Part shown: one piece after another, positions 1 through 64,000 of the stretch
Position numbering within the stretch: position 1 is the first letter of the stretch
Layout: the number at the start of each line of letters is the position of its first letter
Virus record (IMG/VR): IMGVR_UViG_3300006076_000001
Coordinates: 1-64,000 of that record
Strand: one strand, 5' to 3'
Source of the DNA: a virus
Length of the DNA stretch: 64,000 bases
The notes under the pieces: model-generated
Database searches by the model: none
What the model was told of the DNA's origin: nothing
The model's input: only the letters and a program-made list of their open reading frames with translations
Made by a program: the position numbers and the translations under genes

Positions 1-155
1 GGTTGTTTTAAATCTTGTCTATACCATTTAACTATCTTTCCATTTTCGTCTAAATCAAATTGAGCTACTTCAGGTTTACATAATTCTGAAATAGCTTTAC
101 AAACTAATGGAAATCTTTGATTGTGATTTTGAATTTGAAAACTATAAACTAACAT
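1..155 (-). CDS. Partial hypothetical protein downstream of the tailspike (possible tail fibre accessory); runs off the window
   Basis: ATG at 155 preceded by AAGGAG; open frame MLVYSFQIQNHNQRFPLVCKAISELCKPEVAQFDLDENGKIVKWYRQDLKQ to the window edge; not in the ORF track. Confidence 0.6.
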   Translation of the reverse strand, partial: MLVYSFQIQNHNQRFPLVCKAISELCKPEVAQFDLDENGKIVKWYRQDLKQ

Positions 156-168
156 TATTTACTCCTTA

Positions 169-1818
169 TCATTTTATAATAATACCATCATTTGTCCAAC
201 TATTTTCATTATTACTTATAGTAGATAAATTAGAACCTGATGCTCTAATTATTGAAGCATTAGTTGAGTTAGCATCTGCATTATCACTTGTTACATTAAA
301 GTTTTCTGCATTAATATAACTAAAATTATCTGCTTCAACAGCATGGGTAGAAATCCCTTCGCTCGTATTATTCCATCCTCTAATTGTTGAATTATTGATA
401 GCACTCATTGCATATTCTGCATTTTTTAAAGTAGAACCAGCGCTTTCTATTAATCCACAACTATCGGCTCTTAAACACCATTTCCCCCTACCCTGCCCAT
501 CAACCGTAACTGGTGATGCATAAACATATGAATTATGTAAAGCTAATATACCACTATCCCCGAAATTGCTCACAGTTGTATTAGAACAATGTATTCTGCT
601 TTGAGCATCAGCAGCTATTCCGTTTATAAATCCTGAAATTGTTGAATTGCTACAATCACAAAAGCTATTGTCAAATGTATTTACACCGCAACTATAAACA
701 TCATGGTTAGAAGTCAAAGTAGCAGTAATTCCTATCGCCCACATTACTGAATTTGTAAACACTCTAATAGGACTTAGACACTCTGTGAATACCCATCCAT
801 CGCAGTGAACTCTACTGTGTTCAAAAGCACTAATTGCATAGCTCATATTTTTAACTTCACAATCCGAGTTCCAAGAAGCAAAAACGCTTTTATTATGTAA
901 TTGAATAAATTCTCTAACATTACTATTTACCCAATCCTGATTTTTATCAGAAAAATCCAATCCTCCATCAAATGTCAGATTTTCAAATCTTATGTATACA
1001 TTATTATAACACTCAAATAATACACCATTAAAATCCATTGTAATAGTAACTTTAGTTTTGTCTTGTGACTGACTTCTTATAATTAACCAATAATCCCATT
1101 CTCCTAAATTTCTTAAATGAATGGTTTCATTAAATGTATAAGTACCATCTTCTAATTCAATAATAACAGGACTTAAAAATTTTTTTCTATTTACAGTATT
1201 AATTGCATCTAAAAATTCAGTTGTATTTGACACTGTTATTGTTGTTAATCCATCATATACACCTATCTGACCAATGGTTTTTCCTCTCCACAAATCAGCA
1301 TCAAGTCCACTCCCTATGCCATCTACATTTTTAAGTTTAGAAAGAAGTGTATTACTATCAAGAGTATTTAAAGTTTCATCAACTAATGTGTGATATACAC
1401 CATCACCATAATCAAGTTTCCATTTATCATTTAATTCATCAAAAATTAATTTTGCTGGTTTAAGGCTACCTCTATCTATTTCAATACCAGCTGTACCCTT
1501 AGTAACACCAGAACCTGTTTCACCTGCATTTAAAACAACTATATTATCTTTAACCTCTGTGTCTGTAGTTTGAATTTTAGTAGTATCACCAGTAATTGTA
1601 AGTTCACCATCTATTACAAAATTACCTGCTACCTTTGTACCACCTCTAATTTCAATAGTCCCATTATTATCTTGTAACACTTGATTAACAGCACTGTATA
1701 AATCTTCATAATTTTGATTTACTTGTTTAACTGGTCTATTAGTAACAGATGCTGTTACCTCTTCTCCGTCCTGAATCCATTTTATTGATGCATTTGTTTT
1801 TTTAATATCATTTGCCAT
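169..1818 (-). CDS. Tail fibre/tailspike (receptor-binding) protein with C-terminal right-handed beta-helix
   Basis: N-terminal fibre-like segment (DNIVVLNAG..GIEIDRG, GSGLDAD) followed by about 22-aa parallel beta-helix repeats (GIxAxxxSxI); located after the baseplate genes. Confidence 0.75.
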   Translation of the reverse strand: MANDIKKTNASIKWIQDGEEVTASVTNRPVKQVNQNYEDLYSAVNQVLQDNNGTIEIRGGTKVAGNFVIDGELTITGDTTKIQTTDTEVKDNIVVLNAGETGSGVTKGTAGIEIDRGSLKPAKLIFDELNDKWKLDYGDGVYHTLVDETLNTLDSNTLLSKLKNVDGIGSGLDADLWRGKTIGQIGVYDGLTTITVSNTTEFLDAINTVNRKKFLSPVIIELEDGTYTFNETIHLRNLGEWDYWLIIRSQSQDKTKVTITMDFNGVLFECYNNVYIRFENLTFDGGLDFSDKNQDWVNSNVREFIQLHNKSVFASWNSDCEVKNMSYAISAFEHSRVHCDGWVFTECLSPIRVFTNSVMWAIGITATLTSNHDVYSCGVNTFDNSFCDCSNSTISGFINGIAADAQSRIHCSNTTVSNFGDSGILALHNSYVYASPVTVDGQGRGKWCLRADSCGLIESAGSTLKNAEYAMSAINNSTIRGWNNTSEGISTHAVEADNFSYINAENFNVTSDNADANSTNASIIRASGSNLSTISNNENSWTNDGIIIK

Positions 1819-1834
1819 TTACCTGCTCCTTTTA

Positions 1835-2338
1835 TTAAAACTTAATAGTCCAAGTGAAAATAAATGCTCTTGTATTATTTTTAGTAATTACAGTAAATGT
1901 TTTATGAGAAAACATTTCATCTTTACCATTAAATAAACCAGCCTCACTAATAGGGTATTCACCATCATTTAGATTAGCTTCATTCTCTGATAATATAACT
2001 TTAAACACCACATCATAAGACCCTGATTTTGTGATAGAATCAGCATTTTTAGTATAAATAAGGTTACTGTTTGTTTCATATAACTTAGTATCATTTACAG
2101 TAGGCGATTTAACATTACCATTAGAATCTACACCTTTAGTACCAAATTTAAATTTAATAATTGGTTTATTAGTAGTGTCCCCAGCAACCATATCTCTAAG
2201 AATCGTTCTAGCTTTATTAACAATAAGGTTGTGGTCTTCTACTAATACTTTAGTTGAGCCATCTGGTAATATTTCCTCAACCTTAAAAATCCCCTCTAAA
2301 GGTTGTTTTTCTATCTTATCTTGAAATTGCATTATCAA
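1835..2338 (-). CDS. Tail fibre collar/baseplate attachment protein
   Basis: HNLIVN...R, ISEAGLF..G.MFS.KTF..I.K pattern typical of tail-collar/fibre N-terminal domains. Confidence 0.65.
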   Translation of the reverse strand: MIMQFQDKIEKQPLEGIFKVEEILPDGSTKVLVEDHNLIVNKARTILRDMVAGDTTNKPIIKFKFGTKGVDSNGNVKSPTVNDTKLYETNSNLIYTKNADSITKSGSYDVVFKVILSENEANLNDGEYPISEAGLFNGKDEMFSHKTFTVITKNNTRAFIFTWTIKF

Positions 2339-2350
2339 ACTCCTTTTAAT

Positions 2351-3922
2351 TTAGATTGAATTTGTGCTTGTTTTTCTAAAAACGATTTTATCATACTTTA
2401 ATTTATTGTCACCATCGTTATACACTATTGGGTCATAAAACTTATCTTGTTTGTATGTCCCATTATATTTAGCACCCTCCCCAAACTTAGCTGGAGTTTT
2501 ATTATACTGAGTATAATTTAAATTTTCTGATTTGTTAAAGATATAGTTGTCTTTATCAGTCTGTTTATAGTTACTATGTAAAGTTTCTGACTTACTAAAA
2601 GTATAACTATCTTCATAAACTTCAGATAACACTACCTTTAAAATACCTGTTTTATTTTTATCATAAACATCAGTAAATAAAAATGAAACTTCTATATCAA
2701 AAGAATCTATAAGGTAAGGTGTGTCCTCTTCACAGTAGCCATAAACAGCTCCTCTATGTTTATAAACATCATCATTCCCATACGATATCCCTTTATATTT
2801 AGTAGGGTCATCGTTATTAGGGTCATTATCACAATTAGCTTTATACCATTGTCTTAAGTCCTCCGTATATGACACCTTAACAAGAGTATGTAGGGACTCT
2901 TTAACATCATAAGGATACTCTTCATCGATTCTTTGTTTAATTATTGTATATAAAGATTCGGTAACTCTATTTAAAGTATCAAAAAAATCGGAATCATTCT
3001 GATAAACTTTTTGCATACAAAAATCAAAAATGTATGGGTAAAGACCCTCACAACACGGAACATCATTGTGAGGAGTTGAAGTGCATAATCTATAACTTAT
3101 TTTATTCCAACCAAATTTCACTTTTTTGATATTATCTCTTGTATATTTTACTCCGTCTTGACCGAAATGATAAATAATATTAGTCACATCACCACCATAT
3201 TTTAAACCAGTACCATATTTCTTATGTGAAGTTGTATAAAAAAACCGCCACCCACAATTTAGTTCCCCATAAAAATGAGCTAGATTATCTAAATCTGATT
3301 GATATACCTCGGTATGTAACTCTTCCAAAAGTTTTTCTAAAGTTTCAAAAATGTCTTGTCCTGTAACATATAAATAAGTTGCTCCAAAATAAACACAGAC
3401 ATAAACAAGGTATTGTCTCAAATCAATCAATATATCTTGTAATTTAAATATTTCTTCGTCTGAATAATTTAGAGTATCCATATTTATATAAACTTTTGAA
3501 ATGAGTTCACATTCTCCTACTTCTTCTTGATTTCTAATATAATCTCTATCTAAAGTATTATCAGTTAAAAACATATTCGGATTTTGAATAAAATCGATAT
3601 CCAAATCAAAAATGTTTAAAGCCCATTTAAGTAGGTTTTTAGTACCTTTTAAATTAATAAGAGTTTTTAAAAAGTTAGGGTCTTTAAGTTGAAATAATAC
3701 CTTGCTAGGAAACAATTGGTCTAACTTAAATTCTTCTATATAAGAATCAATGTTATCCCATAATGAGATACCATTATTAATATCATCGTTTATTTTGTGA
3801 ATAAATCCCTCTAAAAGAGCCATAGTATTAGGCTCTAATTTATCTAAAAGCTCTTTGTATTCATCTGAATTTTCTCTAAATTTTATATAAACTCTCGGAG
3901 TTAAAAACACTTCTTTTGACAT
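2351..3922 (-). CDS. Putative baseplate wedge/structural protein
   Basis: Follows the gp6-like wedge gene; NLKGTK motif and Y/G-rich short repeats; synteny. Confidence 0.45.
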   Translation of the reverse strand: MSKEVFLTPRVYIKFRENSDEYKELLDKLEPNTMALLEGFIHKINDDINNGISLWDNIDSYIEEFKLDQLFPSKVLFQLKDPNFLKTLINLKGTKNLLKWALNIFDLDIDFIQNPNMFLTDNTLDRDYIRNQEEVGECELISKVYINMDTLNYSDEEIFKLQDILIDLRQYLVYVCVYFGATYLYVTGQDIFETLEKLLEELHTEVYQSDLDNLAHFYGELNCGWRFFYTTSHKKYGTGLKYGGDVTNIIYHFGQDGVKYTRDNIKKVKFGWNKISYRLCTSTPHNDVPCCEGLYPYIFDFCMQKVYQNDSDFFDTLNRVTESLYTIIKQRIDEEYPYDVKESLHTLVKVSYTEDLRQWYKANCDNDPNNDDPTKYKGISYGNDDVYKHRGAVYGYCEEDTPYLIDSFDIEVSFLFTDVYDKNKTGILKVVLSEVYEDSYTFSKSETLHSNYKQTDKDNYIFNKSENLNYTQYNKTPAKFGEGAKYNGTYKQDKFYDPIVYNDGDNKLKYDKIVFRKTSTNSI

Positions 3923-3926
3923 TTTC

Positions 3927-5567
3927 TTACCCCATTACTTCTATTTCTATCTCTGTATTAAACTTAAGGTAATTTTTACCATCAATCTCAATGTCAAATG
4001 GCTCTTGTTGCGGTAACACAAATAAAACCTGTGAAATCGCTCCTATTTTTGCTAATAATTCTCCATAATAGAAATTCTTTCTCAATTGTAACTCATACTC
4101 AGAAATAAGACTTTTTATTTCATCTTTAACTAAATCAATGTCTGCTGTTTTATCAACCTTAACCAGTAATTTCAAATCTTTTTCTATTTTTTGAGCTGGT
4201 AAAAAAATAATATTAGTTCCTGCCATTTGATACTGCATAAAATAATCAGAAAGGTCAGATTGTTCTTTATCAGTAAAGATGATTGGGTCATCAATAGTAT
4301 TATACTTAATATAATAACATAACAGAGTGCAACAAATAGGTTTAACATTTTGTCTAACATTTTCTAAACTAAGAGAAGCATCTACAGAAACATTTTTATC
4401 AAAGTCAAGTCTTGTATTTACATTTTCTATCTCTACATAATTATCAGTATAAGAAGCTTTAATCAAAGTGTTATTTTTAATGGCATTGTAAATTCTTTCA
4501 TACCTTACAGATAATGAGTCTTCATTATTAACAGAAATAGTGTATAAAGTCCCGTAAATAATAACATTATATTGCAAGTTACTACTATTTACGATTTTAA
4601 TTCTTTTAATCCCTTTAACACCCTCTTCTCTTTTAAAATAAACATCTTTAAATAAAGGATTTGCTAAAGCAATATAGGTATAATCTTTTAAAGTAACTGC
4701 TCTTCTTAAAGTATGATAATAATATGGAATTAAATTTTTTACTTTTAAAAGAGAATCACCATAAGTCCCTAAATGAGCTACATCTAAAACAATAAAGTCC
4801 TCATTATTCAAAGACACTTTATTTATATCAAAGTCTGGGTCATAACCATCAGTTTCCACCCATTTAATTGTATAATTTTGTTGAATATTATCTGGGTCTA
4901 TACCAAAATTTGAGTCTTTATCAAAGACATAAACTATTGTAGAAAATTTAGTATTAGAAAATTCAGTTGCCTGTCTGTTAATTAAATAATCTTCTGGATT
5001 TCTTGAAATTATGCCTTGTTGAGTCCCATCAATAAATAAAGCAATCTGATTATTAACACTTTTTAGATGCTCTGGATTTATAGTAACTTTTTCTATTGTA
5101 GAAAAGTCCTCTTTATTTTTAGTAATAGAATTAATTATACCAATAGAAATTGATTCTAAAATATCACCCTGTTCGTATTTTTTCTGTCTTCCTGTATAAA
5201 TAACTTCATATTTATCTCCATAAGTACCTATCACCTCCCCATACGATAAAGAAATTGTATCTCTACCAAGATACTTAACCTGAATTTGAGGAGCTGTAAA
5301 TCTATTTATGTTGTATCCGAACATATAAGCGAAATTATAGATTGAAGTGTCTAAAGTAGCTGTAGATAAATAGAACTCTTCTCTTGTTCTTCTTAACTTT
5401 TGAGCTAAATAAACTGCATAAGATGATGCAACTCTTTCAATTAAGTCTATTGTAGAAGCTGGTATTGTCTCTTGTATATCAGAAAATGTGTCTAACTTTT
5501 TAAGATAGTTATCTAAATCCTGTTTTATGATATCAAAATCAATGTGATTCAAATCAATTATATCCAT
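3927..5567 (-). CDS. Baseplate wedge subunit (T4 gp6/baseplate J-like)
   Basis: DFDxIKxxL at the N-terminus, ExYLSTA..SI..A...GY, and RAVTxxDY motifs. Confidence 0.8.
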   Translation of the reverse strand: MDIIDLNHIDFDIIKQDLDNYLKKLDTFSDIQETIPASTIDLIERVASSYAVYLAQKLRRTREEFYLSTATLDTSIYNFAYMFGYNINRFTAPQIQVKYLGRDTISLSYGEVIGTYGDKYEVIYTGRQKKYEQGDILESISIGIINSITKNKEDFSTIEKVTINPEHLKSVNNQIALFIDGTQQGIISRNPEDYLINRQATEFSNTKFSTIVYVFDKDSNFGIDPDNIQQNYTIKWVETDGYDPDFDINKVSLNNEDFIVLDVAHLGTYGDSLLKVKNLIPYYYHTLRRAVTLKDYTYIALANPLFKDVYFKREEGVKGIKRIKIVNSSNLQYNVIIYGTLYTISVNNEDSLSVRYERIYNAIKNNTLIKASYTDNYVEIENVNTRLDFDKNVSVDASLSLENVRQNVKPICCTLLCYYIKYNTIDDPIIFTDKEQSDLSDYFMQYQMAGTNIIFLPAQKIEKDLKLLVKVDKTADIDLVKDEIKSLISEYELQLRKNFYYGELLAKIGAISQVLFVLPQQEPFDIEIDGKNYLKFNTEIEIEVMG

Positions 5568-5570
5568 AAA

Positions 5571-5930
5571 CTACCTCCCTCTATTAACATTAATATTCAC
5601 TGTAGTATCTATTGTAGCTGGTAATCCCTTAGCTGTCAATTTAACATTAATATATAAAATTTGATTGTTATAATCTTTATAATTAGATATAGATATAATT
5701 TTAACTCCTCTAAGCCATCTTGTCAATGCTCTTTTAACTTCCATATTTATAAGCTTTTCTGTTCTGGTATCATATGGCTCAAATAAATACCTTTCTAAAA
5801 ATGACCCAAAAGCTCTATTTGATGGGACTTCCCCCACCTGAGTTAATAAAATGTTTCTAATGTAATTTTTATAAGCTTCCTCATCTTTTAAAATTATTCC
5901 GTTATCTGCTATATCTTTATATCTATCCAT
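5571..5930 (-). CDS. Baseplate wedge subunit gp25-like
   Basis: IRNILLTxxGE.P..xFGS.L..LFEP motif. Confidence 0.85.
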   Translation of the reverse strand: MDRYKDIADNGIILKDEEAYKNYIRNILLTQVGEVPSNRAFGSFLERYLFEPYDTRTEKLINMEVKRALTRWLRGVKIISISNYKDYNNQILYINVKLTAKGLPATIDTTVNINVNRGR

Positions 5931-5963
5931 AGATTACCAACTCCTATTATATATTTATTCATA

Positions 5964-6251
5964 CTAAGCAAAACTGGAGGTAGAAGCTGTAGCCACAACC
6001 GACCCACAACTAATTGCATCACCTATTCTTGAAACTGGACTACCATTAACCTTAATGGTAGGAGACCCTCCCGCTTGTGATGCTCCGTGTGGTGAAGTAT
6101 GGGGACAAGCGTGAGGAGCATAAGAGTCTCCTACCCTTGAAACTGGTATCCCATCTACAAAAACATTTGGAGAAGATGTTACAATAGGTCTAGGAGGATA
6201 ACAACTATGACCTGACCCAATGTCTCCTAATCTTTCTATTGGTTTACCCAT
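5964..6251 (-). CDS. PAAR-repeat spike tip protein (gp5.4-like)
   Basis: RLGD..GH, SPNVFVDGIPVSRVGD, VNGSPVSRIGD..CG. Confidence 0.92.
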   Translation of the reverse strand: MGKPIERLGDIGSGHSCYPPRPIVTSSPNVFVDGIPVSRVGDSYAPHACPHTSPHGASQAGGSPTIKVNGSPVSRIGDAISCGSVVATASTSSFA

Positions 6252-6263
6252 ATCTTAAACTCC

Positions 6264-7013
6264 CTAATTATGAGAAATAGTTGATGCGGTAGTAGAATCA
6301 CTACCAGCTACATTTAATGAATTATTGCCACCAACCATTGTAGATTTATTACCCCCAACTATGTCTGTTCTATTTCCTAAAGTAATAAAGTCTGAATTAC
6401 CTCTAACATTCATAGTAAAGTCCCCATCAACTACCCATTTAACAGACCCAGCCACTTTCATTGTAACATTACCATCACCATCAATTTTCAAATGAGTTCC
6501 ACTATGATGAACTAATTCTATCTTACCAGATAATAAATCTACCCTAAACCAATCTCCATTTGGGTTAATTACCCCGTAAGAGTATGGGTAATTTTGTTTA
6601 AGTGTATAATGTGCGTCCTCTATATTGACTGGTATAGTAGATACACCTACTGCAACTGGCTCTGGAACTACAATTACCTCTTTTGGAGAATTAAAATCCA
6701 GATGTGAAACTTTAGGATTATCAGAAGCTTTATTATTAGCTCCAGAAGTCATAACACTTTGATGTATATTTTCCTGATTAGAAATTATTGTTTCCAATTG
6801 GTTATTAAACTCTTTGTTTATCTCTTTATTCGGTGATTCTGAATCATCAAAGATGTTTTTATCAAACTTGTTTAATTCATCATCGATTTGAGATATTTCA
6901 TCATCAGTCCAGCCTTTTTCTTTTAAAGCCTGTATTAATTTCTCTTTTAGATTACAATTTTGTAGCTTCTCTTTTAAAGAAGCATTAACTGATGCTTTAT
7001 CAAACTCCATCAT
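6264..7013 (-). CDS. Baseplate central spike, C-terminal beta-helix part (gp5-C-like)
   Basis: YPY...HHSGT..IDGDG followed by 8-residue VxGD/VxGN repeats; ends at ISHN next to the PAAR gene. Confidence 0.8.
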   Translation of the reverse strand: MMEFDKASVNASLKEKLQNCNLKEKLIQALKEKGWTDDEISQIDDELNKFDKNIFDDSESPNKEINKEFNNQLETIISNQENIHQSVMTSGANNKASDNPKVSHLDFNSPKEVIVVPEPVAVGVSTIPVNIEDAHYTLKQNYPYSYGVINPNGDWFRVDLLSGKIELVHHSGTHLKIDGDGNVTMKVAGSVKWVVDGDFTMNVRGNSDFITLGNRTDIVGGNKSTMVGGNNSLNVAGSDSTTASTISHN

Positions 7014-9081
7014 TATCTCCTATACAAGCAAATTTAGAACTATCTAATTTAGGTAATTCAAAATGAGGTACATTAAAATTAAGTGATAAATCTAATTTGA
7101 TATTACCAAAATCATACGGCTTACAATTTAATGCCTCTTTCAATGCTAAAATGTTGTCTATTGCTGTTTCTGCGTGTGATTTTAAAGTGTTAAAGGCTGT
7201 CTCTGCTTGAGTTTTAATAATATTACCTATATTAGAAGAGTTATCATTTAGACATTGTTCGAAGACTTTGTCCGCTTCCTCTTTAAACTCTTTAGCTTTA
7301 TCTGCTCCTAATTTTTGATGAACTGACCCAGCTAAAGTAGCTGTTAAATTAGAGTTGTAACCTTTCATTAAATTGGAATAAACATCATTAGTATTATTAG
7401 AAAAAGTTTCTTTTACTTTATCTGTAAAAGTAGACCAAGTATCAACTCCCTCAAATTGAATCAATTTATCTAAATTAGTAAGAGTTTTAATAACTCCCTT
7501 AATAACTGAAACAATGAAACATAAAATAGCTTTTATAGCACAAACAATTTGATTTAAAGTAGCAAGTAAAGCTTCGAATGGAGTAGTAAGCATAGTAAGT
7601 AAATTAGCTACAAAATTATTAGGATTTATTATATCAAGAATTGCAAGAACAGAATTACCTAAGTTCTCTATCATTCCTTTAACTTCATCTATATATTGTT
7701 GAGCTGTATCACTTACATTTGAGAAAAAATCCTTAACCAGAGACACTTTATCCTGCATAACAGATAGAAAGTCTTTTAATTTAGTGGTATATTTATTTCC
7801 AATAATGGCAAAAGGTCTTATTAATGATTGCTGAAAAGCGTAAATTTTTTCCTGTATTGATAAGATTTTATTATAAATGTTTTTGGTTTTAAGATTTAAT
7901 AAATGAAGTTTTTGGTAAATTACATCTTTTCTTTTTATCAAATCGTCTTTTTGCCCGTCAGTAATGTCATTTGTATGTTGAATAACATTTACCAAATCTG
8001 AAATCGCATTCATTTCATTCTGTATGTCTGAAATCAATTGATTTATTGTTTCTTCATCTGTTTCTGGTAATGAAAAATTATCTGGAAGCTCATCATCTGA
8101 TAAACCAATTTCTAATGCGATTTCTAAAGAAGTTTCTATGATATCATTAAATTGTAATTGTGAGTTCTCAATAAATAACCACTGAGTTAAAATCGATTGA
8201 ATGTATCCGACTTCTATTTGATTATTATGAAGTAATTCATTTAATTCTTCAATGTTAAATGTAATATAAGCGTTATTTACATAAACTACAAAAATTTGTA
8301 ACATCTGAACGAATTGTTTTCTTGTAAGATTATAACATTTTTGAATTGGTAAATTATTTATTATTTTTTGATAGAAATCAGATGGTAAAATCAATTTATT
8401 TGAATAATAGATTTCCTCTGAATCAATATAAGTGTATATCTCTGAAAGATTATCTGTGTAATCTAAAAATAGATTATCAAATTTAGTTAATATTTGATTT
8501 TGTAAAGTTACAATTATTTTTAGCCTTGTGTATTCATCTCTATCTTTCAACCATTTCAATAACAATTTACCGATTTCTGTTTTATCGTTATTTAAACTTT
8601 CATAAATAAATTTACTATCTAAATCAATCAGTGATGGGTTATGGACTATAACTAATAAGTCATTTTTATCTAAAAGTGTTTTTTTAAGCAATTGTTTATT
8701 TAAATCAATTAAGTCATCTGTATCTTCTGCTAAAGCAAAATTAACAATTTGGGTAGTAAAAGTAATAAGTGGCATTAGTTCCTCTATGTCTGAATAAGTT
8801 TGAAATAATTTACTTAGAGTATATAGTCTTTTATGGCAAGTTGAATTTTCATCTGCATATAGATTTAAATTATCTGAAATCAATTGAGATAGTAATTGTT
8901 TGTTGTAAATGTATGAATTACAAAAATCATCAATGTAATTTGGTAAATAATTACAATCTATGTTTCCTTTGTATAAGTCTTGTAAATATTGAATCAATGG
9001 CGGAGTTGTATCTACTTTCTGATGATAGAAGCCGTATTTAATATGTTTTATACTTTCAAATATCTCATTCAAATAAACCAT
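7000..9081 (-). CDS. Hypothetical helical protein lying between the two spike halves
   Basis: 693-aa ORF with coiled-coil character and a hydrophobic/amphipathic C-terminal segment (LATLNQIVCAIKAILCFIVSVIKGVI). Confidence 0.5.
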   Translation of the reverse strand: MVYLNEIFESIKHIKYGFYHQKVDTTPPLIQYLQDLYKGNIDCNYLPNYIDDFCNSYIYNKQLLSQLISDNLNLYADENSTCHKRLYTLSKLFQTYSDIEELMPLITFTTQIVNFALAEDTDDLIDLNKQLLKKTLLDKNDLLVIVHNPSLIDLDSKFIYESLNNDKTEIGKLLLKWLKDRDEYTRLKIIVTLQNQILTKFDNLFLDYTDNLSEIYTYIDSEEIYYSNKLILPSDFYQKIINNLPIQKCYNLTRKQFVQMLQIFVVYVNNAYITFNIEELNELLHNNQIEVGYIQSILTQWLFIENSQLQFNDIIETSLEIALEIGLSDDELPDNFSLPETDEETINQLISDIQNEMNAISDLVNVIQHTNDITDGQKDDLIKRKDVIYQKLHLLNLKTKNIYNKILSIQEKIYAFQQSLIRPFAIIGNKYTTKLKDFLSVMQDKVSLVKDFFSNVSDTAQQYIDEVKGMIENLGNSVLAILDIINPNNFVANLLTMLTTPFEALLATLNQIVCAIKAILCFIVSVIKGVIKTLTNLDKLIQFEGVDTWSTFTDKVKETFSNNTNDVYSNLMKGYNSNLTATLAGSVHQKLGADKAKEFKEEADKVFEQCLNDNSSNIGNIIKTQAETAFNTLKSHAETAIDNILALKEALNCKPYDFGNIKLDLSLNFNVPHFELPKLDSSKFACIGDNDGV

Positions 9082-9083
9082 TG

Positions 9084-9410
9084 TTATCCTTTTTCTGGTG
9101 CTTTATTTGGTAACACGGCTGTAACTACTCCGTGATAAAAATCATTATCTAAAAATTTAACCAATACATAAGCCCCAATAGGTGGGACAGTGGCTGATTG
9201 ATTAACAGAGTTAGAATTAGTGGTAAGAACTGGATAAAAAGGTAATTTATCAGTCGGAATTTTATCATTAAGACCTTTTATCTTAACTCTAACCCTATAA
9301 ATAGGTGTACCCGTATCAGAAAAGCCAGTATCACTATTATCTACAATCTGTCCTATAAACTCATTCTTTAATAATCTATCAAATTCAGAATTAATAACCT
9401 CTCTATACAT
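9084..9410 (-). CDS. Baseplate spike N-terminal OB-fold protein (gp5-N-like)
   Basis: FIGQIVDN...RVRVKI.GL..IPT..LP...VPPIGAYVLVKFLDND. Confidence 0.8.
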   Translation of the reverse strand: MYREVINSEFDRLLKNEFIGQIVDNSDTGFSDTGTPIYRVRVKIKGLNDKIPTDKLPFYPVLTTNSNSVNQSATVPPIGAYVLVKFLDNDFYHGVVTAVLPNKAPEKG

Positions 9411-9425
9411 AACTTACCTTTCCTC

Positions 9426-10496
9426 CTACCTCAATGTATTACCGATTATTTTATAACTTATAGTAGAATCAGAATTAATTATCAATTGTTTCTGAGTAAT
9501 AACCCATTTTTTATTTATCTTATCCACTGATTGATATCTATCTGAGTCTATTTGTAATAAAAATGTGTCTAAAAGGTCTAATTTATCATCTGGTATCCAA
9601 CCCTGAGACAGGGTAATAATAACATTCTCAGAAAGAAAATCTACCCAGTTAGATATATTTCTAATCTTTGTTTTCCAGTATTCTTTGTAAGTATTACCTA
9701 ACCAAATGTGTGTTTTTCTCATTGCTTTGACTTCAAAATCGGAATCCACTTCCATTGGTTGATTTTTTGCTTTCTTTGTCAAATAGTCATAAACTTTAAT
9801 ATATGACCCTTTAGGAAACAGAAATTTAAATGAGTTATCAGTCTCATACCTAAATTGATGAATTTGATATTCATTATCTCCCAATTTGGTCTTAGTTAAA
9901 AATAATTTTGCTTTAGGTGGTTTGTCTAGTCTCTCTTTTAAGGCAACCATTTTTATTTCTCTATGTTTAGTTAAACATAACAACGGCGTGTCATTTTTTA
10001 AGTTAATAAAAGGTAAAATAGATTTAAGCCACATAAACTCTGATAAATTATATCTTATCCAGTTTTGTTTATCATCACTATCCAATGATGAGTCCCATTT
10101 AACTTTTATATTATTGAAAGATGTAATCACTTCTTTCAAAGTTTTTTTCTCTTTTATTTCTTGTTTTATTTCTGTTAAGAATTTATCTAAAGATAAAATA
10201 CCAGAAACAATATAATTTATCTCTTTTATATTAAGAGAATCAATAATTATGTTGTTTAACACAAACTCTAATTTTACAAAAGGGTTATCCATAAATGAAT
10301 AACTAATTTCTATTTTAGTACCACTTTTAAATTTTAAAAAGTCAAAAGACATACTCCTAAAATGAATTTCACAAATAGGAACAAATAAAATGCCCTCTTT
10401 AATTAAAAGAGAGTCAAACTCAAGAGGTGATAACTCTTTGTCTCCTATCCTAATAATCAATTGTAAATGTTTAACTTTTATCATTATGTCCCCCAT
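9426..10496 (-). CDS. Putative baseplate hub protein (gp27-like)
   Basis: Size and position immediately upstream of the OB-fold spike gene; DKQNWIRYN motif. Confidence 0.55.
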   Translation of the reverse strand: MGDIMIKVKHLQLIIRIGDKELSPLEFDSLLIKEGILFVPICEIHFRSMSFDFLKFKSGTKIEISYSFMDNPFVKLEFVLNNIIIDSLNIKEINYIVSGILSLDKFLTEIKQEIKEKKTLKEVITSFNNIKVKWDSSLDSDDKQNWIRYNLSEFMWLKSILPFINLKNDTPLLCLTKHREIKMVALKERLDKPPKAKLFLTKTKLGDNEYQIHQFRYETDNSFKFLFPKGSYIKVYDYLTKKAKNQPMEVDSDFEVKAMRKTHIWLGNTYKEYWKTKIRNISNWVDFLSENVIITLSQGWIPDDKLDLLDTFLLQIDSDRYQSVDKINKKWVITQKQLIINSDSTISYKIIGNTLR

Positions 10497-10789
10497 TTAT
10501 TTATTAAGACCATTATATCCTCTTTACTAGGGTATTTTATATAAGTGTTGTTTATATCCAAAGGGTCTATAATGTCATTATAAATAGCTAAGATATAATA
10601 TAGATTTTCATCTTTATATAAATCGTATGCAATAGCATCTAATGGTTTGTCAAATGACACTTCACCTACCATTGGTAGTTGTTTAACTTCTATAAAAAAC
10701 CCTCTACATTTAGATGATAAAGTGTCATAAATTACTCCATTAAAACAATCTTTTATTATTCTTTCTAACTCTGTATTAGGGTTTGTCAT
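10484..10789 (-). CDS. Baseplate wedge protein, LysM/gp53/Tail-X-like
   Basis: LDAIAYDLY.D..LYYILAIYNDIIDP.....IKYP motif. Confidence 0.75.
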   Translation of the reverse strand: MTNPNTELERIIKDCFNGVIYDTLSSKCRGFFIEVKQLPMVGEVSFDKPLDAIAYDLYKDENLYYILAIYNDIIDPLDINNTYIKYPSKEDIMVLINKWGT

Positions 10790-10823
10790 TTTCTGTATCC
10801 TTTCTTTTATTTTTCTATATTAT

Positions 10824-10876
10824 TAGCTATGTATTTAGCTAAAATGTCTCTCTGATGCAAAGAAAAAATAACTCTC
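10824..10876 (-). repeat. Dispersed ~53-bp intergenic element, copy 1 (inverted relative to copies 2 and 3)
   Basis: AGCTA-N6-TAGCT palindrome at 10825-10840 plus TTGCATCAGA; also a TCTGATGCAA/TTGCATCAGA inverted repeat at 10851-10886. Confidence 0.65.
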
Positions 10877-10890
10877 TTGCATCAGAAAAA

Positions 10891-11562
10891 TTATGTTTTA
10901 AAAAATGAAGCAAACTCTTCTGCTGTTAATTTTCTATAAGGTTGGAATGTAAAATCTACTTTAACAAATAAAGGCACTCCCATATCATCTGTAATAGTTG
11001 ATAAAGTCGGATTAGCTGAAGTGCATAATAATCCTGATGCTTCAAACCAATCACCAATTGATAAATGAATAAGTTGTCCGTCAAAAATTGTATAATCGTG
11101 AAATAAGTTTTTAAGCATTTGGTCGTCATATAAATAAGTTCCATATAATCCAGCTTTATCTACATTTGCCATAGTTAATTTATTTATATTAGTCATTAAT
11201 TCTTGGACTGATGATGGATTACCATCTCTACCTAATAATATATCTATTGATAAAGAAAAAGAAATGTCATTAGGAACTCCATAACCTTTTACCGAATCTC
11301 TGATTGAATGTTCTCTTTCTACATCTGACCCAGAAATTTTTTTCAAAAGACCTTTGATAGCTCCCCATCCAAGTGATTCCAATAAATGACCCATTGTAGT
11401 AATTGAATCGGGTGTCATACCTGTAGGAAATGACATAGATTCTGTATTAATATACCCAGTTATATTAACACCAGCATATGGAGCTGAAACAATTACCAAA
11501 AATTTGCTTAAAAAATCTTTATTAAAGACATTAGAAAGATAATCACTTTTATTTACCATCAA
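10891..11562 (-). CDS. Putative tail tube initiator/baseplate tube cap
   Basis: Follows the tape measure gene; LSIGDWF...G.PLFVKVDFTFQPYR pattern. Confidence 0.55.
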   Translation of the reverse strand: MMVNKSDYLSNVFNKDFLSKFLVIVSAPYAGVNITGYINTESMSFPTGMTPDSITTMGHLLESLGWGAIKGLLKKISGSDVEREHSIRDSVKGYGVPNDISFSLSIDILLGRDGNPSSVQELMTNINKLTMANVDKAGLYGTYLYDDQMLKNLFHDYTIFDGQLIHLSIGDWFEASGLLCTSANPTLSTITDDMGVPLFVKVDFTFQPYRKLTAEEFASFFKT

Positions 11563-14288
11563 ATTCCTCCCATTTGTGTAGCTACTTGATAATTACTTAA
11601 ATCCACTTCTCTAACTGGTTGACCTTTTATAATCTGTTGATTAACCATTGTTACATTTTGTTCTGATTTATTACCTTTCTCATTTGTTGTATCTTTTTTA
11701 TTAGTCACATTTAGAACTTTGTCTGTCATATTAGTAGGCACATTAGTACTAACTTTTGCCACTTCTTCCTCTGATATATTTAAGTATCTAGCAATGTGAG
11801 CGTCTGTATATCCTTTAGATTTTAATAATTCAATTTTTCTTCTTAAAGTATCATTAACAGATGAACTACCACTTTTTTTATGGCTAACCCCTGTAGTAGA
11901 AACAGAAATTTTATTTGATGATTTTTGTTGTTTAAGTTTCTCTTGATATAAAGCTTTAAGTCTTTTCATTGTATCATCGTCCCAATCATCAAACTCAATT
12001 AACTTTTTAATATCCTCTGCTGGTAATTTCTGAATCATATCCCAGTCTTTAATTTCTGAGTCACCTATAACATAATGTTCTAACACACCCATATCTTCAA
12101 GTCTCTCAACTAATTCATATTTATCTCCACCAAACAATGATTGGAAAGCTTTAATGTTATGAGAAATAAGACCTGTAGGAGTAAATGCCGAATTAGCTAT
12201 TTTTTTAACTAAATCTTTAGCTTTTTGAAAAGTAGTTTTAGGTTTTTTACCACCTTTCATTTCATCATTTTTTGGTTTAATAGATTTTTTAATAGAAGCA
12301 TTCTCCATTGCAAACTTTTTACTACTATCGTCCATTACAGAAATTAAATTTTTCAACTCTTTTTTATCTTTTATTTGAGTAGCTAAATCTGCAATGCCTT
12401 TCTTAGTTAGATGTAATTTACCATCTATAATATAAGCATCCCCTCTATCAAACTCTTCAGCTAATTTCATTCTATCTTCTAATTTCATTTTATAAAAAGT
12501 TTTAAGTAATTTTTTAGTCTTATCGTCCCAATCATCAAAATGGATTAGGGATTGTAAAGTTTTGTCATCTGCCATTTTTAATAATTTACCCCAATCCTTA
12601 ATTTCTGAATCACCTATAAATGAATAATCTACAATGCCTTGTTGTTCCAATTGGTTAATAATCTCTTTATCTTTACCATATTTATGATTATAGATAGCAA
12701 ACCCTGCTCCAACCACTGCTGTCGCACCTAATACAGCCCAACCTACTGGATTAGATACTAAAGCTGGGATAGCTCTCATTGCTAATCCCGCACCAGTTCT
12801 TAACAATGACCCAGCTCCTCTAGCAATTGTAGAAACTGCTCCCCCAAGTTTAGGTAATTTAATTTTGCTAAAAAGGTTACCGAATAAACCACTAAGTTTA
12901 GCGGCTAATTTACCACCATATTTTTTACTGAATTTATCGAAAATCTTATCTAAAATAGTGTCTTCCCCAAATATCTTGTCAAGAACAGCAATGGTAGCGT
13001 TCTCACCTAATTCTTCTAAAGAGTTGGATTTACTAACTATCTCTCCAAAGAAATGTTTAGAGTTTTGAGCCTTAATCTCTTCACTAACTTCTGCTAAAGT
13101 AGTTGCTGTCTTTTCCAATAACTCGAATCTTTTTTCTTGCAAAATCTTATCAGCATTATCTAATTGATTTGTTTTTACTGCTTCCTCTACCTGTTTAGTA
13201 TAATCCAATAATTTTTCAAATTGGTCTTTTGAAATACCATTTTCAGCAAAAATGTCTCTTAGTTGTTCCTCTGTTAATTTGCCCTCTTTAAACTCTCTAA
13301 AAGTTTTTTCAAGTATCTTTCTCTGTTCTAACGATAAACTGGTAGTTTCTGCTAAATAAGCGTCCATCTCATTCAAAAGAATAGTCATTTCATCAAAATG
13401 TTTATTAATTTTTTCTAATAAAGAAGTAGTGTCCTCACCTTGCTTTTCCAATTCTTTAATAAACTCTTGAAGTGAAACTTGACCTGTTACCAGTTGGTCG
13501 TAAATTGGAGAGTTTTTTATACTATCAGACAAAGTATTATTTAAGGTATCTATTACTTCGTCATATTGTTTAGACATTATATTTTTAGTAATAGATTGTT
13601 CTATTACTTTAGATAACACATCTTTATCTGAGATTTCTATACCTTTTTCCTCTAAAGTTTTTATTGTTTCTATCAAATCAGATAAAGTTTTTTCACTAAG
13701 ACCTCCTGTTTCTTTATATGATTCTACGATTTTATCTAAACCAGATAATAAGTCCTTTCTCTCTAACATAGATACCTTAGTAGTGTTTTTAATATCTTGT
13801 TCCAAAGATGATAAAGTCTTAACCATAGCTTTATTTTCTGCATTTAAGTTCTTAACTAATGCGTCCACTATATTAGCTTCAGCATCAGACAATACAGATT
13901 CAAGTAAATCTTCCAATTGCTTTTTCTGTTTATTATTTACATAATCTGTAGATTCAATTTCTCTTTTAAGATAGTCTCTCTGTTGTCTCTTTTGTTCTAA
14001 AGTGGTTACGGCATCAATAATAATTTCTTGTAAAGCCTCAGGAGTAATAGACTTAGTATCTACATTCTTGTTTATGACTCCTAATTTTTTATAATTTTCA
14101 AGAGTTTTTAACATCTCCTCTGTTAATTTACCCTCCAAGGCATACTCTTCTTGTATTTTTAATAATTGGTCTTCAATTAAAGACAAAGAGGGTAATCCAT
14201 TTTTCTCTAATGTTGATACAAATTTATCTATTTTTAAATTTGTATTTTCTAATAACTTTTTTACTTCTGGACTTAAATTGTTATCCAT
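11559..14288 (-). CDS. Tape measure protein
   Basis: 909 aa helical protein with a Gly/Ala-rich hydrophobic segment (SNPVGWAVLGATAVVGAG); located after the chaperone genes. Confidence 0.75.
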   Translation of the reverse strand: MDNNLSPEVKKLLENTNLKIDKFVSTLEKNGLPSLSLIEDQLLKIQEEYALEGKLTEEMLKTLENYKKLGVINKNVDTKSITPEALQEIIIDAVTTLEQKRQQRDYLKREIESTDYVNNKQKKQLEDLLESVLSDAEANIVDALVKNLNAENKAMVKTLSSLEQDIKNTTKVSMLERKDLLSGLDKIVESYKETGGLSEKTLSDLIETIKTLEEKGIEISDKDVLSKVIEQSITKNIMSKQYDEVIDTLNNTLSDSIKNSPIYDQLVTGQVSLQEFIKELEKQGEDTTSLLEKINKHFDEMTILLNEMDAYLAETTSLSLEQRKILEKTFREFKEGKLTEEQLRDIFAENGISKDQFEKLLDYTKQVEEAVKTNQLDNADKILQEKRFELLEKTATTLAEVSEEIKAQNSKHFFGEIVSKSNSLEELGENATIAVLDKIFGEDTILDKIFDKFSKKYGGKLAAKLSGLFGNLFSKIKLPKLGGAVSTIARGAGSLLRTGAGLAMRAIPALVSNPVGWAVLGATAVVGAGFAIYNHKYGKDKEIINQLEQQGIVDYSFIGDSEIKDWGKLLKMADDKTLQSLIHFDDWDDKTKKLLKTFYKMKLEDRMKLAEEFDRGDAYIIDGKLHLTKKGIADLATQIKDKKELKNLISVMDDSSKKFAMENASIKKSIKPKNDEMKGGKKPKTTFQKAKDLVKKIANSAFTPTGLISHNIKAFQSLFGGDKYELVERLEDMGVLEHYVIGDSEIKDWDMIQKLPAEDIKKLIEFDDWDDDTMKRLKALYQEKLKQQKSSNKISVSTTGVSHKKSGSSSVNDTLRRKIELLKSKGYTDAHIARYLNISEEEVAKVSTNVPTNMTDKVLNVTNKKDTTNEKGNKSEQNVTMVNQQIIKGQPVREVDLSNYQVATQMGGI

Positions 14289-14289
14289 A

Positions 14290-14454
14290 TTATTGCCCCT
14301 TAGATTCCATTTTACTTAATGCAAATTCAACTAAATGCCTAACTTTACTATATAACATTTCTTTTTGTATAGATGTATGAAACATCATCATATATGAAAC
14401 TTCCAAATCTAATAAATTTTTATAAGAATAGCTAGGGTAAAACCTTAAACACAT
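14290..14454 (-). CDS. Small ORF overlapping the end of the tail chaperone; probable frameshift extension (G-T-like)
   Basis: +1 frame open from 14454 to TAA at 14292-14290 (..PSYSYKNLLDLEVSYMMMFHTSIQKEMLYSKVRHLVEFALSKMESKGQ); fills the gap to the TMP start; no obvious RBS of its own. Confidence 0.6.
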   Translation of the reverse strand: MCLRFYPSYSYKNLLDLEVSYMMMFHTSIQKEMLYSKVRHLVEFALSKMESKGQ

Positions 14455-15322
14455 TCATAGATACATAAATTTTATTATGATACCCACACTTAGGACATCT
14501 TCTAATAATAGGTTTCAATTTAATGTCGGTCTTAGAGTCGTATTCAATAAGCTTATTAATCTCACTAATAGGTAAATTAGAAACCAAATTGTATCTATAA
14601 CCTATGGGATAAGAATTATCAATAAACAATGCAAATTTAGCTACTTTTTCATTAATTTCTGTTTTTACCCTTTTAAAGTCTTCTAATTCTATTATATCAG
14701 ACACCTTAACAGGCTTAAGTTTTATTTTATCCCCATTTACTTCAATATAATCTTCTATGTCAGTTATAACTGAATAGAAATCGATTTCTTCTAATGATAT
14801 CGGTTTATTAAGAGTAGTATTACAAACTGCTACATCTGGTAATAACTCCATTTTAGCTGTTAATTCTAATACCTCTTCCATAAGAGAATTGATTTCTTCT
14901 TCATCATCTAATTCACTAAGTTTTGATTCTAATTTTTCTATGTCCTGTTTAAGTTTTTCTTTCTCTGGGTTTGGCTCTACTAAGTTCCTACATTTAAAAA
15001 CAACTGGCGGAGAGTAATTATCAAATGATAGCATATTAGCAATAGCTGTAGAAATTAAAAAGTCTGGAATCTCCATCTCTCTAATGTCTATTCCTTTAAT
15101 TACATCATCAAAAATAGTAACTAACTTAGAAAGTTGCTTCTCAAACTCTATGTCTTCATCATAAAATTTTGATAAAGCCTCTACCTCTGAAAAATAAAGA
15201 CCTCTTATATAAACTTTATTTGTATTATATGACCTAAATTTAGATGGTAAATCAATAACCTCTAAGTACTGGTCTAATCTTTCTGCTTTATCACTCATTA
15301 ATTTTTTAAACGAAATCTGCAT
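14432..15322 (-). CDS. Tail assembly chaperone / baseplate hub assembly protein (T4 gp26-like)
   Basis: IDLPSK...VYIRG, IKLKPVKVSD, C-terminal RCPKCG; sits between the tube and tape measure genes. Confidence 0.7.
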   Translation of the reverse strand: MQISFKKLMSDKAERLDQYLEVIDLPSKFRSYNTNKVYIRGLYFSEVEALSKFYDEDIEFEKQLSKLVTIFDDVIKGIDIREMEIPDFLISTAIANMLSFDNYSPPVVFKCRNLVEPNPEKEKLKQDIEKLESKLSELDDEEEINSLMEEVLELTAKMELLPDVAVCNTTLNKPISLEEIDFYSVITDIEDYIEVNGDKIKLKPVKVSDIIELEDFKRVKTEINEKVAKFALFIDNSYPIGYRYNLVSNLPISEINKLIEYDSKTDIKLKPIIRRCPKCGYHNKIYVSMNVFKVLP

Positions 15323-15347
15323 CTTCTGACTCCTTTTATCTTAAATA

Positions 15348-15866
15348 TCACTTTTTATTAACACCTAACACTGAAAAGCTTATCGGTAAAGTCCCTAATG
15401 AATAATCTTGGTCTCCCCTAATTGTTAAATCCTTACTAGGTATAACATTAAAAAAGTATTTTTCTTTTATAGTTTTATCTTTCTTATAAATTTCTATAAC
15501 CATTTCCCAAGAGTCTTTTAATAATTGTTCTATATTTTTAACTAATAAAGTGTCCTTACCAAAAAGTTGTTCCCACTTATCTAAAATAATATTTCTTATT
15601 GTTCCCTCTTCATCGTCTATTACTTCCAATTGTACCTCTTTTATAAGTTGTAACCCAACAGGAAACTGAATTTCTAATTGTAAAGGCGTTAGAGTTAGAG
15701 ACTTTTCTATCGTAGAAATAGTAAAAGAGTAATTTACCACTGGAACATACTGCTTATTTAATAAATTTAATTTATTTCCATTATTTTTAGATGTGAAATA
15801 TACTAAGCCTTGTGATGTATGAGCTGGTTCAAATCCTGAACTTTTAATCTGATTTAAAGAAATCAA
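15348..15866 (-). CDS. Second tail tube-like protein
   Basis: Tube-like size and beta pattern, adjacent to the major tube gene; TTG start. Confidence 0.5.
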   Translation of the reverse strand: MISLNQIKSSGFEPAHTSQGLVYFTSKNNGNKLNLLNKQYVPVVNYSFTISTIEKSLTLTPLQLEIQFPVGLQLIKEVQLEVIDDEEGTIRNIILDKWEQLFGKDTLLVKNIEQLLKDSWEMVIEIYKKDKTIKEKYFFNVIPSKDLTIRGDQDYSLGTLPISFSVLGVNKK

Positions 15867-15872
15867 AGAAAC

Positions 15873-15889
15873 CTCCCTTTTTTAGGGAG
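15873..15889 (-). promoter_or_regulatory. Hairpin after the tube gene containing the Shine-Dalgarno of the next gene
   Basis: CTCCCT-AAAAA-AGGGAG on the minus strand followed by GTTTCTTTG (TTG start at 15866). Confidence 0.5.
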
Positions 15890-15908
15890 ATATCAAAAAA
15901 CTAAATGA

Positions 15909-16445
15909 TTACCATTTAACTTTTTTACTTTCATAATGATAATCATCATAAGTAAATGTAACTGATGGATTTTGAACTGCTGAATCTTGTCCTAATTGAG
16001 CCACTGGGTCAAAGTCTGGTAAGCATCCAATTAAATGATATGTTTTAGTAGGATTATCATCTCCGTCAAGCATAATTAAATCAATATCAGCTTTTAAATC
16101 TTCTGTTTTTGCTTGTTTTCCAGTAGTGTCTTTACCATCACCAGACCAGTAAGCGTTATACCATTGCATAAATACATCTTCTACTCCTGCATCTGTCCCA
16201 TCTACCAATTGTAGAGGAATTGAGCCACTTTTTTCCATTTTACCTGCAAAATTTAAAGTATGCCCAGCTACTTTTACTTGAATATGGTTAGGAGTAGCTT
16301 TAGGTGCTTGTGTAGATATAGCTCTAATTTCAATGTCTTCTGGTATGTTTATACCTTTAGGTTTAGTAACAAATCTAATTTGCCACCTATATAGTGTTTG
16401 AACTTCCCCAACCGCTTTTCTAGCTTTAGAATAACTAATTTTCAT
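15909..16445 (-). CDS. Tail tube protein (gp19-like)
   Basis: YRWQIRF, G...FAGK, W..., TYHLIGCLP, VTFTYD; directly downstream of the sheath gene. Confidence 0.85.
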   Translation of the reverse strand: MKISYSKARKAVGEVQTLYRWQIRFVTKPKGINIPEDIEIRAISTQAPKATPNHIQVKVAGHTLNFAGKMEKSGSIPLQLVDGTDAGVEDVFMQWYNAYWSGDGKDTTGKQAKTEDLKADIDLIMLDGDDNPTKTYHLIGCLPDFDPVAQLGQDSAVQNPSVTFTYDDYHYESKKVKW

Positions 16446-16479
16446 TTTATCAACTCCTTATATTGATATTAAACGGAAC

Positions 16480-19047
16480 TTAAAGTTCCGCTTTGATTTC
16501 TACCCCATAAGGGTATGTTGCTAATGTAACTGGAATCTCTTTAATAGAGCTTGTAGGTTGAATTCCTACGAAAATTGGCATTCTTTGATTGTTAATATCT
16601 TGACCTGAAATAACATCTTTAACTGCTACTTTATATTTATAAAGCCCTCTTTTTGATTTGATATCCATTAGGAACTTATCAATTGCTCTTTCTGTTTCTA
16701 CCCAAGTTCTTTCATCATTGAAATCGAACTCTTTGTATTCAAGCATTTCTCTAAGTCCGTGTTTGATAACAATCAATAAGATTGCTACACTTCTTTGTGT
16801 TAATGGACTTGGTTTGCTAAACAATGTTCTATTACCCCAGATTGCAAACCCTTTATCTGAACTATATTTTAATGGGTTAATTCTGTTATCTATTAACCAG
16901 TCTCTCTCAGGCTCTGATGGAACGATTTTAGATTCAAGAACTCTAATTCTACCTCTTTCCCAACCAGCTGCTGGATACCAGTCATAATAATCTTTATGAG
17001 TAATTGTTTGAGCCACAATTGCAAATGCACTAGGTGGAGTCCATACATACTTTTTGTTATATCTATCATAAATTTTAACCCAACCTGCAAACACTGATGC
17101 CTTTTCTGTATTAAGATTTAGACTTGCTACATAATCAACTACATCTTGTTTCCAATTGTTACTGTCTTCTGCATTAGGGTCAATTGATAGATAACAATGT
17201 GTTTCATCTTGTTTTTCTGCAATCTCTACCATTGCTTGAGCGTAAGCTGGGTGTGTGTATCCACCATCACAAAGTAATACTACAGGTGTTTTTTCTCTAT
17301 TTTCAAGTGTATATAAAGCATTTAACATTTCAGCTAATGTTACTGGTGACCCATCACTACCACCATTCATTAAATTAACACCTGCATCAAGTAATTTACC
17401 AACTTTATCACCAATTACAAATGTTTTACCAATTGGGTAATTGTAGAATACTCTATCTAATTTTGTAATTGGGTAATATCTAACTCCGTGATAAATTCCC
17501 TCATCAGCATTATTATAAGATGCATCAAATTTGTATAATTCAGTTTGTTTTGTATTACCCTCTAAGTCTTCATATGTTCTAGCGATTTCATACTCTTCAA
17601 CTGGTCTATCAAGAATAATGTAATTGTTTGCACTATCTATGCTACTAATTTTATATTCTTTTGAATACACTGGAGAACCACCTATATTAACATCATAAAC
17701 AAATTTAACTCTATCACCTATTGATAATCCATCAACTGATGAAAGTAATACTTGTTTATGTCCTCTCAATACATTTTCTGCTAAATGAATTCCTGTTGAA
17801 ATAAATACATCTTCTGGCAATTGTCTCCAGTAACTATGGTCTGTATAAAGTGGATTATTTTCAAAGTTTCTGTTATCAATTACTTTGATGTATTTTGATT
17901 TACCATTAATTCTGTCTTCTAAATAAAGTTGATTATCATTACCATCAATAAAATCGTGTTTTGTAACTTCCCAAGTTTCTACAAGAACTCCCTCATCATA
18001 TACTAAAATGTTGAAAGCTTCTTCATAATTTTTGCTAGGAGCTATACCAATAGAAATTTTACCATTGCCCCAAGCACCAGCTGATTCTTCTACTACTAAG
18101 AATGAATCTCTTTCTTCAAATTCATAATGAGTGATTTTCATTAGGTTTTTACCTATTGTATCTACTTCTGCTTTAATGTTATCTACATAAATTACATTTT
18201 CATCTACTGTTAATTTATCTTTTTGTTTTACAGTTGTAGTTTGGTCTCCAATTTTGATTTCCATTGTAGGAGTTAGATAGTCTGCATTATCAACTAAAAT
18301 CTGTTTTGAATTTTCAGCATTAGCCATTACAGTAGGATTACCTTTAATTGGATTACCATCTTTATCTTTAATTACAGTCCCCTTAGTTACTGTAACCGCA
18401 TCATCTAAAGTAACTAAATCATACTCCACTTTCTCTGTTTTTAAATCCACAATAGTGTAGTATGGTAATGATTCTCCTACATTGTTATTTGGGTCATTTA
18501 GTTCATCTTCAGTCAATGAATTAGAAACAATGCTAAATTTGTCCCCAACTTGAAGAGTACCAAAAGTATCAACCACTAATTTACCCATTTTAAGTGGAGA
18601 TTTCATTTCAATGTTTTCTTTTGCGTATGTTCTATTACCTAAATAAAGTGGAAATTCAAATGATTCTAATTTTTTATATGGAATACCATCATCTAATGGT
18701 TTTACTACCATTGCTTCATCATTCCATTTAGCAAATGGATTAGTTGTATCTATTGAAATAGTTTTTCCTCTAACCAATACTCCAGCATACTTAGTATCAT
18801 CTGTAGCTGCTCTAACTACCCATACTTTTCCATTTTCACTTAACATAGTTAAAGCACTATAAGTCTCTGGAAATCTTGGGTCTGGGTCTCCATACACATC
18901 TAAGTATTCAGACACTGAAGTAGTAAGTCTTGGAACATTAATATCACCTTTACCTGCTCTCACTACAATACCAGCAAAAATCCCATCCATTGATGGAACT
19001 ACATCACCTCTAATTTGCTCTTTTATAATAACTTTTGCACTTCCCAT
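16480..19047 (-). CDS. Tail sheath protein with large inserted domains
   Basis: KGDINVP...YGDP, VWVVRA, WTPPS, WYPAAGWERG, RINP, IWGNRTL, FDFNDE. Confidence 0.93.
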   Translation of the reverse strand: MGSAKVIIKEQIRGDVVPSMDGIFAGIVVRAGKGDINVPRLTTSVSEYLDVYGDPDPRFPETYSALTMLSENGKVWVVRAATDDTKYAGVLVRGKTISIDTTNPFAKWNDEAMVVKPLDDGIPYKKLESFEFPLYLGNRTYAKENIEMKSPLKMGKLVVDTFGTLQVGDKFSIVSNSLTEDELNDPNNNVGESLPYYTIVDLKTEKVEYDLVTLDDAVTVTKGTVIKDKDGNPIKGNPTVMANAENSKQILVDNADYLTPTMEIKIGDQTTTVKQKDKLTVDENVIYVDNIKAEVDTIGKNLMKITHYEFEERDSFLVVEESAGAWGNGKISIGIAPSKNYEEAFNILVYDEGVLVETWEVTKHDFIDGNDNQLYLEDRINGKSKYIKVIDNRNFENNPLYTDHSYWRQLPEDVFISTGIHLAENVLRGHKQVLLSSVDGLSIGDRVKFVYDVNIGGSPVYSKEYKISSIDSANNYIILDRPVEEYEIARTYEDLEGNTKQTELYKFDASYNNADEGIYHGVRYYPITKLDRVFYNYPIGKTFVIGDKVGKLLDAGVNLMNGGSDGSPVTLAEMLNALYTLENREKTPVVLLCDGGYTHPAYAQAMVEIAEKQDETHCYLSIDPNAEDSNNWKQDVVDYVASLNLNTEKASVFAGWVKIYDRYNKKYVWTPPSAFAIVAQTITHKDYYDWYPAAGWERGRIRVLESKIVPSEPERDWLIDNRINPLKYSSDKGFAIWGNRTLFSKPSPLTQRSVAILLIVIKHGLREMLEYKEFDFNDERTWVETERAIDKFLMDIKSKRGLYKYKVAVKDVISGQDINNQRMPIFVGIQPTSSIKEIPVTLATYPYGVEIKAEL

Positions 19048-19058
19048 AAGTTTGCTCC

Positions 19059-19247
19059 TTATAATTTTTTGAAGATAAGTTTGTTACCAAATTGTTTAAC
19101 TAAATTAACAAATTGTTTGTTAGTAAAAATATTTGTAACTAATGACCCTCTTGGCGGAACTGTCACAATGTCCTCTTTATTACCTAAGCCCACTGTATCC
19201 ACAAACTGTTGGAAATCCGTTTTGTTAATAATTTTACATCTAATCAT
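19059..19247 (-). CDS. Small protein upstream of the sheath gene
   Basis: Good RBS (AAGGAG); first gene after a putative late promoter. Confidence 0.55.
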   Translation of the reverse strand: MIRCKIINKTDFQQFVDTVGLGNKEDIVTVPPRGSLVTNIFTNKQFVNLVKQFGNKLIFKKL

Positions 19248-19269
19248 AGGTAATTACTCCTTACATTAA

Positions 19270-19297
19270 AATTTACATAAAGTGTAATTTTAAAACT
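19270..19297 (-). promoter_or_regulatory. Putative late promoter, AGTTTT-N11-TTATGTAAATT (copy 1)
   Basis: Same motif with the same spacing upstream of the scaffold/capsid operon (33083-33110). Confidence 0.55.
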
Positions 19298-19310
19298 CGG
19301 AGTAATGAAA

Positions 19311-20057
19311 TTATACTTTTAATTTCAAGTCTATTTCTTTTAGCGGTTTTTTATATTTAACATAATTTGATAACATTAAACCATATACATTACATTTAAA
19401 TGATACTTGAAGAAGATTACCATACTTAGTGTAATCTATATGTCCCACACTGTCTATATCAAGGAAACTAATATTAAAATCCATTTCAATTGGCTCTAAT
19501 CCGTCCCCTATATTGACCTCAAACTCTATATTTCTTAATCTGTTAAAATGTCTCAAATAAATAAATTGAAAATCATTCATTATTCTGGTACTAAATGTAA
19601 GGAATTTACACTCATATGAGACTTTACCATACATAGCATCTCTAAATGGAACTTCAAAATTAGGGTCTTCTAATTGTTTTTCTCTTATGTATTGAATTAC
19701 TTCATAAAACCCCGTTTCTTTAAGTATTGCTTTCTCTTTGAATTTAGATTTTATATCTACATCAGGGTTATTAAAAAACACTTCTAAGTTTATATTATTA
19801 AATTTATCATCTACCCTCTGAAATGGAGAATAATTATACATTAATAAATTATAACTCTCTTTATGCATTTTTTGCAACTCTTCATCTGTTAAATTGATAA
19901 TTTCATCTAAAGTAAATAGTTTTTTATAATTTAATGAAGTTAAATATTGATTTAACATATCTAAAGATGGAACATACTTAACATCCATTTTAATATTAAA
20001 TTTAGATAACTCTAATACAATAAATTTCATTACTTCGTGATGCAACCTACTAAGCAT
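19311..20057 (-). CDS. Putative tail terminator/sheath stabiliser
   Basis: Position between the neck and sheath genes; size. Confidence 0.4.
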   Translation of the reverse strand: MLSRLHHEVMKFIVLELSKFNIKMDVKYVPSLDMLNQYLTSLNYKKLFTLDEIINLTDEELQKMHKESYNLLMYNYSPFQRVDDKFNNINLEVFFNNPDVDIKSKFKEKAILKETGFYEVIQYIREKQLEDPNFEVPFRDAMYGKVSYECKFLTFSTRIMNDFQFIYLRHFNRLRNIEFEVNIGDGLEPIEMDFNISFLDIDSVGHIDYTKYGNLLQVSFKCNVYGLMLSNYVKYKKPLKEIDLKLKV

Positions 20058-20073
20058 TATGACTCCTCCCTTT

Positions 20074-20631
20074 TCATTCTACTGGTTTATAAACCAAATC
20101 ATTTGAATTGTTATTAGATGTGTCAATATTATCATCTTCTGTAATAATATCTTCATCTACATACCATTCTGGTAATGGTTTTTCAAGTTTAGACTCAATG
20201 GTATCTTTATCTCTTGGCAATCTAAATTCTTTATCTGGAACTACAAAATATTTAGTTAAAATGATTCTTTCATCATCTCTAATTTGTTTGATATCAGAAA
20301 TTATATAACTTGTTTTACCCCATTTTGTATCCATAACTATTAAAGAGTGTCTCGGAAAATGATAATCTGTAGTAGTATAAACTGCTTGGTCGTCATCTAA
20401 AAAAGAACTAATTATGTCTAAGTTATCCTCTTTCTTTTTAAAAATAAATGGTGCAAGTAATTTACCCTCATAAATTGGAGTCTGTTCCCACTCAATATTA
20501 GAATCAAAATAGCCGTGAGCTGGGTCATTAAATTTAATCGGTTTATAAACCTTTGAGGTTATACCAAAAATTTTTGTAAGAGATTTAATAGCTGAGTTTA
20601 TACCTTTAGCTATTCCTCTTGTTACTCTCAT
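20074..20631 (-). CDS. Putative head closure/neck protein
   Basis: Synteny; beta-rich; follows the adaptor-like gene. Confidence 0.4.
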   Translation of the reverse strand: MRVTRGIAKGINSAIKSLTKIFGITSKVYKPIKFNDPAHGYFDSNIEWEQTPIYEGKLLAPFIFKKKEDNLDIISSFLDDDQAVYTTTDYHFPRHSLIVMDTKWGKTSYIISDIKQIRDDERIILTKYFVVPDKEFRLPRDKDTIESKLEKPLPEWYVDEDIITEDDNIDTSNNNSNDLVYKPVE

Positions 20632-21128
20632 CTACCTCTCCAAGTGTATGGCATACAGCCCAATGCTCTAGCCCTTGATGAGCCAGTTGATGCATAAGGA
20701 TTATTTGGAACAACCTTTCTAAATACTGACTTAGGTTTAGTAATATAGATTTGAGATTTAAGAGTTTGAGTCATCTCTTTACATTCATCTTTATAATGGT
20801 CTGCGATTTCTTTATATGCAGACATTTTATCTTCTACAGATAATTCATCAATTGAAATGTTAATTCCATTATGCATCCATTCTGATACCTGATGCATAAT
20901 AATATGATAGGCTGTCCCATAAATAAATGGATTTAACCACACATTATTTTCATCTGATAAAATGTCATCGATAGTAAAATGAGTGATTGGTTTAGAAAGA
21001 TTAATGCAACCTAATGCCATAATCATTGCATTTTCTACATCTGTATCAGAAATATTATTAATAAAATTGTCCTGAACATCTCTTCTAAGTAAATTAGATA
21101 CTAAATCTTTAAATTGTTCTCTCGTCAT
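20628..21128 (-). CDS. Putative head-tail adaptor/neck protein
   Basis: SDxDVxxAxxxAL..IN pattern, helical; synteny. Confidence 0.45.
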   Translation of the reverse strand: MTREQFKDLVSNLLRRDVQDNFINNISDTDVENAMIMALGCINLSKPITHFTIDDILSDENNVWLNPFIYGTAYHIIMHQVSEWMHNGINISIDELSVEDKMSAYKEIADHYKDECKEMTQTLKSQIYITKPKSVFRKVVPNNPYASTGSSRARALGCMPYTWRGR

Positions 21129-21781
21129 ATCACCATTCCTATTTCTAATAATTTTGTTTCATAATTATATCTGTCTAAAGACCTTAAAAACTCATCTGGG
21201 TTTATGTCTGGTCTTTCTCTTCTTATAAAGTTTTCAATTGCATCAAAAGTATCTTCAATAGGAACAATCTCATCAGTCAAGTATGCTGTTCTCTTTTTTC
21301 TTCTCTGTTTATATAAAGAGTATAATTTTGGATTACCTTTTTTCATCAATTGCTTAAAGGTCTTACCTCTTAAATAAGAAGCCACTTTAACACAATGCTT
21401 ACACAATTTATTCTTGAGTTCTGGGTCTCTAATTTTCGGATATCTCCACTCCTCAAAATCCAAATTGTAATCACCTATTGTAGCTATGTAAGCTGACCCC
21501 CAATATAAGAAAGCGGGACACTCACAGTGGAGTTTAATATCATCACCTAATGGTTTTAAAGTGTCTCTTGATTTAGGTTGATAATTTTCAAATTGAATAG
21601 AAACTAAATGACCTGAATTATTAGAATACTCCTCATAACACCTGACAAGCACAATCAATCTATGTTTAGATTTAATTTCATAATCAATGTCATAAACTTT
21701 ACAATTTTTAGCTCTCTGTCTGGTTTTATCAGGAGTATTTTTAACCAGTTCCATTAAAGTAATGGCAGAAAGAGACTTCAT
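21125..21781 (-). CDS. SWIM-type zinc finger protein
   Basis: HCECPAFLYWG ... P.IRDP....LCKH. Confidence 0.7.
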   Translation of the reverse strand: MKSLSAITLMELVKNTPDKTRQRAKNCKVYDIDYEIKSKHRLIVLVRCYEEYSNNSGHLVSIQFENYQPKSRDTLKPLGDDIKLHCECPAFLYWGSAYIATIGDYNLDFEEWRYPKIRDPELKNKLCKHCVKVASYLRGKTFKQLMKKGNPKLYSLYKQRRKKRTAYLTDEIVPIEDTFDAIENFIRRERPDINPDEFLRSLDRYNYETKLLEIGMVI

Positions 21782-22329
21782 TAAGAGTCTCCTCTAACTA
21801 ATTCTTTTAATTTATCTTTTGATAACTTCATTGCATTTTTTGGTAGTTCAATATTATGTGCTTTAGCATACTCAATTATTTCTTTTTTAGTCATATTATC
21901 TAAATTAACCTCTTCTTGTGCTTCTTCTTGGCTTTCTTCTGTATTTTCTTTGTTTTCTTCTGTATCTTCAGCTATATCAGTAGCTGAAGTATCTTTTTGT
22001 GCTTCTTCTTGGTTTTCTTGTGGCTCTTCTTTTTTAGTGTCATCATCGATTTTTCCAAGAATCTCCCCATCAGTTGCTGGTGGTTTAATCCCACTTCTTG
22101 TAGTTATTTTTTCATTGTCGTCTTCAATTTTGTCAAGTGGAACACCGAACTCATCTAAACCTTTTTGATTAGACACTCCATCTTTAATTGGTTTATCAGT
22201 TAAAATCCCCATTTTAATAAATGTTTCTAAAGTGTCTTTGTCAAATCTGTCAGCTGATACTTCATCACCTACTCTGTAACTATAAATCCCATAAGAAAAC
22301 GATTTCTTTGCATAATAAACTTTAGCCAT
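21781..22329 (-). CDS. Acidic protein with C-terminal Rho-N/HeH-like motif
   Basis: LDNMTKKEIIEYAKAHNIEL...KLSKDKL; long E/D-rich linker. Confidence 0.6.
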   Translation of the reverse strand: MAKVYYAKKSFSYGIYSYRVGDEVSADRFDKDTLETFIKMGILTDKPIKDGVSNQKGLDEFGVPLDKIEDDNEKITTRSGIKPPATDGEILGKIDDDTKKEEPQENQEEAQKDTSATDIAEDTEENKENTEESQEEAQEEVNLDNMTKKEIIEYAKAHNIELPKNAMKLSKDKLKELVRGDS

Positions 22330-23148
22330 TTAACTTTCTCCTTTCTGATTTTTTGCATTCTTTTTTAATTTCTCATTAAACAAATCATTAATTTCCTTAA
22401 TCCATCTTGATAAAAACTTATCTTCTGCCTCTTCTAAATATTTATTATCACCAGTTTCTTTATACTTATTAATCAACTCATTAAATTGGTATAGTTCCAT
22501 CCAATTCCAATGAAATTGTTGTAACCAAGTCCAGTACCAATGTGATTTCTCTGAATAGGTATTTGGGTCAAAATTAAAATACTTGCCTATTATAAAGTCT
22601 ATATATCCATTTAATTCTAATTCTCTAAGAGACCTATTTCTAAAAGTAGCTAAATACATTGGCTCTCTCGATGTTAAAGTTGCAATATAAGGCTCTTGAT
22701 TGGCTATGTCACCATTTGTTATAAGAAATGGTTGATTTATACCAAACTCTTTCTTTAAATCTATTATAACGGGAGTAACATTACATTTATCTTTATACTT
22801 ACAGTCAAAACAACCTTGTCTTATACAATAATAATACTTATCCTCCAATCTAAATAAAATAAAGTTTTCTTTCTTCTGTTCCTCCGTAGGAACTATTCTT
22901 TTATAAACCCTTTTATCTCTTCTATCAGCTAGATATTTACCATCATCATACTCCACAAAGTCTTCTGGTCTGTCTCCGCTACCAACCACTCTTCTAAAAG
23001 CTGGATTATCATTCTTTTCTACTTCGTATTCTTCCTCTGTCACTTTAATGTAATCTGGCAACTCTCCTAAATCTGGGTCATAATACCAATCACCATTAAT
23101 ATAAACAATAGGTAAATCATCTAATTTAAATAACGGATTTAGTGCCAT
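22330..23148 (-). CDS. Split family A DNA polymerase fragment carrying motif A
   Basis: DLKKEF...GDIANQEPYIATLTSREPMYLATF (GDIANQEPYIA at 22681-22713) aligns with PolA IRxxF...ADYSQ(I/Q)E(L/P)RIxAHLSxDxxLxxAF; supplies the only motif missing from the other three fragments. Confidence 0.72.
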   Translation of the reverse strand: MALNPLFKLDDLPIVYINGDWYYDPDLGELPDYIKVTEEEYEVEKNDNPAFRRVVGSGDRPEDFVEYDDGKYLADRRDKRVYKRIVPTEEQKKENFILFRLEDKYYYCIRQGCFDCKYKDKCNVTPVIIDLKKEFGINQPFLITNGDIANQEPYIATLTSREPMYLATFRNRSLRELELNGYIDFIIGKYFNFDPNTYSEKSHWYWTWLQQFHWNWMELYQFNELINKYKETGDNKYLEEAEDKFLSRWIKEINDLFNEKLKKNAKNQKGES

Positions 23149-23149
23149 T

Positions 23150-23989
23150 TTATTTGTCTCCTTTTATTAAGTTAGTCAAAATAGATTCTATTTCATCAAA
23201 TTTATAATAAGGTATTCTGATTAAATTAATCTTGTTTGCTTTAGCATAATTATTTTTAATTTTATCTCTTTTCTGAATGTTTTCAAGCTCCTCTTTTCCA
23301 CCAAAATTGTTATTTGGTTTAAAATGCTGTTCTCCGTCATACTCAATCAAAACATTATAATCTGGCAAATAAAAATCGAAATAATAACTTTTATTATCGA
23401 TAAGCACTTTATATTGGTGAGTATAATTAATGTTATGCCTATCTAAAAAGTGTTTTATCTTAAGTTCCCCCTTAGACAATTTACAATAAATACAACCAAA
23501 TTGTTCTTTATGTAAATGGTTTTTCACACTTTGATAAAATAGTCCGTGTTGAGGACAAATGATTGATATCTTTGTGTGTACCCCTTTATAATGCTGTCCC
23601 CACCAAATTTCATTAAATGGATAAGTGTATCTATTATTATGGATTTTGTTGGCTCTAACAATAAACTCTTGATAAGTAAGTTTTTTCTCTATATTAAGAC
23701 AATTGAGACATTGATGTCCCTCAAGATGTTTATTGATTCTTCTATTAAAAATAGCCCCACATACCTCACATTTTAATGGAACTTTATCCTTAAAAGAAGT
23801 AATATTATTAAGCCACCAATCTAAATCAAACTGGTAAGAGATGGTATCATATAGCCTGTTGTGTTTTTCCACAAAATAATAATATTTAAACTCTTTTGAA
23901 AGATACCTGATAACATTAGACCCCAATTTAAGGTCTCTTTGATTTTTAAGAAACAAAATCCAACTATTTATATCCATATCTTTAAACAT
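23150..23989 (-). CDS. Free-standing putative homing endonuclease: 2 zinc repeats + DUF559/Vsr-like PD-(D/E)xK domain
   Basis: ICPQHGLFYQ..HL..GC..C repeat; SKGE..I...YYFDFYLPDYN..IEYDGEQHF...RD..K...LIRIPY. Confidence 0.8.
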   Translation of the reverse strand: MFKDMDINSWILFLKNQRDLKLGSNVIRYLSKEFKYYYFVEKHNRLYDTISYQFDLDWWLNNITSFKDKVPLKCEVCGAIFNRRINKHLEGHQCLNCLNIEKKLTYQEFIVRANKIHNNRYTYPFNEIWWGQHYKGVHTKISIICPQHGLFYQSVKNHLHKEQFGCIYCKLSKGELKIKHFLDRHNINYTHQYKVLIDNKSYYFDFYLPDYNVLIEYDGEQHFKPNNNFGGKEELENIQKRDKIKNNYAKANKINLIRIPYYKFDEIESILTNLIKGDK

Positions 23990-23990
23990 T

Positions 23991-25814
23991 TTAACCTTTT
24001 TTTAGATTATTTATAAATTCATTAAATTTTGGATAAGGTTTAACTCTAACTGTCCCTAATTTAAATGTGTTTTTATTTTCATAATTAATTATAAATAACT
24101 TATCCATTGGTCTAGTAATAGCTGTATAGAATACAGAATAAGTGGAATCATCAAACTCAAATGATGTATCACACATATCTGTAACAAAAACAATTTTGTT
24201 TTCAAGTCCCTTATATTGATGTATAGTCGTCATTTCGATTTTATCTGAGTTCTCTTCATCATAATCTTCTATTCTCTGAACTATGTTAAACACTAATTCT
24301 TCTATGTCAGTAATACCCTCCTCTTCTATTAATTGCTTAATAAAATTAGAAAATGTTTTTAATGCTATGTTTAATTGTTTTTCTGTAAATAACGATTGTT
24401 TAAAATGTTGCTCCGCAAATGACTTTAAAAATGAGTTAAGTATAATTAAATCCTTAACCGATTTTAGGTTATGTCTTCTTGCATTTAGAATAGAAATAAA
24501 TTCATCGATTTTGTCTCTTTTTGGGTCATTAATAGATGGGTTTGCAAGTAATCTATTTTTAAATGATTCCCCTATACCAATCCAATAATCTGAAATTGAA
24601 TAGATGTATAACTTATTACCAGAAATAAGATACTGGTAAACCGAAATAAAAAAGTTGTTAATAGGGACTTCAAAAAATTTTCTTTTGTATAATGGTGTCC
24701 TAACTTTATAGGGTAAATTAGCCCTAACAAATGACGGCTCAAGGATAGTCTTAATAAAAGAAGACTTCCTAACTAAAATAACAAAATCTTTAAATTTTAG
24801 AGTTGGGTCTTGCTGTCTAAGTTCTCTAATTTGTTTAACTATAAAATTACCGACTTGAGTATCTATTTTTAAAGTAGTAATTTTAACTGCCCCTTTAGTT
24901 TCTGGTCTGTATGGAATAGCAACTAAATCATCTACCAACTCTCTATACTTATTAGAAACTTTAACTATAATCCCATCAGACCTATAATTATAAGGTAAGC
25001 TTAATTTAAAAATTTGTTTTTCTTTCCCGAAGTATTGTTCTGGGTTATCCATAGGCTCTGAATAGGCATACCTAAAAGAGTATAACTTTTGCATATTATC
25101 ATAAATTAGAATTATAGAAGCATTAGGAAACAAACTTTCTAAAATAAAATGATTTGCTTTTGATGCATCTTGTGCTTCATCGTGAAAAACATATTTAACT
25201 TGTTTATCAATCATTTCTGGTAAAAGCACCTTTTCAGAAACTAAATCATCAAAATCTAATAAATTATTCTTTTTCTTATATAACTCATACCAATTATAAA
25301 CCATTTTAAAATTTTTCTCCGTAAATGGAACAGTATCGTTAAAAAATTGCCATAATGATTTCTCATTAGGGTCAATTAAATTTGCTCTAAAAAATGATAG
25401 ATAATTAAAAAATTGTTGAGCGTATGCTGTCCCCTCTTTTTTAGTTTGATAATAGATTCCTGCTTGTGGTAAATAATCTCTAATTAATTTTGTAGATTCC
25501 CACTCTGTCAAGACAGTAACTTTTGGAAAAAGTTGTCTATATTTATTATAGACAATGGAATGAATTGTCCCTACAATTACTCCCTCAATCCCTTGTTTTT
25601 TTAATTTTCTCTTAGCCTGAGAACCCATTCTATTAGAAAAAGTAGCTAAAACAATTTGTTCTGGTTTGACACCGCTATCTATTAGTTTTTCTATTTTAGC
25701 TACTGAAGAAGTAGATTTACCAGCACCCGCTACTGCTTTTACTAAAAGAACGGATTTATCTGGCAAATCAAAATCAATGTATTTTTGTTGAAATTCATCA
25801 AATTTAATTGACAT
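23991..25814 (-). CDS. UvrD/Rep-like superfamily 1 helicase
   Basis: AVAGAGKS, GTIHS, DEAQD, NYRS, TIHQYKGLE, YTAITR. Confidence 0.92.
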   Translation of the reverse strand: MSIKFDEFQQKYIDFDLPDKSVLLVKAVAGAGKSTSSVAKIEKLIDSGVKPEQIVLATFSNRMGSQAKRKLKKQGIEGVIVGTIHSIVYNKYRQLFPKVTVLTEWESTKLIRDYLPQAGIYYQTKKEGTAYAQQFFNYLSFFRANLIDPNEKSLWQFFNDTVPFTEKNFKMVYNWYELYKKKNNLLDFDDLVSEKVLLPEMIDKQVKYVFHDEAQDASKANHFILESLFPNASIILIYDNMQKLYSFRYAYSEPMDNPEQYFGKEKQIFKLSLPYNYRSDGIIVKVSNKYRELVDDLVAIPYRPETKGAVKITTLKIDTQVGNFIVKQIRELRQQDPTLKFKDFVILVRKSSFIKTILEPSFVRANLPYKVRTPLYKRKFFEVPINNFFISVYQYLISGNKLYIYSISDYWIGIGESFKNRLLANPSINDPKRDKIDEFISILNARRHNLKSVKDLIILNSFLKSFAEQHFKQSLFTEKQLNIALKTFSNFIKQLIEEEGITDIEELVFNIVQRIEDYDEENSDKIEMTTIHQYKGLENKIVFVTDMCDTSFEFDDSTYSVFYTAITRPMDKLFIINYENKNTFKLGTVRVKPYPKFNEFINNLKKG

Positions 25815-25846
25815 AAAGACTCCTTATAAGAGGGTATAAGAGGAAA

Positions 25847-26170
25847 TTAAGCCTCTTTAAAAGCTTTGAAGACTTTATTTGTTACTGGTTTTAAATAATT
25901 TTCATAGTATTTTGGATGGTCTTTTTTAAAATTAGTTGTATCAAATCTGTTTTGAACTACTAATTCTAATTGTAATTTGTATTCATCTACTTCAAGTAGA
26001 TATTTTAATTCATCTTCTTGAATGTTTTTCTCAAAATATTCTTTTAAGAATTCATCTTTTAAAGCTTTGATTTCTTTATCTAATTCTCTTTTTTGTTCTA
26101 CTAGTTTAAGATATTTATCTATTTTAGCTTTTAATTGGTCTTTATTTTTTGTTGCTGTTAATTTTTTCAT
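25847..26170 (-). CDS. Hypothetical coiled-coil protein
   Basis: RFDTTNFKKDHPKYY motif common in phage proteins; good RBS. Confidence 0.55.
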   Translation of the reverse strand: MKKLTATKNKDQLKAKIDKYLKLVEQKRELDKEIKALKDEFLKEYFEKNIQEDELKYLLEVDEYKLQLELVVQNRFDTTNFKKDHPKYYENYLKPVTNKVFKAFKEA

Positions 26171-26237
26171 TTCCGACTCCTTTCTGACTTATTTTTCTTA
26201 TTCTTTTATAGGAAACAATTGGAAAATCTTTAATATG

Positions 26238-26966
26238 TCAAATGTTTATCTCTTTAGCCATAGCATCAACTAATTTCATTGGGACTTGTCTATCATAATC
26301 TTTAATAATTTTACCAGCTAACATAGCGTGAGTAGAACTATTGAAACCAGAACTTAATTGCTTTGGTTTATTATATTCATCTACTAAAAAGAATGGTCTA
26401 CCATTTACATAAGAAGTATAAATAGTTCCCTCTTTACCATAAGCTGGTTTTGGCTCAAATGTATAAACTTTTTTAAATCCAATCCAATTATTACAGCATT
26501 TATTTGTTCCTACCAAATAACCCCTTTGTTTAGTATTAGGGTCTAATGCACCTTTAGGTAGAATTAACACACTGTCTTGTCTGTATTTTACACCTAATCT
26601 GATTAAATCTCTCTTTAAATTTCCAGTATTTTTACAATCAACTACAAATATAAAGTCTTCCGTAACTTCTCTACCACCCTCTGGGTATTTACCTTTAACT
26701 TTAGTTATACAATACCCCTTAGCTCTCAATTCAGTAGCTAAAGCTTTACTTAGTTTTTTAATTTCATCTTTTGATAGTTTTCTTGGTTGTCCCTTTACTG
26801 GTCTACCCCATTCATCAGTAGGACAAGGTTTATCAGTTTCGTTACCTAAATCGTCTGTCTCGTACCCGCAATTATCATACTTTCTCGAAGCTGAAATTAC
26901 ACCAGCATCATACTTTTGATTCCATTCTAAAAGTCTTGATAACCCAGATGCATTTAAATGAATCAT
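26238..26966 (-). CDS. Conserved phage hypothetical protein (possible internal head protein)
   Basis: GLSRL...GVISASR...GKYPE...LGxKYxQDSVL pattern; MIHLNA N-terminus. Confidence 0.5.
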   Translation of the reverse strand: MIHLNASGLSRLLEWNQKYDAGVISASRKYDNCGYETDDLGNETDKPCPTDEWGRPVKGQPRKLSKDEIKKLSKALATELRAKGYCITKVKGKYPEGGREVTEDFIFVVDCKNTGNLKRDLIRLGVKYRQDSVLILPKGALDPNTKQRGYLVGTNKCCNNWIGFKKVYTFEPKPAYGKEGTIYTSYVNGRPFFLVDEYNKPKQLSSGFNSSTHAMLAGKIIKDYDRQVPMKLVDAMAKEINI

Positions 26967-27030
26967 TTAATCTCCTTTCTCTAAAGTTTTTCTATTTATT
27001 TTTAATGTATAAAAAATGCACTCTTAATAC

Positions 27031-28461
27031 TTAAAGATTAATTTCTTCTATGATGGCTGTAATTTCTTCCTCTGATGTTTCTTCATCTTCAAAAATAAAC
27101 CAACCTGTATTAGGATTAATTCTAGCTAGGATACCCTCATCTGGCAACCCTGCTGACTCTCTATGTAATACACTACCTATTTTAACTAAATTAGCTTTTC
27201 TCATTTGAGAATTAGTAGCTAAATACAAGATAGAAGTACAAGATTTTTCAAATTCAGAGTAACTACCTATATCAGCTAAATTTAAGGATAAATTTTCTAC
27301 CTCTTTAATTGCCGTAATTTTATTAAACCCAGCTCTGTTTGCTTGAATAGGTGTAATTACTACAAACCCCTCTTCTAATGCAAATAATCTCAAAGCTTTT
27401 ATCATATTATTAACTTCAATAATATCCGCTTTTCTTCTCAAAGTAGGAACAATTAATGTTAAGTAGTCTATTGCCACATAATCTAAAGTCTTGCCTTTTA
27501 ATTCCAAATAATTTTTGTATTCAAGTATATCAGCCTTTAAATCATCAAATGTGTATACCTTTGTAGGAAATACAATAGACAGCTCTCCCATTTTAGGAGA
27601 ATTAACAAAATCTGAAATAACATCAAGGTAAAATTGCTCTTCCTCTGGAGTAAGTTGTTTTCTGTTTATTCTATGATAAGTTAGGCTTGGTTTATCCCAA
27701 CCCCACCTGTCTGAATTATTTGCGTGTAAGGTATATAAATGTCTTTTTATAGTTTTTTCGTTCATTTCTAATGAAATAAATAGCCCATTTTTATTCTGGA
27801 TTATTTGATTATAAACCAAAAATCTTAACATATAAGATTTAAATGATTTAGCACTACCAAGTAACCCTATAAATTCATCTCCCTTTTTGATACCACCTGT
27901 TATTTCATCTAAAAGAGGAATACCCCACTGAGACATAAAATAAGTATCATTTTGCTGTTGTAAAAATGCTTTTTCTTCTGAAACTGCTGATTCATCTTTC
28001 AAGTTTTCTATCTTCTTAGTATCAGATGAAGTAACTTGTAGGTAATCATTTAAATCGTTAATCACCTCTTTTATTTTCTGCTCTATTTCTTCCAAAGAGA
28101 TTTTAGACATATCTTCTTTAAATTTATCTAAAAGGTCTAAAATCTTATACTTCAAGTTAAAATTAAGTTGTTGTTTTACCAATGCTGGTAATGGGTCTTG
28201 TGGAGTTTCTGTCTCAACTATTTCAGATAATACCTTTGATTCCTCTTTATAAGAAGAGTCCATTATAAACAATGATTCTAAATAATCTAAAGTAGGGACT
28301 GCACCATATTTAATAACATAGTCTGTTATTATTTTAAAAAAGTTTTTATATAAATCTTCACTGAATACAAAGTCTGCAACCTTATTTAATTTATTAATAA
28401 TTTCAATAGTAGTGTGTTCTCTGTCTTTAATGATTTTAGTTAAAATTTTTACTTCGTTCAT
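27031..28461 (-). CDS. DnaB-like replicative helicase
   Basis: GIPLLDEITGG, Walker A GSAKSFKS, FISLEM, IDYLTLI, TPIQANR. Confidence 0.88.
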   Translation of the reverse strand: MNEVKILTKIIKDREHTTIEIINKLNKVADFVFSEDLYKNFFKIITDYVIKYGAVPTLDYLESLFIMDSSYKEESKVLSEIVETETPQDPLPALVKQQLNFNLKYKILDLLDKFKEDMSKISLEEIEQKIKEVINDLNDYLQVTSSDTKKIENLKDESAVSEEKAFLQQQNDTYFMSQWGIPLLDEITGGIKKGDEFIGLLGSAKSFKSYMLRFLVYNQIIQNKNGLFISLEMNEKTIKRHLYTLHANNSDRWGWDKPSLTYHRINRKQLTPEEEQFYLDVISDFVNSPKMGELSIVFPTKVYTFDDLKADILEYKNYLELKGKTLDYVAIDYLTLIVPTLRRKADIIEVNNMIKALRLFALEEGFVVITPIQANRAGFNKITAIKEVENLSLNLADIGSYSEFEKSCTSILYLATNSQMRKANLVKIGSVLHRESAGLPDEGILARINPNTGWFIFEDEETSEEEITAIIEEINL

Positions 28462-28485
28462 CTTTCTACCACCTTTTTCTGATTT

Positions 28486-28538
28486 CTTTCTGGTATTTTT
28501 CTTTTAAGAAGAAAATGTATCAGCTATAAACATAGCTA
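28486..28538 (+). repeat. Dispersed ~53-bp intergenic element, copy 2
   Basis: CTTTCTGGTATTT-N23-AGCTA-N6-TAGCTA; spacing identical to copy 3. Confidence 0.65.
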
Positions 28539-28552
28539 CTATATTATCAATG

Positions 28553-29212
28553 TTATTTTTCTTTGTCTTTTATAAAGAACTTTTTATTATCAAAAGTTAG
28601 TTTTTTATCTGCGATAACAAATGATGTAATTAAATAATTATAAGTTAGCACACCATATTTATCTTGAATATATTCTTTCTTACTTGATGAGTCTTTAACT
28701 AGTGGGTTTTCCCAAACAACTATTGTTTGTAATGATTGAGATATTCTGTTACCTATAATATGAGGCATTATATCTTGAAGATATTGATTTTTAAAATCAT
28801 TACCGAATGAAATGATTAATAAGTCATACTTAAGAACATCTTGTTGTAAATTAACATCATCAGAAATAAAAATGTCAAATATCTCTTTACCTGAAAGGTA
28901 GTTAATAGTAGCCGTTTTATGTTTTATGATGAAATGAGTAACATATAGTTTAAGAAATTGTTTATAAGATATATTACTCTTCCCATCACTTGAGAATAAC
29001 AAATTACCACCAAAATATAAACTAGAGTCATAAACCTGCTGGTCGATTTGCATCTTTTTAAATTGGTCTGGCACTTTAACCGATTTCAATCTCAATGGCA
29101 TATTAGCATCTATTAATTTGTTTATTACACATTTACAGACTTTACCATTAACAAAGCCTGTATCATTACAGATGTCACAAAAATTTGAAGTCATTTTCCT
29201 ACTCCCTTTCAA
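28553..29212 (-). CDS. DnaC/IstB-like helicase loader with degenerate ATPase
   Basis: N-terminal CDICNDTG..CKC zinc ribbon; DLLIISFG at the Walker B position; IIGNR; directly upstream of the helicase. Confidence 0.65.
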   Translation of the reverse strand: MKGSRKMTSNFCDICNDTGFVNGKVCKCVINKLIDANMPLRLKSVKVPDQFKKMQIDQQVYDSSLYFGGNLLFSSDGKSNISYKQFLKLYVTHFIIKHKTATINYLSGKEIFDIFISDDVNLQQDVLKYDLLIISFGNDFKNQYLQDIMPHIIGNRISQSLQTIVVWENPLVKDSSSKKEYIQDKYGVLTYNYLITSFVIADKKLTFDNKKFFIKDKEK

Positions 29213-29250
29213 ATTTTATTTGCCTTTTATAAAATAAAGGCATAAAAGGA

Positions 29251-30891
29251 TTAATTATAAGACTTTTTCCACTCCCATTTAAAATTACCAGAATTATAAA
29301 CTCTGATTAGTCCCATTTTATCTGTTATTTCTCTTTCTGTCATATCTTCAGAAACCCAATCCGCCATTTTTAATAATCTCTTCTTTTGAAAAAGTCTTCT
29401 ATGTTTTCTAATTAAATCTTTATTAAAATAAAAATAAGTAGGAACAGTAATATGGACGAATTTAAACCCGTTCTTACCATAAACTACATTATCTTTGATA
29501 TTATTTAAATCAATGTGGGAAAATGTAGTTACCCAATTTGGATTATATTTAGATATAAAATGCTTAAATAATTTAGAAAAGCCTCCCACGATTATAAAGT
29601 CTTGTTTATTTGCAAACTTATCTATCTCCCATCTGTCTTCTTGTTTCCAGTATTTAATTGATATTAAAGAGATTATAGTGTTATCATACTTTAATGCAAG
29701 AAATAATTTAGCTGGAGCAAATCCATCAATGTGGTTTTCATCTAAAAAATTCTTAGCGGTGTTGTAATCCACCTCTTCAACTTTACACTTTCTAGCATAG
29801 ACTCTATTTTTAACTTTACCTAACTTTTGCCTAATAAAAGATTTAACTATATTATTTTTATATAACCACCAGTCTTCCCAAATGTGTATAAGAGTTATAC
29901 CTTTATTAGCAAAGTATAATGATTTTTCTTGATGATACTTTTTAGGTTTATTAATATCGGAATGCCAAAAAATACCATTATATTCAAACCCTATGTTTAA
30001 TTCTGGAATAAACACATCGATTTCATACTTATTATCTTTGTATTTAGTAGTGTTAAAGCCTAATGATTCAATAAATTGTCTAAGCTCTTCTTCCCCTTTA
30101 GAATAATTACTAGCACATTTGGGACACCCATATCCAGATAAATGATTATCAATAATTTGTTTAAATTCTCCGTGAATAGGACAAATAATAGTAACTTCGG
30201 TATCTTTTCTTTTATTATAACTCCTATCCCACCAATTTTTACCAACAGGATAAGTGTATTTGTTATTATGAGTTCTAATAGCTCTTTCAATAAACTCTTG
30301 ATAGGATAATCGTTTGGAATCGTTTGATTTTTCTCTACCACACTCAGGACAACCCTCTCCTCTTAAATGAGCGTTCACACTCTGCATAAATTCTCCGTGA
30401 ATAGGACAGATAATGGGGACTTTCTGACTATGATTTTTGTAATTTTCTTGCCACCAGTTATTATCAAAAGGGTATTGATACCTATTATTATGAACTCTTT
30501 TTGCTTTATTAATAAAGTCTTGGTATGATAATCTATGCTTTTTAATTGAGTTTATTCTACCACACTCAGGACAACCTTTACCACTTAAATGACCTAAAAT
30601 ACTCTGTTTAAATTCTCCGTGAATAGGACAGATAATAGGTATCTTTGTATTTTTATCTTTATAATTAATAACAAACCAATCAAATGTAAATTGAGAATAA
30701 TTGTATCTATTATTATGAGTTTTTTCTAATTTTTCTCTAACCAAATAATATTGGAACTCTTTTGGCAACTTGGAAATAGTAATAGGGTTTATGGATTTAA
30801 GTTTTTCTATTGGTTGTTTGTCTAACCAATCAATCCACTTATTTATATCAGAAAGGTTATCTGTAAGTTGTTTTATTTCTGATAACTTCAT
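29251..30891 (-). CDS. Putative homing endonuclease: 3 zinc repeats + Hef-like nuclease C-terminus
   Basis: ICPIHGEF repeats; EIDVFIPELNIGFEYNGIFWHS, IWEDWW, YARKC, GGFSKLFKHF, YNSGNFKW. Confidence 0.8.
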   Translation of the reverse strand: MKLSEIKQLTDNLSDINKWIDWLDKQPIEKLKSINPITISKLPKEFQYYLVREKLEKTHNNRYNYSQFTFDWFVINYKDKNTKIPIICPIHGEFKQSILGHLSGKGCPECGRINSIKKHRLSYQDFINKAKRVHNNRYQYPFDNNWWQENYKNHSQKVPIICPIHGEFMQSVNAHLRGEGCPECGREKSNDSKRLSYQEFIERAIRTHNNKYTYPVGKNWWDRSYNKRKDTEVTIICPIHGEFKQIIDNHLSGYGCPKCASNYSKGEEELRQFIESLGFNTTKYKDNKYEIDVFIPELNIGFEYNGIFWHSDINKPKKYHQEKSLYFANKGITLIHIWEDWWLYKNNIVKSFIRQKLGKVKNRVYARKCKVEEVDYNTAKNFLDENHIDGFAPAKLFLALKYDNTIISLISIKYWKQEDRWEIDKFANKQDFIIVGGFSKLFKHFISKYNPNWVTTFSHIDLNNIKDNVVYGKNGFKFVHITVPTYFYFNKDLIRKHRRLFQKKRLLKMADWVSEDMTEREITDKMGLIRVYNSGNFKWEWKKSYN

Positions 30892-30954
30892 ATTATTCTC
30901 CTATTTTTCTTTCTGACTCTTTTATAACAATAAATTAAATTGGATTTAATAGTG

Positions 30955-30981
30955 AAAAGAAGAAAATCCTCAAAGAGGATT
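30955..30981 (-). terminator. Probable intrinsic terminator after the major capsid gene
   Basis: TCCTC-TTT-GAGGA followed by TTTTCTTCTTTT on the minus strand. Confidence 0.5.
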
Positions 30982-31846
30982 AGCTTAGTTTAATAGCTGC
31001 TACTGCGTGGTCTTGTAAGAAGATTCCAATAGCTTCAAATACACTGAAACCAATAGTTCTATTTGCAGGGTTATCTGCGTTAATGCTTGTTAAGCTAATA
31101 GCTTCTACTAATCTTCCTACATATTCAGGCTCTGCTGTTACGAAAATGTAATTAGTTGGAACTGCTCTACTTACATTAACTTTAGCACCTAATACTGTTC
31201 CAACTACACCCGCTTGCACGATTTCACTCACAGTAACTGGTTCAAATAAGTCTTTTAGCACTTTTCTTAGAGTAGTTAATTGTGCTCCATTAATAAACAT
31301 ATTAACTACTTTATTTCCTCCGTGTCTTTCTACAAGGCTAAATAAGTCACTAATATGGTCTAAAGAAATTGTGTTGCTTTTTACTGGCATTACAGGGTTT
31401 GTAGCATTATTTGCTTCAACCGCTTTTTTCATCATACCAAAAATTCTTTTATCTTCTGCTAAGAAAATATCTTGTCTTGTTCTTTGTTTTACCCTGCTTT
31501 CAAGGTCGTATCTTTTTTGTTGAACTTCAGTGTATGGGATTTCAACTAAAGTTGCGATTTCAAAAGTTGGTACGAATACTCTATCTACACCTGTTAAAAT
31601 TTGTTTTACGCTTTCACCATCTTCTGCAATAACAAGAGCATTTGTATCAATATCTTTATCATAATATGGTAGTTCTCCCTTTCCAAGTGGGTCTACTACA
31701 AATGTTCTTCTACCTACAGCTTCATAATCTCTAAATTGTTTTAGCGGAGCATTCATTTCAGCCGCTAAAAGTTTTCTACCCTCTGCACTTCTTAATAGAG
31801 AAGCGATTCTAGCTTTTCTTTGTTCTGCTGTTAATGTTTTTGGCAT
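30980..31846 (-). CDS. Major capsid protein (HK97 fold)
   Basis: GRKLLA.M..PL...DY..VGRR.F.VD.L..G.LP.YDKD; EDKRIF; GTVLGAKVNVS..VP; follows the scaffold and decoration genes. Confidence 0.8.
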   Translation of the reverse strand: MPKTLTAEQRKARIASLLRSAEGRKLLAAEMNAPLKQFRDYEAVGRRTFVVDPLGKGELPYYDKDIDTNALVIAEDGESVKQILTGVDRVFVPTFEIATLVEIPYTEVQQKRYDLESRVKQRTRQDIFLAEDKRIFGMMKKAVEANNATNPVMPVKSNTISLDHISDLFSLVERHGGNKVVNMFINGAQLTTLRKVLKDLFEPVTVSEIVQAGVVGTVLGAKVNVSRAVPTNYIFVTAEPEYVGRLVEAISLTSINADNPANRTIGFSVFEAIGIFLQDHAVAAIKLS

Positions 31847-31857
31847 CTCTCAACTCC

Positions 31858-32316
31858 TTATATAAAGAATCTAATTTTTACTGTTTTGTCAGTAGCACTA
31901 TTAGCACTTCTTGCTACCGCAACCGCAACTGAATTATTAGATGGTTTATTTTTAGTTAAAAGACCTTTATTATTATCTTTACCAATGTAAAGTAGGTCTC
32001 CAGCTTTAATATCAGTTTCAACTACTTGGTCTGTTTCTGCAACACCACCACCCATTACAATAGCTAATTTACCAGTAGCTACTGATGCTTGGTTAGTTCC
32101 ATATTGAGATACTGCATCGTGAACGATGAAACCTGCATCTACATCTCCGTCTTCAGCTAATTCAACATAACCATTTTTTACAGTTGCAACTCTACCTGAA
32201 ACCAAACTTCTTAGATAATCAGATTGTAAATCTGTATTTAAATCACCAGTTAATTTAGCTGGGTTAAGTTCATTGCTTCCGTCAATTGCCCCAAATATAT
32301 ATGCTAACTTTAACAT
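31858..32316 (-). CDS. Capsid decoration/cement protein
   Basis: ATGKLAI..GGG..ETD, IKAGDLLY...GLLT pattern; located between scaffold and MCP. Confidence 0.65.
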   Translation of the reverse strand: MLKLAYIFGAIDGSNELNPAKLTGDLNTDLQSDYLRSLVSGRVATVKNGYVELAEDGDVDAGFIVHDAVSQYGTNQASVATGKLAIVMGGGVAETDQVVETDIKAGDLLYIGKDNNKGLLTKNKPSNNSVAVAVARSANSATDKTVKIRFFI

Positions 32317-33056
32317 TATTTACCTCCTCCTATGAAATCGAATAATCCAGTTACACCACTTGTAGGCATTTTTTTATTAACTACTTTTTTAGCAACTGCT
32401 GGTTTTCTTTTAGTTGCTTTTGGTTTTTTTGATGCTGTAACTGCTGGTTGAGCTTCTTCATCTTCTTGGTCGTCTTCTTCGTCACCCTCTTCTTCAACCA
32501 TTACATCATCACCATTGCCAAATAAATCTTCTGCGTCCTCGTGGTCTCCCTCAAAGTCTTCTGGAAGTTCTCCGTGACCCTCATCTACATCTGCTACACC
32601 ATCATTATCTTGGTCGTCTTCATCTGCATCTTCAACCATTACATCATCATTTTCATCATCTGCTGGTTGAGTTTCTTCATCACCACCTAATTCTTGAAGC
32701 ACATCATCAACTGTAACCTCTTCCCCGTCATCTTCTGCATCTTCTTCTGAAGTTTTACATTTAGCAATTGCTGATTTTAGTAAATCAACTTTTGTAGCAA
32801 GGATTGCTGTATCTTCAAGTAAATCTGCTGTTCCTTTATCTAAACTTGATAAAGCTTCAACTGTAGCAACTTTGTCTTTCACATTTGCATAAAGTCTTTG
32901 TAAGTCTGTAGCCATTTTATCTAATTCAGCTGAAATTTTTTTGTGGTCTTTTGCCACTTTTGCCACTGCTAACACTCTATCTAATTTTTTATCCATAGCT
33001 GTTAAAGCTTTTTGAGCTTTAGCCACTGTCCTTTTGGCAATCAATGGTTTTGGCAT
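32316..33056 (-). CDS. Putative prohead scaffold protein
   Basis: Helical N-terminus, very acidic middle, basic C-terminus; upstream of MCP. Confidence 0.6.
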   Translation of the reverse strand: MPKPLIAKRTVAKAQKALTAMDKKLDRVLAVAKVAKDHKKISAELDKMATDLQRLYANVKDKVATVEALSSLDKGTADLLEDTAILATKVDLLKSAIAKCKTSEEDAEDDGEEVTVDDVLQELGGDEETQPADDENDDVMVEDADEDDQDNDGVADVDEGHGELPEDFEGDHEDAEDLFGNGDDVMVEEEGDEEDDQEDEEAQPAVTASKKPKATKRKPAVAKKVVNKKMPTSGVTGLFDFIGGGK

Positions 33057-33082
33057 TTTGATTACTCCTTTACTAAATTTTG

Positions 33083-33110
33083 AATTTACATAACATATTG
33101 ATTTAAAACT
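33083..33110 (-). promoter_or_regulatory. Putative late promoter, AGTTTT-N11-TTATGTAAATT (copy 2)
   Basis: Matches 19270-19297; both copies lie 23-27 nt upstream of structural operons. Confidence 0.55.
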
Positions 33111-33156
33111 TAAAAAAGAAAGTTGTAGATTATTGGAAAAATAAGGAGGGACTGGC

Positions 33157-33771
33157 TCAGAGAGGGTTTATGTCTATTAACTCTCTCTTAAACCTACTTT
33201 TATCTGGTAAAACCAAAATTAATGTGTCTTTTCCTTTCTCTAAGGATTGTAATTTAGGTAATAATTTTATAAACTCATCATAAGAATTAATAATTATTTC
33301 TTTTGTAATAGGCTTGGTTTGTTGATGTGTTTCTTCTTTATCTATATCAGAAGATATGTCTTCTTGTGTTTTTTCTTTGTCTTCCTTGCATTCTGTAGCA
33401 TTATTAGCTATATTAGTAGCTGGATTATCTTTATGTGGCTCTTCTTGATTTTCTTTAAACCCATTTTCTAATAATTGCCACTTCATAATCTCCAAATGAT
33501 AAGTGTATGGATTTAAAGATGATGTAGCGGTGTAACTACCCCATTTATCATACTCCACATCAAATTTAAAAGTGATATACGGATAGCCAACTTGGTTAAA
33601 CACTTTTTGTAATTCAATAATTCTAACCATTTGTAAAGCTAAAGGTTGATGTAAAAATCTATCCATTATATTCACGATTTCATCGTGCACCGAAAAATTA
33701 TTAATAAATAAGTCCTGATGTAAATTTAACATAACCTCTTTCATTGTTTTATCTAACTTAATCAATGGCAT
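33157..33771 (-). CDS. Split family A DNA polymerase fragment carrying motif C
   Basis: NNFSVHDEIV (VHDE at 33679-33690), then FKFDVEY..WG resembling the PolA C-terminal 'LxVDxxxGxxW'; own RBS (AAGGAG); adjacent to the motif B fragment. Confidence 0.78.
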   Translation of the reverse strand: MPLIKLDKTMKEVMLNLHQDLFINNFSVHDEIVNIMDRFLHQPLALQMVRIIELQKVFNQVGYPYITFKFDVEYDKWGSYTATSSLNPYTYHLEIMKWQLLENGFKENQEEPHKDNPATNIANNATECKEDKEKTQEDISSDIDKEETHQQTKPITKEIIINSYDEFIKLLPKLQSLEKGKDTLILVLPDKSRFKRELIDINPL

Positions 33772-33818
33772 TTTATTGTCTCCTTAATAATTTTTTTTCT
33801 ATTTCTTTGATTGTCATC

Positions 33819-34649
33819 TTAAAAAATCTTTTCTAAGTTCCATTTTTCTATAAAATCGACTGGGAATGATACCAATCTATCTAATTCTAAAATTACTTGT
33901 TCTCCGTCATAAACAATAAATTTATGTGAGCCATCTGGTAAAGCATCTAACTCTTTTTCTAACTGCTCTTTGTCTATCTTATCAAATTTATCTTTAGATA
34001 GACCTATTATTCTTGTGTATGGTTTATAGGTATGTTTTAAGTCCCCAAACATTCTATTTAGTCTATTTTTTTCAATCCACTTATTTATAGCCGTAATGAT
34101 GAGAATCAATTGGATAGCTGATGCACTCTGAATTGGAAAGTTCATCGCTAATCTCTCAGCTTGGGATTTAAGAGACCAATATTTCTTTCTAAGTTTTGGG
34201 TCGGCTTTTTCCTCTGGAGTAATTTTTCTTGTAGCCATAGGTAAATATCTTTTTGAGCCAAAAATGTTATCTGTGTACCCCTCAGTTTTTACTCTTTCTT
34301 TTTGAAATTTATGTAATACTTTAAGTCTTGATAGATTAGAATAAAATCTATTAATAATTTCATTTGCTTCCTCTTTTGATATACCTACTTTTTGAGAGAC
34401 TGTGTATTCAGTTCCACCATATAATAAAGCTAACCCGACTGTTTTAGCAATAGCCCTCATTTCATTTTTGAATTTATGATATGCCTCTTTATTACCAGTT
34501 GCTTCATACTCCCTAACCAATTTATCAAACTCTTCTCCATAAATGGATAAAGCATTGGCACTATGGAAGTCTCCTATATAAGTTTTTGGAGTATCATCTT
34601 TATAATCTTTTAATTCCTCAAAAATCTTACTTAACTTAGCTTTATCCAT
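33819..34649 (-). CDS. Split family A DNA polymerase fragment carrying the fingers/motif B
   Basis: GDFHSANA, RAIAKTVGLALLYGG, GISKEEA, GYTDNIFGSKRYL, AERLAMNFPIQSASA. Confidence 0.9.
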   Translation of the reverse strand: MDKAKLSKIFEELKDYKDDTPKTYIGDFHSANALSIYGEEFDKLVREYEATGNKEAYHKFKNEMRAIAKTVGLALLYGGTEYTVSQKVGISKEEANEIINRFYSNLSRLKVLHKFQKERVKTEGYTDNIFGSKRYLPMATRKITPEEKADPKLRKKYWSLKSQAERLAMNFPIQSASAIQLILIITAINKWIEKNRLNRMFGDLKHTYKPYTRIIGLSKDKFDKIDKEQLEKELDALPDGSHKFIVYDGEQVILELDRLVSFPVDFIEKWNLEKIF

Positions 34650-35039
34650 TATTTGCTCCTTTTACTCCTACATTTGTAATTTTATTTATCTCCCACATTT
34701 TATTTTCCGAATGAAAAGTAAATACATAGTTAATGTCTCTATCAAAGAAATATTGTTTATCTCTATCACAAACTGGTATTTTTTCTGGATTTAGATTTAA
34801 GAAAGAATACAAAGTGTAAATGTTAAGTGGGGTTATTTTTAACCCTCTTGTATCTTCATTAAATGAGACCTCAAAATCTAAATGACTTTTATCATACCCT
34901 AAATCTAAACATACAGATAATAAATCAGAGTGTATTTGATGTATTAAAAAATTAGTATAAATGGCACATTCATACTTATTTAACACTTTCTGAATCTCTA
35001 ACCTTAACTGAAATTTAGTTTTATCCATTATTTGCTCCT
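34641..35039. repeat. 20-bp direct repeat (34641-34660 and 35020-35039) bracketing a 128-aa ORF
   Basis: TTTATCCATTATTTGCTCCT twice; on the minus strand this is RBS + start + overlapping stop (AGGAGCAAATAATGGATAAA). Confidence 0.85.
34642..35028 (-). CDS. Hypothetical protein
   Basis: ORF with RBS, translationally coupled on both sides. Confidence 0.6.
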   Translation of the reverse strand: MDKTKFQLRLEIQKVLNKYECAIYTNFLIHQIHSDLLSVCLDLGYDKSHLDFEVSFNEDTRGLKITPLNIYTLYSFLNLNPEKIPVCDRDKQYFFDRDINYVFTFHSENKMWEINKITNVGVKGANNG

Positions 35040-36352
35040 ATTTCTGATTTCACTAAATCAATAATTGTTTTCTTTATTTCCTCATCAGTCTTATAATATG
35101 GTATTCTAATTAATTTAATTTTGTTATCTTTTGCAAAAGTATCTTTAATTTTATCTCTTTGTTTAATTTTTTCAAATCCTATTTTTCCACCCCAATTATC
35201 AACTGGCTCAAAATGTTGTTTTCCGTCATACTCAATAAAGGTGTTATAATCTGGAAGATAGAAATCAAAATAATAATTTGAATCATTAATTTTAACTCTG
35301 TATTGATGAATATAATTAACACCTAATTCATCTAAAATTGATTGAATAAATAACTCTCCTTTTGAAGTATTACATTTAGGACAGCCGTGATTGTTTAAAT
35401 GATTGTCTATCCTTTGATAAAACAATTCGTGTTGAGGACAAACAATTGGGATTTTTTGTTTATTATTTTGATAATTACTCTGCCACCAATCCAATGATGG
35501 ATAGGTATATCTATCTCCGTGAGTTTGGATAGCACTCTTAATAAAGTCTTGATATGATAATCTATGATTGTTTTCCAGCTTTTCTCTACCACATTTGAGA
35601 CAACCTCTACCCTGTAAATGACTTTCTACACTTTGATAAAATAAGCCGTGAATGGGACAGATAATAGGTATTTGGGTAGAGTTATTTTTGTAATTTTCTT
35701 GCCACCAATTAGCATCAATTGGGTAGATATAAAAATCATTATGGATTTTAGTGGCTTTATTAATAAACTCTTCATAAGATAATCGTTTAAAATCTTCTGA
35801 TTTCTTTCTCCCACATTTGGGACAACCTCTACCCTGTAAATGTTTAGCTATTTTTTGTTTAAATTCTCCGTGAATAGAACAAACAATTGGAATATAAGTT
35901 GATTGTAAAGTTTTGTAGTTTTCTTGCCACCAATTTTCATCAAAAGGATAGATGTATTTATTATTGTGAATCTTATTTGTTCTATCTATAAACTCTTTAT
36001 AAGACATTTTTAAAGTGTTTTTACCACATTTAGGACAGCCATATAATTGATGGTTAGTAACACTTTGATAAAATAAGCCGTGAGTAGGACAAACAATTGG
36101 GACTTTAGTGTTTTTATCTTTATAATTGGAAATAAACCAATCCAATGTAAATTGAGAATAGTTGTATCTATTTTTATGAACTTTTCTAAATTTCTCTAAA
36201 ATCAAATGGTATTGAAACTCTTTTGGTAATTTAGAAATGGTTGATGATTTTATTGATTTTAAATCATTAAAAGAGAGGTTTTGGAGAAGTCCTCTCCACT
36301 TATCTAAATTAGATAAGTTGTCTGTAAGTTGTTTAATTTCTTTCAAATTCAT
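35021..36352 (-). CDS. Putative homing endonuclease: 4 zinc repeats + DUF559/Vsr-like domain
   Basis: Four CPxHG..Q....H..GCxxC repeats; SKGE, YYFDFYLPDYN, IEYDGKQHF. Confidence 0.8.
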   Translation of the reverse strand: MNLKEIKQLTDNLSNLDKWRGLLQNLSFNDLKSIKSSTISKLPKEFQYHLILEKFRKVHKNRYNYSQFTLDWFISNYKDKNTKVPIVCPTHGLFYQSVTNHQLYGCPKCGKNTLKMSYKEFIDRTNKIHNNKYIYPFDENWWQENYKTLQSTYIPIVCSIHGEFKQKIAKHLQGRGCPKCGRKKSEDFKRLSYEEFINKATKIHNDFYIYPIDANWWQENYKNNSTQIPIICPIHGLFYQSVESHLQGRGCLKCGREKLENNHRLSYQDFIKSAIQTHGDRYTYPSLDWWQSNYQNNKQKIPIVCPQHELFYQRIDNHLNNHGCPKCNTSKGELFIQSILDELGVNYIHQYRVKINDSNYYFDFYLPDYNTFIEYDGKQHFEPVDNWGGKIGFEKIKQRDKIKDTFAKDNKIKLIRIPYYKTDEEIKKTIIDLVKSEIGANNG

Positions 36353-36362
36353 TTAAACTCTT

Positions 36363-37439
36363 TTAATCAAAGAGGTCATCTACATCTACTGCTTTTTTAT
36401 TTCCAGTGCTTCTTTCGAAAGAATAATCAGTTACTGTATTAGTAAATGGGTTTGTATCTCTAACTTTCATTGATGATGAATCTTCTGCTTCAAATCTATC
36501 ATCATATCTTTTGTAAGGGTTTTCTGTGTAAGAACTATAAGGGTTATTTGAAATACCTATCTCTCTAAGTCTTTTATTAGCTAAAAATCTTGTATATTTT
36601 TCTATGATTGCATCAGAGAAACCTACAATTGGAGCAAGAATATCTTTACTAAATTGTTCTTCTAATTCTACTCCTTTTCTCATTTCTTCAATAACCATTT
36701 CCTCATCAAAGAAATCTGGGTATATTGCTCTTATCTCTTTAATTAAGTTTCTATATAGGATTAGATGTGAAACTTCGTCTCTATTGATTAAGTAAATCAT
36801 ATCTGCGGTAGACCTCATTAGTCCTTTCTCAGCAAGAATGTAAAAGAACTTAAATCCATTATAAAAATAAAGTCCCTCTAAAATATAATCACCAATAATA
36901 GCTCTAGCAAAAGTTCTATCAGTAGGGTTATCTGCGAAATCCTGATAAATTTGAGCTATATATCCATTTCTTTCTTTAAGTAATTCGTGAGTTCTCCAAA
37001 AGTCATAGATTTGTTTCTTCTCCTCTGGAGTAGGTATTACAGTCTCAATACAAGTAGAATAAGCCTGAGAATGTATGTCTTCTTGAAAAGCTTGGAAAAC
37101 TAATAAAGATGTTACATCTGGAGCTGTGATGTATGAAGCAAACTGAAATGGATTGATTGTTTGAATTGAATCTAAAAACACTAAAAATGACAGAATACCA
37201 TTATATCCTCTTTGAACTTCTGGTAATAAGTTAGGATATTGTCTAGCATCTTCATAGAACTCTATATCCTCTGGAAACCAAATGTCCTTTCTCATTTTAG
37301 TTCTTAAATCTTGATACCATTTTTTATTTGCATATTTACCAAAGTTATGAGTAGCCAATCCAGTTGTATTAGCACCAATAATATCATTTTTAAATGAATC
37401 TCCCTCTGGATTCCATAGTCTTCTTTTTTTAATCCTCAT
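36363..37439 (-). CDS. nrdB: Ribonucleotide reductase class Ia beta subunit (own RBS and start, but in frame with the upstream endonuclease)
   Basis: MRIKKRRLWNPEGD; WFPEDI, FLDSIQ, QEDIHSQAYS, LEGLYFYNGF, INRDEVSH; AAGGAG upstream of ATG 37439. Confidence 0.92.
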   Translation of the reverse strand: MRIKKRRLWNPEGDSFKNDIIGANTTGLATHNFGKYANKKWYQDLRTKMRKDIWFPEDIEFYEDARQYPNLLPEVQRGYNGILSFLVFLDSIQTINPFQFASYITAPDVTSLLVFQAFQEDIHSQAYSTCIETVIPTPEEKKQIYDFWRTHELLKERNGYIAQIYQDFADNPTDRTFARAIIGDYILEGLYFYNGFKFFYILAEKGLMRSTADMIYLINRDEVSHLILYRNLIKEIRAIYPDFFDEEMVIEEMRKGVELEEQFSKDILAPIVGFSDAIIEKYTRFLANKRLREIGISNNPYSSYTENPYKRYDDRFEAEDSSSMKVRDTNPFTNTVTDYSFERSTGNKKAVDVDDLFD

Positions 37440-38543
37440 AGCTCTATCTCCTTTCATCTTAATTAAATTTTTAATAGTGTGTTCCACTTCTTCATCAGTT
37501 TTATAATATGGTATTCTAACCAATTTAATTTGGTTGTTTTTTGCAAAATCATTTTTAATTTTATCCCTCTGTTTTACCTTTTCAAACCCTACCCTACCAC
37601 CCCAACCCTTAATTGGTTTAAAGTGCTGTTCTCCGTCATACTCAATAAAAATGTTATAGTCTGGAAGATAAAAGTCAAAATAATAATTTGAATCATTAAT
37701 TTTAACTCTATATTGATAGATATAATTAACATCTAAATCGTCTAAAATTGATTTTATTTTGAGTTCTCCCTTAGACGATTTACAAACAGGACAGCCGTGA
37801 TTGTTTAAATGATTATTAACTGATTGATAAAATAGACCGTGAATAGGACAAATAATTGGGACTTTGGTGTTATCTTTTCCTTTATAATTTTCTCGCCACC
37901 AGTTATTATCAAAAGGGTACTGATAGTAACTATTATGGATTTTAGTAGCTTTATCAATAAACCCTTTATAAGACAATTTTTGATTATCAGTTGAACTCTT
38001 TTTTCCACACTTAGGACAGCCGTGATTATTTAAATGGTCGCCTACTCTCTGATAAAACAAACTATGAATAGGGCAAATAATAGGGGCTTTGGTATGTCTG
38101 TTTTTATAATTTTTATTCCACCAATTCTCATTAAATGGATACTGATATCTACCATTATGAATCTGAATAGCTTTTCTAATAAAATCTTGATAGGATAATT
38201 TTTTATTTCCAATACATTTAGAACAATTTTGCCCTCTCAAATGTCTATCTATCCTTTGATAAAACAATCCGTGTTGAGGACAAATGATTGGAACTTTTTG
38301 TTTGTTATTTTGATAATTATCTATAAACCAATTTAAGGTAAATTTAGAATAATCATATCTATTTCCGTGAATCTTTCTAAACTTCTCTTTAACCAAATAA
38401 TATTGGAACTCTTTTGGCAACTTGGAGATGGTTGTTGGTTTTATTAGTTTTAATTCCTCAAGAGAGGAATTTTTAATAAACCCTTTCCATTTGTATAAAC
38501 TTTTGAAGTTGTCTGTAAGTTGTTTAATTTCTTTCAAATTCAC
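37440..38543 (-). CDS. Putative homing endonuclease (3 zinc repeats + DUF559/Vsr-like domain) with no stop codon, reading into nrdB
   Basis: First 368 codons of ORF 36363-38543; close paralog of 35021-36352. Confidence 0.8.
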
Positions 38544-38556
38544 TAAATCCCCTATT

Positions 38557-39018
38557 TTAATTTATTTCCCCGTCATCATCTATAATGACATACTTTTTAT
38601 TTCCAAAAAGGTTAGTATCCTCATCTTTTGATTTAGGTTTAGCTGGAGCAACTTTTAATTGTTCTTTCTTTTTTATATAAGTTTTAAGTAGAACACAATA
38701 CCCTACTAAATCATTTATCGTATCTACTATCGTCTCATCGCTAACATTTATCTCTTCGCTTTTTGTTATAGATGCAAGTCTGGATAGTTTATCACCCATT
38801 CTACTAATAATAACTGATTCAACTGGAATGTCTAATAAGTCTGCAGATAGTTTAAAGTTTTTAAAAGTGTCTTCTTTACCAGAATAATCTCTACCTTTTC
38901 TAACCAAAGTGTCCTTTAATTCAGAAAATGTTTTGTCTAATGTTTCAATCACTTCTTCTTGTGTAGCAAATACATTGTGATGAATTTTTCTTCTTTTCAT
39001 TTGTTTTTCTCCTTTCAT
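38557..39018 (-). CDS. DUF1599 / nucleotide-modification-associated (MazG-like helical) protein
   Basis: KGRDYSG..TFKNF...RMGDKLSRL...DETIVDTINDLVGY. Confidence 0.7.
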   Translation of the reverse strand: MKGEKQMKRRKIHHNVFATQEEVIETLDKTFSELKDTLVRKGRDYSGKEDTFKNFKLSADLLDIPVESVIISRMGDKLSRLASITKSEEINVSDETIVDTINDLVGYCVLLKTYIKKKEQLKVAPAKPKSKDEDTNLFGNKKYVIIDDDGEIN

Positions 39019-39059
39019 TATTTATGCCTTGTTTTTATAAGGTTATTTAGATTTTATGA

Positions 39060-39647
39060 TTAATTTCCTCTGTATTCTTCCCACTGATTGAGGGTAAAAT
39101 CAAATTTATATCTAATTGGTTTTAATCGGTCTAAAAACATCATAATAGGCTTAACCTCTCTACCCTTCATTTCTAATAAAAGCTGATAATCATCAATTTG
39201 AGATGGGACTGAAAGATAATATTGAACCACCTCTGTTTTAGACTCTTTTAATGGAAAATGCTTACTTTTTAAAATCATTAAATTAACATTAAATTGTTTT
39301 TCAAATTGTTTAATTAACCTTTTTGCTATTGAAGAAAGCTCTTTTTTATTATCAATCTCAATAGTGTAATTACCTTTAACAAAAGTAATTTTAGAATCTG
39401 ATTTGTCGTCCATTTTAAAGTTTTGCTCTTCTATCCATTTTATCCATTCATCTAACTTTCCCCCACAAAATTTATATCTGTATTCTACATTGCCACCCTC
39501 TTTACCAAAGACAAACCACCATTTATATTGGTCTGCCTTTTCCAAATATACAAATGGGTCGGTAATTGATTCAAATAATTGAACTGCTCTTTCTTTACAA
39601 CAAGGGTACTGAATAATTTTATCCATTAATGTCTCCTTTATCTTCAA
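39060..39647 (-). CDS. Hypothetical protein (likely start MDKII at 39626)
   Basis: ORF coupled to the thyX stop. Confidence 0.55.
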   Translation of the reverse strand: MKIKETLMDKIIQYPCCKERAVQLFESITDPFVYLEKADQYKWWFVFGKEGGNVEYRYKFCGGKLDEWIKWIEEQNFKMDDKSDSKITFVKGNYTIEIDNKKELSSIAKRLIKQFEKQFNVNLMILKSKHFPLKESKTEVVQYYLSVPSQIDDYQLLLEMKGREVKPIMMFLDRLKPIRYKFDFTLNQWEEYRGN

Positions 39648-40557
39648 AATCTGGAGCTACTCCACTACCAATATTATTTAATATGGATAAGTCTGTTTCC
39701 AGCAAGTCTTCCTCTACTTTTTTATAATGATTAACTATTTTATCATCAGTGAAAATAATTTCTTTAAATAAAGTTGGTAATGATTTAATCATTAAATAAG
39801 AAACTATTCTAAACTCCCAAAGAGCCTCTGGAGATAATCTTAGATGTAAAATGTGTAAAAACTCTCTAAAATTGACTGTAAATTGAAGTTCTGTTCTAAA
39901 AGACTCTGGGATTGAAAATTTAGCAATGTCGTTAGAAACTCCCACACTTATGCTTTGTCTTACATTTTCCAATGCTAAAATAGAGTTATGGTCTGTCCTA
40001 TCATTACCTGTATAAATCAGATATTTAGAAGCCCTTTTACCTATTTCTGTTTCTTGACAACGGAAATCCGATTCTAAATAAAATGGCTTTTCATCTTTCA
40101 ACTCTTTCAAAGTGTATCTGGTAGATTTAACAGTCGGACTAATTAACCTATGGCGTGAAAATTCCTGTAAGGTGGCTCTACTCATTCCAATATGGAATGA
40201 CAAAGTGCTATGTTCTAACACTGATTCGTGTTTATATTTAAACCCAACTCTCTTAATGAGTTCTTTATCTTTATATCCTAAATGATGATAAATTGGGACT
40301 CTGGTAAAACAATCATTACACTCTATCTCATCATTTTCATTCCTATAGATGTTAGTACCTCCACATTCTCCACAAGTCAATTGGTTTTTCTGATTATGTA
40401 AAACATTTATCATATATGAATCACTAAGTCTGTGATTATTATGTGAATATCTAATCCCGTTAGCTATAAGCCATAAAGGTTTATAATCCAAAAGTTTAAC
40501 ATCGATGTTTGTGTCAATTGGTCTGCAACTTTCATAAGGTAAGTTAATTCTAATCAT
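39619..40557 (-). CDS. thyX: Flavin-dependent thymidylate synthase
   Basis: HESVLEH, SRATLQEFSRHR..S..VKSTRY, AKFSIPE, NFREFLHILHLR..ALWEFR. Confidence 0.93.
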   Translation of the reverse strand: MIRINLPYESCRPIDTNIDVKLLDYKPLWLIANGIRYSHNNHRLSDSYMINVLHNQKNQLTCGECGGTNIYRNENDEIECNDCFTRVPIYHHLGYKDKELIKRVGFKYKHESVLEHSTLSFHIGMSRATLQEFSRHRLISPTVKSTRYTLKELKDEKPFYLESDFRCQETEIGKRASKYLIYTGNDRTDHNSILALENVRQSISVGVSNDIAKFSIPESFRTELQFTVNFREFLHILHLRLSPEALWEFRIVSYLMIKSLPTLFKEIIFTDDKIVNHYKKVEEDLLETDLSILNNIGSGVAPDFEDKGDING

Positions 40558-40570
40558 TTTTCTTCTCCTT

Positions 40571-40795
40571 TTATTTAAAGATTAAATAATCAATGGGATA
40601 AAAAATGATAGCCCCTATAATTTGGACTATTACTAAATGAATAAACTCTTGATATTTACCAGAACAACATTTAATTTTAATAAGCAACCATAATGGCAAC
40701 ATCATAACCAAAGCAGATAATATCCATCTACCTAAATAAAGTAAGAACTGAAAAGAAAAGTAATCTACAAACATTTTATTTTCCTTTAACATCAT
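40571..40795 (-). CDS. Small two-helix membrane protein (GtrA-like; holin candidate)
   Basis: Two hydrophobic segments; ends IIFYPIDYLIFK; overlaps the SLT gene end. Confidence 0.5.
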   Translation of the reverse strand: MMLKENKMFVDYFSFQFLLYLGRWILSALVMMLPLWLLIKIKCCSGKYQEFIHLVIVQIIGAIIFYPIDYLIFK

Positions 40796-41534
40796 TCAAA
40801 TATAATTTAATTGACAGTAGATTTCCGATAAAGTTATTAACTTTATCTAAATAATAGGTTGGGTTTTTTGGTATCACCCCATAGTATCTTATAATAGCTG
40901 ACTCCATTGGTGTTTTAACTCCCTTTAAAATAGGTTTTTCTCTTAAAGTTTTAAGAATAAAAGCGGTTGCCTCTACATTTGTATCAATGTTATACAAGTC
41001 TGACTTTGTAGTAGCGATTTTAGCTTTAATTAAGTCCCATTTCCACATTTCCCAAATAACACCACCTAAACCAATAGCTCTTGTATGTATCTTAACAAAC
41101 CTTGTTTTAGATTGATTAATAGGGACTGAAACATAAACTCTTGAATGTTTAATCCAAAATCTCATTGAACTCTCAGTATGTAACACTGCAAACAAAATAA
41201 TAGGAGAGATGTTATACTTTTTAGAATATTTTAAGATAGCATCATAAATTCTCATTTTAGATTTATTTGATAAAAAATTATAATGAGAGTATAAGTAATC
41301 TTTTAAATCGTCTTTTGTAATTCCAACAAGAGAACTATTAGAATCAATATAAACAGGAACTTTTTTTATCACTTTATTTTCAACTATTTTAGTTATTGTT
41401 TTAACCTCAGGTTTAATGTGAGTTAGTTTATAAACCAAAAAACCAATCACAATAATACCAATTACCCAACTGGAAATAATTAAAATAATGACTCTTTTAT
41501 TCATTTGACTCCCCTTTAATAAAATAAAAATCAT
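40776..41534 (-). CDS. Lytic transglycosylase (SLT) with N-terminal membrane anchor
   Basis: SKKYNISP..LFAVLHTESS, AIGLGGV, LYNIDTNV.A..IL, AIIRYYG, YLDKV; N-terminal TM helix. Confidence 0.85.
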   Translation of the reverse strand: MIFILLKGSQMNKRVIILIISSWVIGIIVIGFLVYKLTHIKPEVKTITKIVENKVIKKVPVYIDSNSSLVGITKDDLKDYLYSHYNFLSNKSKMRIYDAILKYSKKYNISPIILFAVLHTESSMRFWIKHSRVYVSVPINQSKTRFVKIHTRAIGLGGVIWEMWKWDLIKAKIATTKSDLYNIDTNVEATAFILKTLREKPILKGVKTPMESAIIRYYGVIPKNPTYYLDKVNNFIGNLLSIKLYLNDVKGK

Positions 41535-42015
41535 CTGGTTTAGATAAGAACTGGTCTAAAGTAATAATCATATTATCTTTATAATAAAGGATTGGAGAAA
41601 AGTCTTTATTTAAAGTATTAGGTAGGATACAAAATGGATTAACTAAGTTATATTTAACTATAACTACCCAATAAGGTTTGCCAGAAGTTTTATTATCCAA
41701 TTTAGCTTGTTCTATCCATTTATCCCATTGAGTAATTTTTTGCTCTAAAAATGATTTAAAAGATGGTGGGTTTCCGTAAAATTTACACTCTATATTAAAT
41801 TTAAAGTTTTTTGGAGTAACTATGTCTCCAACAACTTTTGCATCGTCCGCTACCATCATAGCAACTCTGGCATTTTTACCACCAAATCTAGACCCACTTC
41901 CTAAATTTCTAAGAAACCCTTTTTTAACTTTAAGATAAGAAGCAAACCTATCAGAAAGAAGATTTGCTATCTTTCTTTCAAAATTATCCCCCTTAGCTTT
42001 AGAATTAATTGCCAT
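41497..42015 (-). CDS. Holliday junction resolvase-like PD-(D/E)xK nuclease
   Basis: NSKAKG..FER.IA, R..GSG, GDI, IECK, W.EQA. Confidence 0.8.
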   Translation of the reverse strand: MAINSKAKGDNFERKIANLLSDRFASYLKVKKGFLRNLGSGSRFGGKNARVAMMVADDAKVVGDIVTPKNFKFNIECKFYGNPPSFKSFLEQKITQWDKWIEQAKLDNKTSGKPYWVVIVKYNLVNPFCILPNTLNKDFSPILYYKDNMIITLDQFLSKPDDFYFIKGESNE

Positions 42016-42016
42016 T

Positions 42017-42628
42017 TTATAACTCCATTTGAATTATATTTTGACCTGAAGCCATTATTTCATTTATAGCTGATGAGTCTAAGATTTTTTGTTTTAATCT
42101 GATTGATGACTCTAATCTCATCAAATAATCGTTTTGCTTATCAAGGAACTTGACAAGCTCTTTTATTGAGTTATAAACTCTTTCTATCCTCTTAAATTGA
42201 TTAGACAAAGGAAGAGTAATGTAATTAACCTCTCTTTCTCTTTCTGCATTTGAATTGGTTAAATGATACAGAGTTTCATCAACCAATAATTCCTGTTGAG
42301 TAGTAGATAATGTTATTTTAGCATCATTGTAAAGTTTATTTACCTCTGGCATAATATAAACAGCATTTTTAGTCAAAATGTCATTCAATTTATAAATGGC
42401 TTTATGGATTAATGCTAAAGCATCTAATTGAGGTAGATTTTTCTCTACTAATTCAGAAGCTATTTTATAAGGAATGTAAGGTGAATCTACAAATTCAAGG
42501 ACTTGTTTTCTAAGTTTAGTTTGGTATTCGCTAAGTTCTTTTTCTACTTCTTTAAATTCCTCTACCATTGGCTCTATTTCTTTTCTCTTATCTCTTCTAA
42601 AAGAAAAAATTGTTTTAACTTTTTGCAT
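42017..42628 (-). CDS. Hypothetical coiled-coil protein
   Basis: Helical ORF with RBS. Confidence 0.5.
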   Translation of the reverse strand: MQKVKTIFSFRRDKRKEIEPMVEEFKEVEKELSEYQTKLRKQVLEFVDSPYIPYKIASELVEKNLPQLDALALIHKAIYKLNDILTKNAVYIMPEVNKLYNDAKITLSTTQQELLVDETLYHLTNSNAEREREVNYITLPLSNQFKRIERVYNSIKELVKFLDKQNDYLMRLESSIRLKQKILDSSAINEIMASGQNIIQMEL

Positions 42629-42911
42629 CTTCTGACTCCTTTCCTGCTATGTTTTCAACATTGTTTGCATAGTATATTTCAAAGTCCTCTTTAGAAACTT
42701 CCATAATATTTATTATAACAATATTATCAAAATCTACTTTCAATGATTTTGCTATATCTTCAACCAGAGTTTTTCTATTTACAAATAGTCCGTTACCAGT
42801 AATTATGGAGATTTCTCCGTATTGTTTATCAAATGAACTCATTCCTAAAGGACTAACAAACTCTCTTGTATAAACAAAAGAAATTATAAAATATCTTTTA
42901 TTCACTTTCAT
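42615..42911 (-). CDS. Hypothetical protein
   Basis: Coupled ORF. Confidence 0.5.
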   Translation of the reverse strand: MKVNKRYFIISFVYTREFVSPLGMSSFDKQYGEISIITGNGLFVNRKTLVEDIAKSLKVDFDNIVIINIMEVSKEDFEIYYANNVENIAGKESEDAKS

Positions 42912-43278
42912 CTGATTTACCTTTTTCTTTTTTATAATAAGCTGTAATAAGTTTAGCTAAATTAGAAATCATTTCACCTTTATGATACAAATAATCACTA
43001 TAGTTAATTACCCCGTCAATTACAAATGATTGATAATGGTTTATTCTGTTTATAGTTTGCAATGTTTGAATAACTGGCATTTTATCAGAAGCAATTGTGT
43101 ATCTGATTTCAAGTCTGCCTCCTTTTGATGAGTAGTCGTCTCTAAGTGGATTTTTATAATCAGATGCAACAATTACTTCCACTGGTTTTAAATTAGCTTC
43201 TTCAATGTCTTTTAGATATTTATCTTTGTATTGACTTGGTAGTTTATCTAAAATCTCTTTAATAACTAAACTAAGCAT
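42898..43278 (-). CDS. Hypothetical protein
   Basis: ORF with AAGGAG RBS. Confidence 0.55.
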   Translation of the reverse strand: MLSLVIKEILDKLPSQYKDKYLKDIEEANLKPVEVIVASDYKNPLRDDYSSKGGRLEIRYTIASDKMPVIQTLQTINRINHYQSFVIDGVINYSDYLYHKGEMISNLAKLITAYYKKEKGKSDESE

Positions 43279-43299
43279 CTCCGACTCCTTTCTGATTTA

Positions 43300-43650
43300 T
43301 TATTTTAAATAAGTATCCACAACAGGTGTGTATCTTTTGTAACTAGGTGAAGAAAATAATAACTCTAATTGAGTTGTTTTGTTCTCCTCACTTTTAATTT
43401 TAATATCATTAATAATTTGCCATCTGCTTTGCTCTGCCTCATCAGGATTACCATAAACAAATTCAATTTCTTCTACTCTTGTATCTGATAATTTCACTGT
43501 AACTGAATAAACATAACTGACTTCTTTTTGTTTCTTAAAAAATCCCCCTGTAACTTCTACCCTTTCTTCCACTGGAGAAATCATTAAAATATTATTATAA
43601 TCTCCAACCAATGTGCCATCTGGCAATAAAATTGCTTTATCCATTTTCAA
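43300..43650 (-). CDS. Hypothetical protein
   Basis: ORF with AGGAGG RBS. Confidence 0.55.
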   Translation of the reverse strand: MKMDKAILLPDGTLVGDYNNILMISPVEERVEVTGGFFKKQKEVSYVYSVTVKLSDTRVEEIEFVYGNPDEAEQSRWQIINDIKIKSEENKTTQLELLFSSPSYKRYTPVVDTYLK

Positions 43651-43666
43651 ACCTCCTAATATAAGA

Positions 43667-45385
43667 TTAATTCTTGCTTTTATATTCCCAAGAAATTAAA
43701 GTGTTAATTATTCTTTGTTCTGCTTCTCTCTCTAACTCTTCCATTTGTGGGAGTTTAGTAACGACTTTTTTTAATTTAACCAATTTTGGTGATTCTGACG
43801 GCATACCCTGAGTATTTAAAGAGTGGGTAATACCATTACCTAATTTTAATTTACAATTTGTTTTAGTTTTAAGTTTATTAAAAGTTGCATATCTTGGGTG
43901 TCCTGACCCTTTTTCATTTGCAAATCTTAGGGTATCAGTACCGATGTATCTCAAATTAATATTAACAAAAAAATGGTTTCTGTCATCAATGTAAAGGTTA
44001 TATAAAATACCATAATAAATTGCTATATCTTTAACTAAAGACCTATATAAAGAAATAATACTTAATAAAGTTTGAATATCTTGTTTAGTATCCTCTGGTA
44101 AGAACTCTGCTTCCATAACAGCTGATTTAAATTTAGATAAAATGGAGTCATCCATATTGAACTGCTCTTTAATTGCACCACTTTTTAATTTATCTACTTT
44201 TCTAACCAATCCAAAATAGTCCTCTATATACTTATAGAAGTTATTTTCATCTCCTTTCCATAAAGGTTTTAGTATATAATTAACTATTATCACAGACACC
44301 ATAGGACTGACTACTGATATCTCCTCTTCATAACCATACTTTTTAAGTGTATTAATAAATTTTTGCTCTAAAAGTATCATTCTAATGTTAATTGTTTTGA
44401 TTGTCCTAACCAATCTGTCTTTATCGATTAAAAGCCCGTATTGTAAAGATGAAATTACATAATACAAAGCTTGATGAACTATTTTAGTTGTAGTAGGTTG
44501 CTCTTTATATGGGTTTCTACCATAAATGTCGTCTATCACAAATGCTTTAAACAAACCATAGGTATTAGTAGCATCTGACCCAGCATATGTTAAAGCATTT
44601 GAAACTGGCAACCTGTTAAAAGAAATGTGATTTTTAGTGGGTAAATTTAAAATTTCATTAATTTCAAGCATCTTTCTATTAAGTACATACTCTGATAATG
44701 CTTTAAGCCCATGACCTATATTCATAGGCATAAACTCTTGATTATTCATCAATTTTGAAACCAACATTGTATCTGTTATTGGGATATTACCTATTTTAAT
44801 TCCCCAGTTAGATAAATGAGCTAAGTCAAATTGTGCGTTATGTAAAACAATATGGAAATTGTCTATCAACCATTGTAAAAATGGTTTGACTTGTGTCTCC
44901 CAATCTAAATTTTTTATGCCATCTGTTTCTGTATGTTTAACTGGTAAAATAAACCCCTCTTTATCAGAAATAGCTAACGGAACTGAAACGATTTCTGTAT
45001 CTGGAACAAACCTACCTTTAATCAATTTACCTTTAGTAGATAACCCCGAAGTTTCTAAATCCAATGCAATAACAGGTTTATTGAAGCCGTCATAAGTAAC
45101 TGCTTTCTCTTTAATATAACTTTTGAATTTATCTAAATCTTTATCTACAACTTCTACATAATCAGCAATTGGAGTAAATAATTTATCCTTATCAATCTCA
45201 GTTGTAATAATTTTAAAAGAACATTCCTTTACCCAGTCGTGCATTTTAGCAAAATTATGAGGTAAAAATACCTCTGACGGCTCTAATGGAGAAAAGTCTT
45301 TTTCTAATTTACTATCAATTAATTCCTGATAATTTGGGATTTCAACAGGAACTTTATCATAAACAAAAAAATCTTTATACTTCAA
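43667..45385 (-). CDS. Split family A DNA polymerase fragment: 3'-5' exonuclease + thumb + start of palm
   Basis: ExoI ALDLETSGL, ExoII HNAQFDL, DTML, GLKALS, ExoIII YAGSDA; GTDTLRFA (TxTGRLSS equivalent) and LNTQGMP (NLQNIP equivalent); stops before motif A. Confidence 0.9.
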   Translation of the reverse strand: MKYKDFFVYDKVPVEIPNYQELIDSKLEKDFSPLEPSEVFLPHNFAKMHDWVKECSFKIITTEIDKDKLFTPIADYVEVVDKDLDKFKSYIKEKAVTYDGFNKPVIALDLETSGLSTKGKLIKGRFVPDTEIVSVPLAISDKEGFILPVKHTETDGIKNLDWETQVKPFLQWLIDNFHIVLHNAQFDLAHLSNWGIKIGNIPITDTMLVSKLMNNQEFMPMNIGHGLKALSEYVLNRKMLEINEILNLPTKNHISFNRLPVSNALTYAGSDATNTYGLFKAFVIDDIYGRNPYKEQPTTTKIVHQALYYVISSLQYGLLIDKDRLVRTIKTINIRMILLEQKFINTLKKYGYEEEISVVSPMVSVIIVNYILKPLWKGDENNFYKYIEDYFGLVRKVDKLKSGAIKEQFNMDDSILSKFKSAVMEAEFLPEDTKQDIQTLLSIISLYRSLVKDIAIYYGILYNLYIDDRNHFFVNINLRYIGTDTLRFANEKGSGHPRYATFNKLKTKTNCKLKLGNGITHSLNTQGMPSESPKLVKLKKVVTKLPQMEELEREAEQRIINTLISWEYKSKN

Positions 45386-45409
45386 ACTGACTCCTTTCTT
45401 CTAATTTAT

Positions 45410-45688
45410 TTAATTACCGAGCAAATCAACTAATGCAAATCTAACATCATCGATTGTAAAGTTTTCTGGAATCGACACCTCTTTGTCATCTGTTTTTAAA
45501 ATAACTTCACCATCTTTATTAACACTAAATATTATGATTCTACCATCATTTAATCTAAACAAAGGTATTGATTTACCAATAAACATTTTAATTTTATCTT
45601 TTAAAGATAATCTACCTAATTTAATTTTAAGTAGATTATAAATTGAATTAACTGCTCTTTCGTCTATCTGAGAAACAATATTTTTCAT
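45410..45688 (-). CDS. Hypothetical protein
   Basis: ORF in operon. Confidence 0.5.
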   Translation of the reverse strand: MKNIVSQIDERAVNSIYNLLKIKLGRLSLKDKIKMFIGKSIPLFRLNDGRIIIFSVNKDGEVILKTDDKEVSIPENFTIDDVRFALVDLLGN

Positions 45689-45692
45689 TTAA

Positions 45693-46043
45693 TCACTCCT
45701 TTTTATCTTTTTGGAGTGATTTTAATAAAACAAAAATTGAAGAAGTAATACTGCTAACTTGTGCTGAATCCCATTTAGAAATTAAATCTTCTAAAGTTTT
45801 TTCAGGCTCAATAAATACAACATTATCTTTACAAACTAAAATAATAGCAATAGCTAATAATAAATTTTGAGGTAAATCAGCCATTGTATCCTCATCTGGA
45901 GTAGCCCTTAAAATAGCTTTAGTTTTATCAATTAAATCATTGCACTCCTCATTCTCAGTCAAAAAATCGATTTGAGACTTAACATCTTTCACTTTCACTT
46001 TATTAGTAAGTAATTCAATTACTTTATCTTTAACAATATCCAT
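45693..46043 (-). CDS. Hypothetical protein
   Basis: ORF with AGGAGG RBS. Confidence 0.55.
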   Translation of the reverse strand: MDIVKDKVIELLTNKVKVKDVKSQIDFLTENEECNDLIDKTKAILRATPDEDTMADLPQNLLLAIAIILVCKDNVVFIEPEKTLEDLISKWDSAQVSSITSSIFVLLKSLQKDKKE

Positions 46044-46106
46044 TTGTGTCCTCCTTTTCTTTTTTGTACCACTTTATAGGTAGAAGAAAAAAAGGATTTA
46101 ATAATT

Positions 46107-46559
46107 TTAAAGATAGATTGGAGATGGTAAGTAAGACTCTACAATAGTATTAATTTCTCTTGTAGATTTATTATAAGCGGTATTTATAATCAACTTTTCT
46201 ATTACCAAAGGTGGGATTTTTAAATTGAAACTTCTAAATAATTTAATTAATTCTGTAATTTTAGTGTCTTTAGCTTGAGTATTATTAGAAAATTGAATGC
46301 CATAATTTGTATAGATGTATTCTACTGCCTCTTGATAAGAAAACCCTTTAAGTTCCATTAAAAAAGTAGTAGGGAGATAAGCTTTACCAGTTCCGAAATC
46401 ATAAGCCGACCCAAAGTCATTTTCATCTTTTGGTTTGTAAATTCTAAATGATGGATTTGAGTCGCTTCTGAATGGAGAGGAAATAGTATAATCTCTCCAC
46501 TCTGGAATCTCCTCTCCCAATTCATCACTAACTATTTTAGCAAAAAGGTTAATTGCCAT
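46107..46559 (-). CDS. Stand-alone primase N-terminal (CHC2-like) domain lacking zinc ligands
   Basis: SPFRSDSNPSFRIY...AYDFGTGK...FLMELKGFSYQEAVEYI matches CPFHxDxxPSF...CFGCG...F.....F.EAV. Confidence 0.7.
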   Translation of the reverse strand: MAINLFAKIVSDELGEEIPEWRDYTISSPFRSDSNPSFRIYKPKDENDFGSAYDFGTGKAYLPTTFLMELKGFSYQEAVEYIYTNYGIQFSNNTQAKDTKITELIKLFRSFNLKIPPLVIEKLIINTAYNKSTREINTIVESYLPSPIYL

Positions 46560-46562
46560 TAA

Positions 46563-47159
46563 TTACACCTTAAGATTTTTCCAATCTTTCCATCTGTAGT
46601 ATCTATAAGTCTTATCATTATCTTTAATAATATAGTGTAATTTTTCTACTGGAACTCCACAAAATTCTAAATTAGAGTATTCTTCTACCTTTTCTTCCGC
46701 CCATTTCTCAATTTTATCCATTGAATAGTCATCTACATAAAATGGGTATTCCTTAATAAACTCTTCTACTAAATTTAGTGACCCCTCTTTATATCCTAAA
46801 ACAAATGCTTGTGCCTCTTTAATATACTCTTCTATAGAATTAATTATCCACATTGGAGGTAGCCCCTCTAATGGCACATTTTTATCATCAGAAGTCCTTG
46901 CGAAGTATCTCCATAAAGGAATGCCTTTAATTGTATTATAGCCTAACATTTCTCCGTGTCTTGTTTTATTAAAGAATGCAACATCATAAACTGGAATATC
47001 TCCGTCATCTTCTTTACCAACAACAATAACAGGTGTAATTATTTTTCTATCTGATTCTACACCTATATCTGTTAAATCAAAGATACCAATATTACAAATT
47101 AAACCTACTTCTATAGTATCTATTCCTCTTTCAAAAGGAATCATTTTGTCTTTTTTCAT
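46563..47159 (-). CDS. Hypothetical protein
   Basis: ORF with AGGAGG RBS. Confidence 0.55.
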   Translation of the reverse strand: MKKDKMIPFERGIDTIEVGLICNIGIFDLTDIGVESDRKIITPVIVVGKEDDGDIPVYDVAFFNKTRHGEMLGYNTIKGIPLWRYFARTSDDKNVPLEGLPPMWIINSIEEYIKEAQAFVLGYKEGSLNLVEEFIKEYPFYVDDYSMDKIEKWAEEKVEEYSNLEFCGVPVEKLHYIIKDNDKTYRYYRWKDWKNLKV

Positions 47160-47210
47160 TTAAACCTCCTTTTAATGATTTTTGGACTTATTTATAATAA
47201 GAGTTAAAGT

Positions 47211-47447
47211 TTATTTTAACTTTATATCAACCTCAATTGGGATAGGGGGTATAGGTTTAGGCTTTATAATTATTTCACCTGCCCCAATGTATTTAAATTC
47301 AACTGCACTACTATCAATATTTAAAGAATCGACCATATCTGAAATTTCAGACTCTATTCTGTTTATGTTTTCTACTCTTTCTGTAACCTTTTTAAGTTCT
47401 TCTATAATTTTAATCATATCTAAAGATATGCTATTTTTTGTACCCAT
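47211..47447 (-). CDS. Hypothetical protein
   Basis: Small ORF on the coding strand. Confidence 0.45.
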   Translation of the reverse strand: MGTKNSISLDMIKIIEELKKVTERVENINRIESEISDMVDSLNIDSSAVEFKYIGAGEIIIKPKPIPPIPIEVDIKLK

Positions 47448-47459
47448 TTAAATTTCCTT

Positions 47460-47618
47460 TCACAAAAATAAATTAATTATTGCTATTATGATTGCACCAA
47501 TCCCTAATAATAAAAAATGAGGAAAATTATTGAATCTAGGTATATCCGATTTTGTAAAGAAAGCCATCACAAAGAAAAAGACGGATAAAAATATTAAACC
47601 TATCGTTGCATTATTCAT
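47460..47618 (-). CDS. 52-aa two-TM membrane protein (not in the ORF track)
   Basis: ATGA overlap with the dUTPase stop; MNNATIGLIFLSVFFFVMAFFTKSDIPRFNNFPHFLLLGIGAIIIAIINLFL. Confidence 0.6.
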   Translation of the reverse strand: MNNATIGLIFLSVFFFVMAFFTKSDIPRFNNFPHFLLLGIGAIIIAIINLFL

Positions 47619-48061
47619 TTTCCAGTACTCCCAAATCCATTATGTCCTCTATCAGACCAAACAGGTAATTCGTCTACTTCCTCTAATTCTGTATGAATCA
47701 TAGGGACTGGAATAAGCACTCCCTGAGCTATTTTATCCCCTACTTCAATTTTTGGTGGTTTTCCAGAGCCTAAATACCATAATAAAAATGTTACCTCCCC
47801 TTGATAACCAGAATCAATAACACTATGAAACACGGCTATGTGTTTATTAAAAAGCATACTACTTCTTGGAGCTGTAGATAGATAATAACCCATCGGAACT
47901 TCTACTGCTACATCTGTCCTAGCAATTGCAAACCATAAATTGTTATCATTTTTAATCCATTCTAATGGTCGTGATAATTTAAAATCAATCCCTGCATCTG
48001 TAACTCTTGACTTAACTGGACTAAACGCTTTATCTGATAATTTTTTAAATTTAATTTTCAT
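47615..48061 (-). CDS. dut: Trimeric dUTPase
   Basis: DAGIDF, PRSS, VIDSGYQGE, GDKIAQG, DRGHNGFGSTG. Confidence 0.95.
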   Translation of the reverse strand: MKIKFKKLSDKAFSPVKSRVTDAGIDFKLSRPLEWIKNDNNLWFAIARTDVAVEVPMGYYLSTAPRSSMLFNKHIAVFHSVIDSGYQGEVTFLLWYLGSGKPPKIEVGDKIAQGVLIPVPMIHTELEEVDELPVWSDRGHNGFGSTGK

Positions 48062-48531
48062 ATCTCTACCTCCTCTTTATTTAAAGGTTTATTTTCTGTA
48101 AAATAGATTTTATTACAAGACATTAATAAAGCATCAGAACTAAAAATAACTTCAATAAAATCACCGAATATCTTTATTTTTTGATTAGGTGTGATACTAA
48201 ATGGTTTACCAATAGGAATGTGTATTTTAGTTCCAGAAGAGATTTTAAATTGATTATCTGATAATTTTTCTATTGTTCCCTCTATTAAAATACATTCCAT
48301 AGACTCTTTAGTATTAAAATCGATTCCTAATTGAGAAAGTAAATGGTTTATACCTCTTCCTGTAGATTTCTCTCCGTCCCAATGAACTTTACCTGATGAT
48401 GGATAAAAGTTTATCCATTTTTGTTTTTCATCACTCCATATTTTTATATGTGTCCCACTGTTAAGCCTCTTATACATTATGAAGTTTTCATCAAGTATCC
48501 TAAATAAAGTTTCTAATTCTTTAGGCATCAT
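48058..48531 (-). CDS. Hypothetical protein
   Basis: Coupled ORF; N-terminal INFYPSSGK motif. Confidence 0.5.
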   Translation of the reverse strand: MMPKELETLFRILDENFIMYKRLNSGTHIKIWSDEKQKWINFYPSSGKVHWDGEKSTGRGINHLLSQLGIDFNTKESMECILIEGTIEKLSDNQFKISSGTKIHIPIGKPFSITPNQKIKIFGDFIEVIFSSDALLMSCNKIYFTENKPLNKEEVEI

Positions 48532-48869
48532 TTATCCTCCGAATCATTTAAGATTTCTATTATGGTAGCTAACTCAACTAAATTTTCTAATTTATCTCTA
48601 TCAATTTCTGGAAGTATATCGTCTCTAACCCATAAATTATATAAGATATGGCTGTCATCTGAAACAATTAAATCACAAAATTGATTAAACACTTGAATTT
48701 TTCTTTTTGAAGATAAGTCTTTAGATTGTTTAATTAAGTCTTTTGCGTATAAAACAATGTTTTTATAATTAGAATCACAATTATCAAATGGTCTTTTGAA
48801 ACCGAAATGGCTACACCTTTGATGTAATCTATCCCAATAAATACAATCATTACATCTTTTCTGATTCAT
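48528..48869 (-). CDS. Hypothetical protein with N-terminal Cys cluster
   Basis: CNDCIYW...C...C. Confidence 0.5.
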   Translation of the reverse strand: MNQKRCNDCIYWDRLHQRCSHFGFKRPFDNCDSNYKNIVLYAKDLIKQSKDLSSKRKIQVFNQFCDLIVSDDSHILYNLWVRDDILPEIDRDKLENLVELATIIEILNDSEDK

Positions 48870-48927
48870 TTTTATTGACTCCTTTCTCTAATCTGAGATT
48901 AGATTTAAAAGATACATCTTCTTGGCT

Positions 48928-48980
48928 CTTTCTGGTATTTCTCTTGCATCAGAAAGATGCTTAAGCTACTAATATAGCTA
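48928..48980 (+). repeat. Dispersed ~53-bp intergenic element, copy 3
   Basis: CTTTCTGGTATTTCTCTTGCATCAGAAAGATGCTTAAGCTACTAATATAGCTA. Confidence 0.65.
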
Positions 48981-49020
48981 ATAATGTTGTAAAAATGCCT
49001 TTTCTGGCTTCTCTTTAAAT

Positions 49021-49082
49021 AGTTCTTATTCCAGCCTCCTAAATCAATAAGAGAACAAAGAAAAGAGACTGGAGTAAGAACT
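49021..49082. repeat. 18-bp imperfect inverted repeat downstream of the SSB gene
   Basis: AGTTCTTATTCCAGCCTC (49021-49038) / GAGACTGGAGTAAGAACT (49065-49082), 2 mismatches, 26-nt spacer. Confidence 0.75.
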
Positions 49083-49101
49083 AAGAGGAAAGGAAGCCCT
49101 C

Positions 49102-49821
49102 TTAGATATCGTCTAAATCATCGATATCTACATCTGTTACAGTGCTTCCACTAGCTTCCTCTGGTTTTGGAGTTGATGGAGATGCCAATAACCCTGCATT
49201 AACTAAAATGCTTCTTAAATTAGCACAGCTTGTCTCAGTTGCAACTGCTTTATGCATATCTTTCGCTACTTCTTGCACTTGAGCTTGAATTGCATCTTTT
49301 AATTTTTCGTGTCTCCATACTGCTTCTTTATTTGTAGGTAAGATTGTTAGATTTTGATATTTTGGGTCTGTTCCCTCTTTTAATGAAACCAATAAATCGT
49401 GTTCTGCTAAAGGAAACTCTTCATTAATTGCTTTTAAATCTGCTAAGATGCCATCTGCAAATACAAATGGTAATACTTTAAAATTAATTGGTTTAATTAA
49501 TCTACCATCTTTTTCTGTGCCATAAACCACAATTGTAGTTACATATCTGTAAATCGGCTCTCCTAACACCTCAATAAATTTGCCAAATGTCTCTTCATCA
49601 CAGTCTTCAGGAACAATGAATTTGCCTTTAAAGTTATCATCAAATCTGTTGAAATAAAACACTCTGTCAATTCTCACTTTACCATTTTCATTTAATAGTG
49701 GAAAACCGATTCTGTATTTATGGTTTGGCTCTGCTTTGAATTTTTCAACTGTTCTTCTCTCTGGCTCTACCTCATCTAAAGTCGCTGTTTGTTTTCCTAA
49801 AAATTTTTTGTAATCTGCCAT
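49102..49821 (-). CDS. Single-stranded DNA-binding protein (gp32-like)
   Basis: Likely start MADYKKF at 49821 after AAAGGAG; aromatic beta core, LKAINEEFPL..HDL, acidic tail DVDIDDLDDI. Confidence 0.7.
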   Translation of the reverse strand: MADYKKFLGKQTATLDEVEPERRTVEKFKAEPNHKYRIGFPLLNENGKVRIDRVFYFNRFDDNFKGKFIVPEDCDEETFGKFIEVLGEPIYRYVTTIVVYGTEKDGRLIKPINFKVLPFVFADGILADLKAINEEFPLAEHDLLVSLKEGTDPKYQNLTILPTNKEAVWRHEKLKDAIQAQVQEVAKDMHKAVATETSCANLRSILVNAGLLASPSTPKPEEASGSTVTDVDIDDLDDI

Positions 49822-49951
49822 TGTTTCTTCTCCTTTTCGTTTAATTTGTCTTTGGCTTTTGGGTCTTTCGCCCAATGAGCGGAGACCAGTTTAACGACTT
49901 AACTCCAATGGGTCGAATTGCTTCAGTGTTTTTGCCCTCCCAGTGGCTTCA
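49822..49951 (-). promoter_or_regulatory. GC-rich structured 5' leader or ncRNA upstream of SSB
   Basis: Much higher GC than the surroundings; stems GGTCT/AGACC enclosing CGCTC/GGGCG, and CGAC/GTCG. Confidence 0.45.
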
Positions 49952-50620
49952 TTATTTTATACAGTCGGCAACTTCTGCTTTTAATACCTCTTTCATTTTT
50001 TCTTCGTATTCTTTAGATAACTTTGTTCTATCATCATCAGATGAAGTGTCTTTAAGTTTCGCATAATATTCATCTTTAATTTTTTCAATTGCTTGTTGCA
50101 CTTTATTATGGCAACTTTTAAATGTTTCAATATTCCAATTTAAATAAATGTCTTCTTGAACTGCTTTTTTAAAATCACCGCCATTTTTAGCAACTATAGC
50201 ATCTATGTAAGCATACAAAATGTCTCTATAAATAGTAGTCCCATCAAGACCTAATAATTTTTTAAGTTTCCAATATGATATTTTATTATCATAAAGGTTT
50301 TTAAAAGTTAGATAAAATCTAACTGAATCAGACCATTTTTCAAGAGTTTTATATTTATCTTTATAAGAATTAACTTTAGATTTTAATAACTTAACTTGTT
50401 CTCTAAGTTCTTTAACTTCTGAAAATAGGTCTGTTGTTCTTCTATTTGCATCAACTGGGTTGTAACCATCTGCTACCAATTCAGCTCTTTTATCTTTTAA
50501 TTCTTTTTCTTTTTCAACTAATTTTGTTGTTAAAGCTTCTAATTCTTTTTTAGCTTCAGCCCATTGCTCTTTTAAAGCTTCCAATTCTTTAACTTTTACT
50601 TGATTAATTGTTTTTGCCAT
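49952..50620 (-). CDS. Hypothetical coiled-coil protein
   Basis: K/E-rich heptads; strong RBS. Confidence 0.55.
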   Translation of the reverse strand: MAKTINQVKVKELEALKEQWAEAKKELEALTTKLVEKEKELKDKRAELVADGYNPVDANRRTTDLFSEVKELREQVKLLKSKVNSYKDKYKTLEKWSDSVRFYLTFKNLYDNKISYWKLKKLLGLDGTTIYRDILYAYIDAIVAKNGGDFKKAVQEDIYLNWNIETFKSCHNKVQQAIEKIKDEYYAKLKDTSSDDDRTKLSKEYEEKMKEVLKAEVADCIK

Positions 50621-50658
50621 TTTCTGACTCCTTTTTCTGATTTCATTTATTTATAATA

Positions 50659-50671
50659 ATGAAACTTTCAT
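50659..50671. promoter_or_regulatory. Palindromic operator ATGAAA-N-TTTCAT, copy 1
   Basis: Within a ~40-bp segment repeated at 51441-51479; adjacent to a TATAAA box. Confidence 0.6.
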
Positions 50672-50680
50672 CTTTTAATA

Positions 50681-51445
50681 TTAGATAAGTTTTAAAGCTT
50701 TTTTAAGAATGTAATTGTCACTTTCTTGTGCCACCTCTTTAATAGCTTCTTTAATAGGTTTTAATAAATGAGTTATTCTCACTGCTGACACACCTAACGC
50801 TTTAGCAATTTCTGATTTAGAATACCCTAATAATAGCATATCCATAATAGTTTTTAATGTATCATAGTTTTGTTTAACTTTTAATTTATTAAGAATTTTA
50901 TCTTGTAATTGTTCCCACTCTGCTACTTCGTCTGGTTTGTATTCATCATACATTTGACTAACAACATAATCAAGTAAATCGTCTAAACCACCCTCACCCT
51001 CTGAATTTTCATTAAAGTGAGTAGAATCTACTTCAACATCAAATTTTTTAATATATTTTTGAGATAATGCTGATAACTCTCTTTGAAACATTAAATGTAA
51101 TAATTGTTCTAAACCTGCACCACCTTTTGTTTTTCTTTCTTCTCTTGTTCTAAAATTTTTAAATGGGTCTCTTTGTAACATAATGTTTGTAAAAGCTTCT
51201 ACCAAGATATCCCAAGCTTTATCATAATCACCATTACCTATTACCCAAGCTAATTCTTTTTGAACTAATTTAGATAAGTTTTTAGTAAAGAAATGTGGGT
51301 CGTTTTGGTTATTTTTTGTTAATTCATCAATTAAACCTCTTTTTTTAAGCACTTCGTAAATTGATTCACTGATTTTATTAATGTTTTTATTAAATTCATA
51401 AGCTGTCATTCCCAGTCTCCTTTCATTTGTTCTCTTTAATTTCAC
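50681..51445 (-). CDS. Sigma factor-like / C-terminal HTH regulator (likely start MTAYEF at 51409)
   Basis: Region-2-like DKAWDILVEAF; region-4 HTH LLGYSKSEIAKALGVSAVRITHL. Confidence 0.65.
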   Translation of the reverse strand: MKLKRTNERRLGMTAYEFNKNINKISESIYEVLKKRGLIDELTKNNQNDPHFFTKNLSKLVQKELAWVIGNGDYDKAWDILVEAFTNIMLQRDPFKNFRTREERKTKGGAGLEQLLHLMFQRELSALSQKYIKKFDVEVDSTHFNENSEGEGGLDDLLDYVVSQMYDEYKPDEVAEWEQLQDKILNKLKVKQNYDTLKTIMDMLLLGYSKSEIAKALGVSAVRITHLLKPIKEAIKEVAQESDNYILKKALKLI

Positions 51446-51457
51446 TTTTTTATAGTT

Positions 51458-51470
51458 ATGAAATTTTCAT
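51458..51470. promoter_or_regulatory. Palindromic operator ATGAAA-N-TTTCAT, copy 2
   Basis: ATGAAATTTTCAT upstream of the sigma-like gene. Confidence 0.6.
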
Positions 51471-51509
51471 TTTTTAATATATTTAGAATTAAAGACTCTC
51501 TCTAATAAA

Positions 51510-51539
51510 ATTAAAGCACACCAAAGGGTATTTTGTCAA
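51510..51539 (-). promoter_or_regulatory. Sigma70-type (early) promoter candidate
   Basis: TTGACA-18 nt-TTTAAT with extended -10 TG. Confidence 0.45.
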
Positions 51540-51555
51540 GATATGTGAAATTGAC

Positions 51556-53397
51556 TCAACCCTCCCATTCCCATTTAAAATTACCAGAATTATAAACCCG
51601 ATACCACCCAGCTAAATCCATAATTTCCCGTTCTGTGTAATCACCTTTAGCTTCAAAAACTTTAGAAATAATAGGCTTTAAATAATCATAATTTAATAAT
51701 TTATGTTTTTGAAAATGATTTCTACTGTATCTCTTAGTCTTATCTGGACTGATATAAAAATAAGATGGGTCAGTTATACTAATCAATTTAAATCCCGCTT
51801 TATAATAAACCGAATCAGTCTCAAGATTGTTTAAATCTATTGCCGAAAAGGTTATGATTTTATCAGGATTATTTTCTCTTAAAAAGTGTTTAAATAATTT
51901 AGAGAACCCACCGACTACTGAATAATTTCTCTCCGTAGCAAATCTATCTATTTCCCAATAATCCTTTTTCTTGATAAAAGTCAGAACTTGAATCAATTTG
52001 TCTTGATAAAATAAGCCATAATATAAATTGGACGATTTAGTCCCCTGAAAATGATTTCTATCTAAAAAGTCTTTAACATCTTTATATTTAAGTTGTCTAA
52101 TTTCACATTTTCTAGCATAAACCCTGTATTTTGATTTACCTAATTGATTCCTTATAAAAGCAAATACTAAGTCTCTCTTATTCAACCACCAATCCTCCCA
52201 GATATGTACTAACTTAATTCCTTTTTCTGCAAAATACAATGACTTTTCTTGATGATACTTTGGATGTTTAAATTGGTCTGAATGCCACCTAATCCCGTTA
52301 AACTCAAAGCCTATATTAAGTTCTGGAATAAAGATGTCTATTTCATATTTACTGTCTTTGTATTTAGTAGTATTAAATCCAAAAGATTCTATATATCTTC
52401 TTATCTCTTCCTCCCCATTTGAAAAAGTATTCCCACATTTAGGACAACCCTCACCCTGCAAATGAGAATTAACCTGTTGATGGAATAAGCCGTGTTGAGG
52501 ACAAATAATTGAAACTTTTTCTTTACTATTTCTATAATGTTGTTTCCACCAATCTAATGATGGGTAAATATATTTATTTCCGTGAATTTGTGTAGCTTTT
52601 TCTATAAACTCTTGATAAGAAAGTCTATTTTTATCTCCCATTGTTTCATAACCACATTTAAGACAGCCTTTACCACTTAGATGACTACCCACACCCTGCA
52701 TAAATTCTCCGTGTTGAGGACAAATAATTGGTACTTTGGTATCTTTATTTTTATAATTCTCTTGCCACCACTCTTCATTAAAAGGGTATTGATACCTGTT
52801 TTTATGGATTTTGGTAGCTTTACTAATAAAGTCTTGATAAGATAACTTTTTATTATTAGCACATTCGGGACAGCCTAAACCTTTTAAATGATTTTCTGCT
52901 TTTTGATAAAATAACCCGTGTTGAGGACAAATGATAGGGACTTCACTTTTCATCCCTCTATAGTTATTACACCACCAATCATTATCAAAAGAGTAATTAT
53001 ATAAATTATTATGGACTTTAGTGGCTTTTCTTATAAAGTCTTGATAAGAAAGTTTTCTATTTTTAGCACATTTAGGACAGCCGTGATTATTAAGATGGTC
53101 GTTTATTCTTTGATAAAATAAGCCGTGAATGGGACAGATAATAGGTATTTTAGTTGCACTCCCACCAAAATTATCTATAAACCAATCTAATGTAAATTGA
53201 GAGTAATCGTATCTGTTATTATAAATTTTGATTAATTTCTCTAAAATTAAATAATATTGGAACTCTTTTGGTAATCTTGAAATAACAGCGGAATTTATAG
53301 ACTTTAATTCCTCAAGAGAGGAATTATTGAGAAATTGTTTCCATTTATTTAAATTAGTTAGATTATCTGTAAGTTGTCTAATATCTGACAATCTCAT
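51556..53397 (-). CDS. Putative homing endonuclease: 4 zinc repeats + Hef-like nuclease C-terminus
   Basis: Paralog of 29251-30891; EIDIFIPELNIGFEFNGIRWHS, YARKC, GGFSKLFKHF, YNSGNFKW. Confidence 0.8.
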   Translation of the reverse strand: MRLSDIRQLTDNLTNLNKWKQFLNNSSLEELKSINSAVISRLPKEFQYYLILEKLIKIYNNRYDYSQFTLDWFIDNFGGSATKIPIICPIHGLFYQRINDHLNNHGCPKCAKNRKLSYQDFIRKATKVHNNLYNYSFDNDWWCNNYRGMKSEVPIICPQHGLFYQKAENHLKGLGCPECANNKKLSYQDFISKATKIHKNRYQYPFNEEWWQENYKNKDTKVPIICPQHGEFMQGVGSHLSGKGCLKCGYETMGDKNRLSYQEFIEKATQIHGNKYIYPSLDWWKQHYRNSKEKVSIICPQHGLFHQQVNSHLQGEGCPKCGNTFSNGEEEIRRYIESFGFNTTKYKDSKYEIDIFIPELNIGFEFNGIRWHSDQFKHPKYHQEKSLYFAEKGIKLVHIWEDWWLNKRDLVFAFIRNQLGKSKYRVYARKCEIRQLKYKDVKDFLDRNHFQGTKSSNLYYGLFYQDKLIQVLTFIKKKDYWEIDRFATERNYSVVGGFSKLFKHFLRENNPDKIITFSAIDLNNLETDSVYYKAGFKLISITDPSYFYISPDKTKRYSRNHFQKHKLLNYDYLKPIISKVFEAKGDYTEREIMDLAGWYRVYNSGNFKWEWEG

Positions 53398-53434
53398 CTG
53401 ACTCCCTTTATATTATCTTTACTTTTTATAATAA

Positions 53435-55117
53435 TTACATTTCATCTTCTAAGTCTCCAAGAATTTCTTTTTTAATTTTTGCTTCCTCTTTTATTTTTCT
53501 TAATGTCTCTTCATAATCCATTCCAAGATAATCTTCAATTAAAATGCTAACTGGTAATTTACCATCACTAATAAGGTCACTAATTTTATCAATATAATCT
53601 TCTATGATTACACTACCTTTATAATAACCTATTCTTGGATAAATAGGTTGAGGCTTTCCTAAAGTGTTAAAATAATAAAATCCTTTTTTAATAGCAATAG
53701 GGATAACAATTCTATCTCTGATTATACTCATTATATGAGAGGTAATAGTGTTAAACTCAGTTTGTAACATTTGAAGACTAATAAAACTATTTCCATATGA
53801 ATCGTCTCCACTAATAAGTGCTGTAGGGACACCTAACCCACTAGCAACTGCTTCTATTAATTCACCTTTATCATCATCAGATAAACTATCCTTAATTGCA
53901 AAGTCTATATCTGTTACGGATACATCATAATTAGTTCCTATAATAGATATATCATTTTGTTGAGCCATTTCTGTAATGTCATCTACCAAAAGATTTATTT
54001 CGTCTGGAGTGCTTTCAGTAGAAGTAACTATCTTTACATTTTTATCAATTGCATTAATTTTCTTTCTTCTTTTTAATTTTGCTGTATGTAAATCTATTAA
54101 CTCCTCTAAAATAGAAATTAAAGTGGTAGATTTATCATCAGTTGCTATCTCTACAAAGTAGATTGGCTCTGATGTATCATTAGTAATAGTTATTGTTTCC
54201 CTACCCTCAAAAATAGCATCTACATTTAAAGAAGCGAATGTAGAAGTATATCCCATTCTTACTAGCTTAGATACAATCTGTTTTTTAATGTTATGTTGTG
54301 CTTCTTCAGAATAACCAAATTCTGACATTAATTTAGGTTTATTTGACTCTATGTATTTTTTGATATATGGAGAAACTGGGATTTCAATTTCCATAAAGTC
54401 GATTTCTGTATTTTCTGAAATAGAATTTATCTCAAACACTGAAAGGACTTGTATTCTTTCTATACCTGAAAAATTAGCATCAAACATAGGCATTATTTTT
54501 TGAATAACCCATTTAATATCTTTATAAACTACTTCCTCTGGATTTATATTATACTTTTCTACAATCTGATTAATTTTTACCAAATCATCTTTTATATAGG
54601 TAACTATTTTAGTATCATCTAAATAATCAAAGTTACTGTATGCTTTATTGTCTATTTGCTCTGTATCTACAATAACGAATGCTCTTCCATAAACATAATA
54701 ATTAAAAAAGATTTTATGTAATTTATCTATAAAATTAATTTTTTCAAAATTTTGAGAAAAGAAATCATAGACTACATCTTGTATAATATCATTATCAGGG
54801 TTTTTAGGTTTAATAATTGAAACCGCCGATAATGGTATCTTAATTTTAAGATTAATAGCTCTCCTAACAATATGATTCTTTTTGTAAAAATAATATGCTA
54901 ACAAAGCCTGATGATATGAGCTTAGTATGTCTAAATTTAATGACCCCTCAGATAACCTTGCTATTAATGCTGAAGCTTCTACCAATAAAGGGTCATTGTC
55001 ATATTCAATATCATCTTCATCACCGCTTAAAATCTCTTCCTCTATAAGTTTATTATTACTTTTAACAAAAGAGAAAAGAGAAGCTGTCATATGAGTTTTT
55101 TCTGTTTTTTCAGCCAT
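53435..55117 (-). CDS. Portal protein
   Basis: YFY..NHIVRRAINL...PLS, YYVYGRAF, SGLGVP.ALISG..SYG..ISL; 560 aa; near the terminase genes. Confidence 0.75.
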   Translation of the reverse strand: MAEKTEKTHMTASLFSFVKSNNKLIEEEILSGDEDDIEYDNDPLLVEASALIARLSEGSLNLDILSSYHQALLAYYFYKKNHIVRRAINLKIKIPLSAVSIIKPKNPDNDIIQDVVYDFFSQNFEKINFIDKLHKIFFNYYVYGRAFVIVDTEQIDNKAYSNFDYLDDTKIVTYIKDDLVKINQIVEKYNINPEEVVYKDIKWVIQKIMPMFDANFSGIERIQVLSVFEINSISENTEIDFMEIEIPVSPYIKKYIESNKPKLMSEFGYSEEAQHNIKKQIVSKLVRMGYTSTFASLNVDAIFEGRETITITNDTSEPIYFVEIATDDKSTTLISILEELIDLHTAKLKRRKKINAIDKNVKIVTSTESTPDEINLLVDDITEMAQQNDISIIGTNYDVSVTDIDFAIKDSLSDDDKGELIEAVASGLGVPTALISGDDSYGNSFISLQMLQTEFNTITSHIMSIIRDRIVIPIAIKKGFYYFNTLGKPQPIYPRIGYYKGSVIIEDYIDKISDLISDGKLPVSILIEDYLGMDYEETLRKIKEEAKIKKEILGDLEDEM

Positions 55118-55128
55118 TTTATTCCTCC

Positions 55129-57468
55129 TTAATTAGCACAACCTACACAAATATAACTAGTAGGTCTTGCGTAATAGGTTGTTTTAATACCTTTTTGCCA
55201 AGCTTTGATATAAAATTTAGCTAAATAATTTGAATCGTGTTTATTACTAAAATAAGGAACTTCCATAGAAATACCCATATCTACCCATTTTTGGAATAAA
55301 GCATAAGTATCTAAGTATTGAGTAAAGATGTCAATGTTATAAAGAGAACTTGCATTATAGACCCATCTATATTTATCATATTCAGGAACTACTACTGTCT
55401 CTGTTCCAAAAATACCTGTTTTTTCATAAATTGGAGATTTAATAGGCATAATTGATGCTGTTTCTCCCATAACTGCTGAAGTTCCAGTATTAGGAGCTAT
55501 AGCAAAAAGTCCAGTGTTTGCCATTCCTTTTTCTTTAATAAGATTATGAAGTTCAATCCATTTATTACCTAATTTACCATTTTTAGCGATTTCTTCTACA
55601 GGTCTACCAAAGAATACACCTCTTTCCCAATCTGAGCCATAAAATGCTGGAGCTACTCCAAAAAATCCAGTAGCTTTAACTGATGCTTTAATTACATAAT
55701 AAGCTACTCTCTCAAGAACTTCTTCAGTCCATTTTAAAGCTTCTGGTGTCCCATAAACTAAGTTATGTCTAGCTAATGCATGAGCGTAACCAATATAACC
55801 TATACCGATTTTTCTAAACTTTTTATCGAATTTAGTTGATTGAGGATTTGATGAATGAGTTAAACTCATTACTGCGTTTAATTGTAATACTATGGTATCA
55901 GCTACATCCCCTAACTCTTCATCTGATAAATCACAGATTTTATTAAAGTTTAAAGATGATAAATGACAAGTAGCCGCAAATGAATCTTTTAAATTCCATT
56001 TAATAGTTTCGATGTCATTTTCAAATAAATGTTCTTGTGGATTAATGTCATCATTAAATGGAGTATGTATCCCTAAAAATTCCATACATAAATTACCAGA
56101 ATAAATTACACCTTTATGTTTATTTGCATTTGCTCTATTAACTGCATCTCTATAAAAGAAAAACGGGTCACCTATTTCTGGGACTCTGTCTATAATTTCC
56201 ATATAAAATGACAGAGCGTCCACTTGTTTAAATAGTCTTAATTTACCCTCAATCCCCATTTGTTCCAGCATTTTATACTTTTCTTCAAACTCTTCGCCAT
56301 AAAAATCAGATAAATCTTTACCCAAAATCTGTTTAATTTCATAAGGGTCAAATAAAGACCATTTTCCTTTTTGTTTTATTCTCTTAAAGAATAAATCAGG
56401 AACTGAAACACTTCTGAAAATCGTAGTAGCTTTCTTTTTAACATCACCATTAATGTCTTTCAACTGAATAAAATCACCAATGTCAAAATGCCATAAATCC
56501 ATAGTAACATTAGCATTACCTTGTCTTATGTCTAATTGGTCTGTTGCTGATACACAAGCATCTACAATCCTAATGTATGGTATTGACCCACCAGCAACTC
56601 CCCATTTTCCTTTAATTGCTGAGCCTCTTGCCCTAATTTTCCCCATATAAACACCGAAACCTCTACCCATAGATAAGTCTTCAGTTAATTTAACAATCGA
56701 ATAATTTATTGATTTCAAACTATCACCAATAGCAAGAACTTCACAAGATGTCCCATTAAAGTTATTTGTTCTTAAATTAGATAGTATTGGAGTAGCTGGA
56801 GAAATTGTTCTTTCTTTAACAAAATGTTTAAATAGTTTTTTTACCATTAGATTTCTAAAGTCTTTAGATTTAAACACAGAAGCAATTGCCATTGCAACAC
56901 CAAGATACATCTCTTGTGGTAACTCAACTACCTTATTACCTTTATTAGCTAAATATTGAGACTCCATAGACCTCAAAACAACTGGTTCTAATTCATTTTC
57001 CCAATTTTCATTATACATTGAAACAAACTCTTTTAAGTCATCATCTGAATAACAGCTAAACAACTCTTTATTCCAAACACCTAATTCCATAAGCTTTTTA
57101 ATAACTTCTATTCTTGTATCAATAGAGCCATACCCAAATTTCCTATTTACTTTAGTCCCTAAAATTTTTGCCGTATTGTATCTAATCCTTTTATTTAAGT
57201 CCATATTAATTAAACGACCTTTTACATAAGTCCAATTAGGATTATCAGAATCAATTAATTGTTCTGCTGTATCAATTAACATTTGCTGAATTTCTATTGT
57301 TTTAATACCATCTTTTATTAATAAAGAAAATTTTTCTTCTAACACCTGAGGGTCTACCCCATCAATCCCCTCTGTAGCCCATTTAATTGTTCTTCTAATT
57401 TTAGAACTATTCCATTCCACTTTAGAGCCATCTCTTTTTTCTACAAAGACTTTTCTATTACCTACCAT
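55129..57468 (-). CDS. nrdA: Ribonucleotide reductase class I alpha subunit with ATP cone
   Basis: VEKRDG ATP cone, ELPQEMY, SPATPIL, TSC, SGNLCME, GIGYIG, AIAPN, GIKTTYY, C-terminal CVGC. Confidence 0.95.
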   Translation of the reverse strand: MVGNRKVFVEKRDGSKVEWNSSKIRRTIKWATEGIDGVDPQVLEEKFSLLIKDGIKTIEIQQMLIDTAEQLIDSDNPNWTYVKGRLINMDLNKRIRYNTAKILGTKVNRKFGYGSIDTRIEVIKKLMELGVWNKELFSCYSDDDLKEFVSMYNENWENELEPVVLRSMESQYLANKGNKVVELPQEMYLGVAMAIASVFKSKDFRNLMVKKLFKHFVKERTISPATPILSNLRTNNFNGTSCEVLAIGDSLKSINYSIVKLTEDLSMGRGFGVYMGKIRARGSAIKGKWGVAGGSIPYIRIVDACVSATDQLDIRQGNANVTMDLWHFDIGDFIQLKDINGDVKKKATTIFRSVSVPDLFFKRIKQKGKWSLFDPYEIKQILGKDLSDFYGEEFEEKYKMLEQMGIEGKLRLFKQVDALSFYMEIIDRVPEIGDPFFFYRDAVNRANANKHKGVIYSGNLCMEFLGIHTPFNDDINPQEHLFENDIETIKWNLKDSFAATCHLSSLNFNKICDLSDEELGDVADTIVLQLNAVMSLTHSSNPQSTKFDKKFRKIGIGYIGYAHALARHNLVYGTPEALKWTEEVLERVAYYVIKASVKATGFFGVAPAFYGSDWERGVFFGRPVEEIAKNGKLGNKWIELHNLIKEKGMANTGLFAIAPNTGTSAVMGETASIMPIKSPIYEKTGIFGTETVVVPEYDKYRWVYNASSLYNIDIFTQYLDTYALFQKWVDMGISMEVPYFSNKHDSNYLAKFYIKAWQKGIKTTYYARPTSYICVGCAN

Positions 57469-57493
57469 TGTCTTGTTACTCCTTTCTTACTTT

Positions 57494-57850
57494 TTAAGCT
57501 AATTTTTCTAACTGAGAAACTATTTCATCATCTTCAATGATTTCTAATAAAGCATCCCTGTATGTTTTAATATGTATATCTGCTTGTTCTAACTGATTCT
57601 GAATCATATTAATTAAAAATAAATACTCTCTCTTAAGGTTTTCATCTGTATTAATACAATCATCATCATAAAGACAATCATAATTTATTTGAGACAGAAA
57701 CTTTTCTACAATTGGTCTAAGTCTTTCTAAAAGTATGTAATATTTATCTGTCTCAACTTCTCTATCTGAAAAATCAACTAATGGTATATCATTATCTGAA
57801 TTTTGTCTTTCTTCCATAAAAAGAGGAACAAAAGAAAATAAATTAGCCAT
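57494..57850 (-). CDS. Hypothetical protein
   Basis: Acidic ORF; N-terminus (ANLFSFV) resembles the portal N-terminus (ASLFSFV). Confidence 0.5.
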   Translation of the reverse strand: MANLFSFVPLFMEERQNSDNDIPLVDFSDREVETDKYYILLERLRPIVEKFLSQINYDCLYDDDCINTDENLKREYLFLINMIQNQLEQADIHIKTYRDALLEIIEDDEIVSQLEKLA

Positions 57851-57862
57851 CTTAGTTCCTTT

Positions 57863-58144
57863 TTATCTAAATGAAATTCCACTATATGATTCTCTTACTT
57901 TAATCCCGTTTTTCTTACCTTTTTTAATCTCTTCTACACAGCTACATTTTTTACCATTTTTCTTAAACCCGAAGTTATAAGCAAATACAGCTTCTCTTAC
58001 TCTTTCTGTGTTTCCTGATTTTAAAGCCTCACAAATACACTCACAAGTAACTCCCTTATACCCTTTAGATTTACAATAATGTGTGAATTTACCTTTATTT
58101 TTTGGGTCAATATGAATATTAGAATTAGCAATTAAATGAATCAT
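57863..58144 (-). CDS. Small basic Cys-rich protein
   Basis: IHIDPKNKGKFT.YCK..GY.GVT.ECI...AVFA.NF motif; MIHLIA N-terminus. Confidence 0.55.
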   Translation of the reverse strand: MIHLIANSNIHIDPKNKGKFTHYCKSKGYKGVTCECICEALKSGNTERVREAVFAYNFGFKKNGKKCSCVEEIKKGKKNGIKVRESYSGISFR

Positions 58145-58156
58145 TTTTATCTCCTT

Positions 58157-58972
58157 TTATTTTAAGATTTCTAACTGGTTTTTTCTTTCAAAACTTTTTA
58201 ATGCTGAAAATTTTGTTCTTGTATAAGCTCTTGCTGGTAAAGATAATTTAACTACCCCCTTAGATAAAATAGTTTGTGGAAAATGATACAAGAAACTATT
58301 CGTTACTCCTGCATATGCTGGAGGGTGGTCGTAAGATAAAAGAGAGTTTTCAATAAAAGTCATAGGATAAGAATCATAATCGTCTTCATCATACTCTGGT
58401 ATCTCTCTATTTTTATTCAATGGTGATGCGATATCAGCAATAACTGATTTATACCCATATGGAGTAATGTATTTATCTCCTAAATGAAATATAATATGAT
58501 GACATTCATCAGTATCAGAAACAGAAATATTACCACACAAACTACAAATAGTAGAAGTTGATAATACACCCATTGATGTTTTAACTTCTCCTGTTTCTTC
58601 TATTTGTTTAACAAAATCTACATCTGGACTAACCTCTTTATTTATAGCCATAAGCAACTCAACTATAAATCTATACTTACCATTTTCCTTAACTTTTCTT
58701 AAAGCCACATCAGCCACAAACCCATAAATAAAGTTCATATCTTGATTATGGTCTCTAAAAATAGGTGCACCAAAATATGTTTTTGCAAATTGAAGTAAGT
58801 CTTCATTTATAAAAGTATTACCATTGTCATTTACATACTTATCAAATCCCTCAGCGATGGTATGTCCGTCCTCCATTATTGGAACTGATGATAAAGCGGA
58901 ATTTTGTAAGAAAAACCATTTATCAGTTGGCAATAAAATGTCAATCTTATTTGGGTTTTTAACAAAAGCCAT
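58157..58972 (-). CDS. Putative prohead maturation protease
   Basis: NDNGNTF...L...KTY.GAPIFRDH, G.V.D, TSMG, CS.CG...CHH, FIENSLL..PA; downstream of terL. Confidence 0.7.
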   Translation of the reverse strand: MAFVKNPNKIDILLPTDKWFFLQNSALSSVPIMEDGHTIAEGFDKYVNDNGNTFINEDLLQFAKTYFGAPIFRDHNQDMNFIYGFVADVALRKVKENGKYRFIVELLMAINKEVSPDVDFVKQIEETGEVKTSMGVLSTSTICSLCGNISVSDTDECHHIIFHLGDKYITPYGYKSVIADIASPLNKNREIPEYDEDDYDSYPMTFIENSLLSYDHPPAYAGVTNSFLYHFPQTILSKGVVKLSLPARAYTRTKFSALKSFERKNQLEILK

Positions 58973-59066
58973 TATTTTCTCCTCCTTTTATATTTATTAG
59001 AATAAGGTGCTGACTTAGTATTTGGATACTTACTTCTATAAATTTTTGGTTTTTTTCTAGCCATTC

Positions 59067-60896
59067 TTATCTCCCTCTTTTTGTTATCTTATTTAACAAC
59101 CTCTTATTTTGTCTATATACTACTCTTGATTTCACATAATTCGTAGAAATCATTTGATTTTTAAAATCCTCAAAATACTTATGACCTAAATATAAAGCTT
59201 TAGTAGCCGCTGAAAATCTATCATCGTGTTTCCCGTTTGGAGCTTCTACTTTTAAAAAGCCCCCACTAACTTTTTTAACTTGTAAATCTATGATTTCTTC
59301 TGTAAAAGAAATAGTTTGAATGGTTTCTTCTTCTCCTTTCAATGTAACTCTTTCCTCTATTGCATATGGAGACCAAACCAATCTACCATTTAATAATTCT
59401 CTACTAAATAATTTAGCGACTTCATTATTGAATGCCACAGTAGGGTTGATAACCTCTAATTGTCTATGATAACCTCTATGATTAAAATACTTGACAAAAA
59501 ACTCTTTAGCCCAATTGTCTATACCTATTTTAACCACTCTAAAGTTTCTCAAAATGGATAATAACTCTTCCATTATTATATCAGGGTCTAATGGCTTACC
59601 TTTAATAGGAGTCCAAGAATGGATAAAATCATAAACAAAAGCTGGTTTAGAGTCATCTACCTCTAAATAAGGTAATAAAGTTTCATCTGGTAATTGTCTA
59701 TTATGAATAATATTATAATCAAAATGTCCTATAGCTAAAGCAAATCCGTCTGATGTTAAAGCTGGGTCTACTCCTACAAAGTAAGGGGTATTAGGACTAC
59801 CGATTGGTTGATTAGGCACTTGTAAATCCTCACATACTTTCACTTTATTAGGAATAGGTATGAAAGAAGAAGATGATGATGTAAATTCAGCAAGAAATTC
59901 TTGTTTATATTTAAACGGAGATTTTTTATACTCAGATTTCAAAAATAATGGTGATAAAGTTGGATTAGTCCAATGTGATGGGACATTAATCATAATAACA
60001 TTAGGATTATCAAAAGACTCTTTGTATAATTCGTATCCTTTACCTTTTTTACCATTAGGTGATGATGCTATAAGAATTAAACCTGCTGGTGTCCCATCTT
60101 CATATTTGAAACCAGAAACAGATGGAGTAGAAGCCGTATAAACTAATTCATCTAATGGCTCACTCTTTGTAGATTTATTACTATCTATAAAATGACAGAA
60201 CTCATCAAGAGCTACCACTATGTTGTTTCCTCCCCTAATAGATGGACTAGCGGCTGAAACTTTTACTTTCAATAAACCATATTTTTTAGTCCTGTCTTCT
60301 AATTGTTTCTTAACAAATAAATCAAACCCACTATTTGAATACTCTTTAGGATTAACTAGGTATGGCTTAAAAAAATCAGTAGAATAAACCATATTACCTA
60401 TTTCTTGTGCTTGTTTAGTAGCATTATCCTCTTTATTTGAAATAACCGAAACGGAAATCTCAGAATAAGGTATGACTTTAAAATATTCTTGTGGTGTAGG
60501 CTCTAACATTTCTAATTCATAAAGTTTATGAGAAGATAGAATAGACATCATTGTAGTTTTAGTACCTCTTCTACCTACAAAAAATCTAACTTCAAAAATC
60601 CTTGAATCTGGTTGTTTATCTACATTAATTCTACCCTCTTTATATAGAAATCTAAGAAAATCAAACTCAGAATCAAAAATGTGAATAACTTTTTCATTAA
60701 ATTCATCTTTTATAATAATAGGGTCTTCCAATTTATCAGATAACGGAATGTTATACATCATTTTAAATATAAATCTCTGAACTGGAAAAAGTTTAAGCCC
60801 CAAAAATTTAGGGGACTCTGCAAACTCTATAACATTTAGAAGTCTATTAGAGTCTTCATCAGCTAAGTTCTTTCTGACTAAATCGACTAAAGCCAT
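59067..60896 (-). CDS. terL: Terminase large subunit
   Basis: LFPVQ, Walker A GRRGTKT, Walker B VALDE, ASSPNG, QEFLAEF, RNase H-like GVDPA, HDD. Confidence 0.9.
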   Translation of the reverse strand: MALVDLVRKNLADEDSNRLLNVIEFAESPKFLGLKLFPVQRFIFKMMYNIPLSDKLEDPIIIKDEFNEKVIHIFDSEFDFLRFLYKEGRINVDKQPDSRIFEVRFFVGRRGTKTTMMSILSSHKLYELEMLEPTPQEYFKVIPYSEISVSVISNKEDNATKQAQEIGNMVYSTDFFKPYLVNPKEYSNSGFDLFVKKQLEDRTKKYGLLKVKVSAASPSIRGGNNIVVALDEFCHFIDSNKSTKSEPLDELVYTASTPSVSGFKYEDGTPAGLILIASSPNGKKGKGYELYKESFDNPNVIMINVPSHWTNPTLSPLFLKSEYKKSPFKYKQEFLAEFTSSSSSFIPIPNKVKVCEDLQVPNQPIGSPNTPYFVGVDPALTSDGFALAIGHFDYNIIHNRQLPDETLLPYLEVDDSKPAFVYDFIHSWTPIKGKPLDPDIIMEELLSILRNFRVVKIGIDNWAKEFFVKYFNHRGYHRQLEVINPTVAFNNEVAKLFSRELLNGRLVWSPYAIEERVTLKGEEETIQTISFTEEIIDLQVKKVSGGFLKVEAPNGKHDDRFSAATKALYLGHKYFEDFKNQMISTNYVKSRVVYRQNKRLLNKITKRGR

Positions 60897-60908
60897 TTTT
60901 TATCTACC

Positions 60909-61346
60909 TTATTGTTTATCTTTTGCTTTATCAATTACCTCTTTAGCAAATGGATTAACAATTTGGTCTATCATAGATAATTTAACACCTTTAAGTGTTT
61001 TATTAAGTTTTTCTTCAAATCCAACCAAATTAAATGTTAATTGATTAAGAACTTTTCTCTTTGTATTTTCATCTACACCTACTTCGTCCATTGAAAAAAT
61101 AAAAGTTTCTACTAAAAAATAAAAAGCTTTTTGAATTTTAGGGTTTGTAAAATCTACATCTCCTCCTCTTAATTCAAATTCTTTTTCTTTATATGCATTA
61201 GATGATTTAACTTGCAAAAGTTTAGATATAGAGTTAGTTACCGATACCAGCTCTTTAATTGTTAATTGCTCTTCTCCATTAATAAGCTTATCTAATTTTA
61301 CTACTAGGTCATCTATTTTTCTATTAATATCTTTAAACATTACCAC
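60909..61346 (-). CDS. Candidate terminase small subunit
   Basis: Helical, about 145 aa, directly upstream of terL. Confidence 0.4.
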   Translation of the reverse strand: MVMFKDINRKIDDLVVKLDKLINGEEQLTIKELVSVTNSISKLLQVKSSNAYKEKEFELRGGDVDFTNPKIQKAFYFLVETFIFSMDEVGVDENTKRKVLNQLTFNLVGFEEKLNKTLKGVKLSMIDQIVNPFAKEVIDKAKDKQ

Positions 61347-62215
61347 TCCTCACCAGATAAATCAGAATTTAACTCTAAAATTCTTTTAACTTTTCTGTAT
61401 TTATCTTCACTAACACATTTAGCCACTTTATCTATGTCTAAGTCTCCCTCTAAAATCATTTCTACTATTTCAAGTGGGGTAAATACTTCTAATTCCATTC
61501 CTTCACATTCACTTTTTTCTTTTAAGATTTCCATACCATTTACAATTTCATCAATGATGTTTCTGTTATATTTTAATGCAAAAAATTCTGACGCTACAGC
61601 ATCTATTGTAGTTTTTTTCAAATTAGTAATAATTGGTTTATTAGCCCAGATATATACTGTCCCTCTTCTTAAAATAGGTTTACCTAACCAATTTGATAGA
61701 ACTCCTCCTCCTGTTGCAAACATATTATATGGAATATAAATCAAACATACACCTACTGGAAATAGTCTTGAAAAGTCTGGTTTTACTAAATAGACTTTAG
61801 GTGTTCTAACCAATCCAGACCATAATCCGACCATTAAATTAAATGTATCTGGGTAACTTTCTCTATTTTCTCTAAGTAAATTCACTAAGTCCACCTCAAT
61901 CATTGCATTTTCAAGTAACATTTCTTGGATACCTAAAATCATTGCCTCTTCAGAATCTGCTTTAATAACTATGTCTGGATTATCCTCTACCACAGTATAA
62001 ATTGCATTTACCATTGAGGCATCATCGATTTCTTCAATCTCTGGCTCTTCTTCAATAGAAACCACACCATTATCAAATAATAAATCTCCCATTGCAAATG
62101 GAGATTCAGTAAAATCCATTTCTTCATCAACCATATTATCATCATATTGAATAATTTCGTCTGCCATTCTATCTAACCCAGTATTAGGGTCAAATAAATT
62201 AAAATTTTCGTTCAT
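61340..62215 (-). CDS. Hypothetical acidic protein
   Basis: ORF in the packaging operon. Confidence 0.5.
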   Translation of the reverse strand: MNENFNLFDPNTGLDRMADEIIQYDDNMVDEEMDFTESPFAMGDLLFDNGVVSIEEEPEIEEIDDASMVNAIYTVVEDNPDIVIKADSEEAMILGIQEMLLENAMIEVDLVNLLRENRESYPDTFNLMVGLWSGLVRTPKVYLVKPDFSRLFPVGVCLIYIPYNMFATGGGVLSNWLGKPILRRGTVYIWANKPIITNLKKTTIDAVASEFFALKYNRNIIDEIVNGMEILKEKSECEGMELEVFTPLEIVEMILEGDLDIDKVAKCVSEDKYRKVKRILELNSDLSGEEW

Positions 62216-62562
62216 TATCTTCCTCCCTTTCTAATAATAAGAAATGAGCCATCAGTAAGTTGTTCAATTTCCCATAGGTTTTCTTCTGCTTGTTGTTGTA
62301 ATTCACATTCTTCTCCAGTGCATTCCATTATTACTTTTTTAATAAAATCAGTACCAGCTATTCCCATCAATTTAGCTTTCAATTGTTTTTTAACTGGTTT
62401 TACTTTAAATGTGCCGTTCCCTCTATCTATTACTTTAAATCCAGCCCTAGCCAATTTAGCTGTATTTAAAACACTCCCTTTTGATAACCCACATTCATTA
62501 GAATTACAATTAGAAGTATTATCAAGGAAATCTAAATCTACATCATTTGTTAAAAATTCCAT
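62215..62562 (-). CDS. Hypothetical protein
   Basis: ORF with GGAGG RBS. Confidence 0.5.
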   Translation of the reverse strand: MEFLTNDVDLDFLDNTSNCNSNECGLSKGSVLNTAKLARAGFKVIDRGNGTFKVKPVKKQLKAKLMGIAGTDFIKKVIMECTGEECELQQQAEENLWEIEQLTDGSFLIIRKGGR

Positions 62563-63175
62563 TTTGCCTCCTTAAGCTACTAGCATATTTAAATAATTGT
62601 TTATTACAGATAAAAACCTTAGAAACTCCATTTAACACTGAAACTTCTAAAACTTTTTTAGTTGGGTTAATTATAAAATTACATTTATTTATGAATGTGA
62701 ATAGTCTTTCTTTGGTTATTTTTATTTTATTTTTAGTAGGAAATGTAACTGGATAAAAATTAATTATATATTTATCTTCATTAACCAAGTAGAGATTAGT
62801 AAAATGATGTTTGAAAAGAGGATTACCTAAAGTCGGCATAAAAACACTATTAATCCAATGAGGTAGTTCCTTTCTGGTAAATAAAAAGAACTCTCTTCCC
62901 TCTAAAAGGTTAGAAATCAACCATATGTTATTAACATAATCAATCCATTGTTTTTCTTCTCCGATATAAACTTTTTTTGCACCACACACTTTACATAAAT
63001 AATTTTCTTCGTCCCATATATGTTTGCAATTAAGTTGGTCTTTATTAAAAGCTATGATATCTGGAATCCTAAATTGATTAGACCATAAATCAATAAAAAT
63101 CCTACCAGACAAACCATTTTGATTGATTAATTTAACTGAATTGATAACTGATTTATCTATAATAATTTCACTCAT
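62543..63175 (-). CDS. Hypothetical protein with CxHxW..CxxCG zinc motif
   Basis: CKHIWDEENYLCKVCG. Confidence 0.5.
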   Translation of the reverse strand: MSEIIIDKSVINSVKLINQNGLSGRIFIDLWSNQFRIPDIIAFNKDQLNCKHIWDEENYLCKVCGAKKVYIGEEKQWIDYVNNIWLISNLLEGREFFLFTRKELPHWINSVFMPTLGNPLFKHHFTNLYLVNEDKYIINFYPVTFPTKNKIKITKERLFTFINKCNFIINPTKKVLEVSVLNGVSKVFICNKQLFKYASSLRRQNGIFNK

Positions 63176-63189
63176 TTTCTGACTCCTTT

Positions 63190-63876
63190 TTATTCAAAGA
63201 TAACTTTATCGTCAAAATTAAATCTACCCTCATACTCTTTAGTCTTAAATAAAAAGTTACCTGTAAGTTGTGTATTAACTGAAAATTCTAAATAGTCTCT
63301 AACCCTACATAGAAGTAATTTATCTTTAAGTGTAGCTTTTTGATACCTTTTAATAAACTCCTCATCTGACAAACTACATATATCTGTCATATGTTTAATT
63401 GCATTTCTCAAAACAGCTGAAATAGTTGTATATTTAACATTAAATAAAATCCTATTAGTCATAGAAAATAACCCGATAGAATAAAAAACTATTATAGGCT
63501 CTATTTCTTTATTTGGAAAAAATTTTTCTAATAACTCTCTAAGTTTGTCATTACTATGAATAGGTCTATTAAGTATGATTTTTATTTTATTTTTAGAACT
63601 CCTATATCTCTTAGACACACCAAATTGGCTTATATTAAGCAATTTAGCTATATTTGTTTGAGATAAACCGCAATAAACATTTAAATATAACACCATTGCA
63701 TTCACCCAAAATAATTTATCAATTATTTTCTCTGCTATATCAGGAAAGGTATCCATTAAAGCCGACTTAAAAGGGTCTTTTTCTTTCTTTTGATTATTAT
63801 TAGCTCTAACCGAAACATAATCCCAATAATTTTTATTCTCTTCATATTGAGCCATAGATTCTCCTTTGTTTAACAT
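63190..63876 (-). CDS. Sigma region-4-like HTH protein (likely start MAQY at 63855)
   Basis: VLYLNVYCGLSQTNIAKLLNISQFGVSKRY. Confidence 0.65.
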   Translation of the reverse strand: MLNKGESMAQYEENKNYWDYVSVRANNNQKKEKDPFKSALMDTFPDIAEKIIDKLFWVNAMVLYLNVYCGLSQTNIAKLLNISQFGVSKRYRSSKNKIKIILNRPIHSNDKLRELLEKFFPNKEIEPIIVFYSIGLFSMTNRILFNVKYTTISAVLRNAIKHMTDICSLSDEEFIKRYQKATLKDKLLLCRVRDYLEFSVNTQLTGNFLFKTKEYEGRFNFDDKVIFE

Positions 63877-64000
63877 TATAAATTAAATCAAAATAGTAAT
63901 AAAAGTTCTCAACCATCCATTTCCAACCCACTTTTTCTAATTTTGATAGTATCTCCTGAGGAGAAACTCTACCAGCTTCCGACTCAAAGTATGGTAATGA
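63842..64000 (-). CDS. C-terminal end of a gene entering from beyond the window
   Basis: Open frame SLPYFESEAGRVSPQEILSKLEKVGWKWMVENFYYYFDLIYNVKQRRIYGSI*. Confidence 0.5.
   Translation of the reverse strand, partial: SLPYFESEAGRVSPQEILSKLEKVGWKWMVENFYYYFDLIYNVKQRRIYGSI

Follow-up and report, generated by a model that had tools for sequence, protein, structure and literature searches.

A candidate four-subunit family A DNA polymerase encoded by dispersed genes in an uncultured phage

Single-subunit family A DNA polymerases (PolAs) serve as a textbook model of how polymerases work, and many laboratory enzymes are built on them. In Pol I, two metal-binding carboxylates lie in motifs A and C, and the motif B helix binds the dNTP. 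Among replication enzymes known to work in pieces, the gp43A/43B proteins of T4-like Aeromonas phages are reportedly a split family B polymerase that forms a stable complex, and the NrdA of Aeromonas phage Aeh1, split by mobE, is said to be functional as separate polypeptides. The literature searched describes family A polymerases as needing a contiguous palm-fingers-thumb domain, and the only PolA split found there lies between the exonuclease and polymerase domains. This two-gene exo/pol split occurs in T7-like cyanophages (S-SBP1-like) and is called the first seen in PolAs (Czernecki et al. 2023, NAR, PMC10201439). In other families, DNAP-N and DNAP-C of PhiKZ make up a split family B polymerase that forms a stable complex (Basu et al. 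2026 preprint, PMC13648687), while in group 2.2 jumbo phages a minimal Pol III alpha is split between genes that lie far apart (Iyer et al. 2021, PMC7824862). In "fractured genes", the halves bear split inteins and are separated by a free-standing homing endonuclease gene (Dassa et al. 2009, PMC2677866).

Here we describe positions 1 to 64,000 of IMG/VR record IMGVR_UViG_3300006076_000001 (the window, meaning the whole 64,000-nucleotide stretch that was analysed). The window is contained in a 93.8-kb phage record with terminal repeats (DTR) and a tail sheath gene, for which CheckV estimated a completeness of 79%, the repeats notwithstanding. Four minus-strand open reading frames (ORFs), spread over 23 kb, jointly hold one full set of family A polymerase motifs. 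The sole polymerase of this phage is very probably a family A enzyme encoded by four independently translated genes, whose products would most likely assemble non-covalently into a Klenow-like enzyme. A four-gene, out-of-order family A polymerase is not described in the literature searched.

Gene layout in the window and in related phages

A sequence-only reading of the window had proposed a PolA divided among four minus-strand genes (pieces 1 to 4) in the order 1, 3, 4, 2. All four ORFs lie where it placed them, in that order, and their translations were read (Table 1). As it also claimed, each piece has its own ribosome binding site (an AAGGAG-type Shine-Dalgarno sequence 5 to 9 nt ahead of the start codon) and its own stop. 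Gaps between the genes range from 47 bp, the distance from the piece 3 stop to the piece 4 start, to 10 kb, and the polymerase domain is not one polypeptide but four ORFs with separate starts and stops. Piece 2 is last in the direction of transcription, at the border between the replication and tail modules. Its placement next to neck genes holds roughly, the genes downstream being endonuclease VII-like and tail-protein-like, with the tail sheath gene further on.

Table 1. Positions in the window of the four polymerase genes and of features within them
Feature	Position	Strand	Description
Piece 1	43667..45385	-	572 aa, TTG start; 3'-5' exonuclease, thumb, GTDTLRF, LNTQGMP
ExoI carboxylates D109-E111 of piece 1	45053..45061	-	Invariant, alignment A6
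GTDTLRF to LNTQGMP of piece 1	43799..43942	-	Counterpart of the Pol I TGR...NLQNIP region
Piece 3	33819..34649	-	276 aa; fingers, GDFH via motif B to NFPIQ helix, then 75-residue clade-specific tail
Motif B R65-G79 of piece 3	34413..34457	-	Aligned to the Taq motif B region
Piece 4	33157..33771	-	204 aa; residues 1-85 motif C hairpin, helix and last palm strand, then 120-residue tail
Motif C His-Asp-Glu H29-E31 of piece 4	33679..33687	-	Invariant, alignment A2
Piece 2	22330..23148	-	272 aa; N-terminal hairpin, invariant Arg52 strand, four-Cys insertion, predicted motif A, 100-residue helical bundle
Predicted motif A segment of piece 2, residues 140-169, catalytic Asp147 and Glu152	22642..22731	-	hhalign score 52.5, E 1.2e-8
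Cys108/113/116/122 cluster of piece 2	22783..22827	-	Probable zinc knuckle between two palm strands

Piece 1 contains the three family A exonuclease motifs with their carboxylates (ExoI DLETSG, ExoII HNAQFD, ExoIII YAGSD), followed by GTDTLRF and LNTQGMP, and ends about 40 residues past the NxQ motif, ahead of motif A. It is matched by PF01612 (E 9e-14), by phrog_17 (positions 632 to 975) and by the exonuclease domain and beginning of the polymerase domain of Klenow. A T7-like exo/pol split of the S-SBP1 kind was rejected, piece 1 being unbroken through exonuclease, thumb and NxQ motif. DpoZ, an aminoadenine-specific PolA, was likewise considered and rejected; NF038380, whose cut-off is 500, gave piece 1 a score of 20.5 bits, and generic PolA models did at least as well.

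In the piece 3 translation we read GDFH, the motif B core AKTVGLALLYGG and NFPIQ, with R-x3-K-x7-YG in the fingers. Piece 3 matched PF00476 (positions 199 to 326 of 381, E 5e-22), NCBIfam Pol I models (E 1e-19), positions 439 to 594 of a custom PolA HMM (E 1e-32) and the Taq, Bst and Klenow chains. Piece 4 contains SVHDEIV. Against 26 intact PolAs it aligned from motif C through the C-terminal strand (hhalign score 36.1, E 4e-4; controls 13 to 18), giving motif C (the HDE hairpin) and the C-terminal palm strand, and a second hhalign run gave E 0.002; this alignment is weak by itself (hhalign probability 13 to 34%). Piece 4 has a homolog in the relative G002 (E 4e-23) and no match in Pfam, PHROG or NCBIfam. 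Taken with the profile alignment of piece 2 (see below), the PF01612, phrog_17 and PF00476 matches and the piece 4 alignment tile PolA without overlap, as predicted.

The claim that each motif occurs exactly once is borne out genome-wide by a single PF00476 match and a single match to the piece 2 family profile. In all frames of the genome, the custom PolA HMM found pieces 1 and 3 and, weakly, piece 4, and nothing else. The search for an intact replicative polymerase elsewhere in the 93.8-kb DTR genome (PolA, PolB, PolC/DnaE, protein-primed PolB or PrimPol) found none, leaving the four pieces as its sole PolA set, and no further PolA or PolB was found in G002 (CheckV 100% complete). The phage also carries DnaB- and UvrD-like helicases and an NrdB-like ORF. 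A PurZ-like gene is present in the genome as well.

The same split was expected in related phages, and the dispersed layout does recur, both in independent assemblies and in distant relatives, with conserved break points and lengths. In a 94-kb relative, about 80% identical, pieces 1, 2 and 4 have unchanged lengths, and the pieces are still separate in relatives at about 30 to 45% identity. On four metagenome contigs, either UvrD still adjoins piece 2 or piece 2 is followed by the same genes. Gene order is reshuffled among relatives. Pieces lie up to 51 kb apart in a 126-kb relative genome, with piece 2 upstream of piece 1; G002 has piece 3, a helicase gene and piece 4, followed after 51 kb by piece 2 and next piece 1, and in the relative G001 the order is DnaB, 2, two genes, 1. 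Fusions of pieces also occur. In two proteins (P0050, on three contigs, and P0063, on two), piece 2 is followed by PF00476 positions 192 to 324 in canonical order, and in a third (P0068, on one 2,070-bp contig) piece 4 is followed by piece 2. These comparisons support the view that the dispersed layout is neither an assembly artefact nor recent. The layout is old and defines a clade of uncultured phages with reshuffled gene order and occasional fusion of neighbouring pieces.

The variable position of piece 2 relative to piece 1 among these genomes, together with its terminal position at the module border in the window, would suit a role as a separately regulated limiting factor that switches on the other three pieces, rather than as a constitutive subunit. 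We consider such a role unlikely. Signals for a promoter or terminator between the UvrD gene and piece 2 were not above chance, in both G001 and G002 piece 2 sits with replication genes a short way upstream of piece 1, and the fusions of pieces 2 and 3 in other relatives fit a stoichiometric subunit.

Break points, inteins and conservation

Relatives use inteins in this same gene: P0013 has a mini-intein at the GTD/TGR site of piece 1, and G002 has a split intein at that site, its halves separated by a homing endonuclease gene. The window itself is rich in homing endonuclease genes, which flank piece 2 and occur near piece 3. Both observations could point to pieces that are joined into a single chain, either after translation by protein trans-splicing or at the RNA level by trans-splicing introns. 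However, the window's pieces had no Hint/intein Pfam match at E≤1, as the sequence-only reading had claimed in calling them intein-free, and an Rfam search found no intron. The termini show neither the Cys/Ser start of an N-intein nor an HN-Cys/Ser/Thr junction, and the tails bear no similarity to three inteins of the relatives (scores of 9 to 11, with shuffles reaching 15). Because the N-intein and C-intein blocks of a "fractured gene" are missing at the window's break points (with three inteins in the tail comparison), the pieces cannot be re-ligated as in that system. The endonuclease gene beside piece 2 is missing from the relative L003, and the halves are not adjacent in the window. The extensions are conserved as protein, and the terminal helical bundle of piece 2 is kept inside the fused P0050 protein. 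Joining of the pieces into one chain is thus very unlikely, and non-covalent assembly of four chains is preferred.

Residues expected to be catalytic are strictly conserved. In piece 1, all eight homologs (30 to 80% identity) are about 570 aa long and match PF01612 only; D109, E111, D187, Y267 and D271 are invariant across the family, as are the TDT.R motif and N..QG in the homologs, and T483, D484, T485, R487, N524, Q526 and G527 are conserved in the family alignment. R65, K69, Y77 and G78 of piece 3 are invariant (alignment A5). The motif A Asp and Glu, the piece 4 HDE and the piece 1 exonuclease carboxylates, each invariant in its own family alignment, appear to be under purifying selection. 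Fragmentation near homing endonucleases can look like gene decay, and pieces 2 and 4 fall outside all curated families, as would be expected if the ORFs were decaying remnants of a broken polymerase and a host polymerase replicated the phage. That reading is highly improbable, given that the catalytic residues are all invariant in relatives down to 17 to 30% identity, that break points and lengths are conserved, and that every piece has a strong ribosome site. In addition, since the phage has its own DnaB- and UvrD-like helicases and NrdB-like ORF, self-sufficient replication can be argued.

Placement of the motif A gene

Piece 2 had been proposed to carry motif A, and the profile comparison upheld this. 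Its translation contains DIANQEP, and its family comprises 56 cluster representatives, mostly 236 to 315 aa. Across 41 piece 2 sequences (17 to 83% identity, mean column identity 15%), R52, D147, Q151, E152 and E162 are invariant and C108, C113 and C116 are at least 90% conserved; all four Cys residues are invariant in sub-alignments A8 to A11. Aligned with 26 intact PolAs, the piece 2 core matched at motif A with an hhalign score of 52.5 (E 1e-8), versus 12 for a reversed template and at most 17 for 20 column shuffles. A separate alignment of the core to motif A of intact PolAs gave E 5e-6. When piece 2 sequences were aligned jointly with 13 intact PolAs, the motif A Asp column proved invariant, and conservation in the Glu column was at least 90%. 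The D-x4-E would lie on a palm strand and helix, as in family A. Plain HMMs miss this segment: piece 2 had no match in Pfam, PHROGs, NCBIfam, PDB sequence profiles or a plain PolA HMM. A palm fold was not seen in a single-chain AF2 model of piece 2 (pLDDT 45.6), nor in one of the fusion of pieces 2 and 3, in which the N-terminal half was not matched to PolA. The identification of piece 2 as the segment between thumb and motif B is supported by profile-profile alignment of 32 to 41 columns plus the natural fusions.

The shortness of the PolA alignment and the failure of any library model or PDB sequence profile to find piece 2 could suggest an unrelated zinc-finger protein with a chance D-x4-E, beside a three-piece polymerase lacking motif A, but this can be largely dismissed given the margin over all 21 controls, the correct order of piece 2 in its fusions with piece 3 (five contigs in total), the exact coincidence of its invariant residues with the motif A Asp and Glu, and the established Pol I enzymology, under which binding of the catalytic metals requires motif A.

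The proposed enzyme and its closest counterparts

In the enzyme that we propose, piece 1 would give the thumb and the proofreading exonuclease, together with the TGR/NxQ motifs that contact the primer. Piece 2 would give two palm strands, which bear the motif A Asp/Glu as well as the invariant Arg, with a zinc knuckle between them and a helical bundle after them. Piece 3 would give the fingers, including the dNTP-binding motif B helix, and piece 4 the rest of the palm strands together with the motif C Asp. By analogy with the established structure of Pol I, the active site would be built from three chains, pieces 2 and 4 each holding one of the two metal-binding carboxylates and piece 3 the helix that binds the dNTP. 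Physical assembly, activity and any docking role of the extra tails are inferred from sequence. This is probably an obligate four-subunit family A polymerase and a stable, ancient design of this clade, held together through clade-specific modules (the zinc knuckle, the helical bundle and paired C-terminal tails) rather than inteins, with genes free to move, fuse and take up inteins. Given the PurZ-like gene, it may also replicate an aminoadenine genome.

If true, an enzyme cut three times inside its catalytic domain would map where the fold tolerates breaks, and would provide docking modules and natural split points from which conditional or modular polymerases could be engineered. Such an enzyme would also be a living example of a single-subunit polymerase turning multi-subunit. 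With no Pfam, PHROG or NCBIfam match, pieces 2 and 4 would be labelled hypothetical under per-gene annotation, as anticipated; since two of the four genes are invisible to these libraries, an intact polymerase would be recorded as missing from phages of this clade.

Compared with known systems, Aeh1 NrdA is a different enzyme, with one break made by homing endonuclease insertion and adjacent, collinear halves. Piece 1 of G002 shows exactly the arrangement of "fractured genes", whereas the window's own break points lack intein blocks. The PhiKZ and gp43A/43B polymerases resemble the one proposed here in being replicative polymerases made from separately encoded pieces, but they belong to family B and have two pieces only. 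The Pol III alpha of group 2.2 jumbo phages is similarly a catalytic polymerase split among proteins encoded far apart; however, it is a two-piece family C enzyme that accompanies a family B polymerase, while the enzyme here is the sole polymerase. The S-SBP1-like PolA shares family A membership, separately encoded parts predicted to re-associate, and freedom from inteins. It has a single break between exonuclease and polymerase, adjacent and collinear genes, and an intact catalytic domain. In the phage described here, by comparison, the exonuclease is fused to the thumb, all three breaks fall within the polymerase domain, and the dispersed genes do not follow the canonical order.

Four ORFs carrying one polymerase motif set

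The four minus-strand ORFs (pieces 1 to 4) that together carry one complete family A DNA polymerase (PolA) motif set were found where the sequence-only reading had placed them, each with its own stop and an AAGGAG Shine-Dalgarno sequence 5 to 9 nt upstream, and in the order it gave along the minus strand (1, 3, 4, 2, with gaps of 9 kb, 47 bp, and 10 kb). Also as that reading anticipated, the pieces tile PolA without overlap: the exonuclease, thumb, and TGR/NxQ motifs lie in piece 1, motif A lies in piece 2, the motif B fingers lie in piece 3 (PF00476 199-326), and the region from motif C onward lies in piece 4. Piece 1 also matched the Klenow exonuclease and the beginning of the polymerase domain, with its C terminus ~40 residues beyond the LNTQGMP motif, and piece 3 matched motif B of the Taq, Bst, and Klenow chains. 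Pieces 2 and 4, which per-gene annotation was expected to leave hypothetical, had no match in Pfam, PHROGs, or NCBIfam. An intact polymerase elsewhere, named in advance as evidence against the claim, was absent from the whole genome: piece 3 was the single PF00476 match, the piece 2 profile matched once, and no PolB, PolC/DnaE, protein-primed PolB, or PrimPol was found.

Coordinates of the polymerase pieces and of other features (window positions unless another record is named)
Feature	Position	Strand	Match or remark
Piece 1, 572 aa	43667-45385	minus	PF01612, E 9e-14; phrog_17 "DNA polymerase" positions 632-975 of 1445
Piece 2, 272 aa	22330-23148	minus	Own-family profile, motif A alignment
Piece 3, 276 aa	33819-34649	minus	PF00476 positions 199-326 of 381, E 5e-22
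Piece 4, 204 aa	33157-33771	minus	Motif C alignment; 47 bp downstream of piece 3
Aligned tail region, piece 3	33819-34043
Aligned tail region, piece 4	33157-33336
Homing-endonuclease-like paralogue, beside piece 2	23150-23989		phrog_559/3339 group
Homing-endonuclease-like paralogue	29251-30891		phrog_559/3339 group
Homing-endonuclease-like paralogue	35021-36352		phrog_559/3339 group
Homing-endonuclease-like paralogue	36363-37440		phrog_559/3339 group
Homing-endonuclease-like paralogue	51556-53397		phrog_559/3339 group
Endonuclease-ribonucleotide reductase beta ORF, 726 aa	36363-38543	minus	Endonuclease is a paralogue of 35021-36352
Head genes (scaffold-like, decoration, major head protein)	30980-33056
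Terminator-like hairpin	30965-30981
Adenylosuccinate-synthetase-like gene, 456 aa	Genome 68807-70177 (L090:610-1980), outside window	minus	NCBIfam PurZ best
G002 fractured piece 1	L094 15037-18010 (record about 76.4-79.4 kb)		Three ORFs
G002 UvrD-like helicase intein	L094 about 18100-18580
G002 scaffold-like and decoration-like genes	L096 2159-3289
L028 ORF with motifs A and C	L028 5686-6654

When a profile built from piece 2 and four homologues was searched exhaustively with HMMER, it returned a family of 56 cluster representatives, nearly all of them stand-alone proteins of 236 to 315 aa. Among the 41 representatives aligned for conservation (17 to 83% identity; 15% mean column identity), only R52, D147, Q151, E152, and E162 were invariant besides the start Met, and C108, C113, C116, P153, and F169 were at least 90% conserved. 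The spacing of D147 and E152, D-x4-E, is that of motif A, and residues 128 to 178 aligned to motif A in a profile-profile comparison with five intact PolAs (E = 5.4e-6). An untrimmed hhalign comparison (E of about 1e-22) was discarded because its reversed and shuffled controls reached 1e-17 to 1e-19; the untrimmed figure is an artifact of the C-terminal helical part. In a controlled repeat, with fusion proteins removed, piece 2 trimmed to residues 125 to 180, and a template of 26 intact PolAs, the core aligned exactly at motif A with a score of 52.5 (E = 1.2e-8; probability, 95.6%), compared with 12 for the reversed template and ≤17 for 20 column-shuffled templates. The piece 2 family and 13 intact PolAs, aligned jointly in MAFFT, share an invariant motif A Asp column and a Glu column with at least 90% conservation. 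PDB sequences searched with the family profiles gave no PolA match, and a plain PolA HMM run over all genome frames did not detect piece 2. The controlled score, together with natural fusions, bears out the proposed alignment of piece 2 to the motif A region, and four lines of sequence evidence agree that piece 2 is the motif A segment.

Those fusions occur in relatives. In P0050 (512 aa; variant, P0078), which three contigs of up to 78 kb carry, and in P0063 (500 aa), carried by two contigs, a piece 2-like half precedes PF00476 192-324; these proteins are pieces 2 and 3 fused in canonical order, and both stop where piece 3 stops. P0068 (390 aa; one 2,070-bp contig) has an HDE-containing, piece 4-like N terminus followed by a piece 2-like half, which is the permuted order of the window in fused form. 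Residues 1 to 85 of piece 4 itself aligned to motif C, the next helix, and the last palm strand of intact PolAs (hhalign score of 36.1, E = 4e-4, versus 13 to 18 for reversed and shuffled controls; E = 0.002 in a second hhalign comparison), and H29, D30, and E31 were invariant in its family.

The breaks fall after the NxQ motif (break 1), between the motif A helix and the DxH motif (break 2), and between the helix following PIQ and the motif C strand (break 3). Clade-specific extensions occur at every break: a helix-like tail of 40 residues on piece 1; a hairpin, a four-Cys knuckle, and a helical bundle of 100 residues on piece 2; and C-terminal tails on piece 3 (75 residues) and piece 4 (120 residues). 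Because the helical bundle is also present inside fused P0050, where its AF2 pLDDT was 85 to 96, it is an inserted domain of the clade rather than a consequence of the split. Pieces 3 and 4 have weakly similar tails (hhalign score of 20.6 versus ≤13.4 for shuffles) that, judged from this alignment, may be a pair of docking modules or may stem from an old duplication. Common to both is a helix followed by the pattern "PDG, hydrophobic strand, turn, strand." No support was found for the piece 3 tail being a degenerate motif C hairpin (BLASTP E = 2.6; hhalign score of 12.7 versus up to 17 for shuffles).

Relatives, homing endonucleases, and inteins

Piece 1 homologues at 30 to 80% identity were all ~570 aa, matched PF01612 only, and stopped at the identical point, as expected if relatives share the split points. 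A relative at ~80% identity (94,181-bp contig) has pieces 1, 2, and 4 of 571, 267, and 202 aa. The gene neighbors of piece 2 matched those of the window in three of four metagenome contigs (41 to 45% identity), in which the upstream order was decoration, major head protein, 106-aa gene, UvrD, and piece 2, and the same four genes as in the window followed downstream; the homing endonuclease that the window has between UvrD and piece 2 was absent from all three. In G002, a more distant IMG/VR relative (126,269 bp; CheckV, 100%), the order is piece 3 homologue (260 aa), P-loop helicase, piece 4 homologue (206 aa), and scaffold-like and decoration-like genes, with the piece 2 homologue 51 kb beyond the piece 4 region and the piece 1 homologue another 4 kb on; this genome had a single PF00476 match and no PolB was found in it. 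G001, also a more distant IMG/VR relative, has the order DnaB, piece 2, two genes, piece 1, endonuclease, and UvrD. The pieces are separate in every genome seen, and their order and spacing vary between genomes; therefore, both misassembly, which the sequence-only reading had named as a risk, and a recent accident are excluded.

IMG/VR scans with alignments A1 and A11 found no relatives, and alignments A3, A8, and A9 diverged too far for use in locus scans. L058 and L037, considered from match lengths as possible splits between pieces 3 and 4, were both intact PolAs. An unrelated IMG/VR contig, L028 (91.7 kb), has an ORF with motifs A and C of only 322 aa and may hold another PolA with its polymerase domain apart from the exonuclease and thumb.

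In the window there are at least four paralogous genes for zinc-repeat homing endonucleases, and the five homing-endonuclease-like paralogues in the table are spread over the replication region; their architecture is one of repeated CPxCG units and a C-terminal nuclease (phrog_559/3339). The copy beside piece 2 is a later insertion, since it is missing from relative L003. In the 726-aa ORF, a complete zinc-repeat endonuclease and a complete ribonucleotide reductase beta subunit occur without a stop between them.

No intein signal was found in the pieces, in line with the earlier claim of no inteins: no Hint/intein family matched any piece at E ≤ 1, and intein junction residues are missing from the termini. 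Against three genuine inteins of relatives, the piece 3 and piece 4 tails scored 9 to 11, under the scores of shuffles (up to 15), which gave no support to a reading of these tails as dead inteins. No Rfam family reached threshold in the window. Piece 1 of the window is continuous across the GTD|TGR site (in segment GTDTLRF, the Pol I TGR region), where P0013, a 725-aa metagenome homologue, carries a contiguous 156-residue mini-intein and where piece 1 of G002 is fractured by a split intein whose halves flank a homing endonuclease gene. GTD|TGR appears to be a recurrent intein target. The G002 ORFs are, in order, one ending in an N-intein, a zinc-repeat homing endonuclease, and a short ORF whose first 15 residues are a C-intein with HN at its end and which continues with TGR...NMQG. 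With piece 1 fractured in this way, the G002 polymerase is therefore five genes, two of which are probably re-ligated by trans-splicing. Such an arrangement is what Dassa et al. 2009 (PMC2677866) call a "fractured gene." The UvrD-like helicase of G002 has an intein within its P-loop, GAG|C...HN|SGKS.

The phage genome

The phage record is 93,786 bp with direct terminal repeats, and the window is its first 64 kb (IMG/VR); CheckV completeness was estimated at 79%, although terminal repeats are present. The window has a G+C content of ~29%, all of its ORFs of ≥110 aa are on the minus strand, and a promoter scan gave no signal above chance. Since a tail sheath, a major head protein, and a decoration protein are encoded, the phage is contractile-tailed. 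Replication and nucleotide genes include DnaB-like and UvrD-like helicases, a RusA-like resolvase, and an NrdB-like domain (recognized in the translation). Immediately downstream of pieces 3 and 4, within the replication region, come the head genes, with a terminator-like hairpin just after the major head gene, and G002 repeats the run of piece 3, piece 4, scaffold-like gene, and decoration-like gene.

The top match of the adenylosuccinate-synthetase-like gene was NCBIfam PurZ (E = 3e-29), at 102 bits, far below the PurZ cutoff of 300 bits, compared with 67 bits for PurA models. From this PurZ-like gene, the phage may have an aminoadenine (Z) genome; if so, the split polymerase would be its Z-DNA replicase.

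Proposed assembly and known split polymerases

In Pol I, the palm sheet consists of the strand pair around motif A, the motif C hairpin, and the C-terminal strand; two metals are bound by Asp705 of motif A and Asp882 of motif C (E. coli Pol I numbering), and the O helix carries motif B, which binds the incoming dNTP. Mapped from the Pol I structure, the palm sheet would be common to pieces 2 and 4, piece 3 would give the O helix, and piece 1 would give the thumb and proofreading site, while the clade-specific extensions might hold the complex together. We consider it likely, from the sequence comparisons, that the four pieces form a functional, noncovalently assembled four-subunit PolA. A complex prediction for the four pieces, with piece 1 trimmed to residues 290 to 572, piece 4 trimmed to residues 1 to 100, and piece 2 as the partner, gave a median score of 0.72, versus 0.00 in two partner-replaced runs and 0.85 in the chain-1-replaced control, and hence was not specific; it counted neither for nor against assembly. 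AF2 of piece 2 alone was uninformative (pLDDT, 45.6). In the AF2 model of P0050, the fusion of pieces 2 and 3 (pLDDT, 65.8), only residues 285 to 446, the piece 3 part, matched PolA fingers (Z of about 5; Foldseek E = 8e-4), and structure comparison of the N-terminal half gave no match.

Split polymerases have been described in several phages. PhiKZ has a PolB of two subunits (PMC13648687), and jumbo phages have a split Pol III alpha with genes far apart (PMC7824862). Among PolAs, some marine phages encode the enzyme as two adjacent genes, and the two-gene exonuclease-polymerase split of T7-like cyanophages was called the first split seen in PolAs (Czernecki et al. 2023, PMC10201439). In the literature searched, coverage of which was incomplete, we found no description of a PolA cut within its catalytic domain into three or more dispersed, noncollinear genes. 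In comparison with the cyanophage polymerase, which is divided into two genes between exonuclease and polymerase, that of the window is divided among four dispersed genes and is cut inside the catalytic domain.
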